A DNA stretch of 64,000 bases, taken from contig CBDUMD010000005.1 in NCBI GenBank assembly GCA_965368245.1, positions 9,876 to 73,875 of the forward strand, written 5' to 3'. Shown piece by piece: positions 1-64,000 of this stretch (position 1 is the stretch's first letter; every line of letters starts with the position of its first letter). The notes under the pieces were generated by a model, which did no database searches, was not told the DNA's origin, and was given only the letters and a program-made list of their open reading frames with translations. The position numbers were made by a program, and so were the translations under genes. This DNA is from an uncultured Thermoproteales archaeon (GTDB lineage: Archaea; Thermoproteota; Thermoprotei; Thermofilales; B20-G17).

Positions 1-504
1 TACAAGGAATATGGATAAAACTATGCCCAAGGTGAGGCAGGTGACAAGATAATAGTAGTTTAAGTCGACTTCCCTTGAGGTATCCTGTTTATTCAGTATT
101 ACAAAGGTGTAGGTTTCCCTAATGTCGTTGATGAAGGTTATGAACCGTCTTACCAGGATGGTGAAGAAGTAGAAGAAACGGCTGTGTTTCAGCGGGGGTT
201 GGTCGACCTCCTTTCCCTCGAGTATTTTGCCCGAAACCAGGCGTATGAGGATAAACGTGAAGAAGTAAACCTCTATGGAAATCAGTATGCTCGTCCATAG
301 GTACTCGACGTTGTTCCAGTAGATTTCACCGACATTCCTTGCTGTTTCGCTGAAAAACGACAGAACCTCCGAGACCACCATATTATATGTGGGTTTTATG
401 TAGCTGTTATCCAAGAACATGTAGAGTACTAGAAATATGACTACAGTCAGGAGGAAAACCAATACTATAGCTATCTTTTTAGATCTCTTCTGAGGCTTAG
501 ACAT
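1..504 (-). CDS. Hypothetical membrane protein, runs off the window edge (3' partial)
   Basis: ATG at 504 (minus) opens MSKPQKRSKKIAIVLVFLLTVVIFLVLYMF..., open to position 1, with several hydrophobic segments; translated by hand, not in the ORF track. Confidence 0.7.
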   Translation of the reverse strand, partial: MSKPQKRSKKIAIVLVFLLTVVIFLVLYMFLDNSYIKPTYNMVVSEVLSFFSETARNVGEIYWNNVEYLWTSILISIEVYFFTFILIRLVSGKILEGKEVDQPPLKHSRFFYFFTILVRRFITFINDIRETYTFVILNKQDTSREVDLNYYYLVTCLTLGIVLSIFLV

Positions 505-662
505 GTTCTCTTGGTTTATTGAAATATAGCAACATAGATATAAAACCTGCTTCCGAAATAAAGTTTCAACGCCGTTTAAAGGACTTTCAGGTAGAAAGAA
601 AACAGGTGTCGACATAACCTCACATAAATACATAGGTTAATTAGAAGGCTTAATGGGAAGTA

Positions 663-1628
663 TTGTGGAGCCTGTATATGGATAGGATTCGTATAGGGAT
701 TATAGGCGTCAAGGGGATAGGATCCGTCTACATGAACGTTGTTAGAGCTATAAGCGATGCAAGGCTCGTAGCTGTAACCGGGCCACAGGACGCGTATCCT
801 CGTGTATCCGAGCGAGATGTAAGGTTCTTTGACGACGCCTTAGAAATGCTGGAGGAAACGCGGTTGGATGCCGTTATAATTACATGGCAACACGGCGAAG
901 AGCTTGTAAAAGAGGCTTTAAAAAGGAAGATACCGGTTTTAAAGGAGCCGCCTTTAGCATACCCTGTGGAGGTTGCTGAAAACCTTGTAGAGGTTGCCAG
1001 GGAAAATAAGGTAACGTTGATGGTTAGCACACCTAGAAGATATACAACCATGTTTCAACATGCCAAGAGAATAATCGATGAAAACGTTGTAGGCGGGGTT
1101 CTAATGGCGAGAGGATGCGGTATAGTGGATTCAACACGGTTTAGGGTTGAGGGGGATTTCGATCCTCTAGTCAGCACAGTCTACGGCATGCTGGATCTAT
1201 ACTTATGGTTTTTCGGTAAACCACTGAAGATATATTCTAGTTGCATAGGTGAACAAGGTCTACTGTCAGGATGCAAGAAGGGTCTATTTAACCTGCATTT
1301 CCAAAACGATGTTATAGGCTCCCTTGTTTTCGGATACTCCGCCGGAATGCAGGAGGAGAACATTGTTGTCTACTTCGAGAAGGGAACGATGCTAGCCTCC
1401 TGGAATGAACTCCATGTCCAAAATTCCGCTGGATCTATAATCACCAGGGAACTGAAAATCGGCAGGTACTTTCAAGACGCCCTACGGTTGCAAGTTGAAA
1501 GGTTTATCAGGATCGTTCAAACTAGAAATAGAGGTGAACGGGATTTAAAGGAGGCTTTAAACATGGTTAAAATACTGGATCTAGCTTTAAAGTCTTGTAG
1601 AGAGGGAAGGGAAGTTGCCATCCCATAA
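663..1628 (+). CDS. Gfo/Idh/MocA family oxidoreductase
   Basis: N-terminal Rossmann RIGIIGVKGIG; variant EKP motif (VLKEPPLA); true start may be the ATG at 678. Confidence 0.85.
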   Translation: MWSLYMDRIRIGIIGVKGIGSVYMNVVRAISDARLVAVTGPQDAYPRVSERDVRFFDDALEMLEETRLDAVIITWQHGEELVKEALKRKIPVLKEPPLAYPVEVAENLVEVARENKVTLMVSTPRRYTTMFQHAKRIIDENVVGGVLMARGCGIVDSTRFRVEGDFDPLVSTVYGMLDLYLWFFGKPLKIYSSCIGEQGLLSGCKKGLFNLHFQNDVIGSLVFGYSAGMQEENIVVYFEKGTMLASWNELHVQNSAGSIITRELKIGRYFQDALRLQVERFIRIVQTRNRGERDLKEALNMVKILDLALKSCREGREVAIP

Positions 1629-2412
1629 AAGGTTTAAAATACTCATCACCAACGATGATGGCCCATTCAGCCCCGGGTTGAAGCTACTTTACGATGCAGT
1701 TAAAGACCTTGGCGAATGTTTTGTGGTCGTACCTGAAACACCTAAATCAGCCAGCGGGTTGGGCATAACCTTACATAAGCCGTTAAGGATAAAGAGGCTG
1801 GTAGTACAGGACGTACCGATGTACCTTGTGAACGGCGCGCCGAGCGACATAATCTACGTTGCAGAAAACTCCGTGTGCGGTAGACCCAACCTAGTTCTCT
1901 CTGGAGTTAACATAGGAGATAATACGAGCGTCCAGGTTGTGCTCTCCTCCGGCACCGTTGGAGCAGCCCTCCAAGCCGCACTAGAAAACATCCCTGGAAT
2001 CTCGTTCAGCGTGGCTGCGGACTCCCCGGAAAAACTGGAGGAAAAAGAGCTATGGCAAAGCATATGGAAAGCCATTAGAATGTTGGTTAAACACGTGGTT
2101 GAAGAAGGGTTCCCGGAGGGTGTAGACGTACTTAACGTAAATTTTCCTTCAAAGCCCGCCAAGACCTTCAAATACGCCCCTCTAGCTAGACTGAGATTCA
2201 GCAATCTAGTTGTAAAGCGTAGAGACCCCCGTGGAGTCGACTACTACTGGCTATATGGAGAACCCGTCCAGCCGGAGCCGGGCACCGATGTCTACACCGT
2301 TTTAGTGGAGGAAAAGATCTCCGTAACCCCCATATCTATAAGGGGTCTAACCGGACCCAGTGAACCGGTTTTAAAGTTGCTTAAAAGACTATCTGTTTAT
2401 TTGAGTATTTAG
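1615..2412 (+). CDS. surE: 5'/3'-nucleotidase SurE
   Basis: ILITNDDG, SASG, NGAPSD, SGVNIGDN, SSGTVGAA and DPRGVDYYW motifs. Confidence 0.95.
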   Translation: MPSHKRFKILITNDDGPFSPGLKLLYDAVKDLGECFVVVPETPKSASGLGITLHKPLRIKRLVVQDVPMYLVNGAPSDIIYVAENSVCGRPNLVLSGVNIGDNTSVQVVLSSGTVGAALQAALENIPGISFSVAADSPEKLEEKELWQSIWKAIRMLVKHVVEEGFPEGVDVLNVNFPSKPAKTFKYAPLARLRFSNLVVKRRDPRGVDYYWLYGEPVQPEPGTDVYTVLVEEKISVTPISIRGLTGPSEPVLKLLKRLSVYLSI

Positions 2413-2653
2413 GGTATTTTGGAAATTATGGAAACTCAAAGCTTATATATGGCGTTTTATCTACTCACCTCAGATGCCATCAGGCTTAGCCGATGACGGC
2501 ACTCCCCGTAACCCGCACCCTGTGGTGTGCGAGAATGTAGCTCCCGATGAACCACCGATAGAGATGAGGTGACTGAGGGAGAAGCCCGTGCAAGTTCCCA
2601 TAATATCAAAAATATCCAAAACATCATGCACGGGCAACCACTAAGAGAAACAG
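2393..2653 (+). mobile_element. Miniature non-autonomous IS607-like element (E1), probable internally deleted tnpB element retaining an omegaRNA-like core
   Basis: Ends CTGTTT (2393) and AAACAG (2653). Subterminal 9-nt periodic repeats are inverted between the ends (24/31 identity). Internal TATA 2442-2449 followed by ATG 2474 (32-codon relic ORF). Homologous to 49158-49464 (TTATTTGAGT, AGCCGATGA, CATGCACGGGCAACCAC). Confidence 0.7.
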
Positions 2654-2657
2654 GTTT

Positions 2658-3818
2658 CTAAGAAAGTTTTTTCTCGATGAACTCTAGGAGCCTATTGAAT
2701 GCCAGGATCCTTGATGTACTGGGGCTACTGATCGGTCCGGGCCTTTTCATGTAGAAGGCGTTTACCTCGTAGATTGTTCCCTTAAAACCGTTTTCTAAAG
2801 CTAGTTTGGCTAAGCGGACTAGGTCGACTATATAACCCGCCAAAGCTGGACTATCGTTAACCCTCATATTGATAAATATCTCGTCTACAGCCCCGTTAAA
2901 AGACACATATTCAATGTGCATGGCAACGAACTTTTTGTCCCCCAATGGTTTAAGGTAGCCTGTAGGCTTGATGTAGTGTGGGGCTTCGTATTCCAAGATA
3001 TCTTTAACGATGCTGGATTTCGTTGCCTCCTTCGCTCTATTCCTTTCCTCGTTTAACAAGGCAAGGAAGTCCATGTTACCTCCTATGTTGAACTGTGTGA
3101 TGGATCTAACAAACCTGTTTCTCTCCTTTAAATGCTCCAGCAGGTCGGCTGTTAACGGTGTTGCGCCAGTGGCTCCATCATCTCCTAAAATCAGGCTACT
3201 GGACTCTTCGGCCATCTTAACATATCCGGGGCTGTTGGCTAATAACACAGGTATGAGATTTACGTAAGCTATTTTCCTTCCCCTTTCCGCGTACTTGAAT
3301 GCTAGATATGCGTATACCTGGCTCGGCACCAAGCCTACTCCTCCCTTCTCGATCTTCTCTTCAACCTGTCTTATGTCAGTCACTAGGGAAGATTTCTGGG
3401 TGGTGCAAACATCCACGATGACATCTGGTTTAAGCTTCTCGTACAGGCTGTAAAATTCGTCGAGAGCCTCTTTAAACTCAAGTTCTCTATCTAACGAACT
3501 CACCGGAATGTTAAGGTCTTTTAGGGACCGCATTTCAACACCTTTATATACTTTAACTTTCCTCAGGGATTCCGGGACATTGCCAAATCCATAGAATTCG
3601 GTAGCAACCTGGTAGACGTCTTTACCCGTTTTTCTTGAATCCACCTCAACTGAACCAACCAACTCAATGTCCTTAAAGCCATATTTCAAAGGCATATCTG
3701 CTAAGGGTACTCCATAGGGCTTTAACTCCCCTCTCTTTATCCTCTCCAACCCCACTGCGAAAATCGTTCCAACAACTCCCTGACCCAACATCAAAACCCT
3801 TATCATTGCAACCGCCAA
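2658..3818 (-). CDS. ino1: myo-inositol-1-phosphate synthase
   Basis: GQGVVG Rossmann, GDDGATG, QFNIGGNMDF, LGDKK and NDSPALAG motifs; start may be the ATG at 3806. Confidence 0.93.
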   Translation of the reverse strand: MAVAMIRVLMLGQGVVGTIFAVGLERIKRGELKPYGVPLADMPLKYGFKDIELVGSVEVDSRKTGKDVYQVATEFYGFGNVPESLRKVKVYKGVEMRSLKDLNIPVSSLDRELEFKEALDEFYSLYEKLKPDVIVDVCTTQKSSLVTDIRQVEEKIEKGGVGLVPSQVYAYLAFKYAERGRKIAYVNLIPVLLANSPGYVKMAEESSSLILGDDGATGATPLTADLLEHLKERNRFVRSITQFNIGGNMDFLALLNEERNRAKEATKSSIVKDILEYEAPHYIKPTGYLKPLGDKKFVAMHIEYVSFNGAVDEIFINMRVNDSPALAGYIVDLVRLAKLALENGFKGTIYEVNAFYMKRPGPISSPSTSRILAFNRLLEFIEKKLS

Positions 3819-3819
3819 C

Positions 3820-3864
3820 TATCTAACGGTCATTAGATACAATCTATCTAATAGCCATTAGATA
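3820..3864. promoter_or_regulatory. Tandem palindromic operators TATCTAA-N6-TTAGATA over the ino1 promoter, probable PadR sites
   Basis: Perfect 7-bp inverted repeats at 3820-3839 and 3845-3864, abutting the minus-strand TATA CTTAAATA (3863-3870), between divergent ino1 and padR. Confidence 0.75.
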
Positions 3865-3934
3865 TTTAAGTCTATCTCCCCACCACCCATCCCCAAGATA
3901 GGTAAAGGTTTAATATCCTTAGGCAGGGAGACTA

Positions 3935-4282
3935 TTGAGGAATCTTCTGATGAAAGAGGTTAAACCTATTCGGAGGCTTAAGCGTAAGCTGGGTATAGAG
4001 GTACTCTGGCTTTTTCTTCTCTCCCAGCTGGCTGAAGGAGACTCCTACGCCTACGAGCTAATAAAATTCATTGAGGAAAAATATGGTTTTAATCCAGGTA
4101 AAGTGTTACCCTACGTTGTTTTGAAAAGACTTGAAAACGAGGGGTATGTGGAATCCTACCTAAAGGATAAAAGGAAGTACTACAGGCTGACTCCACAGGG
4201 AATCGCCCTTCTTAAAGAGGGAATCGCGTACATAAAGTTAGTTTTAAATAATCTCGAGAAAAGTCTGACGGAAGATATTTGA
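3935..4282 (+). CDS. PadR family transcriptional regulator
   Basis: SYAYELIK...YVVLKRLENEGYV...RKYYRLTPQG winged-helix pattern. Confidence 0.9.
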   Translation: MRNLLMKEVKPIRRLKRKLGIEVLWLFLLSQLAEGDSYAYELIKFIEEKYGFNPGKVLPYVVLKRLENEGYVESYLKDKRKYYRLTPQGIALLKEGIAYIKLVLNNLEKSLTEDI

Positions 4283-5178
4283 GTAGGGTAAGGGACATGG
4301 AGAAGCTGATATCTGCTCTTCTAGAATTCTACATACCGTTAATAGTAGCTGTAGTATACAAGCTGTTTTATAAGCCACCAGACCGCACCTCAAGGGACCT
4401 CTCGAAGCTGGTTTTATACTTTTTTCTACCGATACTCCTCTTCAATTCGGTTTCGGGGAAAAATCTCCTTGATCTGGCCGGAACCTTCATTATAATGATT
4501 GCTGCATCGGCTTTAACCATCACCGTCTCCTTGGTTTCAGCTTTAATTCTGTTTAAAGGGGACCTGGAGATCGTTCTCCCCTCCTTCTATGTTAACGCAG
4601 CCTATCTGCCCCTCCCTATAGCAATGTCTCTTTGGGGTGAAGCAAGCATCCATCTCATAGGATTCTACGTGCTATTTAACGCCACTACAGGCAACCTTCT
4701 AGCCCCATTCCTCCTAGGTAGAGATATAAAGGAGGGAGTAAAGAGGATTGTACGGTATCCTCCTCTCTATGGAATAACACTAGGATTTCTTTGTTCCCTT
4801 ATGGGCTTCAGGCTACCACCATACCTCGCCGAACCCCTCTACACCACCGGCTCCCTTGCACCTCCACTCGCCCTCGTGGTGATAGGGTTACAGACCGAGA
4901 AGACGGGGAACCTGCTCGACGGGAGTGTAATGAAGCTTAGTGTAATCAGGTTTTTCATCTCCCCGCTGGCAACCTACCTGGCTCTACCGTTTATAGTATC
5001 TCCCGAGTCTTTAGCCTTTAAAGTAGCGTTATTAGAATCCTTTATGCCGCCAGCCGTCACAAACGTAATTCTTGCAAATGAATTCCTGGAAAAATCCGAT
5101 CGAATAGTTAGAATAGTGTTGGAAACAACGATAATCTCCACCCTGTTCATACCAGCATTCCTACTCCTAATGAAATAA
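4279..5178 (+). CDS. AEC (auxin efflux carrier) family transporter
   Basis: ~10 TM helices; NAAYLPLP, PPLYG and MPPAV motifs. Confidence 0.85.
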   Translation: MSRVRDMEKLISALLEFYIPLIVAVVYKLFYKPPDRTSRDLSKLVLYFFLPILLFNSVSGKNLLDLAGTFIIMIAASALTITVSLVSALILFKGDLEIVLPSFYVNAAYLPLPIAMSLWGEASIHLIGFYVLFNATTGNLLAPFLLGRDIKEGVKRIVRYPPLYGITLGFLCSLMGFRLPPYLAEPLYTTGSLAPPLALVVIGLQTEKTGNLLDGSVMKLSVIRFFISPLATYLALPFIVSPESLAFKVALLESFMPPAVTNVILANEFLEKSDRIVRIVLETTIISTLFIPAFLLLMK

Positions 5179-5180
5179 CA

Positions 5181-5714
5181 TTAAGTATGAACATAAAATT
5201 GACAACTTTTTGCCTCACTTTCGAACCACTTCACCATCCCTTTTAATATCTGTGCGGAATGTCTAGTGCCCTCCTTGTATGGAGTTTCACGAATACATAA
5301 ACGAGGTTCCAATAGCCTCCTAAACCAGAGAGCATTTAATAAAATTATAGGTGAGTATTTTCCATCCAATATACAGCTGAAGTCTGATTTTTCAATATCG
5401 TTCATAGCATTTAACGACTCTATTAGCTCATCTTCACTGAAGTGCTGAGTAGATGGTATCATATAGGTGACTAGCTTTTGTATTTCCTTTATATATTCAT
5501 GTATAAAATTAAGATATCTAGGGTATCTCTTCATATAACGTCTTACATATCTAAATATTTTATATATCCTCTTAGATAATTCATTGCTCTTCTCTTCAAG
5601 AACGGTAACTAGATCGTCCATAAATAGATAGATGTAAAGAAAACACGCATAATTTCTAACAGCATCAGGTGGATGATTCCGCCAAGTAATTTCATTTCCA
5701 AGACAATATAAGTA
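5181..5714 (-). pseudogene. AT-rich truncated gene remnant (C-terminal part of an unknown protein)
   Basis: Frame of ORF 5181-5621 stays open upstream to 5714 (YLYCLGNEITWRNHPPDAVRNY...) without a start codon, then hits a TAG; AT-richer than its neighbours. Confidence 0.5.
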
Positions 5715-5840
5715 CTAGCTCTGCGACTCGATATCTAAGAGGACTTTATCGACTGGGACTTATTAGAAGAAGGGAAAGAAGAAGTAAGGGAGGTAAAGAA
5801 GTCATATATTATCGATAGAACATTGGAGAGGGTCTACGTT

Positions 5841-6109
5841 ATGTCTAATGCTATCAGTGGCGAAATGCGGGTAATCTCGTTAATTAAGGTTAAAGGTGAA
5901 TTGGACAGTAATATTCTCAAAGAAAAGTCCTTGATTCGGCGAAGAAATTAGGTATCGAAAACATCGAAATAGTTGAGACTTTAGGTAGGGTAGATTATGC
6001 GTTAATTTACGGAGCTAAAAGTATCGAGGATGTCAATAAATTTGCTTTAGAGATCCGTAAAATACCCGATGTAGTTGACGGTGAAACTTTAATAGGGTTA
6101 ATAAAATAG
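5841..6109 (+). pseudogene. Stand-alone Lrp/AsnC ligand-binding (RAM/GYD-like) domain gene with a -1 frameshift
   Basis: ATG 5841 after GGAGAGG gives MSNAISGEMRVISLIKVKG...; after AAAGAAAAG (5919-5927) the -1 frame gives KVLDSAKKLGIENIEIVETLGRVDYALIYGAKSIEDVNKFALEIRKIPDVVDGETLIG*. Confidence 0.7.
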
Positions 6110-6131
6110 TTTTTCTTACATTTAACAATTT

Positions 6132-7628
6132 TTAGCCATAAAGTAGATCGAGTAGGGGTTTAACCCATTCTGCTGTTTTGTTTAATACGAGCCCCGGCAT
6201 AAGCGCGTGTGCTATGTCCTTTAAGTCTTCGCGTGTAACTATGTTCAGCTTAGCGTATAAGAAGAGGGAAAGGAAAAGTATAAGGGATCCACCGATAAGC
6301 CAATGGAGATTAAGGAAATAAGCCAATACGCCTGTCAATAAAGGAGGAGCCACTGTCAATGCTAGTTCTTTGAAGTTGATTTTGAAGCCGCTGATTTCAG
6401 CTATAACCGTAGCTGTAATCATTCCTAGGATGGCACCGGTGGTGAAACTTAGGGCCGCTCCAAGCCCCCCTAGAAAAGGTACCAGAAAGGAGTATAATGC
6501 TAATCTAGGTATATTTTGCATAGAGCCTATCACGAAAACTTTAAGGTAGTCTCCATACGCATATACAAGGCTGTTCACCGCCGACGTGATGGCCAACGGG
6601 ATTACAGCTACCACCAGAAGCTGAAGCATGGCGGAGGCCTGAATGTAGTTTGGTCCCAAGAGACCTAAGGGAAGCCATGGATACACCACCGTGAAAGCTA
6701 CAGCCGGGGAGCAGGCGGCTAGACTTATCTTTAAAACCCTCGCTGTAGCCCTTTTCCTACCATCTCTCATTCCACTTAAAACTGGGAAAAGCAAACCAAG
6801 CATGCTTGTAGCAAAAACTAAGACAACACTACTTATCGCAGTAGCCACGTAATATAAGCCCGATTCAAGTGCACCGCTTACACCAAAGACCGTAAGCAAG
6901 CCAACCTGTTGTCCCACCAATACTATTACTCCAGGAGCCCATCCAGCTACACCGGCTATGATGGAATCCTTTAAAGCATCAAATGAGAAGAAGGGTGGTT
7001 TACCGACGAACCTGTACACAAAGAATCCGTTTAGAAAAAGGGATGTCCAGCTGGCAACCAGATACCCTATTGTGGCCCCCACCCATCCCCACCCTGCAAT
7101 TACAAGGCTAACGCCCACTATGAACTTCAGGGAGCCTGCTACAAGGCTTACCAGGAAATTGATATCCGTTCTAAGTATGGCTATCAAAAAGGAGTTAAAG
7201 GCGACTCCGGCTCCACCCACTATCATGAGTGCCGCCAGAAAAAGCATGTAAGGATCCAGACCTATGTTAAAGAAGCTGATGGACGCCAGTGATACAGCTA
7301 TAAGTGAGTAGACGCATGCATAAAATGTGAATGCAGACCAAAGATATTCAGCAACCTTATCCAGGTCTCTTCTCCCAAGATAAATGCCTATAAACCTCTG
7401 CATCCCCCTAGCTACTCCCAGGCTGAAAACACCTGTAAGCAGGCTAGCTATGCTCGTGGTCGTGGTGGCGTAGCCTAGTGTTTCGGGCTCGGTAAACTTG
7501 GATATGACAAGCCAGTAGAGGAATCCCAGGATGCTACCGGTTAGGCTGGTTGCGTAAAGCCAGAAACCTCCTCTGACAACTCTTCTTATACTGAACTTTC
7601 CTCCCATGGATCCCCCGCACTGCCACAA
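6132..7628 (-). CDS. Oligosaccharide flippase (Wzx/MOP family)
   Basis: ~14 TM helices; SGLYYVATAIS motif; typical flippase size. Confidence 0.85.
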   Translation of the reverse strand: MWQCGGSMGGKFSIRRVVRGGFWLYATSLTGSILGFLYWLVISKFTEPETLGYATTTTSIASLLTGVFSLGVARGMQRFIGIYLGRRDLDKVAEYLWSAFTFYACVYSLIAVSLASISFFNIGLDPYMLFLAALMIVGGAGVAFNSFLIAILRTDINFLVSLVAGSLKFIVGVSLVIAGWGWVGATIGYLVASWTSLFLNGFFVYRFVGKPPFFSFDALKDSIIAGVAGWAPGVIVLVGQQVGLLTVFGVSGALESGLYYVATAISSVVLVFATSMLGLLFPVLSGMRDGRKRATARVLKISLAACSPAVAFTVVYPWLPLGLLGPNYIQASAMLQLLVVAVIPLAITSAVNSLVYAYGDYLKVFVIGSMQNIPRLALYSFLVPFLGGLGAALSFTTGAILGMITATVIAEISGFKINFKELALTVAPPLLTGVLAYFLNLHWLIGGSLILFLSLFLYAKLNIVTREDLKDIAHALMPGLVLNKTAEWVKPLLDLLYG

Positions 7629-7795
7629 AATATTTTGAAGAATATTTAATTGTTTTACTTAGCATTAAATAAACGGAGGAATATCCACAGCCCTTAACAT
7701 GTACGGTGAATGCCTTAAACTCCAGCTGGCAAATGTTTTAGGGAGGAAAATATATAATGTTTAGAAAATATATTTTGAATTGTTAAGGTGATTGA

Positions 7796-8479
7796 TTGAA
7801 GGCTCTTATTTTGGCCGGTGGTCTAGGCAAAAGGCTTAGACCCTACACGGAGAATACTCCTAAACCCCTAGTCATTGTGGCTACGAAGCCTATTATAGTA
7901 TGGCAGATAGAGTGGCTTAAAAACTATGGTATAACAGACTTTGTGGTGGCATGCGGTTATAAAAGGGAAAAGGTGATAGAGTATCTGGGTAACGGCAGGA
8001 AACTGGGGGTTAAAATTGGATACGTTGTTGAGGACGAACCCTTGGGGACCGGGGGTGCAATAAAGAACGCGGAACCTTTCCTAAAAAACGAGGGAAAATT
8101 CATAGTCATTAACGGGGATATTATAACAAATCTAAACCCTCTACACCTCTTAACTTTAGATAAGCATTTAGGTTCAATAGCTTTGGTTCCCCTTCCATCA
8201 CCTTATGGCATAGTGGAGACGGAAGGGGATAAGGTTAAGTCCTTCAAGGAGAAACCTCTACTAGAAGACTATTGGATTAACGCCGGCGTATACTGTTTTA
8301 GTAGTAAAGTTTTCAGCTACCTGCCTGAGAAAGGTGATATAGAACGGGAAGTGTTTCCCGTGCTTGCGGAGAAAGGGTTACTGAAAGCCGTCAAATACAC
8401 GAACGTGTTTTGGAAAAGTATAGATACCGTTAAGGACCTGGAGATCGCCGAGAAAATCCTCTCAAAGAAAAGCCGATAG
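7796..8479 (+). CDS. Sugar-phosphate nucleotidyltransferase
   Basis: ILAGGLGKRLRP...PKPL, EPLGTGGAI, NGD and EKP motifs. Confidence 0.9.
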   Translation: MKALILAGGLGKRLRPYTENTPKPLVIVATKPIIVWQIEWLKNYGITDFVVACGYKREKVIEYLGNGRKLGVKIGYVVEDEPLGTGGAIKNAEPFLKNEGKFIVINGDIITNLNPLHLLTLDKHLGSIALVPLPSPYGIVETEGDKVKSFKEKPLLEDYWINAGVYCFSSKVFSYLPEKGDIEREVFPVLAEKGLLKAVKYTNVFWKSIDTVKDLEIAEKILSKKSR

Positions 8480-8587
8480 AAGATACTATTAATGACATAT
8501 CAGCTTTATAGCATGTTTATCTTTTAAACCCGGTTTTCAGTCTACGCTAATAATTTAAATGGTTGGATGGATTAAATACTACAGTAG

Positions 8588-9418
8588 GTGGCGTTAATGA
8601 ATGATGGTGCCACGGTCATCTTAAATGGATTTAGGGAGTATATTTTATCGTTGCTTCCGAATATATTATTATCCATAGTAATACTGATCATAGGATACAT
8701 TATAGGAAAATTGACTGCTAAAGCCGTTACAGGGGCTGTAAGACTCACCGGCGGCGACGAAAAGTTCAGGAAATCGGATATCGGTAAAAACCTTACCGAC
8801 GCCGGATACCCTATTTCAAGGATACTTTCCATAGTAACCCGTCTAGCCATATACACTTTAACAGTCCTTACCGCACTTTCGGTTCTAAATATTCCACTTC
8901 TACAGGAGGTTGGAACCCTAATAGCAGGATACCTTCCGAGACTTGTGGGAGCCATAATAGTCTTCCTTTTCGGGGCCATGCTAATAGAGTGGATAGCTGA
9001 TTTAACGGAAAGCTTGATCAGGGAGAGTGTTCTCCCAGAACGATTCACTACACTTTTCACCTTGGCCTTGAAGTACATGATGTATGTTGTACTTGTTTTC
9101 ATGATGTTCGAGATAGCTGAAATAGCCCCCCAGATCGTAGCTATAGTTGCCCAGGCAACTTTTCTGACGCTTGCTATAGGAGGAGGATTATCGATAGCCC
9201 TTTTAATTGGTCTAGGCTTAAGAGAGGAAGCAAAAGTCCTTCTCTTAGGTGAACTAGGCGATTTAAAACCGGGCGTGGTCGTGGAGATAGAGGGGGGTAA
9301 AGGTGTCATTAAGAGAATCACCACACTCTTGGTGGAACTTGAAGACGAAAACGGGAATCTAATCGTATTGCCTAAAAGAATGTTCATTCAAAAAGGTTAT
9401 AAGATAATAAGAAGCTGA
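8588..9418 (+). CDS. MscS/CmpX-like small mechanosensitive channel protein
   Basis: Repeated TM-helix motif (LPNILLSIVIL, YLPRLVGAII) plus C-terminal beta domain (GVVVEIEGGKGVIKRI). Confidence 0.75.
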   Translation: MALMNDGATVILNGFREYILSLLPNILLSIVILIIGYIIGKLTAKAVTGAVRLTGGDEKFRKSDIGKNLTDAGYPISRILSIVTRLAIYTLTVLTALSVLNIPLLQEVGTLIAGYLPRLVGAIIVFLFGAMLIEWIADLTESLIRESVLPERFTTLFTLALKYMMYVVLVFMMFEIAEIAPQIVAIVAQATFLTLAIGGGLSIALLIGLGLREEAKVLLLGELGDLKPGVVVEIEGGKGVIKRITTLLVELEDENGNLIVLPKRMFIQKGYKIIRS

Positions 9419-9507
9419 TTTTAAACCAACTTTACATCCATATTTTTGTGACCCAGATAAGAAAGAATTTTATTTTATAAGTCTAAAGCTAGAAATGTAA
9501 GGAGATT

Positions 9508-10257
9508 TTGATGAAGGGAGTTGAAGGAGTAATTCTATGTGGAGGAAAAGGGAAGAGGCTTAGGCCCCTTACATACTATTTTCAGAAAACCATGATACCT
9601 ATAGGGCGTAGACAGAAACCTCTCCTCGAGTACATTGTCAGGTTGATGAAATACCATGGCATAGAAAAGTTAACCCTACTGGTCAACTACAAGTATGAAC
9701 AGATTTTAAACTACTTTGAAACCGGCGACCGCTTCGGCGTCAAAATAGAATACTCTGTAGACGACCCGAAGCTTGCAGGCACAGGTGGAGCACTCCTCAA
9801 CGCCTATAGAAGAGGATTCCTAGACTCCGCAGAAACGATATTGATATACTACGGCGATATCTTAACGAACCTGAGTTTAAGCGACCTGGTTAACAAGCAT
9901 CTTGAACGCGATGCTACAGCCACGCTGGCTGTGGCTACACGGTACCAGGTGCCCGTAGGCGTAGCGGAAGTAGAGGGAGATAAGATCGTTAAGCTCATAG
10001 AAAAGCCTTGGATGCAACTATATGTTACTATGGGAATTTTAACTATAGACTCTGCTGCCCTTAAAACCTTAGATAAGATGGTGGGAGAGGAGGGTAAAAT
10101 AGATATAATGGGAGATTTCATCCCCAGGCTTATAGAAGATGGAGGACGAGTCTACGCCTACAAGTTTGAAGGCGAATGGTATGATGTAGGCTCGGCGGAG
10201 AAGTATGAGAAACTGGATCCCGCTAAAATAGACTCACTTCTAGGCTATCTTTTTTAA
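9508..10257 (+). CDS. Sugar-phosphate nucleotidyltransferase
   Basis: ILCGGKGKRLRP, GTGGAL, YGD, EKP and WYDVG motifs. Confidence 0.9.
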   Translation: MMKGVEGVILCGGKGKRLRPLTYYFQKTMIPIGRRQKPLLEYIVRLMKYHGIEKLTLLVNYKYEQILNYFETGDRFGVKIEYSVDDPKLAGTGGALLNAYRRGFLDSAETILIYYGDILTNLSLSDLVNKHLERDATATLAVATRYQVPVGVAEVEGDKIVKLIEKPWMQLYVTMGILTIDSAALKTLDKMVGEEGKIDIMGDFIPRLIEDGGRVYAYKFEGEWYDVGSAEKYEKLDPAKIDSLLGYLF

Positions 10258-10370
10258 TACGGATCCCTCAACTAATTCCAGGTAACCGTCTGGGATGACC
10301 TATAAAGGAGTAGATATCAACACCATGTTAACCCGTCGTCGGGGACAGGATAATAGGCGGGGTTAAGGGC

Positions 10371-11534
10371 TTGAAAAGGAGGTTAAAGAGTTTCCCAATG
10401 CTAAACGACATCATAGTGTTATCTCTTATACTTTCCGTCTCCACCCTCGTCAACGTCAATACTGTTATACCGTCCTATATGGGGTCGCTGGGTGCCCAAG
10501 CGTTTATCGTAGGCCTAGCTTACACTTTAATGGCTTTTTCCAGGGCGGTTGCGAGGCTCATTAGCGGGTTTTTAAGGGATGTTGCTGGCGAAAGAATAGT
10601 ATTGACCATATGTCTTCTTCTGAGGATGTGTGCATATATTCTCCTCTTTCTAGCGAAAGATGTACTGAATCTCGTGGCTGGACTGGCGTTGCTGGCTACA
10701 GCTCAGGGACTGGAAAACCCTGCACTCCTCTCAGCTACAGCTGTCGTTGCCGGAGAAACTGCTTCGACAGGCGCTGTTTTCGGATTAATTTTAACCCTGA
10801 GGATGGGGCCTAACATTGTGTCTCCTGTTTTATCGGGCTGGTTCGCCGATTCCTTTGGTGTAAGGAATATCTTTATTCTAGGTCTCGTGTTAACATGTTT
10901 TTCACTGTTGTTTTATACCCGCGTTAAAACCGGTTTCAAGCTTAAATACGCTGATCCGCTTGGAGTGAAAGCTGTTTTCCGTAAAGACCTGCTACTACTG
11001 CTTTTAGCTACGTTTTTTCTTTTCATCACAGTATCCTCCTTCATCCCCATTTTATCGTACTGGATCGGCGAAGAACTTGGCTACAGCTACCTCGCATTGG
11101 GCCTAGTTTTTTCTAGCAGGAACCTGATAGCCCTCTTCTCTAGAGTGTATTCTGGCCAGCTTTCTGACAGATTTGGGGAACTTAACATGCTCATGTGTGT
11201 TGGACTTGTCCGCGCCGTCGCCCTCCTCCTGCTCCCCTTCACGAAAGAAATAGCAGCCATAACTTTACTGGTGGTTCTACACGGCTCCCTGATGGCCGCC
11301 CCTCCCCGCAGTGCTTTTATAGCAAAAATGTTTGGGAAGGAGGATTACGGTAAAGCTTACGGCTCCGTAGGCTTAGCCCAGGATTTAGGGTCGATGGTTG
11401 GACCCGTCCTGATGGGGTTTATCGCCGACCATTACGGGTATACTGTAGCATACATGTCCATGAGCGGCTTTTTAATCGCATTTATCTTTACAATAGGCGT
11501 CTTGAAGCGTTTCTCCTCAACCCTAAACGGTTAG
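10371..11534 (+). CDS. MFS transporter
   Basis: 12 TM helices; motif-A-like GFLRDVAG and GQLSDRFG. Confidence 0.9.
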   Translation: MKRRLKSFPMLNDIIVLSLILSVSTLVNVNTVIPSYMGSLGAQAFIVGLAYTLMAFSRAVARLISGFLRDVAGERIVLTICLLLRMCAYILLFLAKDVLNLVAGLALLATAQGLENPALLSATAVVAGETASTGAVFGLILTLRMGPNIVSPVLSGWFADSFGVRNIFILGLVLTCFSLLFYTRVKTGFKLKYADPLGVKAVFRKDLLLLLLATFFLFITVSSFIPILSYWIGEELGYSYLALGLVFSSRNLIALFSRVYSGQLSDRFGELNMLMCVGLVRAVALLLLPFTKEIAAITLLVVLHGSLMAAPPRSAFIAKMFGKEDYGKAYGSVGLAQDLGSMVGPVLMGFIADHYGYTVAYMSMSGFLIAFIFTIGVLKRFSSTLNG

Positions 11535-11584
11535 AGGACAGGTAGAGATATTACTTTGTCAAGCATCATATTCAAGGGATACCA

Positions 11585-12769
11585 GTGGAGGCCATTAAGA
11601 AAATATATCGATTGGACTCGACTCTAGCTGAATCCCTCAAGGAAATCATATGGAGGTATGTAGAAAAGCTTAGGAAGGAGAAGGGAATCGACTTAGTGAA
11701 GATAATGAACTTCTGTGGTACGCATGAATGGACTACCGTACACTATGGATTGAGGAGCTTGATGCCCCAGGGCCTAGACCTCGTGGCTGGACCGGGGTGT
11801 CCAGTCTGTATAACCCCCTCCTACTACATCGAGACCGCAATTAAATTATCCATGGAAGGGGTTAGGGTCTACACCTTTGGAGATGCATACAGGTTACCTG
11901 CCCTGAAGCCTGTGAAGGGTGCAGGGAGCCTCGTCGAGGCAAAAGCCCTAGGCGGGGACGTGAAAACAGTCTACAGTTTCCTAGATGCAATCAAGGATGC
12001 CCGTAAAAGTGGAAGGACCTCGATTTTCCTTGGAATAGGGTTCGAGACCACAACACCCAGCTACGCAACCCCCATAGCCGAGGGAAAAGTTCCAGAAAAC
12101 CTTCTTTTCTTAAGTGTCTTGAGGCTCACTCCGCCAGCAGCTAAATACGCTATCAGAATAGCTATAGAGAGGAACCTACCCCCCGTCCAGGGGGTCATAG
12201 CACCGGGACACGTATCCACCATTACAGGCGCCAAGCCGTGGCATGAATTCAGTCTTGAAACAGGCATACCGACAGTGATCTCTGGTTTCGAACCCATCGA
12301 CCTACTGTTATCCGTGGCAAAATTGTTGAAGATGATAATGGAAAAAAGGGTTGGAGTGGAGGTCGAATACAGGAGGGTGGTGACCTGGGAGGGTAATAAG
12401 AGGGCGAAAAGGCTTATTGGAGAGGTCTTCAATGTGGTTGATGCGGCGTGGCGTGGGATAGGCTTCATCCCAGATAGCGGGTTAAAACTTAAGGATAAAT
12501 ACTGGAGACTTGATGCAGTGACCCAGCTTGGTTTAAGGGAGCCGAGTAGAGAGGAGTGGAGCTATGATCTACCTAAAGACTGCAAGTGTGCTGAAATCAC
12601 ATTAGGGTTGGCTAAGCCGACAGACTGCCCCCTCTATCTGAAGATATGTACCCCAGATAAACCCTGGGGGCCATGCATGGTGTCCCTCGAAGGGACCTGT
12701 GCCGTGTGGGCAAGGTTCGGGGGAGGAGGCTTAGCCTTGGACCTGGGAAAGGAGCTGGGATTAATATAG
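11585..12769 (+). CDS. hypD: Hydrogenase maturation protein HypD
   Basis: CGTH, GPGCPVC, GFETT, PGHVS and GPCMVSLEGTC motifs. Confidence 0.97.
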   Translation: MEAIKKIYRLDSTLAESLKEIIWRYVEKLRKEKGIDLVKIMNFCGTHEWTTVHYGLRSLMPQGLDLVAGPGCPVCITPSYYIETAIKLSMEGVRVYTFGDAYRLPALKPVKGAGSLVEAKALGGDVKTVYSFLDAIKDARKSGRTSIFLGIGFETTTPSYATPIAEGKVPENLLFLSVLRLTPPAAKYAIRIAIERNLPPVQGVIAPGHVSTITGAKPWHEFSLETGIPTVISGFEPIDLLLSVAKLLKMIMEKRVGVEVEYRRVVTWEGNKRAKRLIGEVFNVVDAAWRGIGFIPDSGLKLKDKYWRLDAVTQLGLREPSREEWSYDLPKDCKCAEITLGLAKPTDCPLYLKICTPDKPWGPCMVSLEGTCAVWARFGGGGLALDLGKELGLI

Positions 12770-12782
12770 GGGGTGGCTTTAC

Positions 12783-13091
12783 ATGTGCTGGGCTATACCA
12801 GCAAAGGTTCTGAAAATCCATGGGTTTACAGCTACAGTGGATTTCGGCGGAGGAGTAGTGAAAGAGGTTATTGTAGCCATGGAAGACATCAGGGAGGGAG
12901 ATCTAGTCCTGGTCCATGCAGGTTCAATTATAGGCAAAATAGATGAGAAAGAAGTCCTAGAAACACTTAAAATATACAGGGAGCTTGCCATAGAATCCGC
13001 TGTAGAGAGAGGATTAAAAAGAGATGAGGCTGAAAGGCTCGTCGACGAGAAGATGAGAAAAATAACGGAGGATTTGGGTGTGGGTTCATGA
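12783..13091 (+). CDS. hypC: Hydrogenase assembly chaperone HypC
   Basis: MCWAIPAKV N-terminus; GDLVLVHAG. Confidence 0.95.
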   Translation: MCWAIPAKVLKIHGFTATVDFGGGVVKEVIVAMEDIREGDLVLVHAGSIIGKIDEKEVLETLKIYRELAIESAVERGLKRDEAERLVDEKMRKITEDLGVGS

Positions 13092-14128
13092 AAGAAGAGA
13101 GGATTACTCTAGCTCATGGGGCTGGGGGAAAGGAGACCACAGAGATCTTGGAGAACCTGCTCTTCAACAGGTTGGACATAGTGTATAAGCGTGTTAAAGG
13201 TGGTGTTGGAATAGATCTACCAGACGATGGAGCGACCATCCCGCTTCCCGACGGAAGCTTCCTAGTGGTGTCCACGGACTCCTATACGGTGAAGCCTATA
13301 CGGTTCCCGGGCGGCGACATCGGTAAACTAGCCGCCTGTGGGTCTATAAACGATGTATTGGTGATGGGTGGCAAGCCCATAGCCTTCCTGGACATGATAG
13401 TGGTGGAGGAGGGGGTTCCCATGAGCCTACTGGAGGCCATAGTGGACTCCATGCTCAAGGTTTTAAGGGAAGAGAGAGTCCCCTTGGTCGGCGGGGACTT
13501 TAAAGTTATGCCTAAAGGCGGTGTCGATGGAGTGGTGATAGCTACGGTAGCCTTAGGATTAGCTAGAAAACCCATAATAGACGCCGAGCTTAAGCCAGGA
13601 GACCGTATTATCGTGACCGGCCCCCTGGGGGAGCACGGTGCCACCATAATGGCGTTACAGCATGGAATAGATGCGGAAAGCAAGGGGTTGAAAAGCGATG
13701 TAAAAACCTTAACAGGGATCATGATCCCCCTTATGGAAAAATATGGTGAATACATTCACGCTGCAAGGGATCCCACTAGGGGAGGGTTAGCAATGACCCT
13801 TAACGACTGGGCTAAAGCAAGTGGAACCGTGATAGTTGTAGAGGAGAATAATATACCTGTAAGGAACCCTGTTAAAGCTTACTCGGAGATGCTTGGAATA
13901 GACCCCCTCTACCTTGCATGTGAAGGAGTAGCAGCGTTAGGTGTGGAAGGTAGCCGGGCAGGGGATATCCTAGAATACCTGAGGAGACTAGGGTGCTGTA
14001 AAGCAAGTATAATAGGAGAGGTCAAGAAGAGCGAAAAATACAGTGGCCTTGTACTGTTTCAAAGCGCTGTAGGCGGTTTAAGAATACTGGAGCCTCCTAC
14101 AGGTGTACTGGTGCCCCGTATATGCTGA
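13088..14128 (+). CDS. hypE: Hydrogenase maturation protein HypE
   Basis: LAHGAGG, FPGGDIGKLA, RDPTRGG and C-terminal PRIC. Confidence 0.97.
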   Translation: MKEERITLAHGAGGKETTEILENLLFNRLDIVYKRVKGGVGIDLPDDGATIPLPDGSFLVVSTDSYTVKPIRFPGGDIGKLAACGSINDVLVMGGKPIAFLDMIVVEEGVPMSLLEAIVDSMLKVLREERVPLVGGDFKVMPKGGVDGVVIATVALGLARKPIIDAELKPGDRIIVTGPLGEHGATIMALQHGIDAESKGLKSDVKTLTGIMIPLMEKYGEYIHAARDPTRGGLAMTLNDWAKASGTVIVVEENNIPVRNPVKAYSEMLGIDPLYLACEGVAALGVEGSRAGDILEYLRRLGCCKASIIGEVKKSEKYSGLVLFQSAVGGLRILEPPTGVLVPRIC

Positions 14129-14144
14129 ACAGAGGCAGAAGACT

Positions 14145-16448
14145 GTGGAAGCATACAAAATTATTGTAACCGGGCTTGTGCAGGGGGTTGGCTTCCGCCC
14201 CTACATCTATAGGCTAGCAGAAGAACTTGGACTCAAAGGATACGTCAAAAACCTCGGTGGAAGCGAGGTCGAAATACACCTTGAAGGAGATAAACAAGAC
14301 GTTAAGAGGTTTCTTGAGCTACTGGAGAAGAAAAAGCCCCCTCCAGCCTTTATCGAGGAAACCAAGATAATTAAGGTGACGCCACAAGGGTTCAAAGAGT
14401 TCAAGATACTTTCCAGCGGAACTGTACGCAAAAAACCTTCCATCATACCACCCGACTTCGCGATATGCGATGACTGTATGAGAGAGGTTCTAAACCCTAG
14501 GGATAGAAGATATAACTTCCCGTTCAACAGCTGTGCATGGTGTGGACCACGTTACTCGATGATGTACAAGCCACCCTACGACAGGGAAAACACTTCAATG
14601 ATGTTTTTCCCGCTATGTGGAAGCTGCCTTCAAGAATATAGAGACCCCAAGAATACGAGGAGGTTTCATGCACAGGGTATAAGTTGTCCCGCTTGTGGCC
14701 CGAGACTGTGGCTAGAGGATTCAAGAGGGGAGATTATAGCATCAGATAACCCGCTGAGAGAGGCTGCAAGACTTGTGGATGAGGGATACATTTTGGCTAT
14801 AAAGGGGTTGGGAGGCTTCCATGTGGCAGCATTAGCCTCCGACGATGAAGTCGTATTAAAATTAAGGAGGAGGAAGAGGCGTAGGGAGAAACCATTCGCC
14901 ATGATGGTGCTTGACCTGGAAACTGCCTGTAGAATTGTAGAGGTGGATGAAGACTCTGCGAAACTGCTCTCCTCCCCCCAGAGGCCTATCGTCATTCTTC
15001 CTGAAAAAGACTATAGCCCTGTTTCCAGGCTTGTTGCCCCAGGATTAAACATGCAGGGTATAATGCTTCCCTACACGGCGCTACATTACCTTCTCCTAGC
15101 AGACACCAAAGATAAATTCCTTATAATGACAAGCGGGAACCTAACAGGCGAGGCGATGTGCACCGGTAACATGGAGGCCCGTATAAAACTTAAAGGTATA
15201 GTCGACTACTATCTAATGCATAACAGAAGGATTGTAAACAGGGTTGATGACAGCGTTTTAAGGGTTACGGATAAAGGATACGTGTTCCTCAGAAGAAGCA
15301 GAGGATATGCTCCTAAATGGATCCAGCTTCCCTTCCAACTCGATGGACACGTGATTGCTTTGGGAGCAGAGCTACAGAACACAGGTGCAGTCGCCTTCGA
15401 AGATAAGGCGGTGTTAACACAGTTTATCGGTGATTTAGAGGACCTGGAAACACTAAAAGACCTGGAGAAGTACATTAGGTTTCTAGCTGAAAGCTATAAC
15501 ATCGGTTTTAAGGAGAGCATAGTTGTGGTGGACAAGCATCCCCGATACCTCAACAGGCTACTCGCCAGGAAACTTGAAGAAGAATACGGGTGTCGTATCG
15601 TGGAAGTCCAACACCATCACGCACACATCGCATCGGTTATGGTTGAGGCTGGACTGGAACCCGACGAAAGTATCGTAGGAATAGCCATCGACGGCACAGG
15701 ATATGGCGAGGACGGCAATAGCTGGGGTGGGGAGGTGCTTTACGCAAGTTATGGATCATTTAGGAGGATAGGGCATTTACAATACCTTCCTTTACCCGGG
15801 GGAGATAGGGCGGTCAGGTACCCTGTTAGGATGCTGATAGCGGTTTTATCGACGTTTCTCTGCGATGAAGAAATATTCTCTCTTATTGAAAAAAGGAATC
15901 TTGTTAAGGGACTGCCCTACGGCTTCGAGGAAGCCGAACTGGCTTTAAGGCAGTGTAAGGCAGATGGTGTTTTGACGTCTAGCCTAGGAAGGGTGCTCGA
16001 CGCTACTTCCTCGTTGCTTGGAGTATGTCTAGAGAGAACCTATGAAGGGGAACCTGCGATGAAGCTTGAGGCATCGGCAAAAAACGGAAAACTTATCGAG
16101 GGCATCGAAGCCGATATAAGGAGTGTTAACGGCGCATTTATCGTCGACACCTCAACACTTTTTGAGGGACTTATAGAGAACCTAGATAAACCAGTGGAAG
16201 ATCTAGCGTATACCGTGCAATATGTTTTAGGCTCCATGCTTGCAGAGATAGCGGCTAAGACAAATCCCGGGAACCCGGTAATAGCCGTTTCAGGAGGGGC
16301 GGCAGTAAACTCCATAATATTGAAAAGTATTAGGGAAAAGGCTTCAGAACACGGTTTCAAGGTTATAGTAAACAGGAGGGTTCCTCCAGGCGATGGGGGA
16401 TTGTCTTTAGGTCAAATAGCGGTGGGATATTTCAAGAATAAAGTGTAG
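14145..16448 (+). CDS. hypF: Carbamoyltransferase HypF
   Basis: Acylphosphatase GLVQGVGFRP, zinc fingers, KGLGGFH, QHHHAH, DGTGYG and PPGDGG; start set at GTG 14145 (ORF track gives 14103). Confidence 0.96.
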   Translation: MEAYKIIVTGLVQGVGFRPYIYRLAEELGLKGYVKNLGGSEVEIHLEGDKQDVKRFLELLEKKKPPPAFIEETKIIKVTPQGFKEFKILSSGTVRKKPSIIPPDFAICDDCMREVLNPRDRRYNFPFNSCAWCGPRYSMMYKPPYDRENTSMMFFPLCGSCLQEYRDPKNTRRFHAQGISCPACGPRLWLEDSRGEIIASDNPLREAARLVDEGYILAIKGLGGFHVAALASDDEVVLKLRRRKRRREKPFAMMVLDLETACRIVEVDEDSAKLLSSPQRPIVILPEKDYSPVSRLVAPGLNMQGIMLPYTALHYLLLADTKDKFLIMTSGNLTGEAMCTGNMEARIKLKGIVDYYLMHNRRIVNRVDDSVLRVTDKGYVFLRRSRGYAPKWIQLPFQLDGHVIALGAELQNTGAVAFEDKAVLTQFIGDLEDLETLKDLEKYIRFLAESYNIGFKESIVVVDKHPRYLNRLLARKLEEEYGCRIVEVQHHHAHIASVMVEAGLEPDESIVGIAIDGTGYGEDGNSWGGEVLYASYGSFRRIGHLQYLPLPGGDRAVRYPVRMLIAVLSTFLCDEEIFSLIEKRNLVKGLPYGFEEAELALRQCKADGVLTSSLGRVLDATSSLLGVCLERTYEGEPAMKLEASAKNGKLIEGIEADIRSVNGAFIVDTSTLFEGLIENLDKPVEDLAYTVQYVLGSMLAEIAAKTNPGNPVIAVSGGAAVNSIILKSIREKASEHGFKVIVNRRVPPGDGGLSLGQIAVGYFKNKV

Positions 16449-16450
16449 TT

Positions 16451-17467
16451 CTAGCCGCTTTTCTCCCTTCCTTTGATGTAATAGAGTTTCTGTCTTAGAT
16501 CCCTTATGTTGGGTACTTCGCCTACAAGACCTCGTTTTTCAAGGAGTTGAAGCGCCCTTCTGACAGTTCTTACTGGTAGAAAAGTTTTGGAGGTGATGTC
16601 CTTCTGGGTTAATGGCCCCTCGTATTCCAGAACCTTATAGACAAGCTTGGCGCTTGGGGGGACATCTACCAGTCTCTCGGAAAGCTTAGCCTTCCTGTAG
16701 ATTCTCAAACCGAGGCTCGACGTTTTAGCTAACCTCACTAGCTTTAAGCTTTTCCTGTATTTAGCCACCGAAATATTTCCGGAAACCTTAAGCCTTTTAA
16801 CGCCGTCCGCTACCACCTCGACGCTGACCCTGCTGGAGATCTCCTCTAAGATTATTTTACGGTTTTCCGGTACTATGAGGGGGCGGCGGGCCGGGTCGAG
16901 GGAGTTTACAGGTGTCACTACAAAGACCCTTGAGCCTGGGAACACTAATGGCCCCCCAGCTGAAAGAGAGTATGCTGTTGAGCCTAGGGGTGTAGATATT
17001 ATGATGCCATCACCCCTATCCCTCCACACGAATTCCCCGTCTAGCCAGAGCTCATACTCCATTATGACAGCACTTTTGGAAGGGAAAACAGCCACTTCGT
17101 TAACCGCATGGATTTCCCCTCCACCATCCACCCGACCCCTTATAACGGGGTTTTCCTCGAGGAGGAACTCGCCTTCTGAAAGTTTTTCAAAAACCGTGTT
17201 AAGGTCGTTTAAACTTACCTCCGCTATGAAGCTTTCAGACTCATCTAATCCCACGGGTAAAAAAGGCCTAGAGAAACCTAGCCTATGAAACCAGTTGAGA
17301 AAGAAACAGTCGTCGCCAACAAGAATTATTAAATCATAGTTTTCGGAATCCTCTAGGTTGAAACAAACATCTATGGAACGTTCGGTTGCACTCTTCCACA
17401 AATCTTTTTCTAGATTCTCAGCCCTCCTCTCCTTATCGAATAAAATTAGCGCCTTCAAGGGCCTCAC
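16451..17467 (-). CDS. NAD kinase-like protein fused to a C-terminal winged HTH
   Basis: AVNEV and GDGIIISTPLGSTAYSLSAGGP; GGDG altered to GDDC; C-terminal PPSAKLVYKVLEYEGPLTQKDI...RTVRRAL...DLRQKLY. Confidence 0.88.
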   Translation of the reverse strand: MRPLKALILFDKERRAENLEKDLWKSATERSIDVCFNLEDSENYDLIILVGDDCFFLNWFHRLGFSRPFLPVGLDESESFIAEVSLNDLNTVFEKLSEGEFLLEENPVIRGRVDGGGEIHAVNEVAVFPSKSAVIMEYELWLDGEFVWRDRGDGIIISTPLGSTAYSLSAGGPLVFPGSRVFVVTPVNSLDPARRPLIVPENRKIILEEISSRVSVEVVADGVKRLKVSGNISVAKYRKSLKLVRLAKTSSLGLRIYRKAKLSERLVDVPPSAKLVYKVLEYEGPLTQKDITSKTFLPVRTVRRALQLLEKRGLVGEVPNIRDLRQKLYYIKGREKSG

Positions 17468-17506
17468 TTCGTCACAATAAAATATAGTGGAGGAGGGTTA
17501 ATAAAA

Positions 17507-17681
17507 TAGTATTGGGTTTGAGGCTGTGTCGGAAGCAGGGCGTCGGTGAATGAAGTGCGGCGGATCAATGGACTGTCAGCAACCCGCCGCTGAAAAATCA
17601 ATGCACCCGGTAGAATCCAAGCAATTTTAATGAACCTTGAACCCTGGCCCTGCTACCGACGACAGTTTCCTCCCAATATTA
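17507..17681. ncRNA. Unidentified long structured (rod-like) RNA candidate
   Basis: Nested inverted repeats: 17507-17516/17672-17681, 17528-17541/17647-17660 (13 of 14 pairs) and 17557-17563/17584-17590; TATA-like boxes at both flanks. Confidence 0.55.
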
Positions 17682-17808
17682 CCATTTAAATATATTCCAA
17701 TCCAGATATTTAAATTTTACTAGATACAAAAACTAGCAGAGGTCATATATGATGTTGCTGGAAACAGTAGCTACAATGGCTTTTAATTAAATATAAAAAA
17801 TAGGATGT

Positions 17809-17842
17809 TTGACACCCTCCCCGCTAAAGCAGGGAGCTTTCT
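17809..17842 (-). mobile_element. Solo IS200/IS605-type right-end hairpin
   Basis: AGAAAGCTCCCTGC-TTTA-GCGGGGAGGGTGTCAA on minus: subterminal hairpin ending in TCAA; no adjacent tnpA/tnpB. Confidence 0.6.
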
Positions 17843-17858
17843 GGCGTCATTTTTGTAA

Positions 17859-18275
17859 CTACTTGTAGACTTCCAGCTGAAAAGATAATTTAGTTCCGGA
17901 TTTCTCAAACAGGAGCCCTACAGGACAGTTTGCTAATGTATGTTTAAGCACTTTTTCTACTTTTTCTCTAGGTTCGTCTGTCTTAACCCTTATGGTTACT
18001 TTGGCTTCGGCGACTGTAGGCTCTCCTCCAGGCTTCTCCGCATCTACCTCGACTTCAAGGGAATGTACTTTAACCCGCATTTTTCCTGCAACCAATATGA
18101 ATATCGTGGAAATACAGCCAGCTAGGCTCATTACCGCTAGTTCAAGCGCGGTTGCACCAGTGTCCCTGCCTCCAAGGCTTTGTGGGAGATCCACCACTAC
18201 GCTGTGGCCTCTACCGTTGTCTAAAATGGATCTGTAACCCTCAACCCACTTTGCACGGGCTTTCAAGGCTTCCAA
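17859..18275 (-). CDS. OsmC family protein
   Basis: DLPQSLGGRDTG, ELAVMSLAGC and NCPV cysteine pair; start set at TTG 18275 to avoid overlap with the upstream gene. Confidence 0.88.
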   Translation of the reverse strand: MEALKARAKWVEGYRSILDNGRGHSVVVDLPQSLGGRDTGATALELAVMSLAGCISTIFILVAGKMRVKVHSLEVEVDAEKPGGEPTVAEAKVTIRVKTDEPREKVEKVLKHTLANCPVGLLFEKSGTKLSFQLEVYK

Positions 18276-18307
18276 CCAATTTAATATTAAAGTTTGTAAA
18301 AATATAG

Positions 18308-18874
18308 TTAACGTGTAATCCTCCCGAGAACCTCTTTTACATCGGTTACTTCCACTCCATATATTTTCTGCATGTAGTTTAACGCCCATTCATGGTCGCT
18401 TTCCTTGAAGCTTGCAACACAATCCCTTGGTACTATGATTTTATACCCTCGGTAGAAGGCATCGGCAGCTGTGTGTTTAACACATATATCCGTGGTTACG
18501 CCAACTAGGATTAAGTCTGTTACCCCCAGCTCCCTTAAAAGAAGATCCAACCCGGTTTCGAAGAAGCCGCTATATCTTCTCTTTTCAAGTACAAAGTCCC
18601 CGGCTTTAGGTTTAATTTCATCTATTACTTCGGCACCCTCTGTCCCTTTTACCGCGTGAGGCCCCCATAACTTAAATTCCTCGTCTATTTGAGGTAAATG
18701 CGCATCATTAACGTATATTACTGGTATTTTCTTTTCCCTAGCTTTATCTAAAAGCGTTTTTATGTTAGGTACGATTTTACCGGCTTTCTCGCTTCCAAGA
18801 ACGCCGCTCACGAAATCCTTTAACATATCTATTACCAGAATAGCTGTTTTACCCACTGTCTCACCAAAATTCAA
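18308..18874 (-). CDS. Isochorismatase-family cysteine hydrolase (nicotinamidase-like)
   Basis: VIDM, DAH, HAV, KRRYSGF and GVTTDICV catalytic motifs. Confidence 0.9.
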   Translation of the reverse strand: MNFGETVGKTAILVIDMLKDFVSGVLGSEKAGKIVPNIKTLLDKAREKKIPVIYVNDAHLPQIDEEFKLWGPHAVKGTEGAEVIDEIKPKAGDFVLEKRRYSGFFETGLDLLLRELGVTDLILVGVTTDICVKHTAADAFYRGYKIIVPRDCVASFKESDHEWALNYMQKIYGVEVTDVKEVLGRITR

Positions 18875-18950
18875 TAACGTCTGTGAAATATATATGGGTG
18901 CATTAGGGTAAGTTTTGGACCCCTCTTTTAAGGGGAAAGGTCAAAAAGTC

Positions 18951-19820
18951 CTATATTCTATTTTTCTCACGCGCTAAGGAGAATACCATCAGCCCCATTA
19001 CAGCCACCACTACCACTATAAACATTATTGTGGTCCACCTAGACGTAGTTGTTGTAACGTCTTCTTGGACTAGTTTAACGGGTTGAGCCTGTTTAATGTT
19101 GCTGGTGGGGTGAACTATAATAAAGGCCTTTACCTTATTGAGGTTTACATGCCCATTGTCTACTCCAGGCCAGTCGTATACTACCCCTTTACCGTAGTAG
19201 TTGAAGTACTTGCCCCTATTTAGGTCTCCTGCAGGGTCGTTGACTATAACGCTTCGGTTGGGCATGTAGCCTACTGCTACCACAATGTGTCCACTGCTGG
19301 TAAGCTGGGTGCTTATGATTACAGGGTGTCCTTTATCCAGCTCCTCCACCAGTTCCTCCCATGTCGGCGTCGTATCCACGTAGGCTTCGAAACCAAATAT
19401 CCTGAAAACTTCGGCCATCTTGCTCCAGCTGGCCCCCGAACCTGGAATGTAAACGTAGCCGTGAACCCCGCGGCCGTATCGTGTTCTCGAGGCATCGAGG
19501 GCTTTTTGATCGAAAGTGTAGTCTCCCACCTTAAATATTCCACAAACATATGCACCATAAATGCTTGTATGCTGGTAAGGGTTGCTGGAATTTATTGGCC
19601 ATTCTGGTAGAACCCCATAGTAAGCCAAGACCATGACAACAGAGGTGGCGCCACAGGAATATCTTCCATCAAACCAATCCGGCATATCGTATACTTGGTG
19701 TACATAGGGTACATCTAGTGGTGTAGCCTGCACCATACCTGTATGAATCAATGTCACAACTACGAAAAACAGTAGCATAGTCTTCGCGGTAAACGAATAT
19801 GACTTCATCCGAAATACCAT
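18951..19820 (-). CDS. Secreted, membrane-anchored C39-like cysteine peptidase
   Basis: Signal peptide; VPYVHQ; SCGATSVVMVLAYY (Cys), GHIVVAVGY (His), VNDP (Asp); Thr-rich linker, C-terminal TM and basic tail. Confidence 0.8.
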   Translation of the reverse strand: MVFRMKSYSFTAKTMLLFFVVVTLIHTGMVQATPLDVPYVHQVYDMPDWFDGRYSCGATSVVMVLAYYGVLPEWPINSSNPYQHTSIYGAYVCGIFKVGDYTFDQKALDASRTRYGRGVHGYVYIPGSGASWSKMAEVFRIFGFEAYVDTTPTWEELVEELDKGHPVIISTQLTSSGHIVVAVGYMPNRSVIVNDPAGDLNRGKYFNYYGKGVVYDWPGVDNGHVNLNKVKAFIIVHPTSNIKQAQPVKLVQEDVTTTTSRWTTIMFIVVVVAVMGLMVFSLAREKNRI

Positions 19821-19911
19821 ACTAAAATAATTTCTCTCCTTGATAAAAATTATGTACTTACCGGCCAGGATTTATAAGCCTAAAGCGAGATACAACTCAT
19901 GGTGGATTTCG

Positions 19912-20328
19912 ATGGCTGAAAAAAGTTTTGGACTGAACTTCAGGTACATGTATATTCATGCAGAACTGCTGACGGAACAGATTCCCCCCTCCTTACAGGT
20001 GAACCTGCAACTGAACATGCCTACCGGCAAGCCGTCCTTCGAGAACGAGGCTTTAATCCTCCCCTTCACCCTTAATTTTACCACAATACCTGCTGTAGCC
20101 AACATAACTTTAAGAGGCATTGTTAAAGTTTCGGGAAAAAGGAAGTTTCTAGAGGAGATAAAGAATGAAACAGAAAGAAAAAAGCCTATAAAAATCCTTC
20201 CTGTGATACTTCAACATCTCATGTTTGAGGTGATGCTGATCGGCAGGGAAATAGGCTTACCTCCGATACTTATGCCTGCCACCATGCCACCTAAATCCCC
20301 TAGAGAGCCATCTTCAATGATAGCTTAA
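19912..20328 (+). CDS. Hypothetical protein, possible SecB-like fold
   Basis: Alternating beta-strand pattern followed by a helix ending in REIGLPPI; TATA at 19871-19878 favours ATG 19912. Confidence 0.55.
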   Translation: MAEKSFGLNFRYMYIHAELLTEQIPPSLQVNLQLNMPTGKPSFENEALILPFTLNFTTIPAVANITLRGIVKVSGKRKFLEEIKNETERKKPIKILPVILQHLMFEVMLIGREIGLPPILMPATMPPKSPREPSSMIA

Positions 20329-20364
20329 AATGAAGGCATCATCCTGGGCGTAGAACCGAAGAAA

Positions 20365-20440
20365 TGCCCCCGCCGGGATTTGAACCCGGGATCCCCGGCT
20401 CGAGAGGCCGGTATACTTGACCGGGCTATACGACGGGGGC
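20365..20440 (-). tRNA. tRNA-Glu(CTC), no intron, CCA not encoded
   Basis: GCCCCCGTCGTATAGCCCGGTCAAGTATACCGGC-CT-CTC-GA-GCCGGGGATCCCGGGTTCAAATCCCGGCGGGGGCA folds as a cloverleaf. Confidence 0.96.
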
Positions 20441-20491
20441 TATTTTACGATAATTTCCGCTTTTTTATATATTTTTCCGGGAGCACTTCAC

Positions 20492-21787
20492 CTATTGGAG
20501 GAGACCTAGGCTGTTGAGTATCATCAGGTAGGTTAAAGCCGTAGATAGCTGGATGAGTACTAGGGGTACTGCCGTTTTCATGTATTCTCCTATGGATATG
20601 TGATATCCTTTTCGTTCAGCCAATCTTATTCCAACGAAAACGGAGGGGGAGCCGAAGTTGGTTAAGCTACCGCCTAGGTTTCCGCCTACTATAAGTGCCC
20701 AGTAGAGTGGGATTGGATTGAATCCCGTTTCAAGGGCTATGTTTTCAACGATAGGCAACAGCAGTAACGTTACTGGAATGTTGTCTATGAATGCGGAGAG
20801 AACAGCGCAGAAGATGAGGAGGAACGGCATGCCCAAGATAAGGTTGCTTCCTACAATTTTTGTAACGACGTGGCTTACAACCTCCAGGACCCCGCTTTTC
20901 TCTAGTCCCCCTACGAAAAGGAAGAATCCTCCCACAAAGAATGGTATGCTCCAGTCTACTCCGCGGAATATTTCGTCCGGGTTTATGCCACTGAGAAGGA
21001 ACATTGCAACCACGAAGATGAACGAGATAAGTGTAGGTGAGAGGCCCAGCATGTCGCTGAGGGATATTGTTATGATGAAGCTCACGAAGATGACTAGTGA
21101 ACGGTAGAAAGCCGACGGGTTCCTTGCACCATTAGAGTACTCGCCTATCCTTATATCTGCCTTCTTTTTTCCACCGGCTACAAGTTCTTTGTGTAGGAAG
21201 AAGCGGATATAGAGAAGGGTGACGACAGTAAGTACGAAGACAAGTGGCAGGGATACTTTTAAGAAATCGAAGAAGGAGAGCTTTGCCTTAGTGGCAACTA
21301 TCAACGCCGCTACAGAGCTTATCGGTAAGAGTATTCCGCCAACATCTGTTTGAACAGCCTCCACTATTATAAGTTTCCTAGCATCCATCTCAAGCATTTT
21401 AGCGATCCTCAAAGTTATCATACCTATCGCTAACATAACTGTTATATTAGATGATACACCTGAGAATATAGTTACTATCAGGGGGAGGACGTATGCTAGA
21501 ACCCCTGGTCTAGCGCCTATTCTCTCAATAATGTATTTTTCCACATAGTCGAAGAAACCGGATTTACCCATCGTTTCAAAGAGTATGAGTACAGCCGTTA
21601 TGAACAGGACGGTGTCTATTTCCAGCATCTCGACTATATCCTTGTACTCGAAGAGTCCGTAGGATACCCCGAAGTACACTGAAAGCACTGCTGCGAGCAT
21701 AGCTACTATGGCACGGTGTTCTATTTCAGCCATTAAAAGCAATATGACCACAATGAAGATGAGGGAAAACGTTGTAAAGGGGTCCAT
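20492..21787 (-). CDS. ArsB/NhaD (SLC13-like) ion transporter
   Basis: SAFIDNIP and GGNLGGSLTNFGSP motifs; ~12 TM helices. Confidence 0.88.
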   Translation of the reverse strand: MDPFTTFSLIFIVVILLLMAEIEHRAIVAMLAAVLSVYFGVSYGLFEYKDIVEMLEIDTVLFITAVLILFETMGKSGFFDYVEKYIIERIGARPGVLAYVLPLIVTIFSGVSSNITVMLAIGMITLRIAKMLEMDARKLIIVEAVQTDVGGILLPISSVAALIVATKAKLSFFDFLKVSLPLVFVLTVVTLLYIRFFLHKELVAGGKKKADIRIGEYSNGARNPSAFYRSLVIFVSFIITISLSDMLGLSPTLISFIFVVAMFLLSGINPDEIFRGVDWSIPFFVGGFFLFVGGLEKSGVLEVVSHVVTKIVGSNLILGMPFLLIFCAVLSAFIDNIPVTLLLLPIVENIALETGFNPIPLYWALIVGGNLGGSLTNFGSPSVFVGIRLAERKGYHISIGEYMKTAVPLVLIQLSTALTYLMILNSLGLLQ

Positions 21788-21791
21788 ACAA

Positions 21792-22130
21792 TCACCTCCT
21801 AGTCTTCAGAAACCATACAACGCTTAGAAAAATATCTATGAATATCGCAACCCCCACGGCAGATAAAATTATTAAGGCTATGATCTCTAGAACCTGTGCC
21901 TCAACAACGTTGGCAGTCCTAACCCTTATAGCCTCCTGTATCAATACGAGGAATATGATATACACCATGCCGTGGATTATCCTTTTTAGGAACAATTCTC
22001 GGGAACCATATAGAGTGTCGAATCTACGTTTAAGTGAAACGTAACTGTAGTATGCTAGCGTAAAGAATAGTGCGGACAACATGGTGTAAGACCATTCTTC
22101 GAGTAATGTATCTCCCTTGATTACGACCAT
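21792..22130 (-). CDS. Small membrane protein
   Basis: 3 TM segments; directly upstream of the transporter in the same operon. Confidence 0.65.
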   Translation of the reverse strand: MVVIKGDTLLEEWSYTMLSALFFTLAYYSYVSLKRRFDTLYGSRELFLKRIIHGMVYIIFLVLIQEAIRVRTANVVEAQVLEIIALIILSAVGVAIFIDIFLSVVWFLKTRR

Positions 22131-22196
22131 AAGCTTCCTTCTAAGTGAGAAAATAGGGAAATAAAATTTTATCTGTTATTTTTCAAATAATCCAGT

Positions 22197-22709
22197 TCAT
22201 TTTTCTGTAGCTACTATACCCGTCTTCTCTATCGCTTTTACAACAGGTATGGCTACTATCACCGAAACTAAAGTCTGTCCGAAAATATCCCTGGCAAGGG
22301 AGCTAATTGCTGGCGCCAGCCCCTTAATGAACACGTTTACACTAAAGTAAGTGAAGGCCATCAATACTCCTGCAAGGAAGATTACACACGTCTGGACTAA
22401 AGTATTCTTTCCCTTAGCCAGGCTAGCCACCACACCCTGTATTCCGTGGGCAACCAGTGACACATACCACCTAGGGTAGCCCGTCACTAGGTCGGTTACC
22501 AGGGGACCTATGACACCTACCGGTGCCCCCACCTGGATACCGAATATCAGGGCAGCAACGTAGATAGCGGAGTCTCCGATGTGGGTGTATCCCCCTGTAG
22601 GAGATGGAACCCTCGTAAAGTAGGTTAAGACCGCTGTTAGGGCTGAGAACAGTGCTATTAAAGCTATTTTAACGGATTGAGGTAACTCTTTGCCTTTGCT
22701 GGGGGACAT
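22197..22709 (-). CDS. ECF transporter S component
   Basis: ALFSALTAV (AxxxA), PSPTGGYTHIGDSAIY and HGIQG motifs. Confidence 0.88.
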   Translation of the reverse strand: MSPSKGKELPQSVKIALIALFSALTAVLTYFTRVPSPTGGYTHIGDSAIYVAALIFGIQVGAPVGVIGPLVTDLVTGYPRWYVSLVAHGIQGVVASLAKGKNTLVQTCVIFLAGVLMAFTYFSVNVFIKGLAPAISSLARDIFGQTLVSVIVAIPVVKAIEKTGIVATEK

Positions 22710-22770
22710 TTATACACCCGTTCGAAAAATACGGCCACTAAAATATAAAGTGCTATTGAAACTTTAATAC

Positions 22771-23691
22771 CTAAAGAACACTGGTGTATTTCAGTAATTT
22801 TCTTAGCCCCGTCTCCAAACTCACTTCAGGTCTCCATTTAAGCTTCTTTCTCGCTTTTTCTATGGAGGCATAGCTGTGTCGAATGTCCCCTGGTCTGGGA
22901 TCCTGGAACACTGGTTTTAGATCGAGTCCTGCCAGCCGACATATAATCTTCGCTAAACCTAGAATAGTGACAGGCTGGCCGGTTGCTATGTTGAAGACCC
23001 CGCTAACACGTTTCTTTAACGCTAGCTCCACTGCCGATACAACGTCATCCACATAGATAAAGTCTCTCGTTTGCTTGCCATCCCCGAATATTATTGGAGG
23101 GAGACCCTTCTTGACCCTTTCAATGAAACGTATTATTACACCAGCATATTCCCTGCTCTGGCCAGGGCCATAGACATTAAATAGCCTAAGTACTGTGTAT
23201 TTGAGTCCATATGCTTCATAAACCCTTACATATAATTCTCCTGAAAGCTTGCTGGCCCCGTAGGGGGAAAGGGGATTTAGGGGGTGACCCTCGTCTATGG
23301 GTAGATTAACGGGATTACCGTATACAGCTGCACTACTAAGATAAACGATCTGCGTGCAACCTGCTTTCACGCAAGCTCTTAAAACGTTTAGCGTCCCCGT
23401 TGAATTGACCTTATGGTATAGTAGGGGCTTTCTCATGGACTCATCGACACTTATAAGTGCAGCCGCATGGACAACCGCATCTGGCGATAAATCTGAAAAT
23501 ACTTTAGGCAGGTCCTTGGCTAGAATATCCTTTTTTACCGGTTCAATGCCCTCTTTCCGTAGATTCTCAACGTTTTCCGGCTTAGATCTAGAAAGATTGT
23601 CTATTACAGTTACTTCATATCCTTTTCGAAGCAGGTGTAGTGCGACGTGGTGCCCTATGAAACCTGCACCACCCGTTACTATAACTTTCAT
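22771..23691 (-). CDS. NAD-dependent epimerase/dehydratase (GalE-like)
   Basis: TGGAGFIG, SSAAVYG, YGASK and RDFIYVDD. Confidence 0.92.
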   Translation of the reverse strand: MKVIVTGGAGFIGHHVALHLLRKGYEVTVIDNLSRSKPENVENLRKEGIEPVKKDILAKDLPKVFSDLSPDAVVHAAALISVDESMRKPLLYHKVNSTGTLNVLRACVKAGCTQIVYLSSAAVYGNPVNLPIDEGHPLNPLSPYGASKLSGELYVRVYEAYGLKYTVLRLFNVYGPGQSREYAGVIIRFIERVKKGLPPIIFGDGKQTRDFIYVDDVVSAVELALKKRVSGVFNIATGQPVTILGLAKIICRLAGLDLKPVFQDPRPGDIRHSYASIEKARKKLKWRPEVSLETGLRKLLKYTSVL

Positions 23692-23716
23692 TGCGGAAAC
23701 CTTTAAGCAACAGTGT

Positions 23717-24619
23717 TTAGAGTTTTTCGACGAAAAGGTTTTTAAGGGAGGCCTGGAGGTTCCTATCTTTCAGGACGTTTACTGAAAGGAGGAGTGCTTC
23801 AATGTATCCTTTTGCATTTCCCACGTCTACCCAAGGGGTTTCCTTCACATCGAGCACATATACCATATGTCCTTCTTCGACCAGCATTTCAATGGCATCC
23901 GTTAACTCTATTTCCCCCCGAGGACTCTTCTTAACTCTACGTAACATACGAAAGATCTCTTCATCGAATATATAGAGTGAAGTGTTGACAAGATTGGAGG
24001 GAGGGATCTTGGGTTTCTCGATAATACCTTTCACTTTAAAAACTTCCGGATCAAGTCTCTTGGAATCATCGTATATTATAACACCGTACCTTTCCGGGTT
24101 TTTAACCCGCCTACCGGTCAAGAAGTTACCATTATACTTGGAATATTTTTCCAAAAGCTTCTTAACCATGTTAACACCGAGGTATATGTTATCCCCCGCA
24201 CACGTGACGAAGGACTCATCTCCCACGAAGGCTTCAGCCTTTTTAAGGGCATCACCAGTACCTAAGGGTAGAGGCTGGTTAATCCACGTTATATGGGATT
24301 CATCGAGTTTCTTATAGAATTCCAAAAGAAGGTCGGCTAAATCGTTTTTACCTTTATTCTCGAGAAAATTCACAAAATTCCAGTCCGGTGTAAAGTGGTT
24401 TTCGACAAGCCTTTTGTTTCGGCCAACTACAAAACAGAATTCACGTATGCCGGCCTCATAGAGCTGCTCGAAAACCATTTGTAATATGGGTTTAAGAACT
24501 ATCCTCCCATCGACATCGACGAGAAGTGGGAGCATTTCTTTAGGCATCTCTTTACTAAAAGGTATAAGACGGGTTCCTAACCCCGCCGTCAAGATAACAG
24601 CTTTATTTATCCTGCTCAA
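23717..24619 (-). CDS. UTP-glucose-1-phosphate uridylyltransferase-like nucleotidyltransferase
   Basis: KAVILTAGLGTRL...PKEMLP, QPLPLGTG, EKP and GEIELTDA. Confidence 0.88.
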   Translation of the reverse strand: MSRINKAVILTAGLGTRLIPFSKEMPKEMLPLLVDVDGRIVLKPILQMVFEQLYEAGIREFCFVVGRNKRLVENHFTPDWNFVNFLENKGKNDLADLLLEFYKKLDESHITWINQPLPLGTGDALKKAEAFVGDESFVTCAGDNIYLGVNMVKKLLEKYSKYNGNFLTGRRVKNPERYGVIIYDDSKRLDPEVFKVKGIIEKPKIPPSNLVNTSLYIFDEEIFRMLRRVKKSPRGEIELTDAIEMLVEEGHMVYVLDVKETPWVDVGNAKGYIEALLLSVNVLKDRNLQASLKNLFVEKL

Positions 24620-24810
24620 TGTTCCACCCTACCATAATTATACTAAGGTATTATACGGAAAATTTAAAAATTTTTGCAATAGACGGTTGACAAGATTTTT
24701 AGCCCCCTCTTCTCGATTTAAGGTATGTAAACGCTTCTCCAGCAACTTTTTCACCTATGAATACAACCAAAAAGATTATTGTATAATACATTATTATTAA
24801 TTTAATAACA

Positions 24811-25863
24811 TTGTTGCTGAAGACAGGGACATTGAAGATGTTTAAAGTCGACTATAAGACCCTAAAAATACTAAAACACCTTGCTTTAAGCAGGGCAAGT
24901 ACCCTCTTTATATCCAGGACAGAAAAAATACCTCAACCAACCGTTTACAGGAGAATAGAAAATCTTAAACGTATAGGGGAGGTAAAGGCTATACCGGATT
25001 ACTTTAAGCTGGGACTCAGACCTATAGTAGTCTTTACGGATATTAAGAGAAGCAAAAGCATGCTGTTCTATGATTTAAAGTTTGCTAAAGTTATTAAGTC
25101 GGGTTCATGCCGCAACTTTATTTTTCTAGCGTTACCCTACGAAAGCTGCAGGCATTATATTAAAACCCTTCTTTCACGTCTACCGGAAACACGCATACAA
25201 TTCTCTTTTACTCCCTTCTCCTGGCGTCCCGACCTGCAGTTTCTGGAGGTGAGAAACAGGATCTTGCAGGTTTTATGGGGGAAGCTTTATAGACATATTA
25301 TAGAGACGGAGGAGGAGCCTGCAATATTAGAACCTTCTCCTCCAATGAAATTCGATAAAAAGGACTTGTTTATACTTAAGGAGTTGGAGGAAGATGGCCT
25401 GCAATCGTTGAGAGAGATAGCACGAAAACTAGGCACTTACCCGGAGCTGATATCATATCACTATAAGAGGCATGTATCTAAGATTATAACGGGGTATAGG
25501 TTAAATTTCCCCATAACCCCCAGGGGGACCCCTTGGCGTCTAGTAGAGGTGAAGTCGTCGAACAGGGAGGGCTTAATTAAGGTAACACTATTTTTCATGA
25601 AAACACCGTGGCTTATCTATGGATTCCCGCTCAGGGATGAGTTTTCTGTTTTAGCCATACTTGTGGTCCCCTTTTATGAGGAAGAAAGCCTCTTTAGAGC
25701 TCTTTCTCTTTTAGAAGATGCAGGTGTAGTAGAGGAATGGCATCACGTAGGCTACATTGAGAAGCGAGAATACGCCGAAAAGAGTATTCCAGTACATTTA
25801 TTTAAGAAGAAAAAGTGGATTGACGTTACCGACGAGGTGGTCGTAGAATATGCATCCCGTTAG
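24811..25863 (+). CDS. Transcriptional regulator with two HTH/Lrp-like modules
   Basis: HTH IPQPTVYRRIENL followed by PDYFKLGL; second HTH FDKKDLFILKELEEDGLQSLREIARKLG. Confidence 0.7.
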   Translation: MLLKTGTLKMFKVDYKTLKILKHLALSRASTLFISRTEKIPQPTVYRRIENLKRIGEVKAIPDYFKLGLRPIVVFTDIKRSKSMLFYDLKFAKVIKSGSCRNFIFLALPYESCRHYIKTLLSRLPETRIQFSFTPFSWRPDLQFLEVRNRILQVLWGKLYRHIIETEEEPAILEPSPPMKFDKKDLFILKELEEDGLQSLREIARKLGTYPELISYHYKRHVSKIITGYRLNFPITPRGTPWRLVEVKSSNREGLIKVTLFFMKTPWLIYGFPLRDEFSVLAILVVPFYEEESLFRALSLLEDAGVVEEWHHVGYIEKREYAEKSIPVHLFKKKKWIDVTDEVVVEYASR

Positions 25864-26380
25864 AATCTTAGCAACCGTTAAGCCAGGTAAAGAAGAAAAA
25901 GTTAAAAGGGATATTCTGGATGCTTTATACCCCTTTGATCCACAGGTCAATGTACAGTTCACAGGGTTTGGGGGAGTCCTAATAATAGAGACAAAGTTAA
26001 AGCCAAAAAGGCTTATAGGATTACTCTCCTGGAGGAGAATAAGACACCTTTATAGACTCATACCATTAAAGATCATGGTTTCGATCGAAAACGTTGATTC
26101 AAAGACCCTTTCAGCCGCTTTAAATGATATAAGTGAAGGCGAGGCAACAGCCGTGATCGTGAAGAAACGCGGTATACCTTCACCTAAAGCCTATGAAATT
26201 GTGGATAAAATAATTGGATTATTGAAGACCCGGAACATCCACTTAACCAACCGTAGGAAGGCGTCGAAGATTGTGTTTATAGAGTTCATGGGAGAAATTC
26301 TCGGGGTAGGCGTATTGGATGAACGTACATTTAAATTCATTAAAGAACATGTTTCGAACAGCCATAATGTTGACAGATAA
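25850..26380 (+). CDS. THUMP-domain-like RNA-binding protein
   Basis: ILATVKPGKE ferredoxin-like N-part; AVIVKKRG and IVFIEF strands. Confidence 0.55.
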   Translation: MHPVRILATVKPGKEEKVKRDILDALYPFDPQVNVQFTGFGGVLIIETKLKPKRLIGLLSWRRIRHLYRLIPLKIMVSIENVDSKTLSAALNDISEGEATAVIVKKRGIPSPKAYEIVDKIIGLLKTRNIHLTNRRKASKIVFIEFMGEILGVGVLDERTFKFIKEHVSNSHNVDR

Positions 26381-26391
26381 TTGGATAAGCG

Positions 26392-26420
26392 GTATTACTA
26401 TACCCCGATAATGGTAATAC
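26392..26420. promoter_or_regulatory. Probable NikR operator GTATTAC-N15-GTAATAC overlapping the BRE/TATA
   Basis: Inverted repeat abutting TATA CTTATAAG (26420-26427) of an operon that encodes NikR. Confidence 0.7.
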
Positions 26421-26459
26421 TTATAAGGTAGAACCTTTTTCTGAGAATAGTGCATAAAA

Positions 26460-26975
26460 ATGGGATTCAATAGCCGTGATATAGCTGTAATGGCTTTAAG
26501 TACAGCCTTCTGGTCGGCTTTAAATGTTACTTTGGCGCCTATCTTCTGGCAGATGACCCATCTACCATTTTTATGTGACCTACTTGCCATGATATCACTT
26601 ATATTAGGTCTCTGGTGGGTAAGGAAACCTGGAACCGGAACTATAATAGGCTTGGCAACCACTTTCATAAACCTGGTGGCTAGACCCGGCGCCTTCTTCT
26701 TCCTCGGCTTCACCGCCGCCTCAATAGTATTTGATCTAGCTGTCTACTTGGTAGGATACGATAACTCCTTTTCGAAGAAAACCAGCCCCTTGATTCTAGT
26801 GACCTTAGGGGTGTTTTCAACGTGGATTGCCAGCTTAATAATAGGCTCGTTTTTCATGGATGGCAGAGTACCTCTACTATGGTTTTCGTTTCTCCATGCC
26901 AGCGGAGGATTTATCGGAAGCATTATAGGCATTATTCTGGTTAAATCGCTGGAAGTAAGAGGTATTAAACCTTGA
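26460..26975 (+). CDS. ECF-like S-component membrane protein (putative metal uptake)
   Basis: 6 TM helices; DIAVMALSTA and VRKPGTG; THLPFLCD and LHA offer possible metal ligands. Confidence 0.6.
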   Translation: MGFNSRDIAVMALSTAFWSALNVTLAPIFWQMTHLPFLCDLLAMISLILGLWWVRKPGTGTIIGLATTFINLVARPGAFFFLGFTAASIVFDLAVYLVGYDNSFSKKTSPLILVTLGVFSTWIASLIIGSFFMDGRVPLLWFSFLHASGGFIGSIIGIILVKSLEVRGIKP

Positions 26976-27409
26976 GGATGGATCTACTCGAAGTAGCGGA
27001 GTTTTTTCACGGACATTTAGGCCCCTTCCTAGTGCTTGGCCTTAAAGCAGGCTTATGTTTGACGAGAAAATTTGGGAGAAATCCCCTGAAAAGTAGCGCT
27101 ACAATAATGTTGCCGTTAAGGAAACCCTATACATGCTTCATCGACGGATTCCAGCTGGCCACCGGATGCACCTTAGGAAAAATGAATATAAACGTGGTTG
27201 AATGGAAGGATGGAATTAAAGTAAAATATGTTTTAAACGAACACGTTTTCCATCTAACTGTAAGAAAAAGCATCCTAGATAATGTTATAAGAAAATTGAA
27301 GTACGGAGAGGATATGCACTCCATTGCCTCCCTGCTCCTAAACATGAGGGATGATGAACTTTTTATTTTAGAAAAACATAATAATTTCCGTAGGGTGATT
27401 TTGGATTGA
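26972..27409 (+). CDS. FmdE/FwdE family metal-binding protein
   Basis: FHGHLGPFLVLG and CFIDGFQLATGCTLGK motifs. Confidence 0.88.
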   Translation: MRMDLLEVAEFFHGHLGPFLVLGLKAGLCLTRKFGRNPLKSSATIMLPLRKPYTCFIDGFQLATGCTLGKMNINVVEWKDGIKVKYVLNEHVFHLTVRKSILDNVIRKLKYGEDMHSIASLLLNMRDDELFILEKHNNFRRVILD

Positions 27410-27855
27410 ACAACGATACTTCTAAGACTGTTAAGATAAGTGCCAGTATACCCGTCGTCCTTTTAACGCACATGAAAAACGCTATGAAAGAGTTAGGGTT
27501 GACGAGTCGTTCAAGGTTTATGGCCAACGCTGTGGCAAGCTACTTGGGTAGGGTTAGATGGAGACTTGGAAGAGGCCGCGTCGCCGGAGCCATACTACTC
27601 ATCTACGACCATGAGAGAGGAGATCTAACTAAAAAATTAACTCATATTCAACACCACTATCTTGACATTATACGTTCTACATTACACCTGCATTTAGATG
27701 AACGAAACTGTCTGGAGATAGTCTCCATCGTGGGAGATGTGGGGAAAGTCAAAAACTTTACAATGGAGATGGAGGGGTTACGGGGACTGAAATTCATAGA
27801 TTACTCTTTCTTCCCCCTGGAGGAGGAGGCTCATGGACAATTTGGAGGCCTTTAA
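27406..27855 (+). CDS. nikR: Nickel-responsive regulator NikR
   Basis: RHH N-terminus (VKISASIP...SRS); YDHE, IQHHY, HLHL and CLE Ni ligands. Confidence 0.9.
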   Translation: MNNDTSKTVKISASIPVVLLTHMKNAMKELGLTSRSRFMANAVASYLGRVRWRLGRGRVAGAILLIYDHERGDLTKKLTHIQHHYLDIIRSTLHLHLDERNCLEIVSIVGDVGKVKNFTMEMEGLRGLKFIDYSFFPLEEEAHGQFGGL

Positions 27856-28666
27856 AAGCTTCCAAGAGTTGGTTAAACGCATTAGATCGAAGATGAATGA
27901 AATAAATGTAATTATAGCCGTCATGAGCGGTAAAGGCGGGGTGGGGAAAAGTTTTGTCACAGCTAATTTGGCCGCCGCCTTAGCAATTAAAGGCATGAAG
28001 GTTGGTGTGCTTGACGCAGATATACATGGACCCTCAATCCCAAAGATGATGGGCCTTACAGGGAAGACTTTGTATGCAGATGATAGCGGAAACATACTTC
28101 CAATTGAAAGCACATTGGGGATAAAGGTTGTTTCAATGGATTTCCTTCTACCGGGAACCGAAACCCCAGTCGTATGGAGGGGACCGATTAAAACAAGAGT
28201 AATAATGCAGTTTCTTGCGGATGTAAAGTGGGGGCACCTCGACTTCCTCTTAGTAGATCTACCCCCCGGAACCGGCGATGAGGCTTTAACTATAGCACAG
28301 AACTTGATGGGTGTGGCCCGAGCACTGATAGTTACAATCCCCTCGGAGGTTTCACGCCACGTTGTTGTTAAAGCAGTAACCTTCGCAAGGAAGTTGAACA
28401 TGAAGATACTAGGGATTATAGAAAACATGTCAGGTTTCACTTGTCCAAAATGTAATACAACATTTTATCCGCTGGGGAAAGGTGGAGGAAGGAGGATTGC
28501 TGAAGAAATGAAGGTACCTTTCCTAGGGGAAATCCCCCTAGATCCTAGAATCTCCGATTCCTGCGACAAAGGACGTATCTTCGTCTCGGAACACCCAGAG
28601 ACCCCCGCCGCAAGAACTTTGATTAAGATAGCGGAAACAATAATAGAGAGCGAAAAACAAGTTTAA
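27833..28666 (+). CDS. Mrp/NBP35 Fe-S carrier ATPase
   Basis: SGKGGVGKS, DADIHGPS, WRGP, DLPPGTGD and ENMSGFTCPKC. Confidence 0.95.
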   Translation: MDNLEAFKSFQELVKRIRSKMNEINVIIAVMSGKGGVGKSFVTANLAAALAIKGMKVGVLDADIHGPSIPKMMGLTGKTLYADDSGNILPIESTLGIKVVSMDFLLPGTETPVVWRGPIKTRVIMQFLADVKWGHLDFLLVDLPPGTGDEALTIAQNLMGVARALIVTIPSEVSRHVVVKAVTFARKLNMKILGIIENMSGFTCPKCNTTFYPLGKGGGRRIAEEMKVPFLGEIPLDPRISDSCDKGRIFVSEHPETPAARTLIKIAETIIESEKQV

Positions 28667-28684
28667 GGTAACCGGATCGATAAT

Positions 28685-29611
28685 CTAAGGGGCCGTGTCT
28701 GTTTTTAATAAATCCATTATAATATTCTTGAAGTCTGTAATGGACTGGGGCTTTTTCGTAAGAATAATATTGGAACTCCAGAAACCGTATCCACTATGCT
28801 CATGTTCCATTGGATCATATCCGTGATCGCTTATCACCATCAACGCCGAGTCCCCGATTTTTTCAGATACCTTCTCCACGAGCCTATCTATTCTTTTATA
28901 GTAGGATGCTAGGTGAACCATTAGCTTAAGTTTTCCTGGCCTATATAACATGTGATTAGCGAAATCTATTAGGGGACTGTAGTAGAGGAGCAAATCGTAT
29001 GCATCAAATTCATCGATAGCCTCTTCAAGCAATTTAATGCTGAAGGAATATACTTCCTCAAGGTACTTTAATCTTTCATCGAGAGTTTCAAAAAAATGTA
29101 TACTCATATATGCCCTCATCTCAGCAACCTCTTTGTCATTGTATGATGGAAATTCCTTTATCCATACTCTGTATCCTAGATTTTTAGCCTCCTTTACAAG
29201 CGTTTTTTGTTTAATGTGTTCAGGAAGTCTCTCTATCCTCCAGATCTCCCTTCTAACCCTATCACGCTTGTAAAGCCCCAGTTTTACCATATATTTCCTT
29301 AAACCAAGTTTCCTCTTTCCGAATAAGAAAATCTTAAAGCGGTATAATGGATATAGTATTGGCCCATAAGCAACTTTCATACGTTCATCAAGAATCTGCT
29401 TCCATGTGTACCCAAATCTTACAGCACTATCCCCTAGGAGGAAAGAGGCCCATATGATAGGCGTATAGATCTTTTCTTCGGGCCCAACGACAGAGGCAAC
29501 GTCATGGGTTCCCCATTCCCTTTGCATGATGTTCTTTAGATTCCATCTCTTGACAAGCCTTGCCTCTAGCCCGTCTATTCCCAGCACAAAGACCTTCATG
29601 AATACCTCCAC
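28685..29611 (-). CDS. Alkaline phosphatase superfamily (phosphodiesterase/sulfatase-like) protein
   Basis: VLGIDGL, TPIIW, DFANH and ISDHG motifs. Confidence 0.8.
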   Translation of the reverse strand: MEVFMKVFVLGIDGLEARLVKRWNLKNIMQREWGTHDVASVVGPEEKIYTPIIWASFLLGDSAVRFGYTWKQILDERMKVAYGPILYPLYRFKIFLFGKRKLGLRKYMVKLGLYKRDRVRREIWRIERLPEHIKQKTLVKEAKNLGYRVWIKEFPSYNDKEVAEMRAYMSIHFFETLDERLKYLEEVYSFSIKLLEEAIDEFDAYDLLLYYSPLIDFANHMLYRPGKLKLMVHLASYYKRIDRLVEKVSEKIGDSALMVISDHGYDPMEHEHSGYGFWSSNIILTKKPQSITDFKNIIMDLLKTDTAP

Positions 29612-29758
29612 ACCACCAGTAGACCTATGACCATAATAGTGATAATAATGTTTCTGTTGCTGGCCTTAATTGGCCTAAAATGGTGTGATGCAAGGTTACC
29701 TGAAGAGTAAAATGTATTTTTGACTTGAGGTTAAATGAGTCTCATATTGGTGTTTACG

Positions 29759-30177
29759 ATGTTAAGATGCTGGCGGAGACTACCTCCGGCAGCAAAAAGG
29801 TACATCCTATACCATTGTACGGTTACACCGCTACTATTCGTATGGTACATTATTCCATATTTAATGTTCGAAACAGGCCTTACGAAACTGCTACGGTTTT
29901 GTAGGCATTGGTGTGCTTTTGTAGGTTTTCGAGGATCTTGGTGCAGGTAGGCATGCTGTGGTGAACCCGTTCTTCATGGATCTCTTATTTTCAAAGATGC
30001 CGGAAGACAAGAAAGGGACGCTGCTAGGCGGTATAGCAGGTATAAGGCGGATCCTGAATATAACGTCGCCAGCTATAGCTGGTTTGCTTGCAGAAAAACT
30101 TTTCCAGCAGCCCCTTACCTTGCCTCGGCATCCTTAATAGCGGTGAGTGTTCCCTAATTCTAGAAGCCATAAAATGA
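29759..30177 (+). pseudogene. Internally deleted, frameshifted MFS transporter remnant
   Basis: N-terminal MLRCWRRLPPAAKRYILYH... joined to C-terminal fragments (FSKMPEDKKGTLLGGIAGIRRILNITSPAIAGLLAEK) in other frames; ~420 bp in total. Confidence 0.7.
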
Positions 30178-30223
30178 AACATATAGTGTTTCATAAAGCC
30201 TGGAGAGGTGGGAGCCGTGAGTG

Positions 30224-30472
30224 CTAAATCTTCTGCTTCCTCTCTTTAAGTAGTCTGAGATAATCGTCCATCCTTACTTCAAGTATTATCGACCCAGTAT
30301 ATCCGCAGTCTAGACATCGGTATATTTTTCCACCGTATCCTCCAACAAAAAGGTCTAAACGTGTGCTGTAACAGTATGGACATACAGTTATCCATCGTTT
30401 AGAATCGTTTCCAGAGGCTTCCGACGGAAACAGCTTCTCCACAAATTTTTTGACTTTGATAGCTATACGCAA
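30224..30472 (-). CDS. Small zinc-ribbon protein
   Basis: CPYC...YRCLDCGYTG. Confidence 0.75.
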   Translation of the reverse strand: MRIAIKVKKFVEKLFPSEASGNDSKRWITVCPYCYSTRLDLFVGGYGGKIYRCLDCGYTGSIILEVRMDDYLRLLKERKQKI

Positions 30473-30559
30473 TTTGATCAGCCTTTATGATATTAAAAAC
30501 ACCTTGATTCATATAAGAAGCTTACCATACCTTCAGTGTATTTGTTCCCTGGACGTTGA

Positions 30560-31549
30560 TTATCCTGAAACAACCTCTCCTAGAAACTCCCTCATAAACC
30601 CTATGCTATAGCATATTTCCACAATAATGTCTAGAATCGAGTAGACTAGGGCTCTCCTAAAACTTGTTTTACGGTGTACAAGGTGAAACAATGTTAGTAG
30701 AATGAAGGGTAGTATGAAAACGATGAAAAACACTACGCCTAAGGTGAGAGGGTTCACTAAAATGGAAAGAAGTATAGATGATGCTAGGGACGTGTAGAAA
30801 ACTATTATTATTAGGGCTGGTATTCTGGCTAGAGGGGCGTTTCTATGTTTATGATAAAACCTATATAAGCCTCTACCATACCGGTAAACCTGCTTTAAAA
30901 GCCCCTTTAATGTACGCCTATGGTAGTGGTAGACCTTTATTTTATCGGAAACGAGGATACTGTATCCTTTCTCGAGAATCCGCCATAGAAACTCCTGTTC
31001 TTCAGCTCCACCTTTAATCCCTTCATCAAAGTATAGTTTTTCCTCTATGAGTATCCTCCTTACGACACCAAGGTTGTTTGTGTTGGGTAGACGTTGGGAG
31101 ACCACGTTTTCCTTCGTAATCACCTTCCTCTCCCTGTAAACTGGCATCACAGGGAAGAAGCCGGTGTTAGCGTACTCTGCTATAATGTTTCCCCTAAGTT
31201 TTGGATGTATTATTGCACTGCCGCCGACGCATATATGATCCCCGTTTTCAAGCTCCTTGACCATGTTTTCAAGCCAGTCGGGTGGCGCTACACAATCTGC
31301 GTCTATAAAGGCTACGATATCTCCTTTGGCGTTGAGCAACCCAATGTTACGGGCAGCATTAGTTCCTCTTCCTTCATCAAAGAGAATTTTCACGGGAAAG
31401 TTCCTAGCTACTTCAAGAGTCCCGTCGGTCGACCCCCCGTCAACGACTATTATTTCATAGGGTTTAATCCTCTGGTTCATTAGGCTCTGTAGAAGTTCAC
31501 CGATATAGCGTCTACGGTTCTTCACGGGTATCACTACACTAACCTTCAC
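30560..31549 (-). CDS. Glycosyltransferase family 2
   Basis: VSVVIP, VDGGSTD, DAD motif and C-terminal TMs. Confidence 0.92.
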   Translation of the reverse strand: MKVSVVIPVKNRRRYIGELLQSLMNQRIKPYEIIVVDGGSTDGTLEVARNFPVKILFDEGRGTNAARNIGLLNAKGDIVAFIDADCVAPPDWLENMVKELENGDHICVGGSAIIHPKLRGNIIAEYANTGFFPVMPVYRERKVITKENVVSQRLPNTNNLGVVRRILIEEKLYFDEGIKGGAEEQEFLWRILEKGYSILVSDKIKVYHYHRRTLKGLLKQVYRYGRGLYRFYHKHRNAPLARIPALIIIVFYTSLASSILLSILVNPLTLGVVFFIVFILPFILLTLFHLVHRKTSFRRALVYSILDIIVEICYSIGFMREFLGEVVSG

Positions 31550-31698
31550 TATGCGGTCACCTGAGCTACGCCGTCAACCTTCCAATACAAGTACATTGTA
31601 GCTTCATATTCAAAATATTATTAAACTTTTGTAGCTTAGAAAATTGGTGGAGGTTTACGGCTCTGGGGATATTCTTCAAGGAACCGGGTAACATTAAA

Positions 31699-33054
31699 AT
31701 GTTTTTCAAGAACAATAAGATTACGGCGTCGGTTTACGGGCTAGGTAAAGTAGGTCTCCCGTTGGTTGCTGCATGGCTGAGGGCTGGTGCAAAAGTTATA
31801 GGCGTCGATATACATCCCGACCTCGTGGAGAAGCTTAACAGGGGTGTTGTATCTTACCCGGAGGAGCGTGAGGTGGAGGACACCATTATAAAGGCCGTGG
31901 AAGCCGGTAACTTTACGGCTACAACTGACGGCGTGCAAGCTTCTAGGGACTCGGACGTCAAGATAATTATTGTACCGACTAAAGTCGATATGGAGACTAA
32001 GCAGGTTGATTTAACGGCGTTACAAGATGCTGCCAAGAAAATTTCCTTGGGTTTAAAGCGGGGCGACATGGTTATAGTAGAGTCTACTGTACCCCCCTTA
32101 ACAACAGAAAAAATTGTTAAACCGATCCTAGAAAAGGGGAGTGGCTTGAAAGCCGAAAAGGATTTTGGTTTAGCGTATAGTCCAGAACGCGTGATGGTCG
32201 GCCATGCACTTAAAGATATAGAGGAGAATTACCCTAAGGTTGTGGGAGGAGTCGGCGAAAGAAGCACGCTAGTGGCCTGTAAGCTCTATGAGAATATAGC
32301 TAAAAAGGGTGTTATAGCTGTAAGCAACTCAACCGTCGCAGAGACGGCGAAGGTGTTTGAAGGAATCTATAGGGATGTAAATATAGCGTTAGCCAACGAG
32401 CTTTCAAGACTCTGTTCTGCACTTGGAATAGACTTTATGGAGGTTCGCAAGGCTGCAAACAGCCAACCCTACTGTCACTTACATCTACCAGGTATAGGCG
32501 TTGGAGGCCTATGTATACCCGTCTACCCGTATTTCGCACTGAAAGTGGCTTCGGAAAAGGGTGTGGAGCTATCCCTGACGCGTACGGGTCGGCTCATAAA
32601 CGAGAAAGCACCGGTAACTGCCGTTGAAACTGCGTTAAATGCGCTTAAAGAGGTTTCTCCATCTCTAGAACCTAAAAAGTGTGCGATACTTGGCTTGGCG
32701 TTCCGGGGCAATGTAGCTGACACCAGACTTTCACCGACATATGATATCATTGATGAATTAAAAATGCATGGTTTTGAGGTGAAGGTGCATGACCCGCTAA
32801 TCCGGGAGGACCCTGTCTTGGAGTCGAAGAACACACCTCTATTAAACGACCTCAGAGCGGTCGTCAGAGATGTTTCTTTGATAATATTATCCACGGATCA
32901 TTTGACCTACAAGAAGCATGGGCTTAAAACAATAGTTTCCGATGCTCCTCGACCGGTAGTCTTCCTGGACGGGAGGAATCTTTTTGTGGAAGAAGATGTT
33001 CCGCCAGGCGTCTACTACATATCTATCAGCGGGAGGCGTGTTAAAAATGTCTAG
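31699..33054 (+). CDS. Nucleotide-sugar dehydrogenase (UDP-GlcNAc/ManNAc 6-dehydrogenase type)
   Basis: GLGKVG, ESTVPP, SPER and PGIGVGGLCIP. Confidence 0.92.
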   Translation: MFFKNNKITASVYGLGKVGLPLVAAWLRAGAKVIGVDIHPDLVEKLNRGVVSYPEEREVEDTIIKAVEAGNFTATTDGVQASRDSDVKIIIVPTKVDMETKQVDLTALQDAAKKISLGLKRGDMVIVESTVPPLTTEKIVKPILEKGSGLKAEKDFGLAYSPERVMVGHALKDIEENYPKVVGGVGERSTLVACKLYENIAKKGVIAVSNSTVAETAKVFEGIYRDVNIALANELSRLCSALGIDFMEVRKAANSQPYCHLHLPGIGVGGLCIPVYPYFALKVASEKGVELSLTRTGRLINEKAPVTAVETALNALKEVSPSLEPKKCAILGLAFRGNVADTRLSPTYDIIDELKMHGFEVKVHDPLIREDPVLESKNTPLLNDLRAVVRDVSLIILSTDHLTYKKHGLKTIVSDAPRPVVFLDGRNLFVEEDVPPGVYYISISGRRVKNV

Positions 33055-34087
33055 AAGGCTTAGGGTTGCGGTTATAGGAGTTGGAGGATGGGGTATAAAC
33101 CACGTCAGAGTCTTATCTAGACTCACTAAAACCTATGATATTGAAGTGATAGTGGTGGATACCTTACGTGAACGTGCTAGACAGGTGGCTGAGAAATATG
33201 GTGTAAAAAGCTATTATGCGGACTACCTTGAAGCCTACAGGAAGGAAAAATATGATGCAGCTATAGTAGCCGTCCCTACAAAACTACACTACCATGTCGC
33301 CAGAGACCTTATAGACAAAGCTGATTTACTTATTGAAAAACCTTTAGCCACGACAATTAGGGATGCAGCAGAGATAGTTAAAATGGCTGAAAGAAATAAT
33401 AGGATCGTCGCTGTCGGACACATAGAGAGGTTTAATCCTGCCGTCATCGCCGCCAAAAAGGAGATTGAATCCAGGGTGAAGGAGGACCCGGTGCTGGCGA
33501 TTTATGCTGAAAGGATAGGGATTCGGCCTACAAACGTGGAGAAATACCTTGGGGTAGCTTTAGACTTAATGGTACACGATATAGATGTAGTATGCTACCT
33601 GCTGAACGAGTTGCCTGAAAGCGTTCAGGCCCTAAAATATCCGCCTAAAGGCTTCGAGGACGATGCACTAGCAGTCTTCTCCTTTGAGAACAAAAATGCA
33701 ATACTGCATGCTTCACGGAGGGCGAGAATGAAGCGCAGGAGCCTAAGGATCCAGACCCTTTACACTTTAATAGAGGTCGATTACATGCTACAGCATATTA
33801 AGATAATTGAGGGAATCCATCCCTCTACAACTCCCCCCGACTACTTTAAAATACTTGAAGCGTATCAGTCGTCAAAAATGGTGGAGAAGAGGCTTCTACG
33901 TGGAGCTGAAACAGAGCCCCTCTTCCTAGAGGATAAACACTTCGTTGAAGCGGTTATTGAGGGTAAGAGGCCGCTTGTAAGTGCTGTTGAAGGCTATATT
34001 TCAGTTAAATGCGCCTTAAAGGCTATAGAAGCTGCTGAAAGGGAAATTCGTATTCACTTAAAGTGGGATGAAGATTTCCTAGGCTAA
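33047..34087 (+). CDS. Gfo/Idh/MocA oxidoreductase (WlbA/WbpB-like)
   Basis: GVGGWG, EKP, GHIERFNP and DLMVHDID; start set at ATG 33047. Confidence 0.88.
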   Translation: MSRRLRVAVIGVGGWGINHVRVLSRLTKTYDIEVIVVDTLRERARQVAEKYGVKSYYADYLEAYRKEKYDAAIVAVPTKLHYHVARDLIDKADLLIEKPLATTIRDAAEIVKMAERNNRIVAVGHIERFNPAVIAAKKEIESRVKEDPVLAIYAERIGIRPTNVEKYLGVALDLMVHDIDVVCYLLNELPESVQALKYPPKGFEDDALAVFSFENKNAILHASRRARMKRRSLRIQTLYTLIEVDYMLQHIKIIEGIHPSTTPPDYFKILEAYQSSKMVEKRLLRGAETEPLFLEDKHFVEAVIEGKRPLVSAVEGYISVKCALKAIEAAEREIRIHLKWDEDFLG

Positions 34088-34136
34088 TTAATGGATAAAT
34101 CTTTATGATAAAAATGGTATTTACTATGGAGGGGAA

Positions 34137-35096
34137 ATGGACCTCTACTCTACACACGTGGGAAGCTATCCCTCCAAATTCAGCGTTGAAAACATAAGAA
34201 AAATATTTCTCGATACTGTTGAAATAGGCCTTGACTATCCGCCACACCCACAGTTGAGGGACTTCATATACATGTACTTGGAACCTTTAATTAAAGAGGG
34301 GATTCTGGAAAGGAGGGGAGAGTCTTATAAACTTATAGCCGAGTTCAATGTAGAGGACATTCCTGAACCTAAGGTGGTTGAGCAGGATATTGTAGTTAAG
34401 CTTTCCTCCGAAAGAAAATTACATGTGAAGGGTAAACGGGCGTGTATCACCGGCCCCTTCACCCTTTCATCCAGGATAGCGGTTTCCGGCGAAGGGCTCG
34501 GTGGAAGTCTACTATACGCCAAAAGTAAAGTACTCGACTATATGGTGGAGTATACTAGATTGTTCACCCTGAGGGCCTCGAAACTTGGCTATGAAATGAT
34601 AGTAGTGGATGAACCTATTTTATCTGTGATCGTAGGAAGAAGAATATTGTTTGAGTACACTGTTGAGGATATTTGCTCTGCTCTACAAAGGTTGTTCGAG
34701 GGAGTCTCCAGCAAATATAAGGGTGTGCATGTATGTGGAAGACTTTCGCCAAAAGTGAGGGAAATACTTTTGAACGTGGAGACCATTAATATCCTGGACC
34801 ACGAACACAAGGACCACCCTGCAAACATCTCTCTATACTCCTACGAGGACCTAGAGTCATATAATAAATACATGGCATTAGGGGTGTTGTCTTCGACAAA
34901 CCCTTCAGTAGAGAAAGTTGACGACATTGTTAATAGGATAAAGGATGGACTAAAAACCTATAGAGAAAGACTTTTGTTCGTTAAAAGTGACTGTGGCTTC
35001 AAAGGATTATCAGGATATATGAACGCTTACCAGATCTCCTTGAATAAACTAAAAAACCTAGTAGAGGCGCTTAAAATTGTCAAAAAAGAAGTTTAA
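34137..35096 (+). CDS. Single-domain (core) MetE-like zinc methyltransferase
   Basis: HVGSYP, TGPFT and VDEP; Zn ligands HVC...E...DCGF. Confidence 0.8.
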   Translation: MDLYSTHVGSYPSKFSVENIRKIFLDTVEIGLDYPPHPQLRDFIYMYLEPLIKEGILERRGESYKLIAEFNVEDIPEPKVVEQDIVVKLSSERKLHVKGKRACITGPFTLSSRIAVSGEGLGGSLLYAKSKVLDYMVEYTRLFTLRASKLGYEMIVVDEPILSVIVGRRILFEYTVEDICSALQRLFEGVSSKYKGVHVCGRLSPKVREILLNVETINILDHEHKDHPANISLYSYEDLESYNKYMALGVLSSTNPSVEKVDDIVNRIKDGLKTYRERLLFVKSDCGFKGLSGYMNAYQISLNKLKNLVEALKIVKKEV

Positions 35097-36798
35097 AATA
35101 CGTATTCTACCATACGACAAGGTAGTGTATGCAGAACATGGAGACCTCTTAGCAGACGTTTTAATCAAAGCTGTACCCGACTTTATTTTACCCTGTGGTG
35201 GAAGAGGCTTCTGTGGACTATGCAGGGTGAAGGTGTTAAAGGGAGTCTGTTCAGAGCCTACAGCCAACGAAAAGCTTCATGGAGTAGCCTATCCCTACCG
35301 GCTGGCATGCCAAGTACATGTGGTATCCGACCTAGAGGTTGTGGTGGAACCTCCTGGCAAACTGCATGCTCTTACATCGGGTGTAGAACCAACACTAGAG
35401 GTTATTGAACCGATTGTAGAGACCCGTGAAATAGACTTCAATAGAGCATCAACACCGTTGGACAGATACCTAGTTGATAAGATGGGGTTCCGAGGGGTCA
35501 CTCTCAGAGCACTCCAACAGTTGACTACCATGGAGAATATGCTTCAGGTAAAGGTTTACGGGAACACTGTCATCGGCTTCTCTAATAAACCTAAGAAACT
35601 GGGTCTAGCCGTCGATGTCGGTACAACTAAGATAGCTGTTTACCTAGTAGATTTGGATACAGGGTTGACGTTGTGGGAATCGTATACAGTTAACCCTCAG
35701 TCGCGCTATGGCGATGATGTAATTACGCGTATCGGGGTAGTGATGAAGGACTATAATAAACTTAAGGAAATGCATGAGATCACAGTAAACGCTATAGAAA
35801 AACTATGTAAAGAAGGGTTGCGTCGAATCGACGTTAAGGATTCAGACATCCTAGCGTTGGTTGCTGTCGGAAACCCGGTGATGATCAGCATTCTACTTGG
35901 AATTGACCCAAGGCCTCTGGGAAGATACCCTTTTGAACCATTGGCATCAACTTTCTTCGAAGGGTATGGTTCAGAGCTCGGATTTAAGCTTCTACGAGAC
36001 TGCTGGTTTTACATACCTCCAGCAGTCTCAGGTTTCATAGGATCAGATGCCCTCGCGGATCTCATCACCGCAGAAGCGCTAAAAACAGGATACAGAAGAT
36101 ATCTTTTGATGGATTTAGGTACAAATACGGAGATAATATTAGTTGAAGACGAAGACTTCCTTGCTTCCTCCGCTCCAGCTGGCCCTGCCCTTGAGGGGGG
36201 TCACATTAGCTCCGGTATAAAGGCTGTTGAAGGTGCAATTTATAGAGTTAGGTTAAGAGACGATGGATCGGTGGCATATAGTTTTTATGGAAGGGAACCT
36301 AGAGGCCTCTCCGGCTCCGGGCTTATTAGCCTTGTGGCAGAACTATTGAGAAAGGGACTTTTAAGCATAGATGGTAGATTTAGGGGTCGTTTGGCGTTAG
36401 AGAAAAACTTTATCGTGGACAAAGAGAGGGGTATAAGGGTTACGCAAAGAGATATCCGTGAACTACAGAAAGCCAAGGCCGCTATTTCATCGGTATGGAA
36501 AACTCTTTTAGCAACACGTGGACTAAGTGTCCGAGACCTTGAAGCAGTTTATGTATGCGGGTCATTTGGATCAAACATCGATCCCGACGACGCCCTTCAA
36601 ATAGGTCTATTGCCGCCAGTATCTAGGAACAAGGTTTACGTGCTGGGAAATGCGGCCGGAACCGGTGCACGGCTTATCCTCAAATCCAGGTATTACAAAG
36701 GTAGATTAGAAGACATTAGCAGGAGAATGAAGGTCGTTAAAGTGGCTGAAGGAAAGAAATATATGCGAATATGGGTTGAAAACCTAGCTTTTGGATGA
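35077..36798 (+). CDS. Reductive activator of corrinoid proteins (2Fe-2S + ASKHA, DUF4445/RACE type)
   Basis: CGGRGFCGLC...RLACQ; DVGTT, NPQ..YGDDVITR, DLGTNTE, APAGPALEG and DIRELQKAKAA. Confidence 0.9.
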   Translation: MSKKKFKIRILPYDKVVYAEHGDLLADVLIKAVPDFILPCGGRGFCGLCRVKVLKGVCSEPTANEKLHGVAYPYRLACQVHVVSDLEVVVEPPGKLHALTSGVEPTLEVIEPIVETREIDFNRASTPLDRYLVDKMGFRGVTLRALQQLTTMENMLQVKVYGNTVIGFSNKPKKLGLAVDVGTTKIAVYLVDLDTGLTLWESYTVNPQSRYGDDVITRIGVVMKDYNKLKEMHEITVNAIEKLCKEGLRRIDVKDSDILALVAVGNPVMISILLGIDPRPLGRYPFEPLASTFFEGYGSELGFKLLRDCWFYIPPAVSGFIGSDALADLITAEALKTGYRRYLLMDLGTNTEIILVEDEDFLASSAPAGPALEGGHISSGIKAVEGAIYRVRLRDDGSVAYSFYGREPRGLSGSGLISLVAELLRKGLLSIDGRFRGRLALEKNFIVDKERGIRVTQRDIRELQKAKAAISSVWKTLLATRGLSVRDLEAVYVCGSFGSNIDPDDALQIGLLPPVSRNKVYVLGNAAGTGARLILKSRYYKGRLEDISRRMKVVKVAEGKKYMRIWVENLAFG

Positions 36799-37422
36799 CC
36801 TTTCCCTAATAATAACCTTGTATTGTCGACTCAGCCTGCCGGGTTTCTTTACAATTTCTATATCCTCATAATCTATATTGTAGAGTTTAAGGGGGAAGGA
36901 AGAGGTTTTAAGGCCAGCCCGCTTAGCCTCCCTCCTTATTTCGGCAAAGAGTTTTTCTACATCCTCCTTAATTCTCTTGGATTGCTCCCTGAAAGTCTTT
37001 CTATTAACATAGTATAAATATGTAATCTTATCGTGAAGGTAAAGCCTGTAAAGTAGGATTACGTTAACGAGCGTAAGCGCCACTAAAAGTGTTATAAATA
37101 CAAATGGGCTGGTTATGCCGAAGAACGGGGGTATGGCTGCAAGAGCAAAGAAAACCAGTGAATATTTGTAGTATTTCTCCATTTTTTTATCCCTATCAAT
37201 TAACTGTCTAACTTTAGGTATTTTAAGCCCTCTGAGGGCTATGTCTTCCAGATCCTTTTTCAGGTCCTTCCATCTTCGTATTCTCCGGGATAATTCAAGC
37301 CGCCTATATTCTATAGCTAGTTGATCTATGTTGGCTACAATACCCACCCTGTAGGCGTCTAGTGTTTCTATGAAAGCTATAATTTTCCTTATCCTTCTAC
37401 GGGTTTTAGCCGGAGTGCTCAT
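36784..37422 (-). CDS. Hypothetical basic membrane protein
   Basis: Two central TM helices; start set at ATG 37422. Confidence 0.65.
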   Translation of the reverse strand: MSTPAKTRRRIRKIIAFIETLDAYRVGIVANIDQLAIEYRRLELSRRIRRWKDLKKDLEDIALRGLKIPKVRQLIDRDKKMEKYYKYSLVFFALAAIPPFFGITSPFVFITLLVALTLVNVILLYRLYLHDKITYLYYVNRKTFREQSKRIKEDVEKLFAEIRREAKRAGLKTSSFPLKLYNIDYEDIEIVKKPGRLSRQYKVIIRERSSKS

Positions 37423-37438
37423 AACTACCGCCTCAGAT

Positions 37439-38224
37439 TTAAAGTAGACATTTAAGTAGATCACTTTTTGTGACTATGCCGGTTAAAGTGGAGTTTTCGA
37501 CTATGCAAAGAACCTTTAACCCCTTTTCGATAAACAGGGAAACTGCTTCTGAAACCGTTAATTCCGAACCGACTGAAGGCGGCATCCTCTCCATTGCATC
37601 GCTTACAAGTAGATGTTGTATTCTTTCCCTCCTGAACCTCCAGTGGACGGATTCATGGAAGCCAACTAGAGTCTCCATAACCCTGAAATCGGTGATTACC
37701 CCCCTAAGCTTATCCTCTTCGAGCACAGGTATAGCAGAGAAGCCCTTTTCCAACATTATTTTACGTGCATGAAGGATCTTTTCGGTCACTTGGAGGGTGA
37801 CAGGGTTAACCGTCATCAACGTACCCAACTGTACTCTGGTTACTTTACCTAGCATTTTAAGGGAATCCTCCTTCGTGAAGGAGCCTACGAGCTTCCCTTC
37901 ATCATCGACGACAGGAAGTATACCGATGCCCTTAAAAAGTAACTGTTTAACAGCCTCTACAGCGTCTTCCTCACTCTTTATGGTTAGGGGGTTTGGCGTC
38001 ATAAACGAGGAAACATGCAAGCTTGAAACATCGACTCTCCTGAGTCTTTGGGTGGCAAGCTTGGAGATTATATCTTTTTCGGAAACAACTCCAATGGGTT
38101 TGTCGTCTCTAGTAACTATCAAGTGGCTTACCTCATTCTGAACCATGGTTTTCACGGCTGTTGTGATGGCATCATCTTTTCCTATGGTTACTGGCTGATG
38201 GGACATCAAGTCACGAACTATCAT
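37439..38224 (-). CDS. CBS domain protein (4 CBS)
   Basis: Repeated M..P.T / LPVVD / G..T..D CBS pattern. Confidence 0.92.
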   Translation of the reverse strand: MIVRDLMSHQPVTIGKDDAITTAVKTMVQNEVSHLIVTRDDKPIGVVSEKDIISKLATQRLRRVDVSSLHVSSFMTPNPLTIKSEEDAVEAVKQLLFKGIGILPVVDDEGKLVGSFTKEDSLKMLGKVTRVQLGTLMTVNPVTLQVTEKILHARKIMLEKGFSAIPVLEEDKLRGVITDFRVMETLVGFHESVHWRFRRERIQHLLVSDAMERMPPSVGSELTVSEAVSLFIEKGLKVLCIVENSTLTGIVTKSDLLKCLL

Positions 38225-38384
38225 AAATGCCCCGCTATCTAAAAATAGAATGTCTTTATTAAATTATTACAATAGGTAAGGAGGCTCAGACCACTTTGCA
38301 ACCTACAGTGTTCCGGCTTATTCGACCCCTTCGAAAACACTATATAGTAAAATACGTTTTGCTTTTATTAGGGTTTGAGCGGGA

Positions 38385-39116
38385 GTGAGGGAAGGGGGAG
38401 AGATACTGCGTAAACTTGCACACGTAGCCTTAGCACTACTTTTTCTCGCACCTTATTTGTCTCCTGAGTTGCTTAGATTTATGGGCGGTATTGATAAAAT
38501 ACATTTTTATATGCTTTTAGCCGCCCTCTCGGCAAGCATAAATTCTATTCAGGTTAAGAAACCCCTTTTCGGGAGGAGAATCCTCATGGAATTGAAGACT
38601 TTACGTAGAATGTTGGTCAACGAGATTTCCGATGAAAGATGGTCTGGTAGAATACCTTTGGTTGAGAGACTTAGACAGTTAGCGTCTATGACTGATGAAA
38701 GGATGAGCGATTACGAGGATAAGTTACTTAAATACATCGAGTCCATGGAAAGGGATTATGAACGTAGAAGCGGGTATATCGGCGTAACCTTTGGTGCTAT
38801 AGGAGTGGCTTTTTCGCAATTATTTTTTGGGGATGTGACATTCTACGGCATCCTCTCGCTAATGATATACGATAGCGTATCTGCGTTAACCACCAATCTA
38901 TTTGACGGCCCAAAAATCCCCTATTCACATACCAGTATTATAGGCGCCTTAGCAGCGTCCAGCCTCCTGGCGATTGTACTTGTAGTCTTCGGCATTAAAC
39001 CTTTAGAAGCTTTAATTATAACTCTTGTTTGCGCCCTTACAGAAGCATATTTTATCGAAGATAACCTTGCCCTCCCCATAATCGTTTCTCTAACAGGTTA
39101 CTTGCTTGGAGTCTGA
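38385..39116 (+). CDS. Dolichol/phytol kinase-like CTP-dependent membrane kinase
   Basis: EILRKLAH, YDSVSA and EDNLALP motifs. Confidence 0.75.
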   Translation: MREGGEILRKLAHVALALLFLAPYLSPELLRFMGGIDKIHFYMLLAALSASINSIQVKKPLFGRRILMELKTLRRMLVNEISDERWSGRIPLVERLRQLASMTDERMSDYEDKLLKYIESMERDYERRSGYIGVTFGAIGVAFSQLFFGDVTFYGILSLMIYDSVSALTTNLFDGPKIPYSHTSIIGALAASSLLAIVLVVFGIKPLEALIITLVCALTEAYFIEDNLALPIIVSLTGYLLGV

Positions 39117-39660
39117 CATGTACAAGATTGTCGGTGTGGATCTAGCTGGTGTAGAATCCCGCCCCTCAGGACTCTCCATAATGAATGCACATAAGGTCTC
39201 ATTAAAGGTCTTTAAAACTGATAGGGAATTGTTGAAGGTGATCGAGCTAGCGCGTCCCCTACTTGTATCCATAGACGCACCCCTCTCCCTCCCATTAAAG
39301 GGTTTCTGGCGTGATGTTGATAAATTAATGCTGAAGAGGGGCTTAAGGGTCCTGCCGCCTGGTATCCCCGGCATGCTTAAACTAACCAGAAGAGCTGTCA
39401 AGCTGAAGAGAATGATAGATAGTTTAGGAGTAGATGTGATCGAGGTTCATCCGACATCTAGTTTAAGGGTTCTCGGAATCCCTCGAGAAAAGTTTTTGGT
39501 TTTCCTTAGAAAAAGGGGATTCGTGGTCGAAGGTACAGTAAATAACCATACTATAGATGCAGCTGTCGCAGCATATACCGGTTTACTGTATTTAACTGGT
39601 AGAGTAGAAAGGGTTCAAGGTAAAGAAGGGGAAATTATAATACCTAAAAAACGGCTTTAG
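39106..39660 (+). CDS. DUF429 family RNase H-fold protein
   Basis: GVDLAG, IDAPLSLP, IEVHP and IDA motifs. Confidence 0.85.
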   Translation: MESDMYKIVGVDLAGVESRPSGLSIMNAHKVSLKVFKTDRELLKVIELARPLLVSIDAPLSLPLKGFWRDVDKLMLKRGLRVLPPGIPGMLKLTRRAVKLKRMIDSLGVDVIEVHPTSSLRVLGIPREKFLVFLRKRGFVVEGTVNNHTIDAAVAAYTGLLYLTGRVERVQGKEGEIIIPKKRL

Positions 39661-39681
39661 ATTAGTTGTTATTTTAAATGA

Positions 39682-41010
39682 CTAGTCTTTTTCGCTTCTT
39701 CTCAGCAGGCTTGAAGGCATGGAGACTACTATTACATTGAAGTGGTGGAGCCGTAACTCCTCTAGCAGGCTCTCGTCCATGGGTTTATGGTCACCAGTGA
39801 ATATTAGAAGGTACTTTTCGAGCGTGTGCTCGTCGTTTTGTCCCCCGCTTTTAAAGCCTATTCCCCATAGTAGCTCGATCTTATATTTCAGCAGTGTACG
39901 GAATATTAAACAGGATTCCTTCGATGGATCATAGTGGGAGCAATTTTTACATTTAAGTAGCCTTAATATGAAAGGTGTGATCGACTTTTCTGCGCGGGGA
40001 CATGGATACAGATAAAGAAGGGAATCCTTTGGCAACGTTAGGAGCTGGCTATGTTTTTTAAGTAGAATGTTATAGACTTCCTCCCTTATATTATCCTCAA
40101 TGAATTCCCTTAAAACCCCTTTATTCCGTATCGTCGTCAAGGGTACCGTTATCTTGCTTATGAACGGGTTTGGGTCGCCGTCCCTTTCCTCTAGGCAACT
40201 CACGAAACTAACGCTTACATTTTGTATATGTGTTGCCGAAACCTGAGGGTATACTATTAACTCGTCCTTCATCATACATTCTTTACAGACATCCCAGCTT
40301 GGCGGCATTAAAACCTTTTTACCGCATCGTGCACAAACTTTGTAGACGCCGCCTATATAAATATGTTTAATACGGGGCGGGGAACCCCTGTCGGCTACAA
40401 TTAAAGTATAGTTTCCTATACATTTGTTCTCCCGTGTGAAACGGTCGAGACGCGCCACGTTAATGTAGTAGGTGCCGCCCAGCTTCATGTTTAATCCGCC
40501 ACTCTTATGTGCATGTCCAAACACATGGATCAAGGGATTGTAGTCTTCCAGCAGGTAGTTTAATTTTATTACCCCTGTATGAGACCCCTTACGGTATGGC
40601 GTGTACTTGAACCCTCTGTCTAATATACCGTAGGGAGGGTAATGTGAGAGCATTATGGGGAGACTGTTCGGGGGGAGGTTGTATTCCTCGAACCTCTCCC
40701 CGTGACCGACGAGTGTGAACCCCTGTATGTTGACTGGCCCTTGCTTATCTAGATTGTATATTCCATTTGCTTCCTCGGTCCGGCTATCTATGTCCCAGTT
40801 TCCTATAACATAGTATACTTCTAGACCAAAGTTTCTTATCATTTTGAGGATGTTCATGAGCCGGTATGGGTCCTCGGGGCATCCTATGTCGCCTGCAACA
40901 AGTGCATAGTCTACCTCTATTTTCCTGTCCTTTAAGTCCTTTAGGAAAGCTTTCACTGCATCGCGACGGCCATGTATATCCGATATAGCGACGGCTCTAA
41001 GCAACGCCAA
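39682..41010 (-). CDS. Metallophosphoesterase with Cys-rich C-terminal extension
   Basis: SDIHG, AGD, GNWD, SHYPP and GHAH; CxxC...CxxC ribbon and a second Cys cluster. Confidence 0.8.
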   Translation of the reverse strand: MALLRAVAISDIHGRRDAVKAFLKDLKDRKIEVDYALVAGDIGCPEDPYRLMNILKMIRNFGLEVYYVIGNWDIDSRTEEANGIYNLDKQGPVNIQGFTLVGHGERFEEYNLPPNSLPIMLSHYPPYGILDRGFKYTPYRKGSHTGVIKLNYLLEDYNPLIHVFGHAHKSGGLNMKLGGTYYINVARLDRFTRENKCIGNYTLIVADRGSPPRIKHIYIGGVYKVCARCGKKVLMPPSWDVCKECMMKDELIVYPQVSATHIQNVSVSFVSCLEERDGDPNPFISKITVPLTTIRNKGVLREFIEDNIREEVYNILLKKHSQLLTLPKDSLLYLYPCPRAEKSITPFILRLLKCKNCSHYDPSKESCLIFRTLLKYKIELLWGIGFKSGGQNDEHTLEKYLLIFTGDHKPMDESLLEELRLHHFNVIVVSMPSSLLRRSEKD

Positions 41011-41060
41011 ACATATCGCCTAAAATATAGTTTCATTACAGATATTAAAAATTGCTATCT

Positions 41061-41771
41061 TTAGTCCTCCGATCTAGATACCGCGGCACCGCAGAAGGGA
41101 CAGTAGAAGGCGCCTTCCGGCACCCTCTCTTTACATACTGGACATACCGGCGGCATAGGCTCGAACCCCACTTTAAGCGATAACACGATTCGATAGTATT
41201 TTTCTAAATCATTTTTTAATGCCCCTAAAACCGGCAAATGATAGAGGGCTAGGATTAGGAAAACGAGGCTAATTGGCGCCACCAGTAGAAGAGGGTTCTC
41301 CTTGAAGAATACGGGAATCTCCAATGAACTCATAATCTCTAGGAATGCTGGGAGCGTTGCAACCATGAGCACGATTACTGCCAGGCTGATAAGCGTTAAT
41401 ACCCTCCTAATTGTCTTATACTCGTTTTCGAGGAGAAGCTCGAATTTTCTGGCGTCTTCATCCTCCTTGTATTCTTCCTGGATAAGGGAGGAGGGGAGAC
41501 GCGCAGTAATATAGATTATTTTGAAGGCATCCCAGAAGACAAAGCTGGTTCTGGTAGATACGACATATATGATGAAGACTGTTAAAAGAGCTTGTAGGTA
41601 AAGTCCATAGCTTTGGCTATACTCGACACCTATTAAAACCATTATTATGTAGGGGGCTAGAACAGTGAAAACCGTGGATACAGCGATAATCACGATCGAA
41701 TCGAAGATATCTGTTACCAATCTTTTACGGAACGTTAATAACACTGAAGCATAGATCCGTTCCTTCGACAT
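41061..41771 (-). CDS. Membrane protein with C-terminal zinc ribbon
   Basis: 4 TM helices; CPVC...YCPFCG. Confidence 0.75.
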   Translation of the reverse strand: MSKERIYASVLLTFRKRLVTDIFDSIVIIAVSTVFTVLAPYIIMVLIGVEYSQSYGLYLQALLTVFIIYVVSTRTSFVFWDAFKIIYITARLPSSLIQEEYKEDEDARKFELLLENEYKTIRRVLTLISLAVIVLMVATLPAFLEIMSSLEIPVFFKENPLLLVAPISLVFLILALYHLPVLGALKNDLEKYYRIVLSLKVGFEPMPPVCPVCKERVPEGAFYCPFCGAAVSRSED

Positions 41772-41827
41772 TTAATATACCTGTGCTAAAAATAATATAG
41801 GACTTTAAAATTCTTCCCTTATAGGCT

Positions 41828-42853
41828 ATGGTGGAAATGTCCGAAAGACACACCGTTAGCGTCATAATTCCAGCAAAGAATGGGGGCCAGCTACTCTACA
41901 ACCTTGTATACACCTTACTTAAAAAACAGACCCTCACCCCCTCTGAAGTAATAATAGTGTATGACGGAGTGCTCGACGAATACATTGAAAAAATACTTGA
42001 GATGGGAGGAAAGGTTATTTTTAGTGGAGAAAGAAAGGGAGCTAACAGGGCACGTAACATAGGGGTAGAGGAAGCTAAAGGCCAGATACTCGTGTTTACA
42101 GACGAGGACTGTATACCTTCATCAACGTGGATTGAAAAAATCGTTGAAGAGATGAACCAGCTGAATGTGGAGGCAGTGGCTGGATCCACGTTTATGGCTA
42201 ACCCCCAGTTCTTTTTCAGCAGATACCTCGACGAAAGCGTCTTAACCTCCTCGCCTAAATACTCTAAAAGAATAATCTTGAAAAACGACTATCCCCCGGG
42301 AGTAGTTATAGCGACCTGTAATTTTGCGGTGAGGAGAGACGCATGGAAAAGAGTCAAAGGCTTCGATGAAGAATACAAATGGTATGGATCCGACGACATG
42401 GACCTGGGATTTAAGCTTTTAAAGGCGGGCTATAGGATAGCCTGCTCCCCTAAGCCAATAGTATATCACTTCCATAGAACCGCTCTTACGAAGATACTTA
42501 AAAGGTATTTTCAATATGGACAAGGATTTGCCATCTACTCCAAGAAACATCCTGAAAGCTCTTTCACGAGAATATCTAGAGCCGGTCTCTTAGCAACATT
42601 TACATGGATAACCTCTGCCATAATAATGGTATTAGGTGGCCTAATATATCCTCCTTTAGCAGTAGCAGGTGCATTAATGTTCGCTCTACCATACCTGGGA
42701 TTGCTAGCTTTCTACTTCAAAAAGAAGAAAACAAAATCCCTAAAAGCAACGATAATATACCCCCTCCTAGATCAAATACTAGCCTTCTCCTCATCTCTCG
42801 GATACCTCCACCAAAACCTGTCAATGAAGCTTAAAACAAACAATAAAACTTAA
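41828..42853 (+). CDS. Glycosyltransferase family 2
   Basis: VSVIIP, ARNIG, DED, GFDE and DDMDL; C-terminal TMs. Confidence 0.92.
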   Translation: MVEMSERHTVSVIIPAKNGGQLLYNLVYTLLKKQTLTPSEVIIVYDGVLDEYIEKILEMGGKVIFSGERKGANRARNIGVEEAKGQILVFTDEDCIPSSTWIEKIVEEMNQLNVEAVAGSTFMANPQFFFSRYLDESVLTSSPKYSKRIILKNDYPPGVVIATCNFAVRRDAWKRVKGFDEEYKWYGSDDMDLGFKLLKAGYRIACSPKPIVYHFHRTALTKILKRYFQYGQGFAIYSKKHPESSFTRISRAGLLATFTWITSAIIMVLGGLIYPPLAVAGALMFALPYLGLLAFYFKKKKTKSLKATIIYPLLDQILAFSSSLGYLHQNLSMKLKTNNKT

Positions 42854-42880
42854 AATCCCCTGAAAGAAAAAAGTATAGGA

Positions 42881-42972
42881 GCCCCGGTAGCTCAGCCTGG
42901 TGGAGCACCGGCCTCGTAAGCATTAGAAGTCGAGCTAGCCGGGGGTCGCGGGTTCAAATCCCGCCCGGGGCT
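42881..42972 (+). tRNA. tRNA-Thr(CGT) with an 18-nt intron at 37/38 (42919-42936)
   Basis: GCCCCGG acceptor; CCGGC-CT-CGT-A[agcattagaagtcgagct]A-GCCGG; GGTTCAAATCC T-arm; BHB central helix CTCG/CGAG. Confidence 0.95.
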
Positions 42973-43091
42973 CTCACAAAAACCTTTGGAATGAGATATT
43001 TGTTTAACGAAGTTTATTGACATCTAAGGCTACTACTTTCAAAACATTATCTAAATTATAAATCACTTAATTTACGGTAAAATAATCTGCT

Positions 43092-43754
43092 TCAGCTGAA
43101 AAATCTCAAGAACACTAGATAAACCATTTTTATTAACACCCTGACTGTCGCTAAAAGGACTCTTATCTCCCCTTTCAGAGATCTTCCAACCCTAGAATCA
43201 GGTCTCCTAGGTTCAGGGGTAACGGTCACGTTTATTATTTTAGCCCCCTTTATCCATGAACGGAGCAGGATTTCGGCGCCGAAAGTTTCCCCTGGAGACA
43301 CATTAATCTCCTCCACCAGTTTCTTCTTAACCCCTCGGTAGTTGGAGAATAAATCTGTGACGCCTAGGATGCGTCCAATGGTGGATGAAGAAAGCTTCTC
43401 GCCTACTCTCGGTAACTGTTTCCTAGATACATGCACGTAGTCGAATTTATTTAAGAGAGCTATAATAACTGGTATATACTTTGGGTTGTTTTCAAGATCC
43501 GCGTCCAAGGTAATTATTTTGTCATATTTTGCTAGCTTCATACCCAGCCATAGACAGAAGGTCTGGCCTAGCCTGTTAGTAACCACAACTTTATCTGCTA
43601 TTCTTTTAGCCACCTGATAGGTGCCGTCTGTAGACCCATCATCCACCACTATGATCTCATGAGGTACTCTATCCAAGATCCTTCTTATCCGTTTTACGAG
43701 CAAGGGTAAACGTTCAACCTCGTTGAAAGTGGTGGTTACCACCGATACTTCCAT
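43092..43754 (-). CDS. Glycosyltransferase family 2 (Dol-P-sugar synthase-like)
   Basis: FNE, VDDGSTDGT and LDADL. Confidence 0.88.
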   Translation of the reverse strand: MEVSVVTTTFNEVERLPLLVKRIRRILDRVPHEIIVVDDGSTDGTYQVAKRIADKVVVTNRLGQTFCLWLGMKLAKYDKIITLDADLENNPKYIPVIIALLNKFDYVHVSRKQLPRVGEKLSSSTIGRILGVTDLFSNYRGVKKKLVEEINVSPGETFGAEILLRSWIKGAKIINVTVTPEPRRPDSRVGRSLKGEIRVLLATVRVLIKMVYLVFLRFFS

Positions 43755-43827
43755 GTAAATCCTCTTTTAATCATCCTCTATAAAGAAATTTTCCTTTTTG
43801 AACCTGTTGAAATATTGTGGAAAAGAA

Positions 43828-45717
43828 CTAGGGTTCCATTTCAAAAATCTTGTAGATGAAGGCCATTATGTCTGCATATTCTTTTATTTTAGTTCTAGGT
43901 GATGCTCCAGAGTGTCCACTCTCATTCTCTACCCTAAGGAATACAGGTGCATTCACGTCTTTAAGTTTAGCAACGAATTTGAATGCATGTGCTGGATGTA
44001 CACGGTCATCATTTAAGCCTGTGTATACCAGTGTGGGAGGATACTTTGTCTCACGTATATTATGGTAGGGAGAATATTTAGCCAAGTAGCTGGCTTCACG
44101 CGGGTCCTCAGGGTTTCCGTATTCCGGTACCCAAGCCTTTCCAATGTATAATTTATGAAACCTCAACATATCTAGAACGGGGTAACCTATTACAGCGCCA
44201 TCAAGTATTTCCGGGTTCTGCGTTAACACCGCTCCAACAAGTAGTCCTCCATTGCTCTGTCCCATAGCTATAACGCGCGCCCCTCGATCCTTGAAGAACT
44301 TTATGGCAGCTTTAAAGTCGTCGAACACATTTTGTTTCTTTTCTCTCATTCCCTCACGATGCCACCTTTCCCCATATTCTATTCCTCCCCGGATGTTCGC
44401 GATGACGAATGTTCCACCATCAAGTATGTATGGTATAATGTAGGACCTGAAGGAGGGTGTTATGGCGTGCCTGAAACCGCCGTAGCCGTAAATGAGCACG
44501 TTCTTTGGATCAACGTTTCTTTTCTTGACCACGAACATGTGTATTTTTGTACCATCCTTAGACGTTGTCCACTCCTCTTCTATCGAAAAATCACCTGTAA
44601 TTTCCCTGTAATCCATTATTTTTAAGCTACCATCGAATCTATACACTTTATATGGTACAAGAAACGACTCGTAGAAGAATACAGCTTCATGTCCGTTAGA
44701 GTCCAATGAACGTACTGTTCCAGGGGCATTAAACTTAATTTCATGTAGAAGATTGCCCTTAAGTGTAAATGTTTTTAAGACAGACGATGCGTCAACCAGA
44801 TAGTGGGCTAATATTTTTCCTTTAACTATAACGGCTTCCTGGAGGATGTGAGGCTGCTCGTCTATGACGATTCTAGACTTGGAATCTGGTTCGGATAACG
44901 CGATTATTCTTCCTAAACCGTTTTTCTCATATGTCGTTAATAGATATTCTCCATTCACGTAGTCCACTGGATGGACTATGAAATCTCCTCCATAGAGACG
45001 CCGCCAGGTTTCCGGATATTCTAGTTTACCGCCGTAAACTGTGCTCTTCTTCCATCCATAGCTAACTGTAATAAGGGCCTTCGAATTATCAGTTGAGGGG
45101 ATTATACCTATAAAATGAGAGGTTGGTACACCTTCACCGAAAACCATTATATCCTTGCCGTCCTCCCTTAGGTAAATTCTGGAGGTGGGTGGTTGAACGC
45201 CGTCGGGTGCGGGTTTCGTACGGAAGAACCGGACATAATAGTATCTGTTATCGTCAATCCACACTATGTTGTAGATGCTTCCTTTAAGTTCATCCAGCAA
45301 CTCTAGCGAATCTACATCGACTATCCTTACCACGCCTTCATCCAATCCGCCATGGGAGTAGTAATAGGCTAGCCTATTACCCTCTTCCGAAGCCTGGATG
45401 GTCTGAAAGACTATCTCATCGCCAACCTCCTTCGAGTTGACTAACTCGATTATTTCTCCATCTCGTGTAAGTAGCTCGACTTTATAGCAGTCTTTTTCGC
45501 GTACAAGAATAAAGTACCCTTTCCTCGTTACAGTTACAACCGTTATCCGTGGCATAAGGAAATACTCCGCTATCCTGGACTCTATCTTCTTGGCTAAGGT
45601 GGATAGCATTTCCCTTGTTTTACGGTCTTCATTTAACGCCCATTCTATAACTTTAGGGTTGTTTAAATCCTCCATCCAGATATAGGGATCCTCTATAGCG
45701 ACCACCGTCGTGTACAC
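43828..45717 (-). CDS. Prolyl oligopeptidase (S9A)
   Basis: DPYIWME, YGYGGF, GQSNGG, DDRVHP and SGHSG catalytic triad motifs. Confidence 0.95.
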   Translation of the reverse strand: MYTTVVAIEDPYIWMEDLNNPKVIEWALNEDRKTREMLSTLAKKIESRIAEYFLMPRITVVTVTRKGYFILVREKDCYKVELLTRDGEIIELVNSKEVGDEIVFQTIQASEEGNRLAYYYSHGGLDEGVVRIVDVDSLELLDELKGSIYNIVWIDDNRYYYVRFFRTKPAPDGVQPPTSRIYLREDGKDIMVFGEGVPTSHFIGIIPSTDNSKALITVSYGWKKSTVYGGKLEYPETWRRLYGGDFIVHPVDYVNGEYLLTTYEKNGLGRIIALSEPDSKSRIVIDEQPHILQEAVIVKGKILAHYLVDASSVLKTFTLKGNLLHEIKFNAPGTVRSLDSNGHEAVFFYESFLVPYKVYRFDGSLKIMDYREITGDFSIEEEWTTSKDGTKIHMFVVKKRNVDPKNVLIYGYGGFRHAITPSFRSYIIPYILDGGTFVIANIRGGIEYGERWHREGMREKKQNVFDDFKAAIKFFKDRGARVIAMGQSNGGLLVGAVLTQNPEILDGAVIGYPVLDMLRFHKLYIGKAWVPEYGNPEDPREASYLAKYSPYHNIRETKYPPTLVYTGLNDDRVHPAHAFKFVAKLKDVNAPVFLRVENESGHSGASPRTKIKEYADIMAFIYKIFEMEP

Positions 45718-45865
45718 CCCATTTTAAGTTATCATAAAAATAGGTAATTCCAAATAAAGTTTTAGGTAAAGCTAACGTGTCCAACCGCCCTTGGAATATC
45801 CGACTGAAGATTAAAGAAAGATAACAATATATAAAAAATATGCCTATGTTTTTTGAGGAACCTGT

Positions 45866-46102
45866 ATGGAGGTAAGAAAAATCATACCTTTGATCAACAT
45901 AGTTTTATTTGCAATATTCGTCTACTATCTTTTATACAGGATTTATCCAATGTTCCAGGGTACCGCTTACAGTCAGGGAGCATTTCTACTCTTGTTAGCA
46001 TCGATCATAGGCCTTGGTATAGCAGTAATCATATCTATACTTTTATTCTGGTTTAATGTTGGAGAAGAAGAGTCAATCGAGACCTTGAACTTCAGACCCT
46101 AA
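45866..46102 (+). CDS. Small 2-TM membrane protein
   Basis: Two hydrophobic helices; TATA upstream. Confidence 0.6.
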   Translation: MEVRKIIPLINIVLFAIFVYYLLYRIYPMFQGTAYSQGAFLLLLASIIGLGIAVIISILLFWFNVGEEESIETLNFRP

Positions 46103-47724
46103 ATATTAGTTATTTCTATTGCTCCGCGTTTACATGTAACATAGCAGGCTCCGCATCCCCTACAAAAATCTTGTATAACTGTTGGATAACCGTTTTCCTT
46201 TAAAATGATACCTTTACAGTTGAGGTTAACGCATTCCAGACAGGTGTCGCACTCCCTGTTAATTATCACAGCCTTTCTTGTAGATGAAGATTTAAAGGAG
46301 AGGGATGGTTTTAGGAATATTACTTTACCTCCATCTGTCTCCATCAGATGAAAAAGTAACCTGCATGTTTTAGCGTAGTCTTTGTAGTCGAGGTTAATTA
46401 CCTTCCCCCATTTATCGACCTTTACTTTAGAGTTATCCCATATGACGATGATCTTTCCTCCGCGCCTAACTATTTTATTTACCTTTTTACTGTCGAAGAA
46501 TTGTTTGTCCAGTATAAGTATTATAGGCCCTTCCCGGTATCCCGAGTCAACCAGCCCCCAATAGACCCCATACACCATTGAAGGAGGAGTGACGATATCA
46601 AATAAATCGCCTATGTTAGCAATTTTGTAAACTGTAGGCGTTACTAGATGGGTGGCAACGTGAATACCGCTTTCAGGATAAGCATACAATGATGTTACTC
46701 CCACTGTTATTGGAGTAAAACTTTCCTGGAGAATTTCTACAAAGTTTCTTAAAACTGCCAACGAAAGGAGAGAAAAACTACCATTTATTTTAAATGCCCG
46801 TTTACCCCCTTGGGTATGTAAAATTTTTCTGAAGACCCGGTTGGAGAAAAATTCTGTATTAATTTTCCAGGTCTTATGTACCCGTATTTTATGGTTAGTG
46901 TTATTTATGGAGTCGGTGTAAATAGGAGGATCATAGTCGAGAAGGTTTAGACGTAAACCTTGTGCCACTAGTTTAGAGAAAAAGTTTAGTGGTGGCGGAT
47001 TCATGGGATAAACCGGATAAAAATCTTTCTCTGTTTCCAAGCAAGGAGGGGCAAGTGTAACCAACTGCTTTTTCTTTGAAGCATTTATGGGAAACTTTCC
47101 AAGAATTTTTTCCTGGAGGAGGGAGAAATAGTAAACCAGTACCTTGAAATTATCCCTTTTCCTGCGTATGAAACCCTCTTTTTCTCCGAAAACCATGTTG
47201 AGGTAGTTCCACCTGTACGGGATAAACCAATGCTTGTTAAATGTGGGACTTCTCTCAGGATAATCGGGTAAAATTATTCCATTATAATGCATATCGCTGG
47301 AGAAAAGGGATAACTTTTCTCCAACATAAAGTATGAAGATTGGTTCTTCCGCAGCTTCACTAACATTAGATAAGTAGTCTAAATAAATGGAAAGAATTTT
47401 ATCGTCGTCAAATACTATACAGGACAGTTTCAGGTTTTTTAAGAGATAAATTATCTCCGCGGCCTCCTCCCTCCTCAAAACTAATATTGCTAGTACTCCT
47501 CCACGTACACCGCCATAAGTATAGAAATAGAGTATATCTAGAAGCTTGCGAAAAGCCGTTTTTTCGACTTTGGCTATGGCTAAAGCTTTTAGCCCCGTGA
47601 TAGATAAGCCCAGAGACCTTTCTAAAGCCTCTCTAACGCTACTAACCACCAGTACATTCTCAAAAGTATGTCCCTCTATTAGCTCTGATATCGCTTTATC
47701 GACGTACATTTTACTGAAGTTCAT
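46099..47724 (-). CDS. Highly diverged IorA-like protein with C-terminal 2x[4Fe-4S] ferredoxin
   Basis: EALERSLGLSITG...YTYGGVRGG resembles the IorA N-terminus; CDTCLECVNLNC...CRGCGACYVTC. Confidence 0.6.
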   Translation of the reverse strand: MNFSKMYVDKAISELIEGHTFENVLVVSSVREALERSLGLSITGLKALAIAKVEKTAFRKLLDILYFYTYGGVRGGVLAILVLRREEAAEIIYLLKNLKLSCIVFDDDKILSIYLDYLSNVSEAAEEPIFILYVGEKLSLFSSDMHYNGIILPDYPERSPTFNKHWFIPYRWNYLNMVFGEKEGFIRRKRDNFKVLVYYFSLLQEKILGKFPINASKKKQLVTLAPPCLETEKDFYPVYPMNPPPLNFFSKLVAQGLRLNLLDYDPPIYTDSINNTNHKIRVHKTWKINTEFFSNRVFRKILHTQGGKRAFKINGSFSLLSLAVLRNFVEILQESFTPITVGVTSLYAYPESGIHVATHLVTPTVYKIANIGDLFDIVTPPSMVYGVYWGLVDSGYREGPIILILDKQFFDSKKVNKIVRRGGKIIVIWDNSKVKVDKWGKVINLDYKDYAKTCRLLFHLMETDGGKVIFLKPSLSFKSSSTRKAVIINRECDTCLECVNLNCKGIILKENGYPTVIQDFCRGCGACYVTCKRGAIEITNI

Positions 47725-47729
47725 GGTCT

Positions 47730-49040
47730 CTACGGGTATATTCTTCTAATGGTTCTTGGAAAAGGTATAGCGTCAACTATATGGTCTAAGCCACATATCC
47801 ACATGGTTAACCGATCTAATCCAAGACCGAACCCAGAATGGGGAACGCTTCCATACCTTCGTAGATCTATGTACCATTCATATTGACTTTGTTCAAGGCC
47901 AAATTTCTTTATCTTTTCGAGAAGTTCATGAATGTTCTCTATCCTTTCTCCGCCACCGATTATTTCGCCGTAGCCTTCAGGAGCCAAAAGATCCGCTGAC
48001 AGTGTAACTTCCGGCCGTTTTGGATCATTTTTATGGTAAAAGGCTTTAGCCTTTTCCGGGTAACCGTAAACAAAAACGGGTTTGTCGAATTCAAGTGTTA
48101 AGGCTCTCTCCTCATCTGCGCCGAAATCCTCGCCCCATTTCAACTGGAAACCTTTTTTAGAAAGTATCTCTAGTGCCTCGTCATACGATATCCTGTAAAA
48201 GGGAGGCTTTACGTTTTCAAGTAACGTTACGTTACGTTTCAACAGTTCTAATTCCTTTCTCTTGTTTTCAAGAACCTGGTCGACGATATAGCTTATAAGT
48301 TCCTCCTCAAGCTCCAAGAGTTCCTTGAAAGTATACCATGCCATTTCCGCCTCTGCGTGCCAGAATTCTGTCAGGTGTCTTCTAGTACGGGATTTCTCTG
48401 CCCTAAAGGATGGAGCAACAGTGTAGACTTTCTCCAGAGAGAAGATTAAAGCCTCTAAGTAAAACTGCGAAGACTGGGTCAGGTAAACTCCCTTTCGATC
48501 GAAGTAGTCGACTTCGAAAAGGGATGCCCCGCCTTCTACGGCAGCCGTTATGAACATAGGGGCCTGGACTTCCAAGAACCCCTTTTTCCTAAAGAATTCG
48601 TGTAGGCTTCTAAACACTTCGTCGCGGACTTTTAGAACTGCATTCATTCGCCGGCTTCTAATCCAGAGATGCCTTACATCAAGCAAAAACTCCCTTGAAG
48701 CGCCTTTGGTTATGGGAAAGGGTTCCGCCAAGCTTATAGTCTTGAAATCAGTTGCTCTCAACTCTAGACCTCCAGGCGCCCTAGGATCCTTCTTAACAAT
48801 CCCTTTAACATGTATGGATGACTCTATAGTAACGTTTTCTGCTTCACTAAAGAAAGGGGAGCTGGAGTCGACAACTACCTGTATTATGCCTGTAGCATCT
48901 CGTAAAATTATGAAAACATGCTCCTTCTGTGTTCGAACCCTATGGACCCATCCCCTTAAAGCCACCTCGGTTCCTAAAGGTTGTTTTTCAAATACCTCCA
49001 TAACGCTGGTGAATTCAATAGTAGATCCCCTCTTCCACAC
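47730..49040 (-). CDS. asnS: Asparagine--tRNA ligase
   Basis: OB-fold LRGWV, YLTQSSQFYLE, FRAEKSRTRRHLTEFW and PHSGFGLG. Confidence 0.92.
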   Translation of the reverse strand: MWKRGSTIEFTSVMEVFEKQPLGTEVALRGWVHRVRTQKEHVFIILRDATGIIQVVVDSSSPFFSEAENVTIESSIHVKGIVKKDPRAPGGLELRATDFKTISLAEPFPITKGASREFLLDVRHLWIRSRRMNAVLKVRDEVFRSLHEFFRKKGFLEVQAPMFITAAVEGGASLFEVDYFDRKGVYLTQSSQFYLEALIFSLEKVYTVAPSFRAEKSRTRRHLTEFWHAEAEMAWYTFKELLELEEELISYIVDQVLENKRKELELLKRNVTLLENVKPPFYRISYDEALEILSKKGFQLKWGEDFGADEERALTLEFDKPVFVYGYPEKAKAFYHKNDPKRPEVTLSADLLAPEGYGEIIGGGERIENIHELLEKIKKFGLEQSQYEWYIDLRRYGSVPHSGFGLGLDRLTMWICGLDHIVDAIPFPRTIRRIYP

Positions 49041-49157
49041 AAAGAATACATTTACATATAAATTCTATTCTATCCAATAAAAGTATCTAGTCGTGAGCAG
49101 GAAAAAAGAAACCTTTAACAATAACAATCTTAACATCTACCTGCCCTGGCTTTGGAA

Positions 49158-49464
49158 TCGTTTATCCGGTTTGGTGGTTGCCCGTGCATGGTTGCCAAAG
49201 TGACGAGAATATCCGAAATACTATGCATGGGTTCATCCCGCCTTTTGGGCGCCCCTTTGACCTACCTACGGGGGCGCCTACACACTTATTCGGCACCCCC
49301 TCGGCGAATCTAGGGTTTGCCTCATCCCCCGGCCTACGGCTCATCAGCTCATCGGCTTACCGAAATACATGTACCTAGATATCCAGATATAAATTTCATG
49401 GCGAAAAACTATAGGTAAAATACTTGCAAATCACCATAATCACGAAAATAACTCAAATAAGCGA
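49158..49464 (-). mobile_element. Miniature non-autonomous IS607-like element (E2), same family as E1
   Basis: Minus-strand ends TCGCTTA...TAAACGA; left-end 9-nt repeats (TTATTTGAG TTATTTTCG TGATTATGG TGATTTGCA); TATA 49386-49393; shares CATGCACGGGCAACCAC with E1; contains the 60-aa relic ORF 49162-49344. Confidence 0.7.
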
Positions 49465-49482
49465 ATAGTCTTAGTTTTCGAT

Positions 49483-50496
49483 TTAAAGGTCTACTATTCC
49501 AGCCTCACTTATGTAAAATACAACCTCACGTTCCGCATGTTTAGGCGAGTCGATTATACGTGCAATTCTCTTACCTTCTTTACCCTTTTTGAGCCATATT
49601 CTATATGTGCATCCATGGGCTACTACGTTTCCACCAGCTGGTCTAAGTGGATTGCCAAAGAAGACGTCGGGTGCAGCAATAACCTGGTTTGTTACCACGA
49701 CAGCTAAATCATATACAGCTGCCATACGTAACAATTGGTGTACGTGTCTGTTGAGTTTCTGTTGGCGGGGTGCAAGGTTCTCTCTGCCAGGATATTCTGC
49801 CCTAAAGTGGCTTACAAGACTATCGACCACCACTAGCTTTATGTTCTCGCTTTCTATCCTCTTTTTTAGCTCATTAAGTATAAGCATTTGATGGTCAGAG
49901 TTATAGGCACGTGCATATATAATGTTATCCAAGAAACTTTCTGGGGTTTTATCTGGAAAACGGTGTTTAATTATCTGTACTACTCTTTCCGGACGGAAGG
50001 TGCCTTCAGTGTCGATATAGGCTGCTTTACCTTCAAGCCCTCCCTCGTCTTCAGGTAGTTGAACCATTACAGAAAGCTGATGGCATATCTGTGTTTTTCC
50101 TGCCCCAAACTCTCCTATGAACTCGGTAATAGCTTGCGTTTCTATACCTCCTTCAAGAAGCTCATCTAAAGCATTACAGCCGGTGGAGATTCTTTTTACT
50201 CTAAGTCTCTGTTCATAGTACTCTTTTGCTGTAATGAACAGTTTACCTCTCATCACCAATTTCTGGGCATTCGATATAATGCTCTTGGCTCTCTCCTCTG
50301 AGCCTATGGCCTCAGCTACCTCCTGCACGGATGCCGCGGCCAGATCACGGGGGCTAAATATACCAGTTCTTCTCAGTTTTTCCGCAGTTACCCTTCCTAA
50401 ACCCTCTATGTCCTCAAGCTCGTAATCTATTTCCTCTATAATAGATTCATCTTCCAACAAGTCTTTCTTCTTTACTCTACTTTTACTTTGAGTCAA
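49483..50496 (-). CDS. radA: DNA repair and recombination protein RadA
   Basis: HhH N-domain, GEFGAGKTQ, YIDTEGTFRPER and RAEYPGRENLAPRQQKL; no intein. Confidence 0.97.
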   Translation of the reverse strand: MTQSKSRVKKKDLLEDESIIEEIDYELEDIEGLGRVTAEKLRRTGIFSPRDLAAASVQEVAEAIGSEERAKSIISNAQKLVMRGKLFITAKEYYEQRLRVKRISTGCNALDELLEGGIETQAITEFIGEFGAGKTQICHQLSVMVQLPEDEGGLEGKAAYIDTEGTFRPERVVQIIKHRFPDKTPESFLDNIIYARAYNSDHQMLILNELKKRIESENIKLVVVDSLVSHFRAEYPGRENLAPRQQKLNRHVHQLLRMAAVYDLAVVVTNQVIAAPDVFFGNPLRPAGGNVVAHGCTYRIWLKKGKEGKRIARIIDSPKHAEREVVFYISEAGIVDL

Positions 50497-50615
50497 TAAG
50501 CTACTACCCCTTATGTTAGATTCTTACCAAAATTATTTAAACTTACACTTAAGATACTTGCCTGAAAGTAATTAATATACATCTTTAATGTTAAAAATAT
50601 AGACGGTAATGTACG

Positions 50616-51791
50616 GTGGGCTTGGAGGAAGAGGGGAAAGAGGTTTACAAGGAAGCATTAGAAGTTGTTAGAAAAGTTAGTGAGTCGCTGGGATCTGGAG
50701 AACTTGTCCCCATATCTCGTGCACATATCTCTGGCGTATCGTATGTTAATATAGGTGACGCTGGCCTAGAGTTCATTAGAGACCTAGCTGAAAGGGGAGG
50801 ACGTTTTCGTGTAGCAACTACATTGAATCCCGTTGCCGTAGATCTCGAAAAATGGAAGGAAATGGATGTGCCTGAAGAAATAGTGTCAAAGCAGAAGGAG
50901 ATTGTAGAACTGCTTGTAAAGATGGGGGCAAAACCCACGTTAACCTGCACACCTTATTTAATAGATCCTCCTAAAAGGGGAGAGCAGGTGGCATGGGGGG
51001 AAAGCAACGCTGTGCTCTATGCTAACAGCGTTCTAGGAGCGAGGACAAATAGGGAGGGAGGACCCTTAACAATCCTTGAGGCTATATGCGGTAAAGCACC
51101 TTACCTAGGTTTACGGATAGATGAAGGCAGAAAACCTACGGTGGAGGTTTACTTTGAAAAGGAGGTATGGAAAGCTGTTGAAAATAGAAAGATACCTTAC
51201 AGTGCTCTTGGATACTCCCTCGGCCTAGCCGTAGGTAGAGGCGTCCCCTTACTGATGGAAACAAGGCTTCCCTTTAAACACATCAAAAACTTTCTAGCAG
51301 CTGTAGGTGCATCGAGCTCCATAGGACTTGTATTAATTAGAGGACTATCCCCCGAAGTAAAAGAAAGTAATTTTTACCGGGAAAAAGTAGAAAAAATTTC
51401 ACTTTCCTTAACTGAGGTTGAGGACTCAATCGAAAAATTTAGGAAAAAAGCCGAAAAAGCTGATGCCGTATTCCTCGGATGCCCACACCTCTCTCCCAGC
51501 GAACTGAGAGAAATTTTCTATTTTCTCGAGAAAAAGGGCTGGACGCCAAGAAAAAAGGTAATATTATCTACTTCTAGATGGGCTTTAAACCAGGTCGGCG
51601 GAAAAATCTGTAGAGAGAAAATGGATAAGGTAATTATTTTATCCGATACATGTATAGTTGTTTCTCCTATAGAATACATGAATGTGAAGCACGTTGTAAC
51701 AGACTCGGCTAAAGCGGCATACTATTTATCCAATAAAGGATTAGATGTAACGCTCCTCCCTAGAAAAACGATATTGGGTGATATTATTTGA
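50616..51791 (+). CDS. Aconitase X catalytic subunit (phosphomevalonate dehydratase large subunit-like)
   Basis: AHISGVSY, TCTPY, WGESNA, GARTNREG, GCPH, DTC and TDSAK. Confidence 0.9.
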   Translation: MGLEEEGKEVYKEALEVVRKVSESLGSGELVPISRAHISGVSYVNIGDAGLEFIRDLAERGGRFRVATTLNPVAVDLEKWKEMDVPEEIVSKQKEIVELLVKMGAKPTLTCTPYLIDPPKRGEQVAWGESNAVLYANSVLGARTNREGGPLTILEAICGKAPYLGLRIDEGRKPTVEVYFEKEVWKAVENRKIPYSALGYSLGLAVGRGVPLLMETRLPFKHIKNFLAAVGASSSIGLVLIRGLSPEVKESNFYREKVEKISLSLTEVEDSIEKFRKKAEKADAVFLGCPHLSPSELREIFYFLEKKGWTPRKKVILSTSRWALNQVGGKICREKMDKVIILSDTCIVVSPIEYMNVKHVVTDSAKAAYYLSNKGLDVTLLPRKTILGDII

Positions 51792-52204
51792 TCATTAAGG
51801 CGAGAAGCATAGTTCCCGGGAACGTTAGCGGTTTAGCGTTGGTTTCACGGGACCCCATATCTTTTTACGGTGGAGTTGACCCTGAAACAGGGGTAATAGT
51901 TGAACCGGGGCACTCTTTAGAGGGAGAGAAAATTTCGGGTAAAATTTTGATTTTCCCTTATGGAAAAGGAAGCACTGTTGGATCGTACATAATATATCGA
52001 TTAAAGAAAAGGAATCTAGCTCCCCTAGCTATAGTGAATTTAGAGACAGAGCCGATAATAGTTGTCGGATGCGTTCTCTCGAGGATACCTTTAGTTGATA
52101 AGCCCGAAGCCAATGTAACAACCATTATTAAGACAGGGGATACTGTTACCATTAAAAGTGCTGGAAAGGAAGCATGGATAAAGGTGGATAAAAATGGAAA
52201 ATAA
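51788..52204 (+). CDS. Aconitase X swivel subunit (DUF126)
   Basis: ISFYGGVDPETG and GKGSTVGSY. Confidence 0.92.
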   Translation: MIIKARSIVPGNVSGLALVSRDPISFYGGVDPETGVIVEPGHSLEGEKISGKILIFPYGKGSTVGSYIIYRLKKRNLAPLAIVNLETEPIIVVGCVLSRIPLVDKPEANVTTIIKTGDTVTIKSAGKEAWIKVDKNGK

Positions 52205-52817
52205 AGAGAAAATTCTTGAGAAAATAGCCGAAGAAATAAGAGAATGTAAGAAATGCCCCTTATGGCGAAATAGAAAAAACGCTGTTCCAGGAGAAGGAAA
52301 CCCTGATACCGTAGTGATGTTCATTGGAGAAGCTCCCGGAAGGTTCGAGGATCTGGAAGGAAGACCGTTTGTGGGTGCTGCCGGAAAGTTATTAACCGAA
52401 CTTCTAAGAAATATAGGGCTTACAAGGGAGGAAGTTTATATAACTAACGTTGTTAAATGTAGGCCTCCAGGCAACAGAGACCCGGCAAGGGATGAGATAG
52501 ATAAATGTTCTCCGTATTTGGATAGACAAATAGAAGTTATTAAACCGAAGGTTATTGTAACTTTAGGAAGACATAGTACGCTCTACCTTCTGGGAAAAAC
52601 CGGGAGAAAACATGGTAAAGGTATTCTCTCTCTGAGAGGACGCTTATACACCATCCACATAAATCGTAATCCAGTTACAATACTACCGACCCTTCATCCT
52701 GCCGCCGCCCTCTACAATCCACGTCTCAAAACCATCCTAGAAAAAGACTTCGATAAATTAAAGGAAATATTGAAGAGTATTTCAAAGCCTAAAAAGGGGT
52801 TGGATGCATTCTTTTAA
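52194..52817 (+). CDS. udg: Uracil-DNA glycosylase family 4
   Basis: CKKC, GEAPG, PFVG, KCRPPGNR and HPAA. Confidence 0.95.
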   Translation: MENKEKILEKIAEEIRECKKCPLWRNRKNAVPGEGNPDTVVMFIGEAPGRFEDLEGRPFVGAAGKLLTELLRNIGLTREEVYITNVVKCRPPGNRDPARDEIDKCSPYLDRQIEVIKPKVIVTLGRHSTLYLLGKTGRKHGKGILSLRGRLYTIHINRNPVTILPTLHPAAALYNPRLKTILEKDFDKLKEILKSISKPKKGLDAFF

Positions 52818-53077
52818 AGAGGAAGCCCTCTACAGTAGACCCTTCCTTTATATCTTCTAACAAAATTCTTGCAGGTATAGCATAGAAGAAAGGGGACAAC
52901 TTTACCTTGAACAGGACATTCAACAGCCTCCTTCTTTAATCTGCTTATCATGCTTTTACCTAAGGCCCCCTTAAGTTCATCCTGAATGTTCTTAGGTATC
53001 CTAAACCTTCGTGGTGCCGGTATCACGTTAACTTGATATTTTACCTCCGCCTCCCCCAACCTCCTGGCACCCAACAA
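52814..53077 (-). CDS. Small Cys-rich hypothetical protein
   Basis: ECPV...CYTCKNF...YCRG four-Cys pattern. Confidence 0.7.
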   Translation of the reverse strand: MLGARRLGEAEVKYQVNVIPAPRRFRIPKNIQDELKGALGKSMISRLKKEAVECPVQGKVVPFLLCYTCKNFVRRYKGRVYCRGLPL

Positions 53078-53109
53078 ATTCTTCTTTCGATAAATTTAAG
53101 TTATTCCCT

Positions 53110-53373
53110 CCGTTTCCTCTAACCATATCACTCTATGTATTTTTCATTGTGGTACGGTTTCACGGGTTCCGCCTCGCCTACAACCCTTTTGTTAGGGTTG
53201 AGTGGTCGTGGGTGGCTGTCGAGCCCAACGGCACAAGGCTCCCATCTACGCTACTCCCTGCGGGCTTGGAGCAAAGCTCCCATCACCCACATGTTCATGA
53301 GAATCACTAGCACAACGCATTATAAGTGTTACGCTCGAAACATAACGATACAAAAACATACAAAACGCTACAG
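53110..53373 (-). mobile_element. Miniature non-autonomous IS607-like element (E3), second family
   Basis: Minus-strand left end CTGTAGCG with 10-nt repeats (TTTTGTAT x2); right end GGAAACGG; TATA 53319-53326; GC-rich structured core with duplicated GATGGGAGC. Confidence 0.65.
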
Positions 53374-53421
53374 TTTAATGTTTCTGCCCCTCGGTAGAAT
53401 ATACTGAGACTAGGGATTTTG

Positions 53422-55689
53422 CTATACTATGGGCTTGCCCTCGATCTTCTGGTATCCGTACTCCTCCTTCAGTCTACCTGTAAGCACGGTCTCCATTATT
53501 TGTAATGCTCTACGCCGTGAAAGAAACTTATTGTTGTTCCCACAGTAGGGGGAGTAAACACACTTGGGACATCCGTCAAGACATTTACATTTTTTCATGA
53601 TCCTGTAGGCTCTTTTAAAAGCTTTTTCAAGCCTATAGTAGAGAAGTTTAGTTATACCGGATCCGCCTGGAAAAGCATCGTAAATGAAGATATGTCCCGT
53701 AGGGTAACTTACACCACCCATATCCGTTGGAGATGCTCCTACAAGAGTTTCGCCAGCAGTTATAAGAGTATGTTCTATAGCATGGAAAGCTTCACCGTTT
53801 TCAATTAAATTCCATTCAAAGTTTACTGGGAAATGTAAGAAAATCCCTTTGGTCTTAAACTTATATTCAAGATCCTTTTCTAGAGATGCCTCTCTTACAC
53901 TTACCCCGCTCTTAAAATCCTTTACTACAAAGCCGTATACAACGTCACGTATGTTAAGCTCCCCGTATTCTACCCTAATCCCATAAACAGTGTTACTAGA
54001 CAGGGGTTTAAAGTCTCTTGGTTCAGAGTAGTATAGTGGGATGGTGTAGAGATCATAGCTTCGTGGTAGTCTCCTCACGATAGCACGGGACTCAGAGAAT
54101 TCGATGGAGAGATAGATTTCTCCTCCATGAAGGTATATTGCACCGGGAAAAAGCTCTTTCATCGCCATGGGCATCTCCCTTGTTCCTATGATCCTACCTC
54201 GTGCATCGTATATTTTTACAACCTCTCCTACACCCCTTAAGCTCATACGCCTCCTAAGGAACTTTAGCCCGCTTCTCGTACACCTATAGTATTTCCGCCA
54301 AATCCTTAGATAACCCTCCTCAACGAGCCTCGATACAACCTTCCGTTCAAAATCATTTAGCTCATCAAGTTTGAAGGGCAGATCCCTTGCCATAGCTATT
54401 AAATGTACTTTAGCTATCTCGTCGTTAGTCGGGTCAATAGCTATGGGCTCGTATTCCTGGTAGAAGAAGTCTTCTGGATAATATTCGTAGTATTGGCTTA
54501 TAGGATCATCGCCCAGAATCGTGAATATATATGCTTTCTGTCCCCTTCTTCCACACCTACCGGTTCTTTGAACGTATTTGCTAAAGGTCGGTGGAAAATG
54601 GAGAAGTATAGTGCAGTCCAGGTAGCCTATGTCTATCCCTAGCTCCAATGTCGGTGTCGCGGCTACAGCTTTTATTTTACCACTTTTAAGTCCACGTTCA
54701 ATGGATTTCCTTTCTTCCGGCAATAAACCAGCTCTATGAACCTTTATGTCTATACCGTATCTAAGTCCCATTCTTCTGATCAACTCAACTAGCTTATGGC
54801 TGTCCGCGAAAACTATTGTACTCATATCGTGTTTAAGACACTCCCTAACAAGTAGAACAGCTTCTACTATTCTTGATCGCATTGACGGACGGATGAAAAC
54901 GTGGTATCTAATGTTTCGACGACCATCCTCTGTTTTAATAATATTCGCCTTTCGCCTGAAAAAGATTTTCGAAAAATCTTCTGGATTACCTATAGTAGCT
55001 GAGGTACCTATAAAAATGGGTTTTCCTTCGATGTGTCTTAGCAGTCTCCTTAATACATAGGATACATGTGTTCCGAATACTCCATTGTAAACGTGCATGT
55101 CGTCGAGAACTATATACTCTACATTTTTCAAGAGCTTCTTAAACTCGGCTGAATGGATTAAACTTACATGGATCATGTCGGGATTTGTAAGTAGTATGGG
55201 TGGTGGAAACTTGAACAACCTTTTTCTATCCTTCTCGGGGGTGTCTCCGTCGAAAACCAGAGCACGGGCCCCGAAAACTACACTCGCCAGGGAATTTATC
55301 CTGGAGAGCTGGTCCCGTGCCAACGCTTTTGTGGGATAAATTAAGAGAGCTTTTACCCCGCCAAAAGGATCTTCAATAATCCTATCTAATATTGGTAGTA
55401 GAAATGCCTCCGTTTTCCCGGTGCCTGTACCAGCTATAATTAGGGTGTCTCTGCCGGCCTTAATGCTGTTTATCGCTTCTTCTTGAAACTTGTAGAGTCT
55501 TTTTATACCCCTTTTAACCAAGATCTTCTTTATCTCGTCCTTAAGTTTAATACTTTCTACCGTAGAACCATATTCCAGTACAGAAGGTTCTTCTACAAAA
55601 ACGTGAACTAGTTCACGTCCTTTATCAGAGGATATTTCGTCAATTAAGGGGTCTTTTGGTTTCTCTAATCGCGTTATCCTCACTCTCAC
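53422..55689 (-). CDS. SF2 helicase with C-terminal DUF1998 zinc site (Hrq1/MrfA-like)
   Basis: GTGTGKT, YPTKALARDQ, DDMH, SAT, LELGIDIG and C.C..GCPKC. Confidence 0.92.
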   Translation of the reverse strand: MRVRITRLEKPKDPLIDEISSDKGRELVHVFVEEPSVLEYGSTVESIKLKDEIKKILVKRGIKRLYKFQEEAINSIKAGRDTLIIAGTGTGKTEAFLLPILDRIIEDPFGGVKALLIYPTKALARDQLSRINSLASVVFGARALVFDGDTPEKDRKRLFKFPPPILLTNPDMIHVSLIHSAEFKKLLKNVEYIVLDDMHVYNGVFGTHVSYVLRRLLRHIEGKPIFIGTSATIGNPEDFSKIFFRRKANIIKTEDGRRNIRYHVFIRPSMRSRIVEAVLLVRECLKHDMSTIVFADSHKLVELIRRMGLRYGIDIKVHRAGLLPEERKSIERGLKSGKIKAVAATPTLELGIDIGYLDCTILLHFPPTFSKYVQRTGRCGRRGQKAYIFTILGDDPISQYYEYYPEDFFYQEYEPIAIDPTNDEIAKVHLIAMARDLPFKLDELNDFERKVVSRLVEEGYLRIWRKYYRCTRSGLKFLRRRMSLRGVGEVVKIYDARGRIIGTREMPMAMKELFPGAIYLHGGEIYLSIEFSESRAIVRRLPRSYDLYTIPLYYSEPRDFKPLSSNTVYGIRVEYGELNIRDVVYGFVVKDFKSGVSVREASLEKDLEYKFKTKGIFLHFPVNFEWNLIENGEAFHAIEHTLITAGETLVGASPTDMGGVSYPTGHIFIYDAFPGGSGITKLLYYRLEKAFKRAYRIMKKCKCLDGCPKCVYSPYCGNNNKFLSRRRALQIMETVLTGRLKEEYGYQKIEGKPIV

Positions 55690-55741
55690 AACCAGTTATA
55701 TACTTATTGATAGTAGCTTAAAAATAAAAGGATGGGGAGGA

Positions 55742-56482
55742 ATGAGCAAAACAACAATGTTTAGAAAAATAGGAGGTATTCCCTGCCTTTTTCTCGAAAA
55801 CCGGGGTACATTAGGATTTACTATTGTTATCGTTCCAGGTTTACGGATAAATCTGAGAGAAGTATTCAGAATAGCCTTTTATCTACTTGAATCCTTTAAA
55901 GGGATTAAAGTATGTATACCCTTATTTTTTCTGGAGAAATGGAGGAATTTAGGAGAATTTCTGGAGAAAATTGGCTATTTCTCCTTAGAGCTAAGAAAAA
56001 TTCTGGAGAAAATATCTGGTGAAAAGATCGTTATAGGTTTTTCAGTTGGTTGTGTTGTTACCCTAAACGCATGTAAACGTGTTCAACATATACGCTATCT
56101 GATTTTAGCTTGTGGAGGAAGCATCATAGTAAACTTACTATCAAACAAGGATTTCATCGCGTTTTTTGGACTGCATCGAGGGAACATAGCTACCGAGGTA
56201 AGGGAAAAAAGAATAGAAAATTTACTCATGGAATACGATCCATACTATACAAAGTTTGTTGAGTTACACGATAAGGTAGTACATCTAATTTTATGCGAAA
56301 AGGGGCTATTTTCAAAAACAAGCACAATGGTTATTGGTAAAAATATGGAAAAAATTGGGAAAAAGATAAACCTCAGCGTTAAAATGCATTATTCCAGCGA
56401 TTATTTAAAGTTACCTTTCGTTATCTCTAAAATATTAACAGAAATTATAAATGAAAAATATATTATGGAAAAATTATCCTAA
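55742..56482 (+). CDS. Diverged alpha/beta-hydrolase-like protein
   Basis: IGFSVG nucleophile elbow; otherwise poorly conserved and AT-rich. Confidence 0.5.
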   Translation: MSKTTMFRKIGGIPCLFLENRGTLGFTIVIVPGLRINLREVFRIAFYLLESFKGIKVCIPLFFLEKWRNLGEFLEKIGYFSLELRKILEKISGEKIVIGFSVGCVVTLNACKRVQHIRYLILACGGSIIVNLLSNKDFIAFFGLHRGNIATEVREKRIENLLMEYDPYYTKFVELHDKVVHLILCEKGLFSKTSTMVIGKNMEKIGKKINLSVKMHYSSDYLKLPFVISKILTEIINEKYIMEKLS

Positions 56483-56545
56483 ATAATTTTACAAATTCTT
56501 GACGCGCCTTAAAGCCTCTTTTTAGAAAATACATCTATTAATTTC

Positions 56546-56578
56546 GGATAACATTTGGATATTTTCCAAATGTTATCC
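56546..56578. repeat. Perfect 14-bp inverted repeat with 5-nt spacer
   Basis: GGATAACATTTGGA-TATTT-TCCAAATGTTATCC in an AT-rich intergenic region. Confidence 0.85.
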
Positions 56579-56681
56579 ATATAATACATTTTTTAACCTC
56601 TTTTTACTTTAATCTCCCTAGAAATCGACGAAAGAAAGGCATTATACTTTTTTCCCTTACATCAACTTTATAGGAAAATTA

Positions 56682-57746
56682 ATGAAGATGAATACTATAC
56701 TCAACAAGGCGAGAACACGAATGAACAATAATATTTCGTTAATGATTGGTGTCATTATTCCGCTTTTAGTTAGCTACTTTGTTCCCTTTATTGCGATCAA
56801 ATGGTGGATCAAAACAGCGAAAAGATTGAATATTGTGGGCCGCGATATGAATAAACCCTATGAGAATGAAGTACCAGAGGCTGGAGGCGTATGGGTGACC
56901 ATTGGAATAGCTTTCGGTCTACTTTTTTACGTAGCGCTGAGAAGATATATCACCGGTAGAGAAGCCAATCTCGTCGAAATAATGGCTATTATCTCCTTAG
57001 AGCTCCTAGCAGCTTTTCTAGGGCTTTTAGATGATGTTCTTGGATGGAAAAAGGGGTTAAAACCCTGGCAGAAAATCGCATTCACCTTCCCCATAGCACT
57101 ACCACTTATCGTTGTTAGAGCAGGTTATACGACAATAGAGCTTCCAGTAATAGGAGTTATAGATCTAGGTCCTGCTTACTCGATTTTACTGGTACCGATA
57201 GGTGTTGTGGGTGCTGCAAACGGTTTCAATATGTTAGCTGGATATAATGGGCTTGAAGCAGGAATGGGGACACTCCTACTCTTGGGTGTTCTGGTTAAAG
57301 CACTTCAACATAATAGACTATGGATAGCATACATGGCTTTAATAGGGATTGTAGCTTTAATAGCTTTCCTATATTACAATTGGTTCCCTGCAAAGGTCTT
57401 TCCCGGCGACTCGTTAACCCATCCCTTTGGAGCCTTCTACGCCTCGCTAATTATACTGGGAAACATGGAAAAATTTGGTATGTTTCTCTTTATACCCTAC
57501 TTTCTTGATGCACTACTCTACTTTAAAGCCAAAATCATAGATAAGGTTACATTCCGTGTTGAAGCTTTCGCAAAAGTTCATTCTGATGGAAGCCTCTCAC
57601 CACCATACGATAGAATCTACGATACGACTCATCTAGCTATAAAAGTATTATCGAAGATTAAGGGCAAGGTGTATGAACGAGATGTAGTCCTCTTCATATT
57701 AGGTCTGGAAAGCATAATATTAGTGCTGGGATTGATTTTCCTGTAG
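56682..57746 (+). CDS. UDP-GlcNAc:dolichyl-phosphate GlcNAc-1-P transferase (AglH/GPT, glycosyltransferase family 4)
   Basis: GRDMNK, VPEAGG, GLLDD, NMLAGYNGLEAG and VFPGD. Confidence 0.9.
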   Translation: MKMNTILNKARTRMNNNISLMIGVIIPLLVSYFVPFIAIKWWIKTAKRLNIVGRDMNKPYENEVPEAGGVWVTIGIAFGLLFYVALRRYITGREANLVEIMAIISLELLAAFLGLLDDVLGWKKGLKPWQKIAFTFPIALPLIVVRAGYTTIELPVIGVIDLGPAYSILLVPIGVVGAANGFNMLAGYNGLEAGMGTLLLLGVLVKALQHNRLWIAYMALIGIVALIAFLYYNWFPAKVFPGDSLTHPFGAFYASLIILGNMEKFGMFLFIPYFLDALLYFKAKIIDKVTFRVEAFAKVHSDGSLSPPYDRIYDTTHLAIKVLSKIKGKVYERDVVLFILGLESIILVLGLIFL

Positions 57747-57815
57747 AATATTGATTTCGAGTCAAGGTAAAGTTTTTAAATATTGAAGTCTAGATAGTGG
57801 GGAGAGGTGTAAAGC

Positions 57816-58133
57816 TTGGAATACATCTATGCTAGCTTGCTCCTACACCATGCTGGAAAACCCATATCCGAGGAAAATGTAAAGAAAATACTAGAGTCGG
57901 CAGGAATTGAAGTAGATGAAGTTCGTGTGAAAGCACTGGTTGCCGCGTTAAAGGAGGTAGACATTGAAGAAGCGATTAAATCCGCTACTCTTCCTGTAGC
58001 CGCTGCACCGGCAGCCCCCGCAGCTGCCGCCCCTGTAGAGGAAAAGAAGGAAGAGAAAAAGGAAGAGGAAGAAAAGAAAGAGGAAGAAGTGGAAGAAACC
58101 ATATCAGAGGGATTGGCGGCACTCTTCGGTTAA
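57816..58133 (+). CDS. rpl12: 50S ribosomal stalk protein P1/L12
   Basis: [11 protein letters not shown], Ala/Pro hinge, acidic tail and GLAALFG; TTG start after GGAGAGGTG. Confidence 0.97.
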
Positions 58134-58141
58134 AAGATACT

Positions 58142-58930
58142 TTATTTTACCTCTTTTCGCCCAGCCTCCTCAACAGTCACGTTATTTCTTATAATATTCC
58201 ATACTTCTTTTGGATTTGGAGCATACAATCTTACTTTAAATGATCCGGTTGAAGCCATCATTGTCATCCCTGATTGAAGCGGATGTCTCTCGAATTCGAG
58301 TTCTAGGAAGCGTCTTGACGAATTTATCTTATAGTTCTTTACTTTAAGTGGAAAGGATAACGGCAATCTGTCCTCTAGTATAATTCCACGGGAAGTTACG
58401 ATGTAGCTTGAGGGAACCATTAGAGAGGGGGTTGGACCCCCCTTCGAGTACTTTCCAAGAAAACGGAAGCCGACAAAGGACAACAGGAAGAAGAGCGTGT
58501 AAAGCAGCTGGTATTGGATGAAGTTTAGCATAATGACGTTTTCTTTTCCTACGATTCCTTCAGCAATGTATGCTATGTAGCTTCGTAGGCTTTGGTTTGA
58601 AAAGAGAAAGATGAAGAAGGATAACAACAGGAGGTAGCCAATCTGGTATTTAGCCTGCCCACCCATCTCTTTTTCGTAACCTCTATCCCTTGCTCTAAGT
58701 TTTGCTATAGTTTCCTTTCTAGCCCTGAACAGGACCTCGGCATCCATCAGCTCCTCTAATTCACGTAGAATTTTTCGTGCACTTTTTCCGGTGAAAAATA
58801 CTACAACAACCATTATTGCAATAAAATATACTATGAAAAACATTCCGCTGTACTGTGGAACAAACGACGAAACTATAACAAACACTTCTAATAGGACAAT
58901 GTTGAGAACATACTGCATTATCTTACTCAT
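58142..58930 (-). CDS. Membrane protein (DUF2208-like)
   Basis: 4 TM helices plus C-terminal PH-like beta region (YIVTSRGII, RRFLEL, VRLYAPNP). Confidence 0.6.
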   Translation of the reverse strand: MSKIMQYVLNIVLLEVFVIVSSFVPQYSGMFFIVYFIAIMVVVVFFTGKSARKILRELEELMDAEVLFRARKETIAKLRARDRGYEKEMGGQAKYQIGYLLLLSFFIFLFSNQSLRSYIAYIAEGIVGKENVIMLNFIQYQLLYTLFFLLSFVGFRFLGKYSKGGPTPSLMVPSSYIVTSRGIILEDRLPLSFPLKVKNYKINSSRRFLELEFERHPLQSGMTMMASTGSFKVRLYAPNPKEVWNIIRNNVTVEEAGRKEVK

Positions 58931-58994
58931 TTCACTCTACCACATTTAATTTCCAAAGCTTATTCATATCTATTCCGTATAACCTTCTTTCAGT

Positions 58995-61841
58995 CTAATC
59001 CCAGAACGCCCTCGTCCTGAAGTATTCTCTTTCCGCCTTTATGACGCCTTTAATTAATTCATCCTCCGACGCCGCCTTCGATAAAATCCGTGTAGCTGTA
59101 GTTGGCCCTATACCTCTCCCCGCTAGAACAAAAACCGCTCTTCTACCGTAGCTTGCAACGAGGCTTGCTGTACGAGCAACACGTTCCAAAAGGGCTTTCT
59201 CCTCCTTTTTAAGTCTTACCCCTCTTTTCCTTTTCCTTAGCACTTTAAGTTTCGCCTCCAGATCGCCTGGATAAACTACGGCTAAAAGCACGGAGCCGCA
59301 TTTGATGCATCGCGGTCTCTCCTCCACCTCTTTTACTTTAACTGTTCGTGTGGCAAGACAATGCATGCAAACAAGTGTAAGAGAAGTGTTCAACAGTCTT
59401 TCCTTGACGATGTTTTTGAGGTGCATTGAGGAAGTAAGATCAAACGTTGTATCGTACCTTGAACCTGCCTTTAAAATAGGTTCGGAAAAAGGAGAATGAA
59501 CTCCTTCTTCGAAATCGGCTTTCACCGTAATCAGTTGAAGCCTCTTTTTCTTAAGTTTTTCAGCGAACTCGATAAACCCCCTCAGGTCGATTTTTTCCAC
59601 TAATATTTCTTTTAAAGCCTCCTCTGCCACCGGCGTGCCCTCAAAGGCTTTAAGCAATGCTGGCGACACCCTAACCCTTTTCCCTTTACTTATTACTCCA
59701 AACCTCTTCGCAACCTGTATTAAACGTGACCTATACATGAATGACCCTTTTATAGCGTTTATCAATCCATTCTCTAAATCCGATAGAGGCGTGTCTAAAA
59801 GAAGTGAAGTGACATGCCTGGAATCGAGTTTTACGCTGGATAACAGTAGAACCCGGTAGGGATCCATTGTATATGTAACCCGGGCACCTAATTTTCGCGA
59901 AAGACTATAGGAGAGAAACAAGCCTAAAGCCGTATTTATCTTAGTTCCGAGACAAGCGTGAACTATGAGAGCTCTTCCCCCCTCCTCTAAAACAACAGTT
60001 CTATCGTCCGGGATAGGATACCCCTTCTCTAGAACCTTTTTTATGAACTTAAGGAGCGACTCAAAGAGATTTTTCGATGCAGGATACTCCGAAAGTATTT
60101 TACCGTAGCTGTATTTTCCCTCAACCACCATTTTAAGTCGTCTTCGAAGAGACCCCACCTCTCTTGCAACCTTAAAGGTAACTGGAATTAGTTCACCTTC
60201 CCATGCTGGAAGTGCACCAAGATAAGATGGTGCTGGAGTTACGTTGACTATGCCCTTCTCCTCATCTATATTTACGACACTCCATACTTTTCCAGCAAGT
60301 ATAAATCTGTATCCCTCTTCACAGCGTAGTGAAACAAAATCCTCGTCAAGTTCACCTATAAACTTCATTGCAGAAATATCTCTCACCTTATATTTACTTA
60401 CATCAGGTATCATCGACACGTTTTCATAGTAATATTGTATAGACCCCCTTCTAGCCCTGATGTGATCTCCCCTTACAGAGAGAAAACCTATTTGAGCTAG
60501 AAACTCCACCACCTTCTTTAGTTCCCCTAGGGTGAGCTCCCCATAGGCGTGGCTGTGTAGGACTTTTTCATAGATTTCGCTAAAACTTACTTCCCTTCGT
60601 TCCAAAACCATGCCCACGATTTGATGTGCCAAAACATCATAGGGTTTCCAATGGTATTCAAGCTCCTCTATCTCGCCCTTCATTGCACGTCGAGCCAATA
60701 CGAGAGATTCAAGTATATCGTCGAAATCGACCGCTATTACAGCCCCTTTAGCTTCCCTAGTCAAGTGGTGTCCTGACCGACCTATCCTCTGAACCAGTTT
60801 AACTGCCTGACGAGGCGACATATATTGCACGACAAAATCAACGTGCCCTATGTCTATCCCAAGCTCCATGGATGAAGTGCATACAAGAGCCCTTATACGG
60901 CTGTTTTTGAACTCCCTTTCCGCCTCAAGCCTCTTGTCCCTTGACAGTGATCCATGATGCACTTTAACTTCATCACCATAGAAAAGAGCCAACCTTAAGC
61001 CTAGCGCTTCAGCGGTGTCACGTGTGTTGGTGAATATTAGTAGACTTCCATATTTATCCAGATATTTTTTTATTTTGCCTATTCTTCTTGCAACCTCGAC
61101 GGTTAAGTGTTCTTCACTATATATTGACGGAGGAACGGTTTCGACATCCCCAGGATCGACAACCTCTATGCTAATACGTCTTTCTACACCAACTTGTATC
61201 GGGATAACAGTTTGGTAGGGGCATAGGAATTCTCTTGCTATGTTCAAGTCGCTTACCGTAGCAGATAAACCTATTCTCTGGAATTTCTTTCTATATGTAA
61301 GAGACCTTAATCGCTCCAGCCCTATGCTTAACTGGACACCCCTCTTGTCGCCTATCAGTTCATGTACTTCATCTATGACAACCCATAGTACCCCTCTGAG
61401 AAGTTCTCTTATTTTTCTTCCTAAGAGAAGTATTTGAAGAGTCTCCGGCGTGGTTATTAAAATATGTGGAGGCTCCCTCACCATTTTCCTTCGCAACGAT
61501 TCAGGGGTATCGCCGTGTCTTATCATTATATCGAAACCTAATCTCTGGGAGAGACTTACCATACGCCAGTAAATGTCTCTATTTAATGCGCGGAGCGGAG
61601 TTATGTAAATAAAGTAGATTAACCCCTTCCGTTTCACCAGATCCCTCTCCAACATCATTGAAAGTATGGGAAAGAAGGCTGTCTCGGTTTTACCGGAACC
61701 TGTTGGAGCTGAAAGAAGTACATGGTATCCTTGAAGTATAAAAGGTATAGCCTTTTTCTGGACAGGGTTCAGGCTCCTGTAACCCTCCTTCTTTAAAGCC
61801 TCCACCAGCCTGGGATGAAGCATTCTAAGACTATCCTGCAT
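58995..61841 (-). CDS. lhr: Lhr-family ATP-dependent helicase
   Basis: APTGSGKT, PLRALNRD, TTPETL, DEVHE, HHGSLS, QRIGRSGH, LAGKVW and PAWEGE; C-terminal Zn ribbon. Confidence 0.93.
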   Translation of the reverse strand: MQDSLRMLHPRLVEALKKEGYRSLNPVQKKAIPFILQGYHVLLSAPTGSGKTETAFFPILSMMLERDLVKRKGLIYFIYITPLRALNRDIYWRMVSLSQRLGFDIMIRHGDTPESLRRKMVREPPHILITTPETLQILLLGRKIRELLRGVLWVVIDEVHELIGDKRGVQLSIGLERLRSLTYRKKFQRIGLSATVSDLNIAREFLCPYQTVIPIQVGVERRISIEVVDPGDVETVPPSIYSEEHLTVEVARRIGKIKKYLDKYGSLLIFTNTRDTAEALGLRLALFYGDEVKVHHGSLSRDKRLEAEREFKNSRIRALVCTSSMELGIDIGHVDFVVQYMSPRQAVKLVQRIGRSGHHLTREAKGAVIAVDFDDILESLVLARRAMKGEIEELEYHWKPYDVLAHQIVGMVLERREVSFSEIYEKVLHSHAYGELTLGELKKVVEFLAQIGFLSVRGDHIRARRGSIQYYYENVSMIPDVSKYKVRDISAMKFIGELDEDFVSLRCEEGYRFILAGKVWSVVNIDEEKGIVNVTPAPSYLGALPAWEGELIPVTFKVAREVGSLRRRLKMVVEGKYSYGKILSEYPASKNLFESLLKFIKKVLEKGYPIPDDRTVVLEEGGRALIVHACLGTKINTALGLFLSYSLSRKLGARVTYTMDPYRVLLLSSVKLDSRHVTSLLLDTPLSDLENGLINAIKGSFMYRSRLIQVAKRFGVISKGKRVRVSPALLKAFEGTPVAEEALKEILVEKIDLRGFIEFAEKLKKKRLQLITVKADFEEGVHSPFSEPILKAGSRYDTTFDLTSSMHLKNIVKERLLNTSLTLVCMHCLATRTVKVKEVEERPRCIKCGSVLLAVVYPGDLEAKLKVLRKRKRGVRLKKEEKALLERVARTASLVASYGRRAVFVLAGRGIGPTTATRILSKAASEDELIKGVIKAEREYFRTRAFWD

Positions 61842-61964
61842 GGGCTTCTAGCTCCTCAACTACTCCACAACCTACATTTAATTTAATAAGCCTAGAGATA
61901 AATTATCTCATGTAATGGTATTAAAAAACATCGGAGCTGATAGACGATAGGGAGGTAGCAAACA

Positions 61965-62381
61965 TTGATAAAAATATTTGGTAGAAAAAAGGAGAAAAAG
62001 GAAGAAAAGAGAAAGGTTACTATACCCCCTATATCAAAAAAGGATCTTCTCTCTGCCCGTCCCGTTAGAAACCCCATGTTGGACTGGGAGGAGAGAGACG
62101 ACGGGACAGTAGTTATATATATTAAGACCCCTCCAAGCAAGGCTGAAAAATTTATCATGGGGCGAGCCTCAGAGGACAAAGTTAAACGAATAGTGTTGGA
62201 TGAGGTAGGAAGCTTTGTATGGACGCTCTGTGACGGCAACCACAGTGTAAATGATATAATAGAGAATTTAAGCGAAAAATATAAGCTTAAAAGGATTGAG
62301 GCCGAAAGATCGCTTTTCGCTTTCCTCAGAATGCTTTCTCAGAGAATGTTGATAGGTTTCCTCGCGGGCGAAAATAAATGA
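61965..62381 (+). CDS. PqqD-family (RRE-like) protein
   Basis: IVLDEVGSFVWTLCDGNHSVNDIIENLSEKY...FLRMLSQRMLI. Confidence 0.82.
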   Translation: MIKIFGRKKEKKEEKRKVTIPPISKKDLLSARPVRNPMLDWEERDDGTVVIYIKTPPSKAEKFIMGRASEDKVKRIVLDEVGSFVWTLCDGNHSVNDIIENLSEKYKLKRIEAERSLFAFLRMLSQRMLIGFLAGENK

Positions 62382-63121
62382 AAGTAGGAGTACGGTTGAG
62401 TTGGAGAGACATATTGGCGAATAGAGATGATTACCGTATATTTTTCGCCGATACACCAGTTCAGATATTTTTCAACAGGTTTAAAGAGTTCGACGATACA
62501 TACCTCATAGATATTTTAAGCGTACTCGACGAAAACTTTAATAACCTTGTTTCCCTCCGCGTTCCACTAGATTCTCATCTCCCCGAAGAACGTCTGGAAG
62601 AAAACCTTGAAAAAGCCGCTTACCTTGCAAGCGAGATAGACGCCGAATACATTTCAATTCCATCTCATAGAAGCCTATTAGAAAATGAAGGCCTATTGAT
62701 TAGGGTACACGACCTTCTAGCCTCCTATAAGGTTAAGCTTTGCCTGGAAAGCGTCAACCTGCTTACCGAGAAAGATGTTTTCACGAAGTTAATGGATTTC
62801 CCACGGGGGGTATTTAAACTATGTTACGATATTGGTAGGAAAGTAGCTGAAGGTTTAGGCGAAAACGAGATGCTTAACGAAATGTACGAGATAATGGGGT
62901 TACTGAAACTAGTTTACATCCCTTCAAGGGAAGACAACAGCCATCTACAGAAAACGAATAGACCCGTTAATATACCATTAATTCTGGAGAAACTGGGAGA
63001 CCACCTTATGGATGTACTCATCATAATCGACACCCCAAAAGCTACAAGGGAAGATTTGATATTCCTTAGGGGAATTGAAGAGAAAATTCTCTCTATTCTC
63101 GAGAAGAGAGCTTTTCTCTAA
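62378..63121 (+). CDS. Diverged sugar-phosphate isomerase/AP-endonuclease-2 TIM-barrel protein
   Basis: LCLES and LCYDIG strands typical of the family; His ligands apparently replaced. Confidence 0.55.
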   Translation: MKVGVRLSWRDILANRDDYRIFFADTPVQIFFNRFKEFDDTYLIDILSVLDENFNNLVSLRVPLDSHLPEERLEENLEKAAYLASEIDAEYISIPSHRSLLENEGLLIRVHDLLASYKVKLCLESVNLLTEKDVFTKLMDFPRGVFKLCYDIGRKVAEGLGENEMLNEMYEIMGLLKLVYIPSREDNSHLQKTNRPVNIPLILEKLGDHLMDVLIIIDTPKATREDLIFLRGIEEKILSILEKRAFL

Positions 63122-63389
63122 TCTTAGCCTCTTGTTCTTTAATGAACTCATCAATGTTCTTAGGTTTCGGCTTAACTATAACCCATCCAATCCATGTTGC
63201 AAAAAATAATACAAATCCTACAATAATGACTATAGGAACCACTATTACCCACCATGTCCATGCTTCGGGATCTCCCAAGTGTACACTAATCCATTTCAAA
63301 AGAGAATAAGTATATGCAGCTCCTATGGTTAGGGAGATGCCCATTATGAGAAAACCAATGTATTTGCTGTTGTCTTTTTTATTCGACAT
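63093..63389 (-). CDS. Small 2-TM membrane protein
   Basis: Two TM helices, WIGW...KPKP; start set at ATG 63389. Confidence 0.65.
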   Translation of the reverse strand: MSNKKDNSKYIGFLIMGISLTIGAAYTYSLLKWISVHLGDPEAWTWWVIVVPIVIIVGFVLFFATWIGWVIVKPKPKNIDEFIKEQEAKIREKLSSRE

Positions 63390-63514
63390 TTTCCCACACC
63401 ATAAACACTGCATAAATAGGTTTGGAATTTAAATATTAATCTACTTAAAGGCGCGGGAGACAATTAACTTTAAAAGGTGACTGGAAATATTTTGGATAGG
63501 AAGATGAATCGAAA

Positions 63515-64000
63515 ATGCTACGTAGACTACTCTATCTTATAGGAGCATACAAAATATACGAGAAATGGCTTACCATGCAGATAAAAGATAAGCCTATACC
63601 CCAACATGTAGCATTAATACTTGATGGAAACAGGAGATGGGCGCGAAAACATGGATTACCCCCGTGGTACGGACATAAAGTTGGAGCAGAAAAACTTAGG
63701 AAGGTTTTAAGGTGGTTACTAGACCTTAATATTAAAACGGTAACAGTGTATGCCCTATCCACGGAAAACCTTAAGAGAGATGGCAAAGAACTCAAAGAAC
63801 TGTTAGGGATATTTGAAGAGTATTTAAAAATAGCGCTTAAAGACAATATCTTCGAGAAATATGGCGTTAAATTTAAAGCGATAGGAAAGATAGAACTTTT
63901 ACCTGAGAACATCAGAAAACTTCTTCTTAAGCTTGAGGCGCTCACAGAAAAAAACGAAGATAGATTTCTAAACCTGGCTGTTGCGTACGGTGGACGTACC
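63515..64000 (+). CDS. uppS: cis-prenyltransferase UppS (3' partial)
   Basis: ATG 63515; IPQHVALILDGNRRWA, GH, YALSTEN and AVAYGGR; runs off the window. Confidence 0.93.
   Translation, partial: MLRRLLYLIGAYKIYEKWLTMQIKDKPIPQHVALILDGNRRWARKHGLPPWYGHKVGAEKLRKVLRWLLDLNIKTVTVYALSTENLKRDGKELKELLGIFEEYLKIALKDNIFEKYGVKFKAIGKIELLPENIRKLLLKLEALTEKNEDRFLNLAVAYGGRT

Follow-up and report, generated by a model that had tools for sequence, protein, structure and literature searches.

Three short intergenic units (E1, E2 and E3; Table 1) in the 64,000-nucleotide stretch of archaeal DNA analysed here, the window, are almost certainly miniature elements of the IS607 family. The explanation that we favour, with some reserve, is that they arose by deletion from IS607-family elements of a crenarchaeon (Thermoprotei-type) and are now non-autonomous and gene-less, and that their transcripts would act as guide RNAs in trans. 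A present-day use of this kind is a tentative proposal for E1, and more tentative again for E2 and E3.

Table 1. Coordinates of the three mini elements and of their predicted parts within the window.
Feature	Position	Strand	Basis
E1, gene-less mini IS607-family element, 255 bp	2387-2641	+	15-copy alignment, 22 genome matches, parent on contig C7
E1 left end: TATTT-type motifs spaced by ~9 nt, with 2408-2436 as one arm of a subterminal inverted repeat	2390-2440	+	read from sequence
E1 TATA-like box TTATATAT, putative promoter	2443-2450	+	comparison of E1 and C7 left ends
E1 omegaRNA-like scaffold, tnpB 3'-end relic (..ADDG..VAPDEPPIEMR*)	2473-2641	+	tblastn, translation, helix counts on alignment A1
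E1 9-bp terminal stem	2584-2592/2627-2635	+	pairing in scaffold
E1 predicted guide, flanking DNA, begins TAAGAGAAACAGG	2642-2661	+	inferred from right end at 2641
E2, gene-less mini element, 297 bp, E1-type ends, different structured core	49174-49470	-	alignment of C5, C21 and C28 copies
E2 candidate TATA-like box, TTTATAT on minus strand	49386-49393	-	read from sequence
E2 predicted guide, begins CAAACCGGATAAAC	49154-49173	-	inferred from right end at 49174
E3, gene-less mini element of second IS607 family, 281 bp	53110-53390	-	family alignment, 12 genome matches, loose ends
E3 candidate TATA-like box, CTTATAA on minus strand	53320-53327	-	read from sequence; partly conserved among copies
E3 omegaRNA-like scaffold, 3'-end relic of second TnpB family (..DGSLVPLGSTATHD..)	53110-53290	-	tblastn, related genomes, RNAalifold, controls
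E3 predicted guide AGGGAATAAC, begins AGGGAATAACTTAA	53090-53109	-	right end at 53110

An initial annotation had described three intergenic units with one common layout, and these proved to be real and multi-copy: E1, E2 and E3 are dispersed repeats with 22, 7 and 12 matches, respectively, in the 1.70-Mb genome. Every unit has sharp borders. Its left end carries short periodic repeats and a TATA box situated where the tnpA promoter lies, and is fused directly to a structured part of ~170-190 nt that terminates at the right end. In E1 and E3 the structured part comprises the final ~45-60 tnpB codons and the right end, which in TnpB transposons is where the omegaRNA scaffold is encoded. The relic start included in the proposed layout did not hold, as its ATG is not conserved among the copies in the 15-copy E1 alignment. 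TnpB, serine recombinase and Y1 transposase are all absent from the contig carrying the window, in agreement with the claim that the window encodes no transposase or TnpB. Three sequences said to be common to E1 and E2 were recovered: the 17-mer CATGCACGGGCAACCAC (2625-2641, plus strand; 49174-49190, minus strand), for which 0 occurrences are expected by chance, AGCCGATGA (at 2488 and 49349) and TTATTTGAGT (at 2397 and 49451). One further, unrelated AGCCGATGA site is located at 35570.

Except for one 97% pair in E2 (with the C21 copy), the copies within the genome are 71-92% similar, and no pair is identical; recent movement is therefore not evident. Distribution among 40 other genomes of the order is patchy, with the E1 family in five and the E3 family in seven, and the family alignments of both place the copies elsewhere in unrelated contexts. 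In one genome, G001, the orthologues of the two genes flanking E2 lie only a few tens of nucleotides apart, so that this locus is too tight to hold the element.

The ends were set by family alignments together with the points where other copies in public assemblies diverge, the loose ends there falling at 49174, 53109 and 53390/53391. Of the six ends originally proposed, the right end of E3 at 53110 was exact, whereas the other five were off by 6-17 nt. The conserved block of E1 starts with GACTATCTG and finishes with GCACGGGCAACCAC, and the 15 E1 copies diverge sharply exactly beyond GAC...CAACCAC, although the leading GAC may belong to the target or TAM instead of the element. E2 starts with GACTATTCGC and also finishes with GCACGGGCAACCAC, while E3 runs from GGGGCAGAAAC to GAGGAAACGG. 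GAC precedes 19 of 20 E1/E2-type left ends and is itself preceded by R in 18 of these 19; the corresponding right ends have CCAC as their last bases. Ends of this kind imply an AC core. Left ends of the E3 type start with GGGG and right ends finish in ACGG, and these two end types match the two families originally proposed. The AAAC(A/G)(G/A) right end ascribed to all three units applies to E3 only; in E1 and E2 this motif belongs to the flank, as shown by other copies, which diverge right after CAACCAC, and by look-alikes of the flank elsewhere, which lie in unrelated contexts.

With right ends at 2641 and 49174, the predicted guides begin TAAGAGAAACAGG for E1 (from 2642) and CAAACCGGATAAAC for E2 (from 49173 downwards), so the guide proposed earlier was correct as written for E3 but started at the wrong base for E1 and E2. 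A search of the genome matched the guides to their own flank only, and a second exact target for the E1 guide was absent from the genome. E1 points into a convergent gene at its 3' end, and the E3 guide sits in the 32-nt spacer ahead of an ORF at 52814-53077 on the minus strand. At the left end of E1, 2408-2436 forms a 29-nt inverted repeat with 2593-2621 (83% complementarity). The left-end repeats are predicted TnpA binding sites, multiple subterminal repeats being bound by IS607 TnpA according to the available text of PMC6188088. Furthermore, the TATA-like box of E1 coincides with the tnpA promoter box of its parent and is partially conserved among copies.

That parent, an IS607-type tnpA and tnpB element with the ends of E1, is located on another contig of the same genome (C7:68878-70923, 2.05 kb); a full-length tnpB parent with the same ends had been suggested as a check. 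It carries the left end of E1 (53 nt) and its last 137 nt (83%), and encodes a 206-211-aa TnpA with HTH and resolvase parts (serine recombinase) and a 444-aa TnpB with a TNB domain. Residues 373-443 of this TnpB match E1 with 46% identity in tblastn, and such comparison identifies the E1 core as what remains of a tnpB 3' end. The E3 core is found directly downstream of 427-458-aa TnpB genes in five relatives (G006, G008, G031, G034 and G040), and the TnpB of relatives matches the E3 scaffold in tblastn. In two of the five, the TnpB gene is preceded by a TnpA 78% identical to that of a tnpA-only element with E3-type ends elsewhere in our genome (C8). A search of the 95%-complete assembly found no TnpB of the E3 type. 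Elements of intermediate size with the same ends also occur, one of 1.49 kb with tnpB only and one of 1.04 kb whose tnpB is truncated. The description of the units as internally deleted tnpB elements thus holds for E1 and E3, in which the final tnpB codons are retained, from a different family in each, but not for the core of E2, for which no tnpB parent was detected.

A structured RNA core had been proposed for the units, and helices are indeed kept by compensatory base-pair changes. In the E1 family, 90% of 612 cells are paired, compared with 33-54% when the helices are slid, these helices having been chosen by hand on the very alignment (A1) later used for counting. Both-sided changes affect 10 of 25 pairs, and the covariation score was reached by 0 of 500 shuffles. 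In the E3 family RNAalifold unaided finds two helices in which 10 of 11 pairs are compensated; in the controls, 87% of cells are paired versus 23-50% when slid, 60 cells are doubly changed, and the score was reached by none of 500 shuffles. A 9-bp hairpin of E2 is compensatorily replaced in one of three copies (the C28 copy), and a compensated pair involving right-end sequence distinguishes the two copies of 97% similarity. It may be, though, that the covariation arose in tnpB-bearing parents instead of the minis.

In the mechanism that we propose, the TnpA serine recombinases of C7 and C8 would mobilise the minis in trans, with a 2-bp core as the point of exchange (AC in E1 and E2, GG in E3). 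Transcription from what was the tnpA promoter would cover the scaffold and continue into the flank, yielding an omegaRNA that has the 16-20 nt beyond the right end as its guide; the only hint of transcription past a right end is an RNA-library contig that spans that of E3. If a compatible TnpB is supplied from elsewhere (for E1, the C7 protein), the RNA of the mini would direct it to the emptied donor site, in which the left flank, ending in RGAC (or, in E3, GGGG), is joined to the right flank. Recombination could restore the mini after a break at this site. The occupied site would be spared because the right end (CCAC or ACGG) differs from the left-end motif at -3, a difference also present in the clostridial IS607 that has been studied.

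An alternative, which we regard as unlikely, is that the units are inert debris: decaying deletion derivatives left by past spread or copying, the core being kept by descent and by the adjoining TnpA sites, with no guide RNA today. The similarity of the copies, without identical pairs, fits this explanation. So does the terminal stem, broken to 4-6 of 9 pairs in 10 of 15 E1-type minis; helix P3 has 1 of 6 pairs in two E1-type minis, both chimeras. Among E3-type copies, five from G000 have a C-C mismatch in helix 1 in common, the C3 copy is missing half of helix 2, and helix 2 of the E3 in the window has 8 of 11 pairs. The absence of an E3-type TnpB from the assembly points the same way, as does the lack of empty sites: none of 3 DNA runs contained a joint that skips an element, and two metagenome pattern scans yielded no such site. 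However, the whole scaffold is kept by three independent families, and by E3 variants that are shorter and differ in their left part. The minis retain ~170-190 nt at the right side, although ~60 bp per end suffices for TnpA excision in CboIStron, as stated in the available text of 10.1101/2023.11.20.567912. A putative promoter stands immediately upstream in each unit, the E1 of the window and four sister copies keep nearly all candidate helices (terminal stem 9 of 9 in the window), and the compensated pair between the two 97%-alike E2 copies likewise argues against mere decay.

It is very unlikely that the host has co-opted E2 and E3 as promoters or small RNAs that drive or tune the downstream co-directional genes at 47730-49040 and 52814-53077 (minus strand). 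The ORFs do start 134 nt past the right end of E2 and ~32-33 nt past that of E3, and E2 occupies the identical locus in public assemblies of strains from three studies. An RNA-library contig (53008-53164, 0 differences) extends from within E3 across its right end into the ORF, and may represent DNA or the 5' UTR of that gene; the RNA contig of E2 stops short of the right end. The public runs were examined as contigs, which cannot show where a transcript starts, and DNA may be present in the RNA library. Against co-option, the gene that E1 points into, at its 3' end, is convergent, and copies elsewhere lie in unrelated contexts. Most improbable of all is that the units guide a non-cutting TnpB, an RNA-guided DNA-binding protein similar to the TldR repressors instead of a homing nuclease, a reading raised by the Gln (or His) that the cognate TnpB clade has for the RuvC-III Asp. 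In the sole intact TnpB of the genome (C7), Q378 aligns with the Asp of the RuvC-III NAD motif of solved Cas12f, and of 108 homologues 103 have Q at this position and the other 5 have H; D203 and E294 do not vary. Nuclease activity of the C7 protein is uncertain because Gln replaces the third catalytic Asp. At least 20 scaffold loci stand against this one intact gene, and regulatory roles of inactivated TnpBs are known, as summarised in part of PMC10691335. On the other hand, the gene for the protein still sits beside tnpA in a complete transposon, and with two of three catalytic residues invariant, D391 (107 of 108 homologues; 13 residues downstream of Q378) could replace the third. A PNAS survey, in its available portion, argues that activity is usually kept in conserved rearrangements and names archaeal serine-recombinase-linked branches of this kind. 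Moreover, the guides find only their own flank.

Mini elements that would guide a TnpB in trans have several counterparts. ISC1733 is a member of the IS607 family, and the primary paper on the Sulfolobus element SMN1 is reportedly that of Berkner and Lipps from 2007. SMN1 is a 320-bp non-autonomous element dependent on the ISC1733 transposase (available text of PMC3718332) and, compared by description only, it resembles E1-E3 in being crenarchaeal, ~0.3 kb, gene-less and mobilised in trans with a transposase that a larger insertion sequence supplies. The available text on IS607, IS1535 and ISC1926 (PMC6188088) and CboIStron (10.1101/2023.11.20.567912) describes a similar serine TnpA with an N-terminal HTH. 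IS607-family elements with TnpB also have tips without terminal inverted repeats, no target duplication, multiple short subterminal repeats, a scaffold that terminates at the right end, and a left-end motif that shares the core dinucleotide with the last bases of the right end and differs at -3. In CboIStron a TGGG motif is discriminated from the UCGG scaffold end at -3, which parallels the ends of E1-E3, and its GG core recurs in E3; the AC core of E1 and E2 differs from the GG reported for all three studied IS607-family elements. In contrast to CboIStron and its experimental mini-IS, E1-E3 have no group I intron and are natural archaeal minis of 255-297 bp.

Standalone omegaRNAs acting in trans are documented in the available parts of PMC10691335 (summarising Altae-Tran 2021) and PMC10055086 (Meers 2023 preprint). 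Together with PATE-like IS200/IS605 elements, which are non-autonomous and encode omegaRNAs, they share with E1-E3 gene-less mobilised copies with transposon ends and a guide-RNA scaffold, an effector-bearing element in the same genome and a guide taken from the flank; use in trans by a compatible effector has been shown there, whereas here we infer it. Compared with these systems, E1-E3 have ends and parents of the IS607 type (serine recombinase) and not of the Y1/IS605 type, they fuse the former tnpA promoter directly to the scaffold, and their cognate TnpB has a non-canonical RuvC-III residue. The kind of element is already known, from standalone omegaRNAs and IS607-derived miniature elements, and what is new here is the families.

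The three intergenic, gene-less units that the initial annotation had described as mini IS607-like elements, E1, E2 and E3, proved to be real, although their ends and two of the predicted guides needed correction. The strings quoted for them were found in place, with a shared 17-mer that is present in E1 and E2 only (0 expected by chance), and five of the six unit ends had been misplaced by 6–17 nt. All three are located between genes, and the 3' half of each is G+C-rich. The genome (1.70 Mb, 45 contigs, 42% G+C) contains 22 matches to E1, 7 to E2 and 12 to E3, several of them at contig ends, as repeats are expected to break the assembly.

Corrected coordinates of the three units in the window, and of the TnpB gene on contig C7 of the same genome
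Feature	Position	Length	Locus
E1	2387-2641	255 bp	
E2	49174-49470	297 bp	
E3	53110-53390	281 bp	
C7 TnpB	C7:68893-70227		L065

An alignment of 15 copies revealed that the E1-type likeness begins with (R)GACTAT(T/C)TG and ends with GCACGGGCAACCAC, the flanks being unrelated on both sides. The copies of E2 carry both of the E1 end types around a different core, and those of E3 span GGGGCAGAAAC to GAGGAAACGG. In public assemblies, the points where other copies part from the window are precisely 49174, 53109 and 53390/53391. A motif scan of the own genome identified 33 sites ending like the right end of E1 and E2 with at most two mismatches; further sites include C1:23296, C2:104942, C11:29728, C4:2391 and C3:86732. 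Some of the 33 are further short variants, and one lies beside a tRNA gene on C4. The proposed 'AAAC..' right-end motif holds for E3, whereas at E1 and E2 it is chance flanking sequence. AAACAG after E1 was also considered as a second right end and rejected, as look-alikes occur elsewhere in unrelated contexts. With the corrected right ends, the guides predicted for E1 and E2 would begin at other positions. No exact second target of the guides was found, and matches with up to two mismatches look like chance.

The only ORFs overlapping the units are short and unconserved, with frames that are broken among the copies. A mini-ORF starting with the ATG at 2474 was rejected as not conserved, because the copies differ in frame. 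Host RNAs (RNase P, SRP, C/D or H/ACA sRNA) were likewise considered and dropped, having no match, as was a hammerhead considered for CUGAUGAG in E2. A search against Rfam at gathering thresholds returned two tRNAs and no family for E1, E2 or E3, and with E-values up to 10 only snoRNA-like matches at chance level appeared in E2. One of the window's tRNAs, at 42881–42972 (+), detected by the Rfam tRNA model and missed by ARAGORN, has an insertion of 20 nt, likely an archaeal intron, following the anticodon stem. The window ORF at 1615–2412 (+), upstream of E1, runs 26 nt into the unit, so its last 8 codons and stop are supplied by the element. Modelled without E1, using an AC joint, this ORF would be 7 codons longer and end in a TAA overlapping the stop of the convergent gene.

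No transposase or TnpB is encoded on the contig of the window, extending what the initial annotation had noted for the window itself, and a full-length parent with the ends of E1 was found on contig C7. Here, a 2,046-bp element on the minus strand (C7:68878-70923) has the left end of E1 and matches its last 137 nt with 83% identity. Its genes code for a serine recombinase TnpA with an N-terminal HTH (Pfam HTH_17 and Resolvase) and a 444-aa TnpB (Pfam TNB domain), close homologues of which carry the label Thermoprotei. The C-terminus of this TnpB (..VAPDEPPIEMRWLREKPVQV..) is legible in E1, stop codon included, which makes E1 a left end joined to the last ~60 tnpB codons and the right end. Intermediates in size with E1 ends were found in related genomes: G001 has an element of 1.49 kb with tnpB only, and G011 has one of 1.04 kb whose truncated tnpB is of another type. 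In the latter element (L039, G011:C4:89355-90393), the E1-type ends, GACTATTTAC... to ...GGGCAACCAC, lie around this truncated TnpB, in which the canonical Asp is present (..TRDIVALWN..), indicating that ends of one type are associated with at least two TnpB lineages.

For E3, an IS607-type element with E3-type ends on C8 of the own genome (C8:45706-46695, L066) has kept tnpA and an omegaRNA-like tail and lost nearly all of tnpB. In five related genomes (G006, G008, G031, G034 and G040) the E3 core directly follows genes for TnpBs of 427–458 aa, whose C-termini (..GGELWHRDVVACWN..DGSPVPLGSTATHDP..) match the relic in E3. In G031 and G034 this tnpB is preceded by a TnpA 78% identical to that of C8. 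No E3-type TnpB was found in the own genome, the assembly of which is 95% complete. The proposed origin from tnpB elements thus stands for E1 and E3, where the unit comprises a tnpB 3' end and right end with a scaffold ending at the boundary, as expected of an omegaRNA. This arrangement was not found in E2, for whose core no parent was detected: DNA searches of 40 genomes of the order and a search of a large protein collection gave nothing, the core bears no likeness to the tnpB end of the G011 element, and its peptide had one weak match, itself interrupted by stops, among 119 other genomes of the class.

Ends of the E1, E2 and E3 types all flank elements with an IS607-type serine recombinase, placing the units with IS607; for E3 these are the C8 element and the tnpA+tnpB elements of G031 and G034. 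They are also MITE-like, being small, dispersed in many copies with sharp common boundaries and devoid of protein-coding capacity. The tips of E1 (GACTAT.../...AACCAC) are not inverted copies of each other and form no terminal inverted repeats, and inspection of the 15 aligned copies revealed no target duplication beyond the 2-nt AC. Assignment to the PATEs, non-autonomous elements of the IS200/IS605 kind, is contradicted by the parents, which encode serine recombinases and not a Y1 (HUH) TnpA; the sole Y1 transposase of the genome (C18:33714-34064) adjoins no match to E1–E3. This Y1 gene is followed by a TnpB fragment, forming an IS200/IS605-type element (C18:33714-34612), and the end of contig C35 truncates a second TnpB, with OrfB_IS605 and TNB domains (C35:8229-9256). 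At another locus (L100, C3:85518-86745), a pair of HEPN and nucleotidyltransferase genes on the opposite strand lies between an E1-like left end and an E1-like scaffold with right end, possibly as the cargo of a non-autonomous IS607 derivative.

The left end of E1 has TATTT-type motifs that, judged by eye, are spaced ~9 nt apart, and a 29-nt subterminal inverted repeat has its copy, 83% complementary, near the right end. Multiple subterminal TnpA sites are described for IS607-family elements (PMC6188088), and by analogy the end repeats of E1 would fit such sites. The TATA-like box of each mini corresponds to the box upstream of tnpA in the left end of the parent. From this position, the putative promoter of a mini would read straight into the scaffold.

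GAC precedes 19 of 20 left ends of the E1/E2 type, with a purine before it in 18 of 19, and the right ends of this type terminate in CCAC. Elements of the E3 type have GGGG as their first and ACGG as their last bases. In the clostridial IS607, the motif adjoining the left end is TGGG, the scaffold ends in UCGG, the exchange dinucleotide is GG, and position -3 separates the empty from the occupied site (10.1101/2023.11.20.567912). Both the E1/E2 and the E3 families share this difference at -3, here G versus C. A GG at the termini and target has been reported for IS607, IS1535 and ISC1926 (PMC6188088); E3 (GGGG...ACGG) has this GG, whereas E1 and E2 (RGAC...CCAC) share AC instead. The ends of E1 and E2 therefore appear to imply AC as their exchange dinucleotide.

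Among 40 other genomes of the order, E1-type units are present in five, E3-type units in seven and E2 in none. In G001, orthologues of the genes flanking E2 are only a few tens of nt apart, leaving no room for the element. Empty sites of the units themselves were sought without success: no joints skipping an element were found in the DNA runs X1, X3 and X5, and two pattern scans of metagenomes, directed at the E1 site and at the E2 copy on C21, found no match in a collection that may omit near-identical genomes. Strains of three studies share the location of E2. At the E3 site, locus L101 in G001 and L102 in G003 contain a gene for a ~225-aa methyltransferase-like protein (motifs VGCGSG and SNPP) between the orthologues of the window ORFs 53422–55689 and 52814–53077; the own genome has E3 and 63 nt only between these ORFs. 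Due to this gene, G001 and G003 do not provide a clean empty site. The copies are 71–92% alike, with one pair at 97%, a divergence that argues against very recent bursts. The patchy spread and the element-free gene pair in G001 lend indirect support to the proposed mobilisation by TnpA in trans.

Structure conserved through compensatory changes was observed in the units. For the E3 family, we aligned 25 sequences, comprising minis and tnpB-linked copies, from which RNAalifold predicted two helices unaided, with both-sided changes in 10 of 11 pairs. With helix 2 extended, 87% of 390 cells are paired, versus 23–50% with slid partners; 60 cells are doubly changed, and none of 500 shuffles reached the score. 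The E1-family alignment, also of 25 sequences, gave 90% pairing versus 33–54% with slid partners, double changes in 10 of 25 pairs and 0 of 500 shuffles reaching the score. Its five helices were chosen by eye and by a helix scan on the alignment used for the counting, which makes this evidence weaker than that for E3. RNAalifold gave a poor consensus for the E1 family, and an all-pairs listing of covariation was too noisy. E2 has only three copies; in one of them a 9-bp hairpin has been swapped for a different self-complementary sequence, and the two that are 97% alike differ by a compensated pair linking right-end sequence to an upstream strand. Folds of single sequences were not decisive (z = -2.3, -1.1 and -1.6). 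Not all copies are intact: the terminal stem is reduced to 4–6 of its 9 pairs in 10 of 15 E1-type minis, and two such minis are chimeras in which helix P3 retains 1 of 6 pairs. Helix 2 of the window's E3 pairs at 8 of 11 positions, and few copies are as well preserved as the window's E1.

A putatively compatible TnpB is present in the genome for E1, namely that of the C7 element, whose scaffold is 83% alike. Residues of the C7 TnpB were counted in 108 homologues of at least 380 aa from the 120 best matches. The RuvC-I Asp203 and RuvC-II Glu294 are kept, and both are invariant in all 108. In an alignment with a solved Cas12f, Gln378 falls opposite the NAD-motif Asp, the catalytic residue; this position is Gln in 103 homologues and His in five. 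Thirteen residues further downstream, Asp391 is present in 107 of the 108 and might substitute for the RuvC-III Asp. A survey published in 2023 (PNAS 2023) describes conserved RuvC-III rearrangements, some of which are linked to serine recombinases and occur almost only in archaea; it contends that activity is retained in many of the rearranged proteins. As for expression, an RNA-library contig (53008–53164, 0 differences, from a set of assembled contigs only) bridges the right end of E3 into the next gene, and may represent DNA or the leader of that gene; a contig over E2 stops short of the right end. Neither the depth of library cover over E2 and E3 nor the stretches that lack it were counted as evidence, the depths being those of contigs added up across copies.

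Standalone mobilised omegaRNAs acting in trans with compatible effectors have been described (PMC10691335, citing Altae-Tran 2021), as have PATE-like elements encoding omegaRNAs (PMC10055086) and SMN1 from Sulfolobus, a gene-less element of ~320 bp that needs the ISC1733 transposase (PMC3718332). Elements of the kind of E1–E3 are hence already known. What is noteworthy here is that the promoter is fused to the scaffold, that the exchange core of E1 and E2 appears to be AC, that the TnpB clade carries Gln, and that scaffolds far outnumber effector genes. Going beyond the initial proposal of guide loci for a trans-acting TnpB, one could speculate that ~20 promoter-driven omegaRNA-only loci serve a single Gln-for-Asp TnpB which, binding without cutting or cutting differently, turns them, in a hyperthermophilic archaeon, into dispersed, transposon-borne guides for a DNA-binding factor directed by RNA, with an AC exchange site and an RGAC target motif. 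We consider this scenario very improbable. If true, such a guide set would stand between selfish homing and regulation of the TldR type.

In practice, such units should be masked in annotation as mobile-element derivatives and not as novel host RNA genes. They also provide parameters that can be tested for a thermophilic TnpB: exact scaffold ends, the candidate motifs RGAC (E1/E2) and GGGG (E3), what appears to be an AC exchange dinucleotide in a relative of IS607, and a TnpB clade with a RuvC-III Gln. E1–E3 are a clear natural case of TnpB transposons losing their genes and keeping the putative guide RNA. A single small archaeal genome holds three families that converge on one minimal design, a left end with promoter, an RNA scaffold and a right end. 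Such convergence agrees with the view that the persistence of a non-autonomous element is aided by its guide RNA and not by the ends alone.
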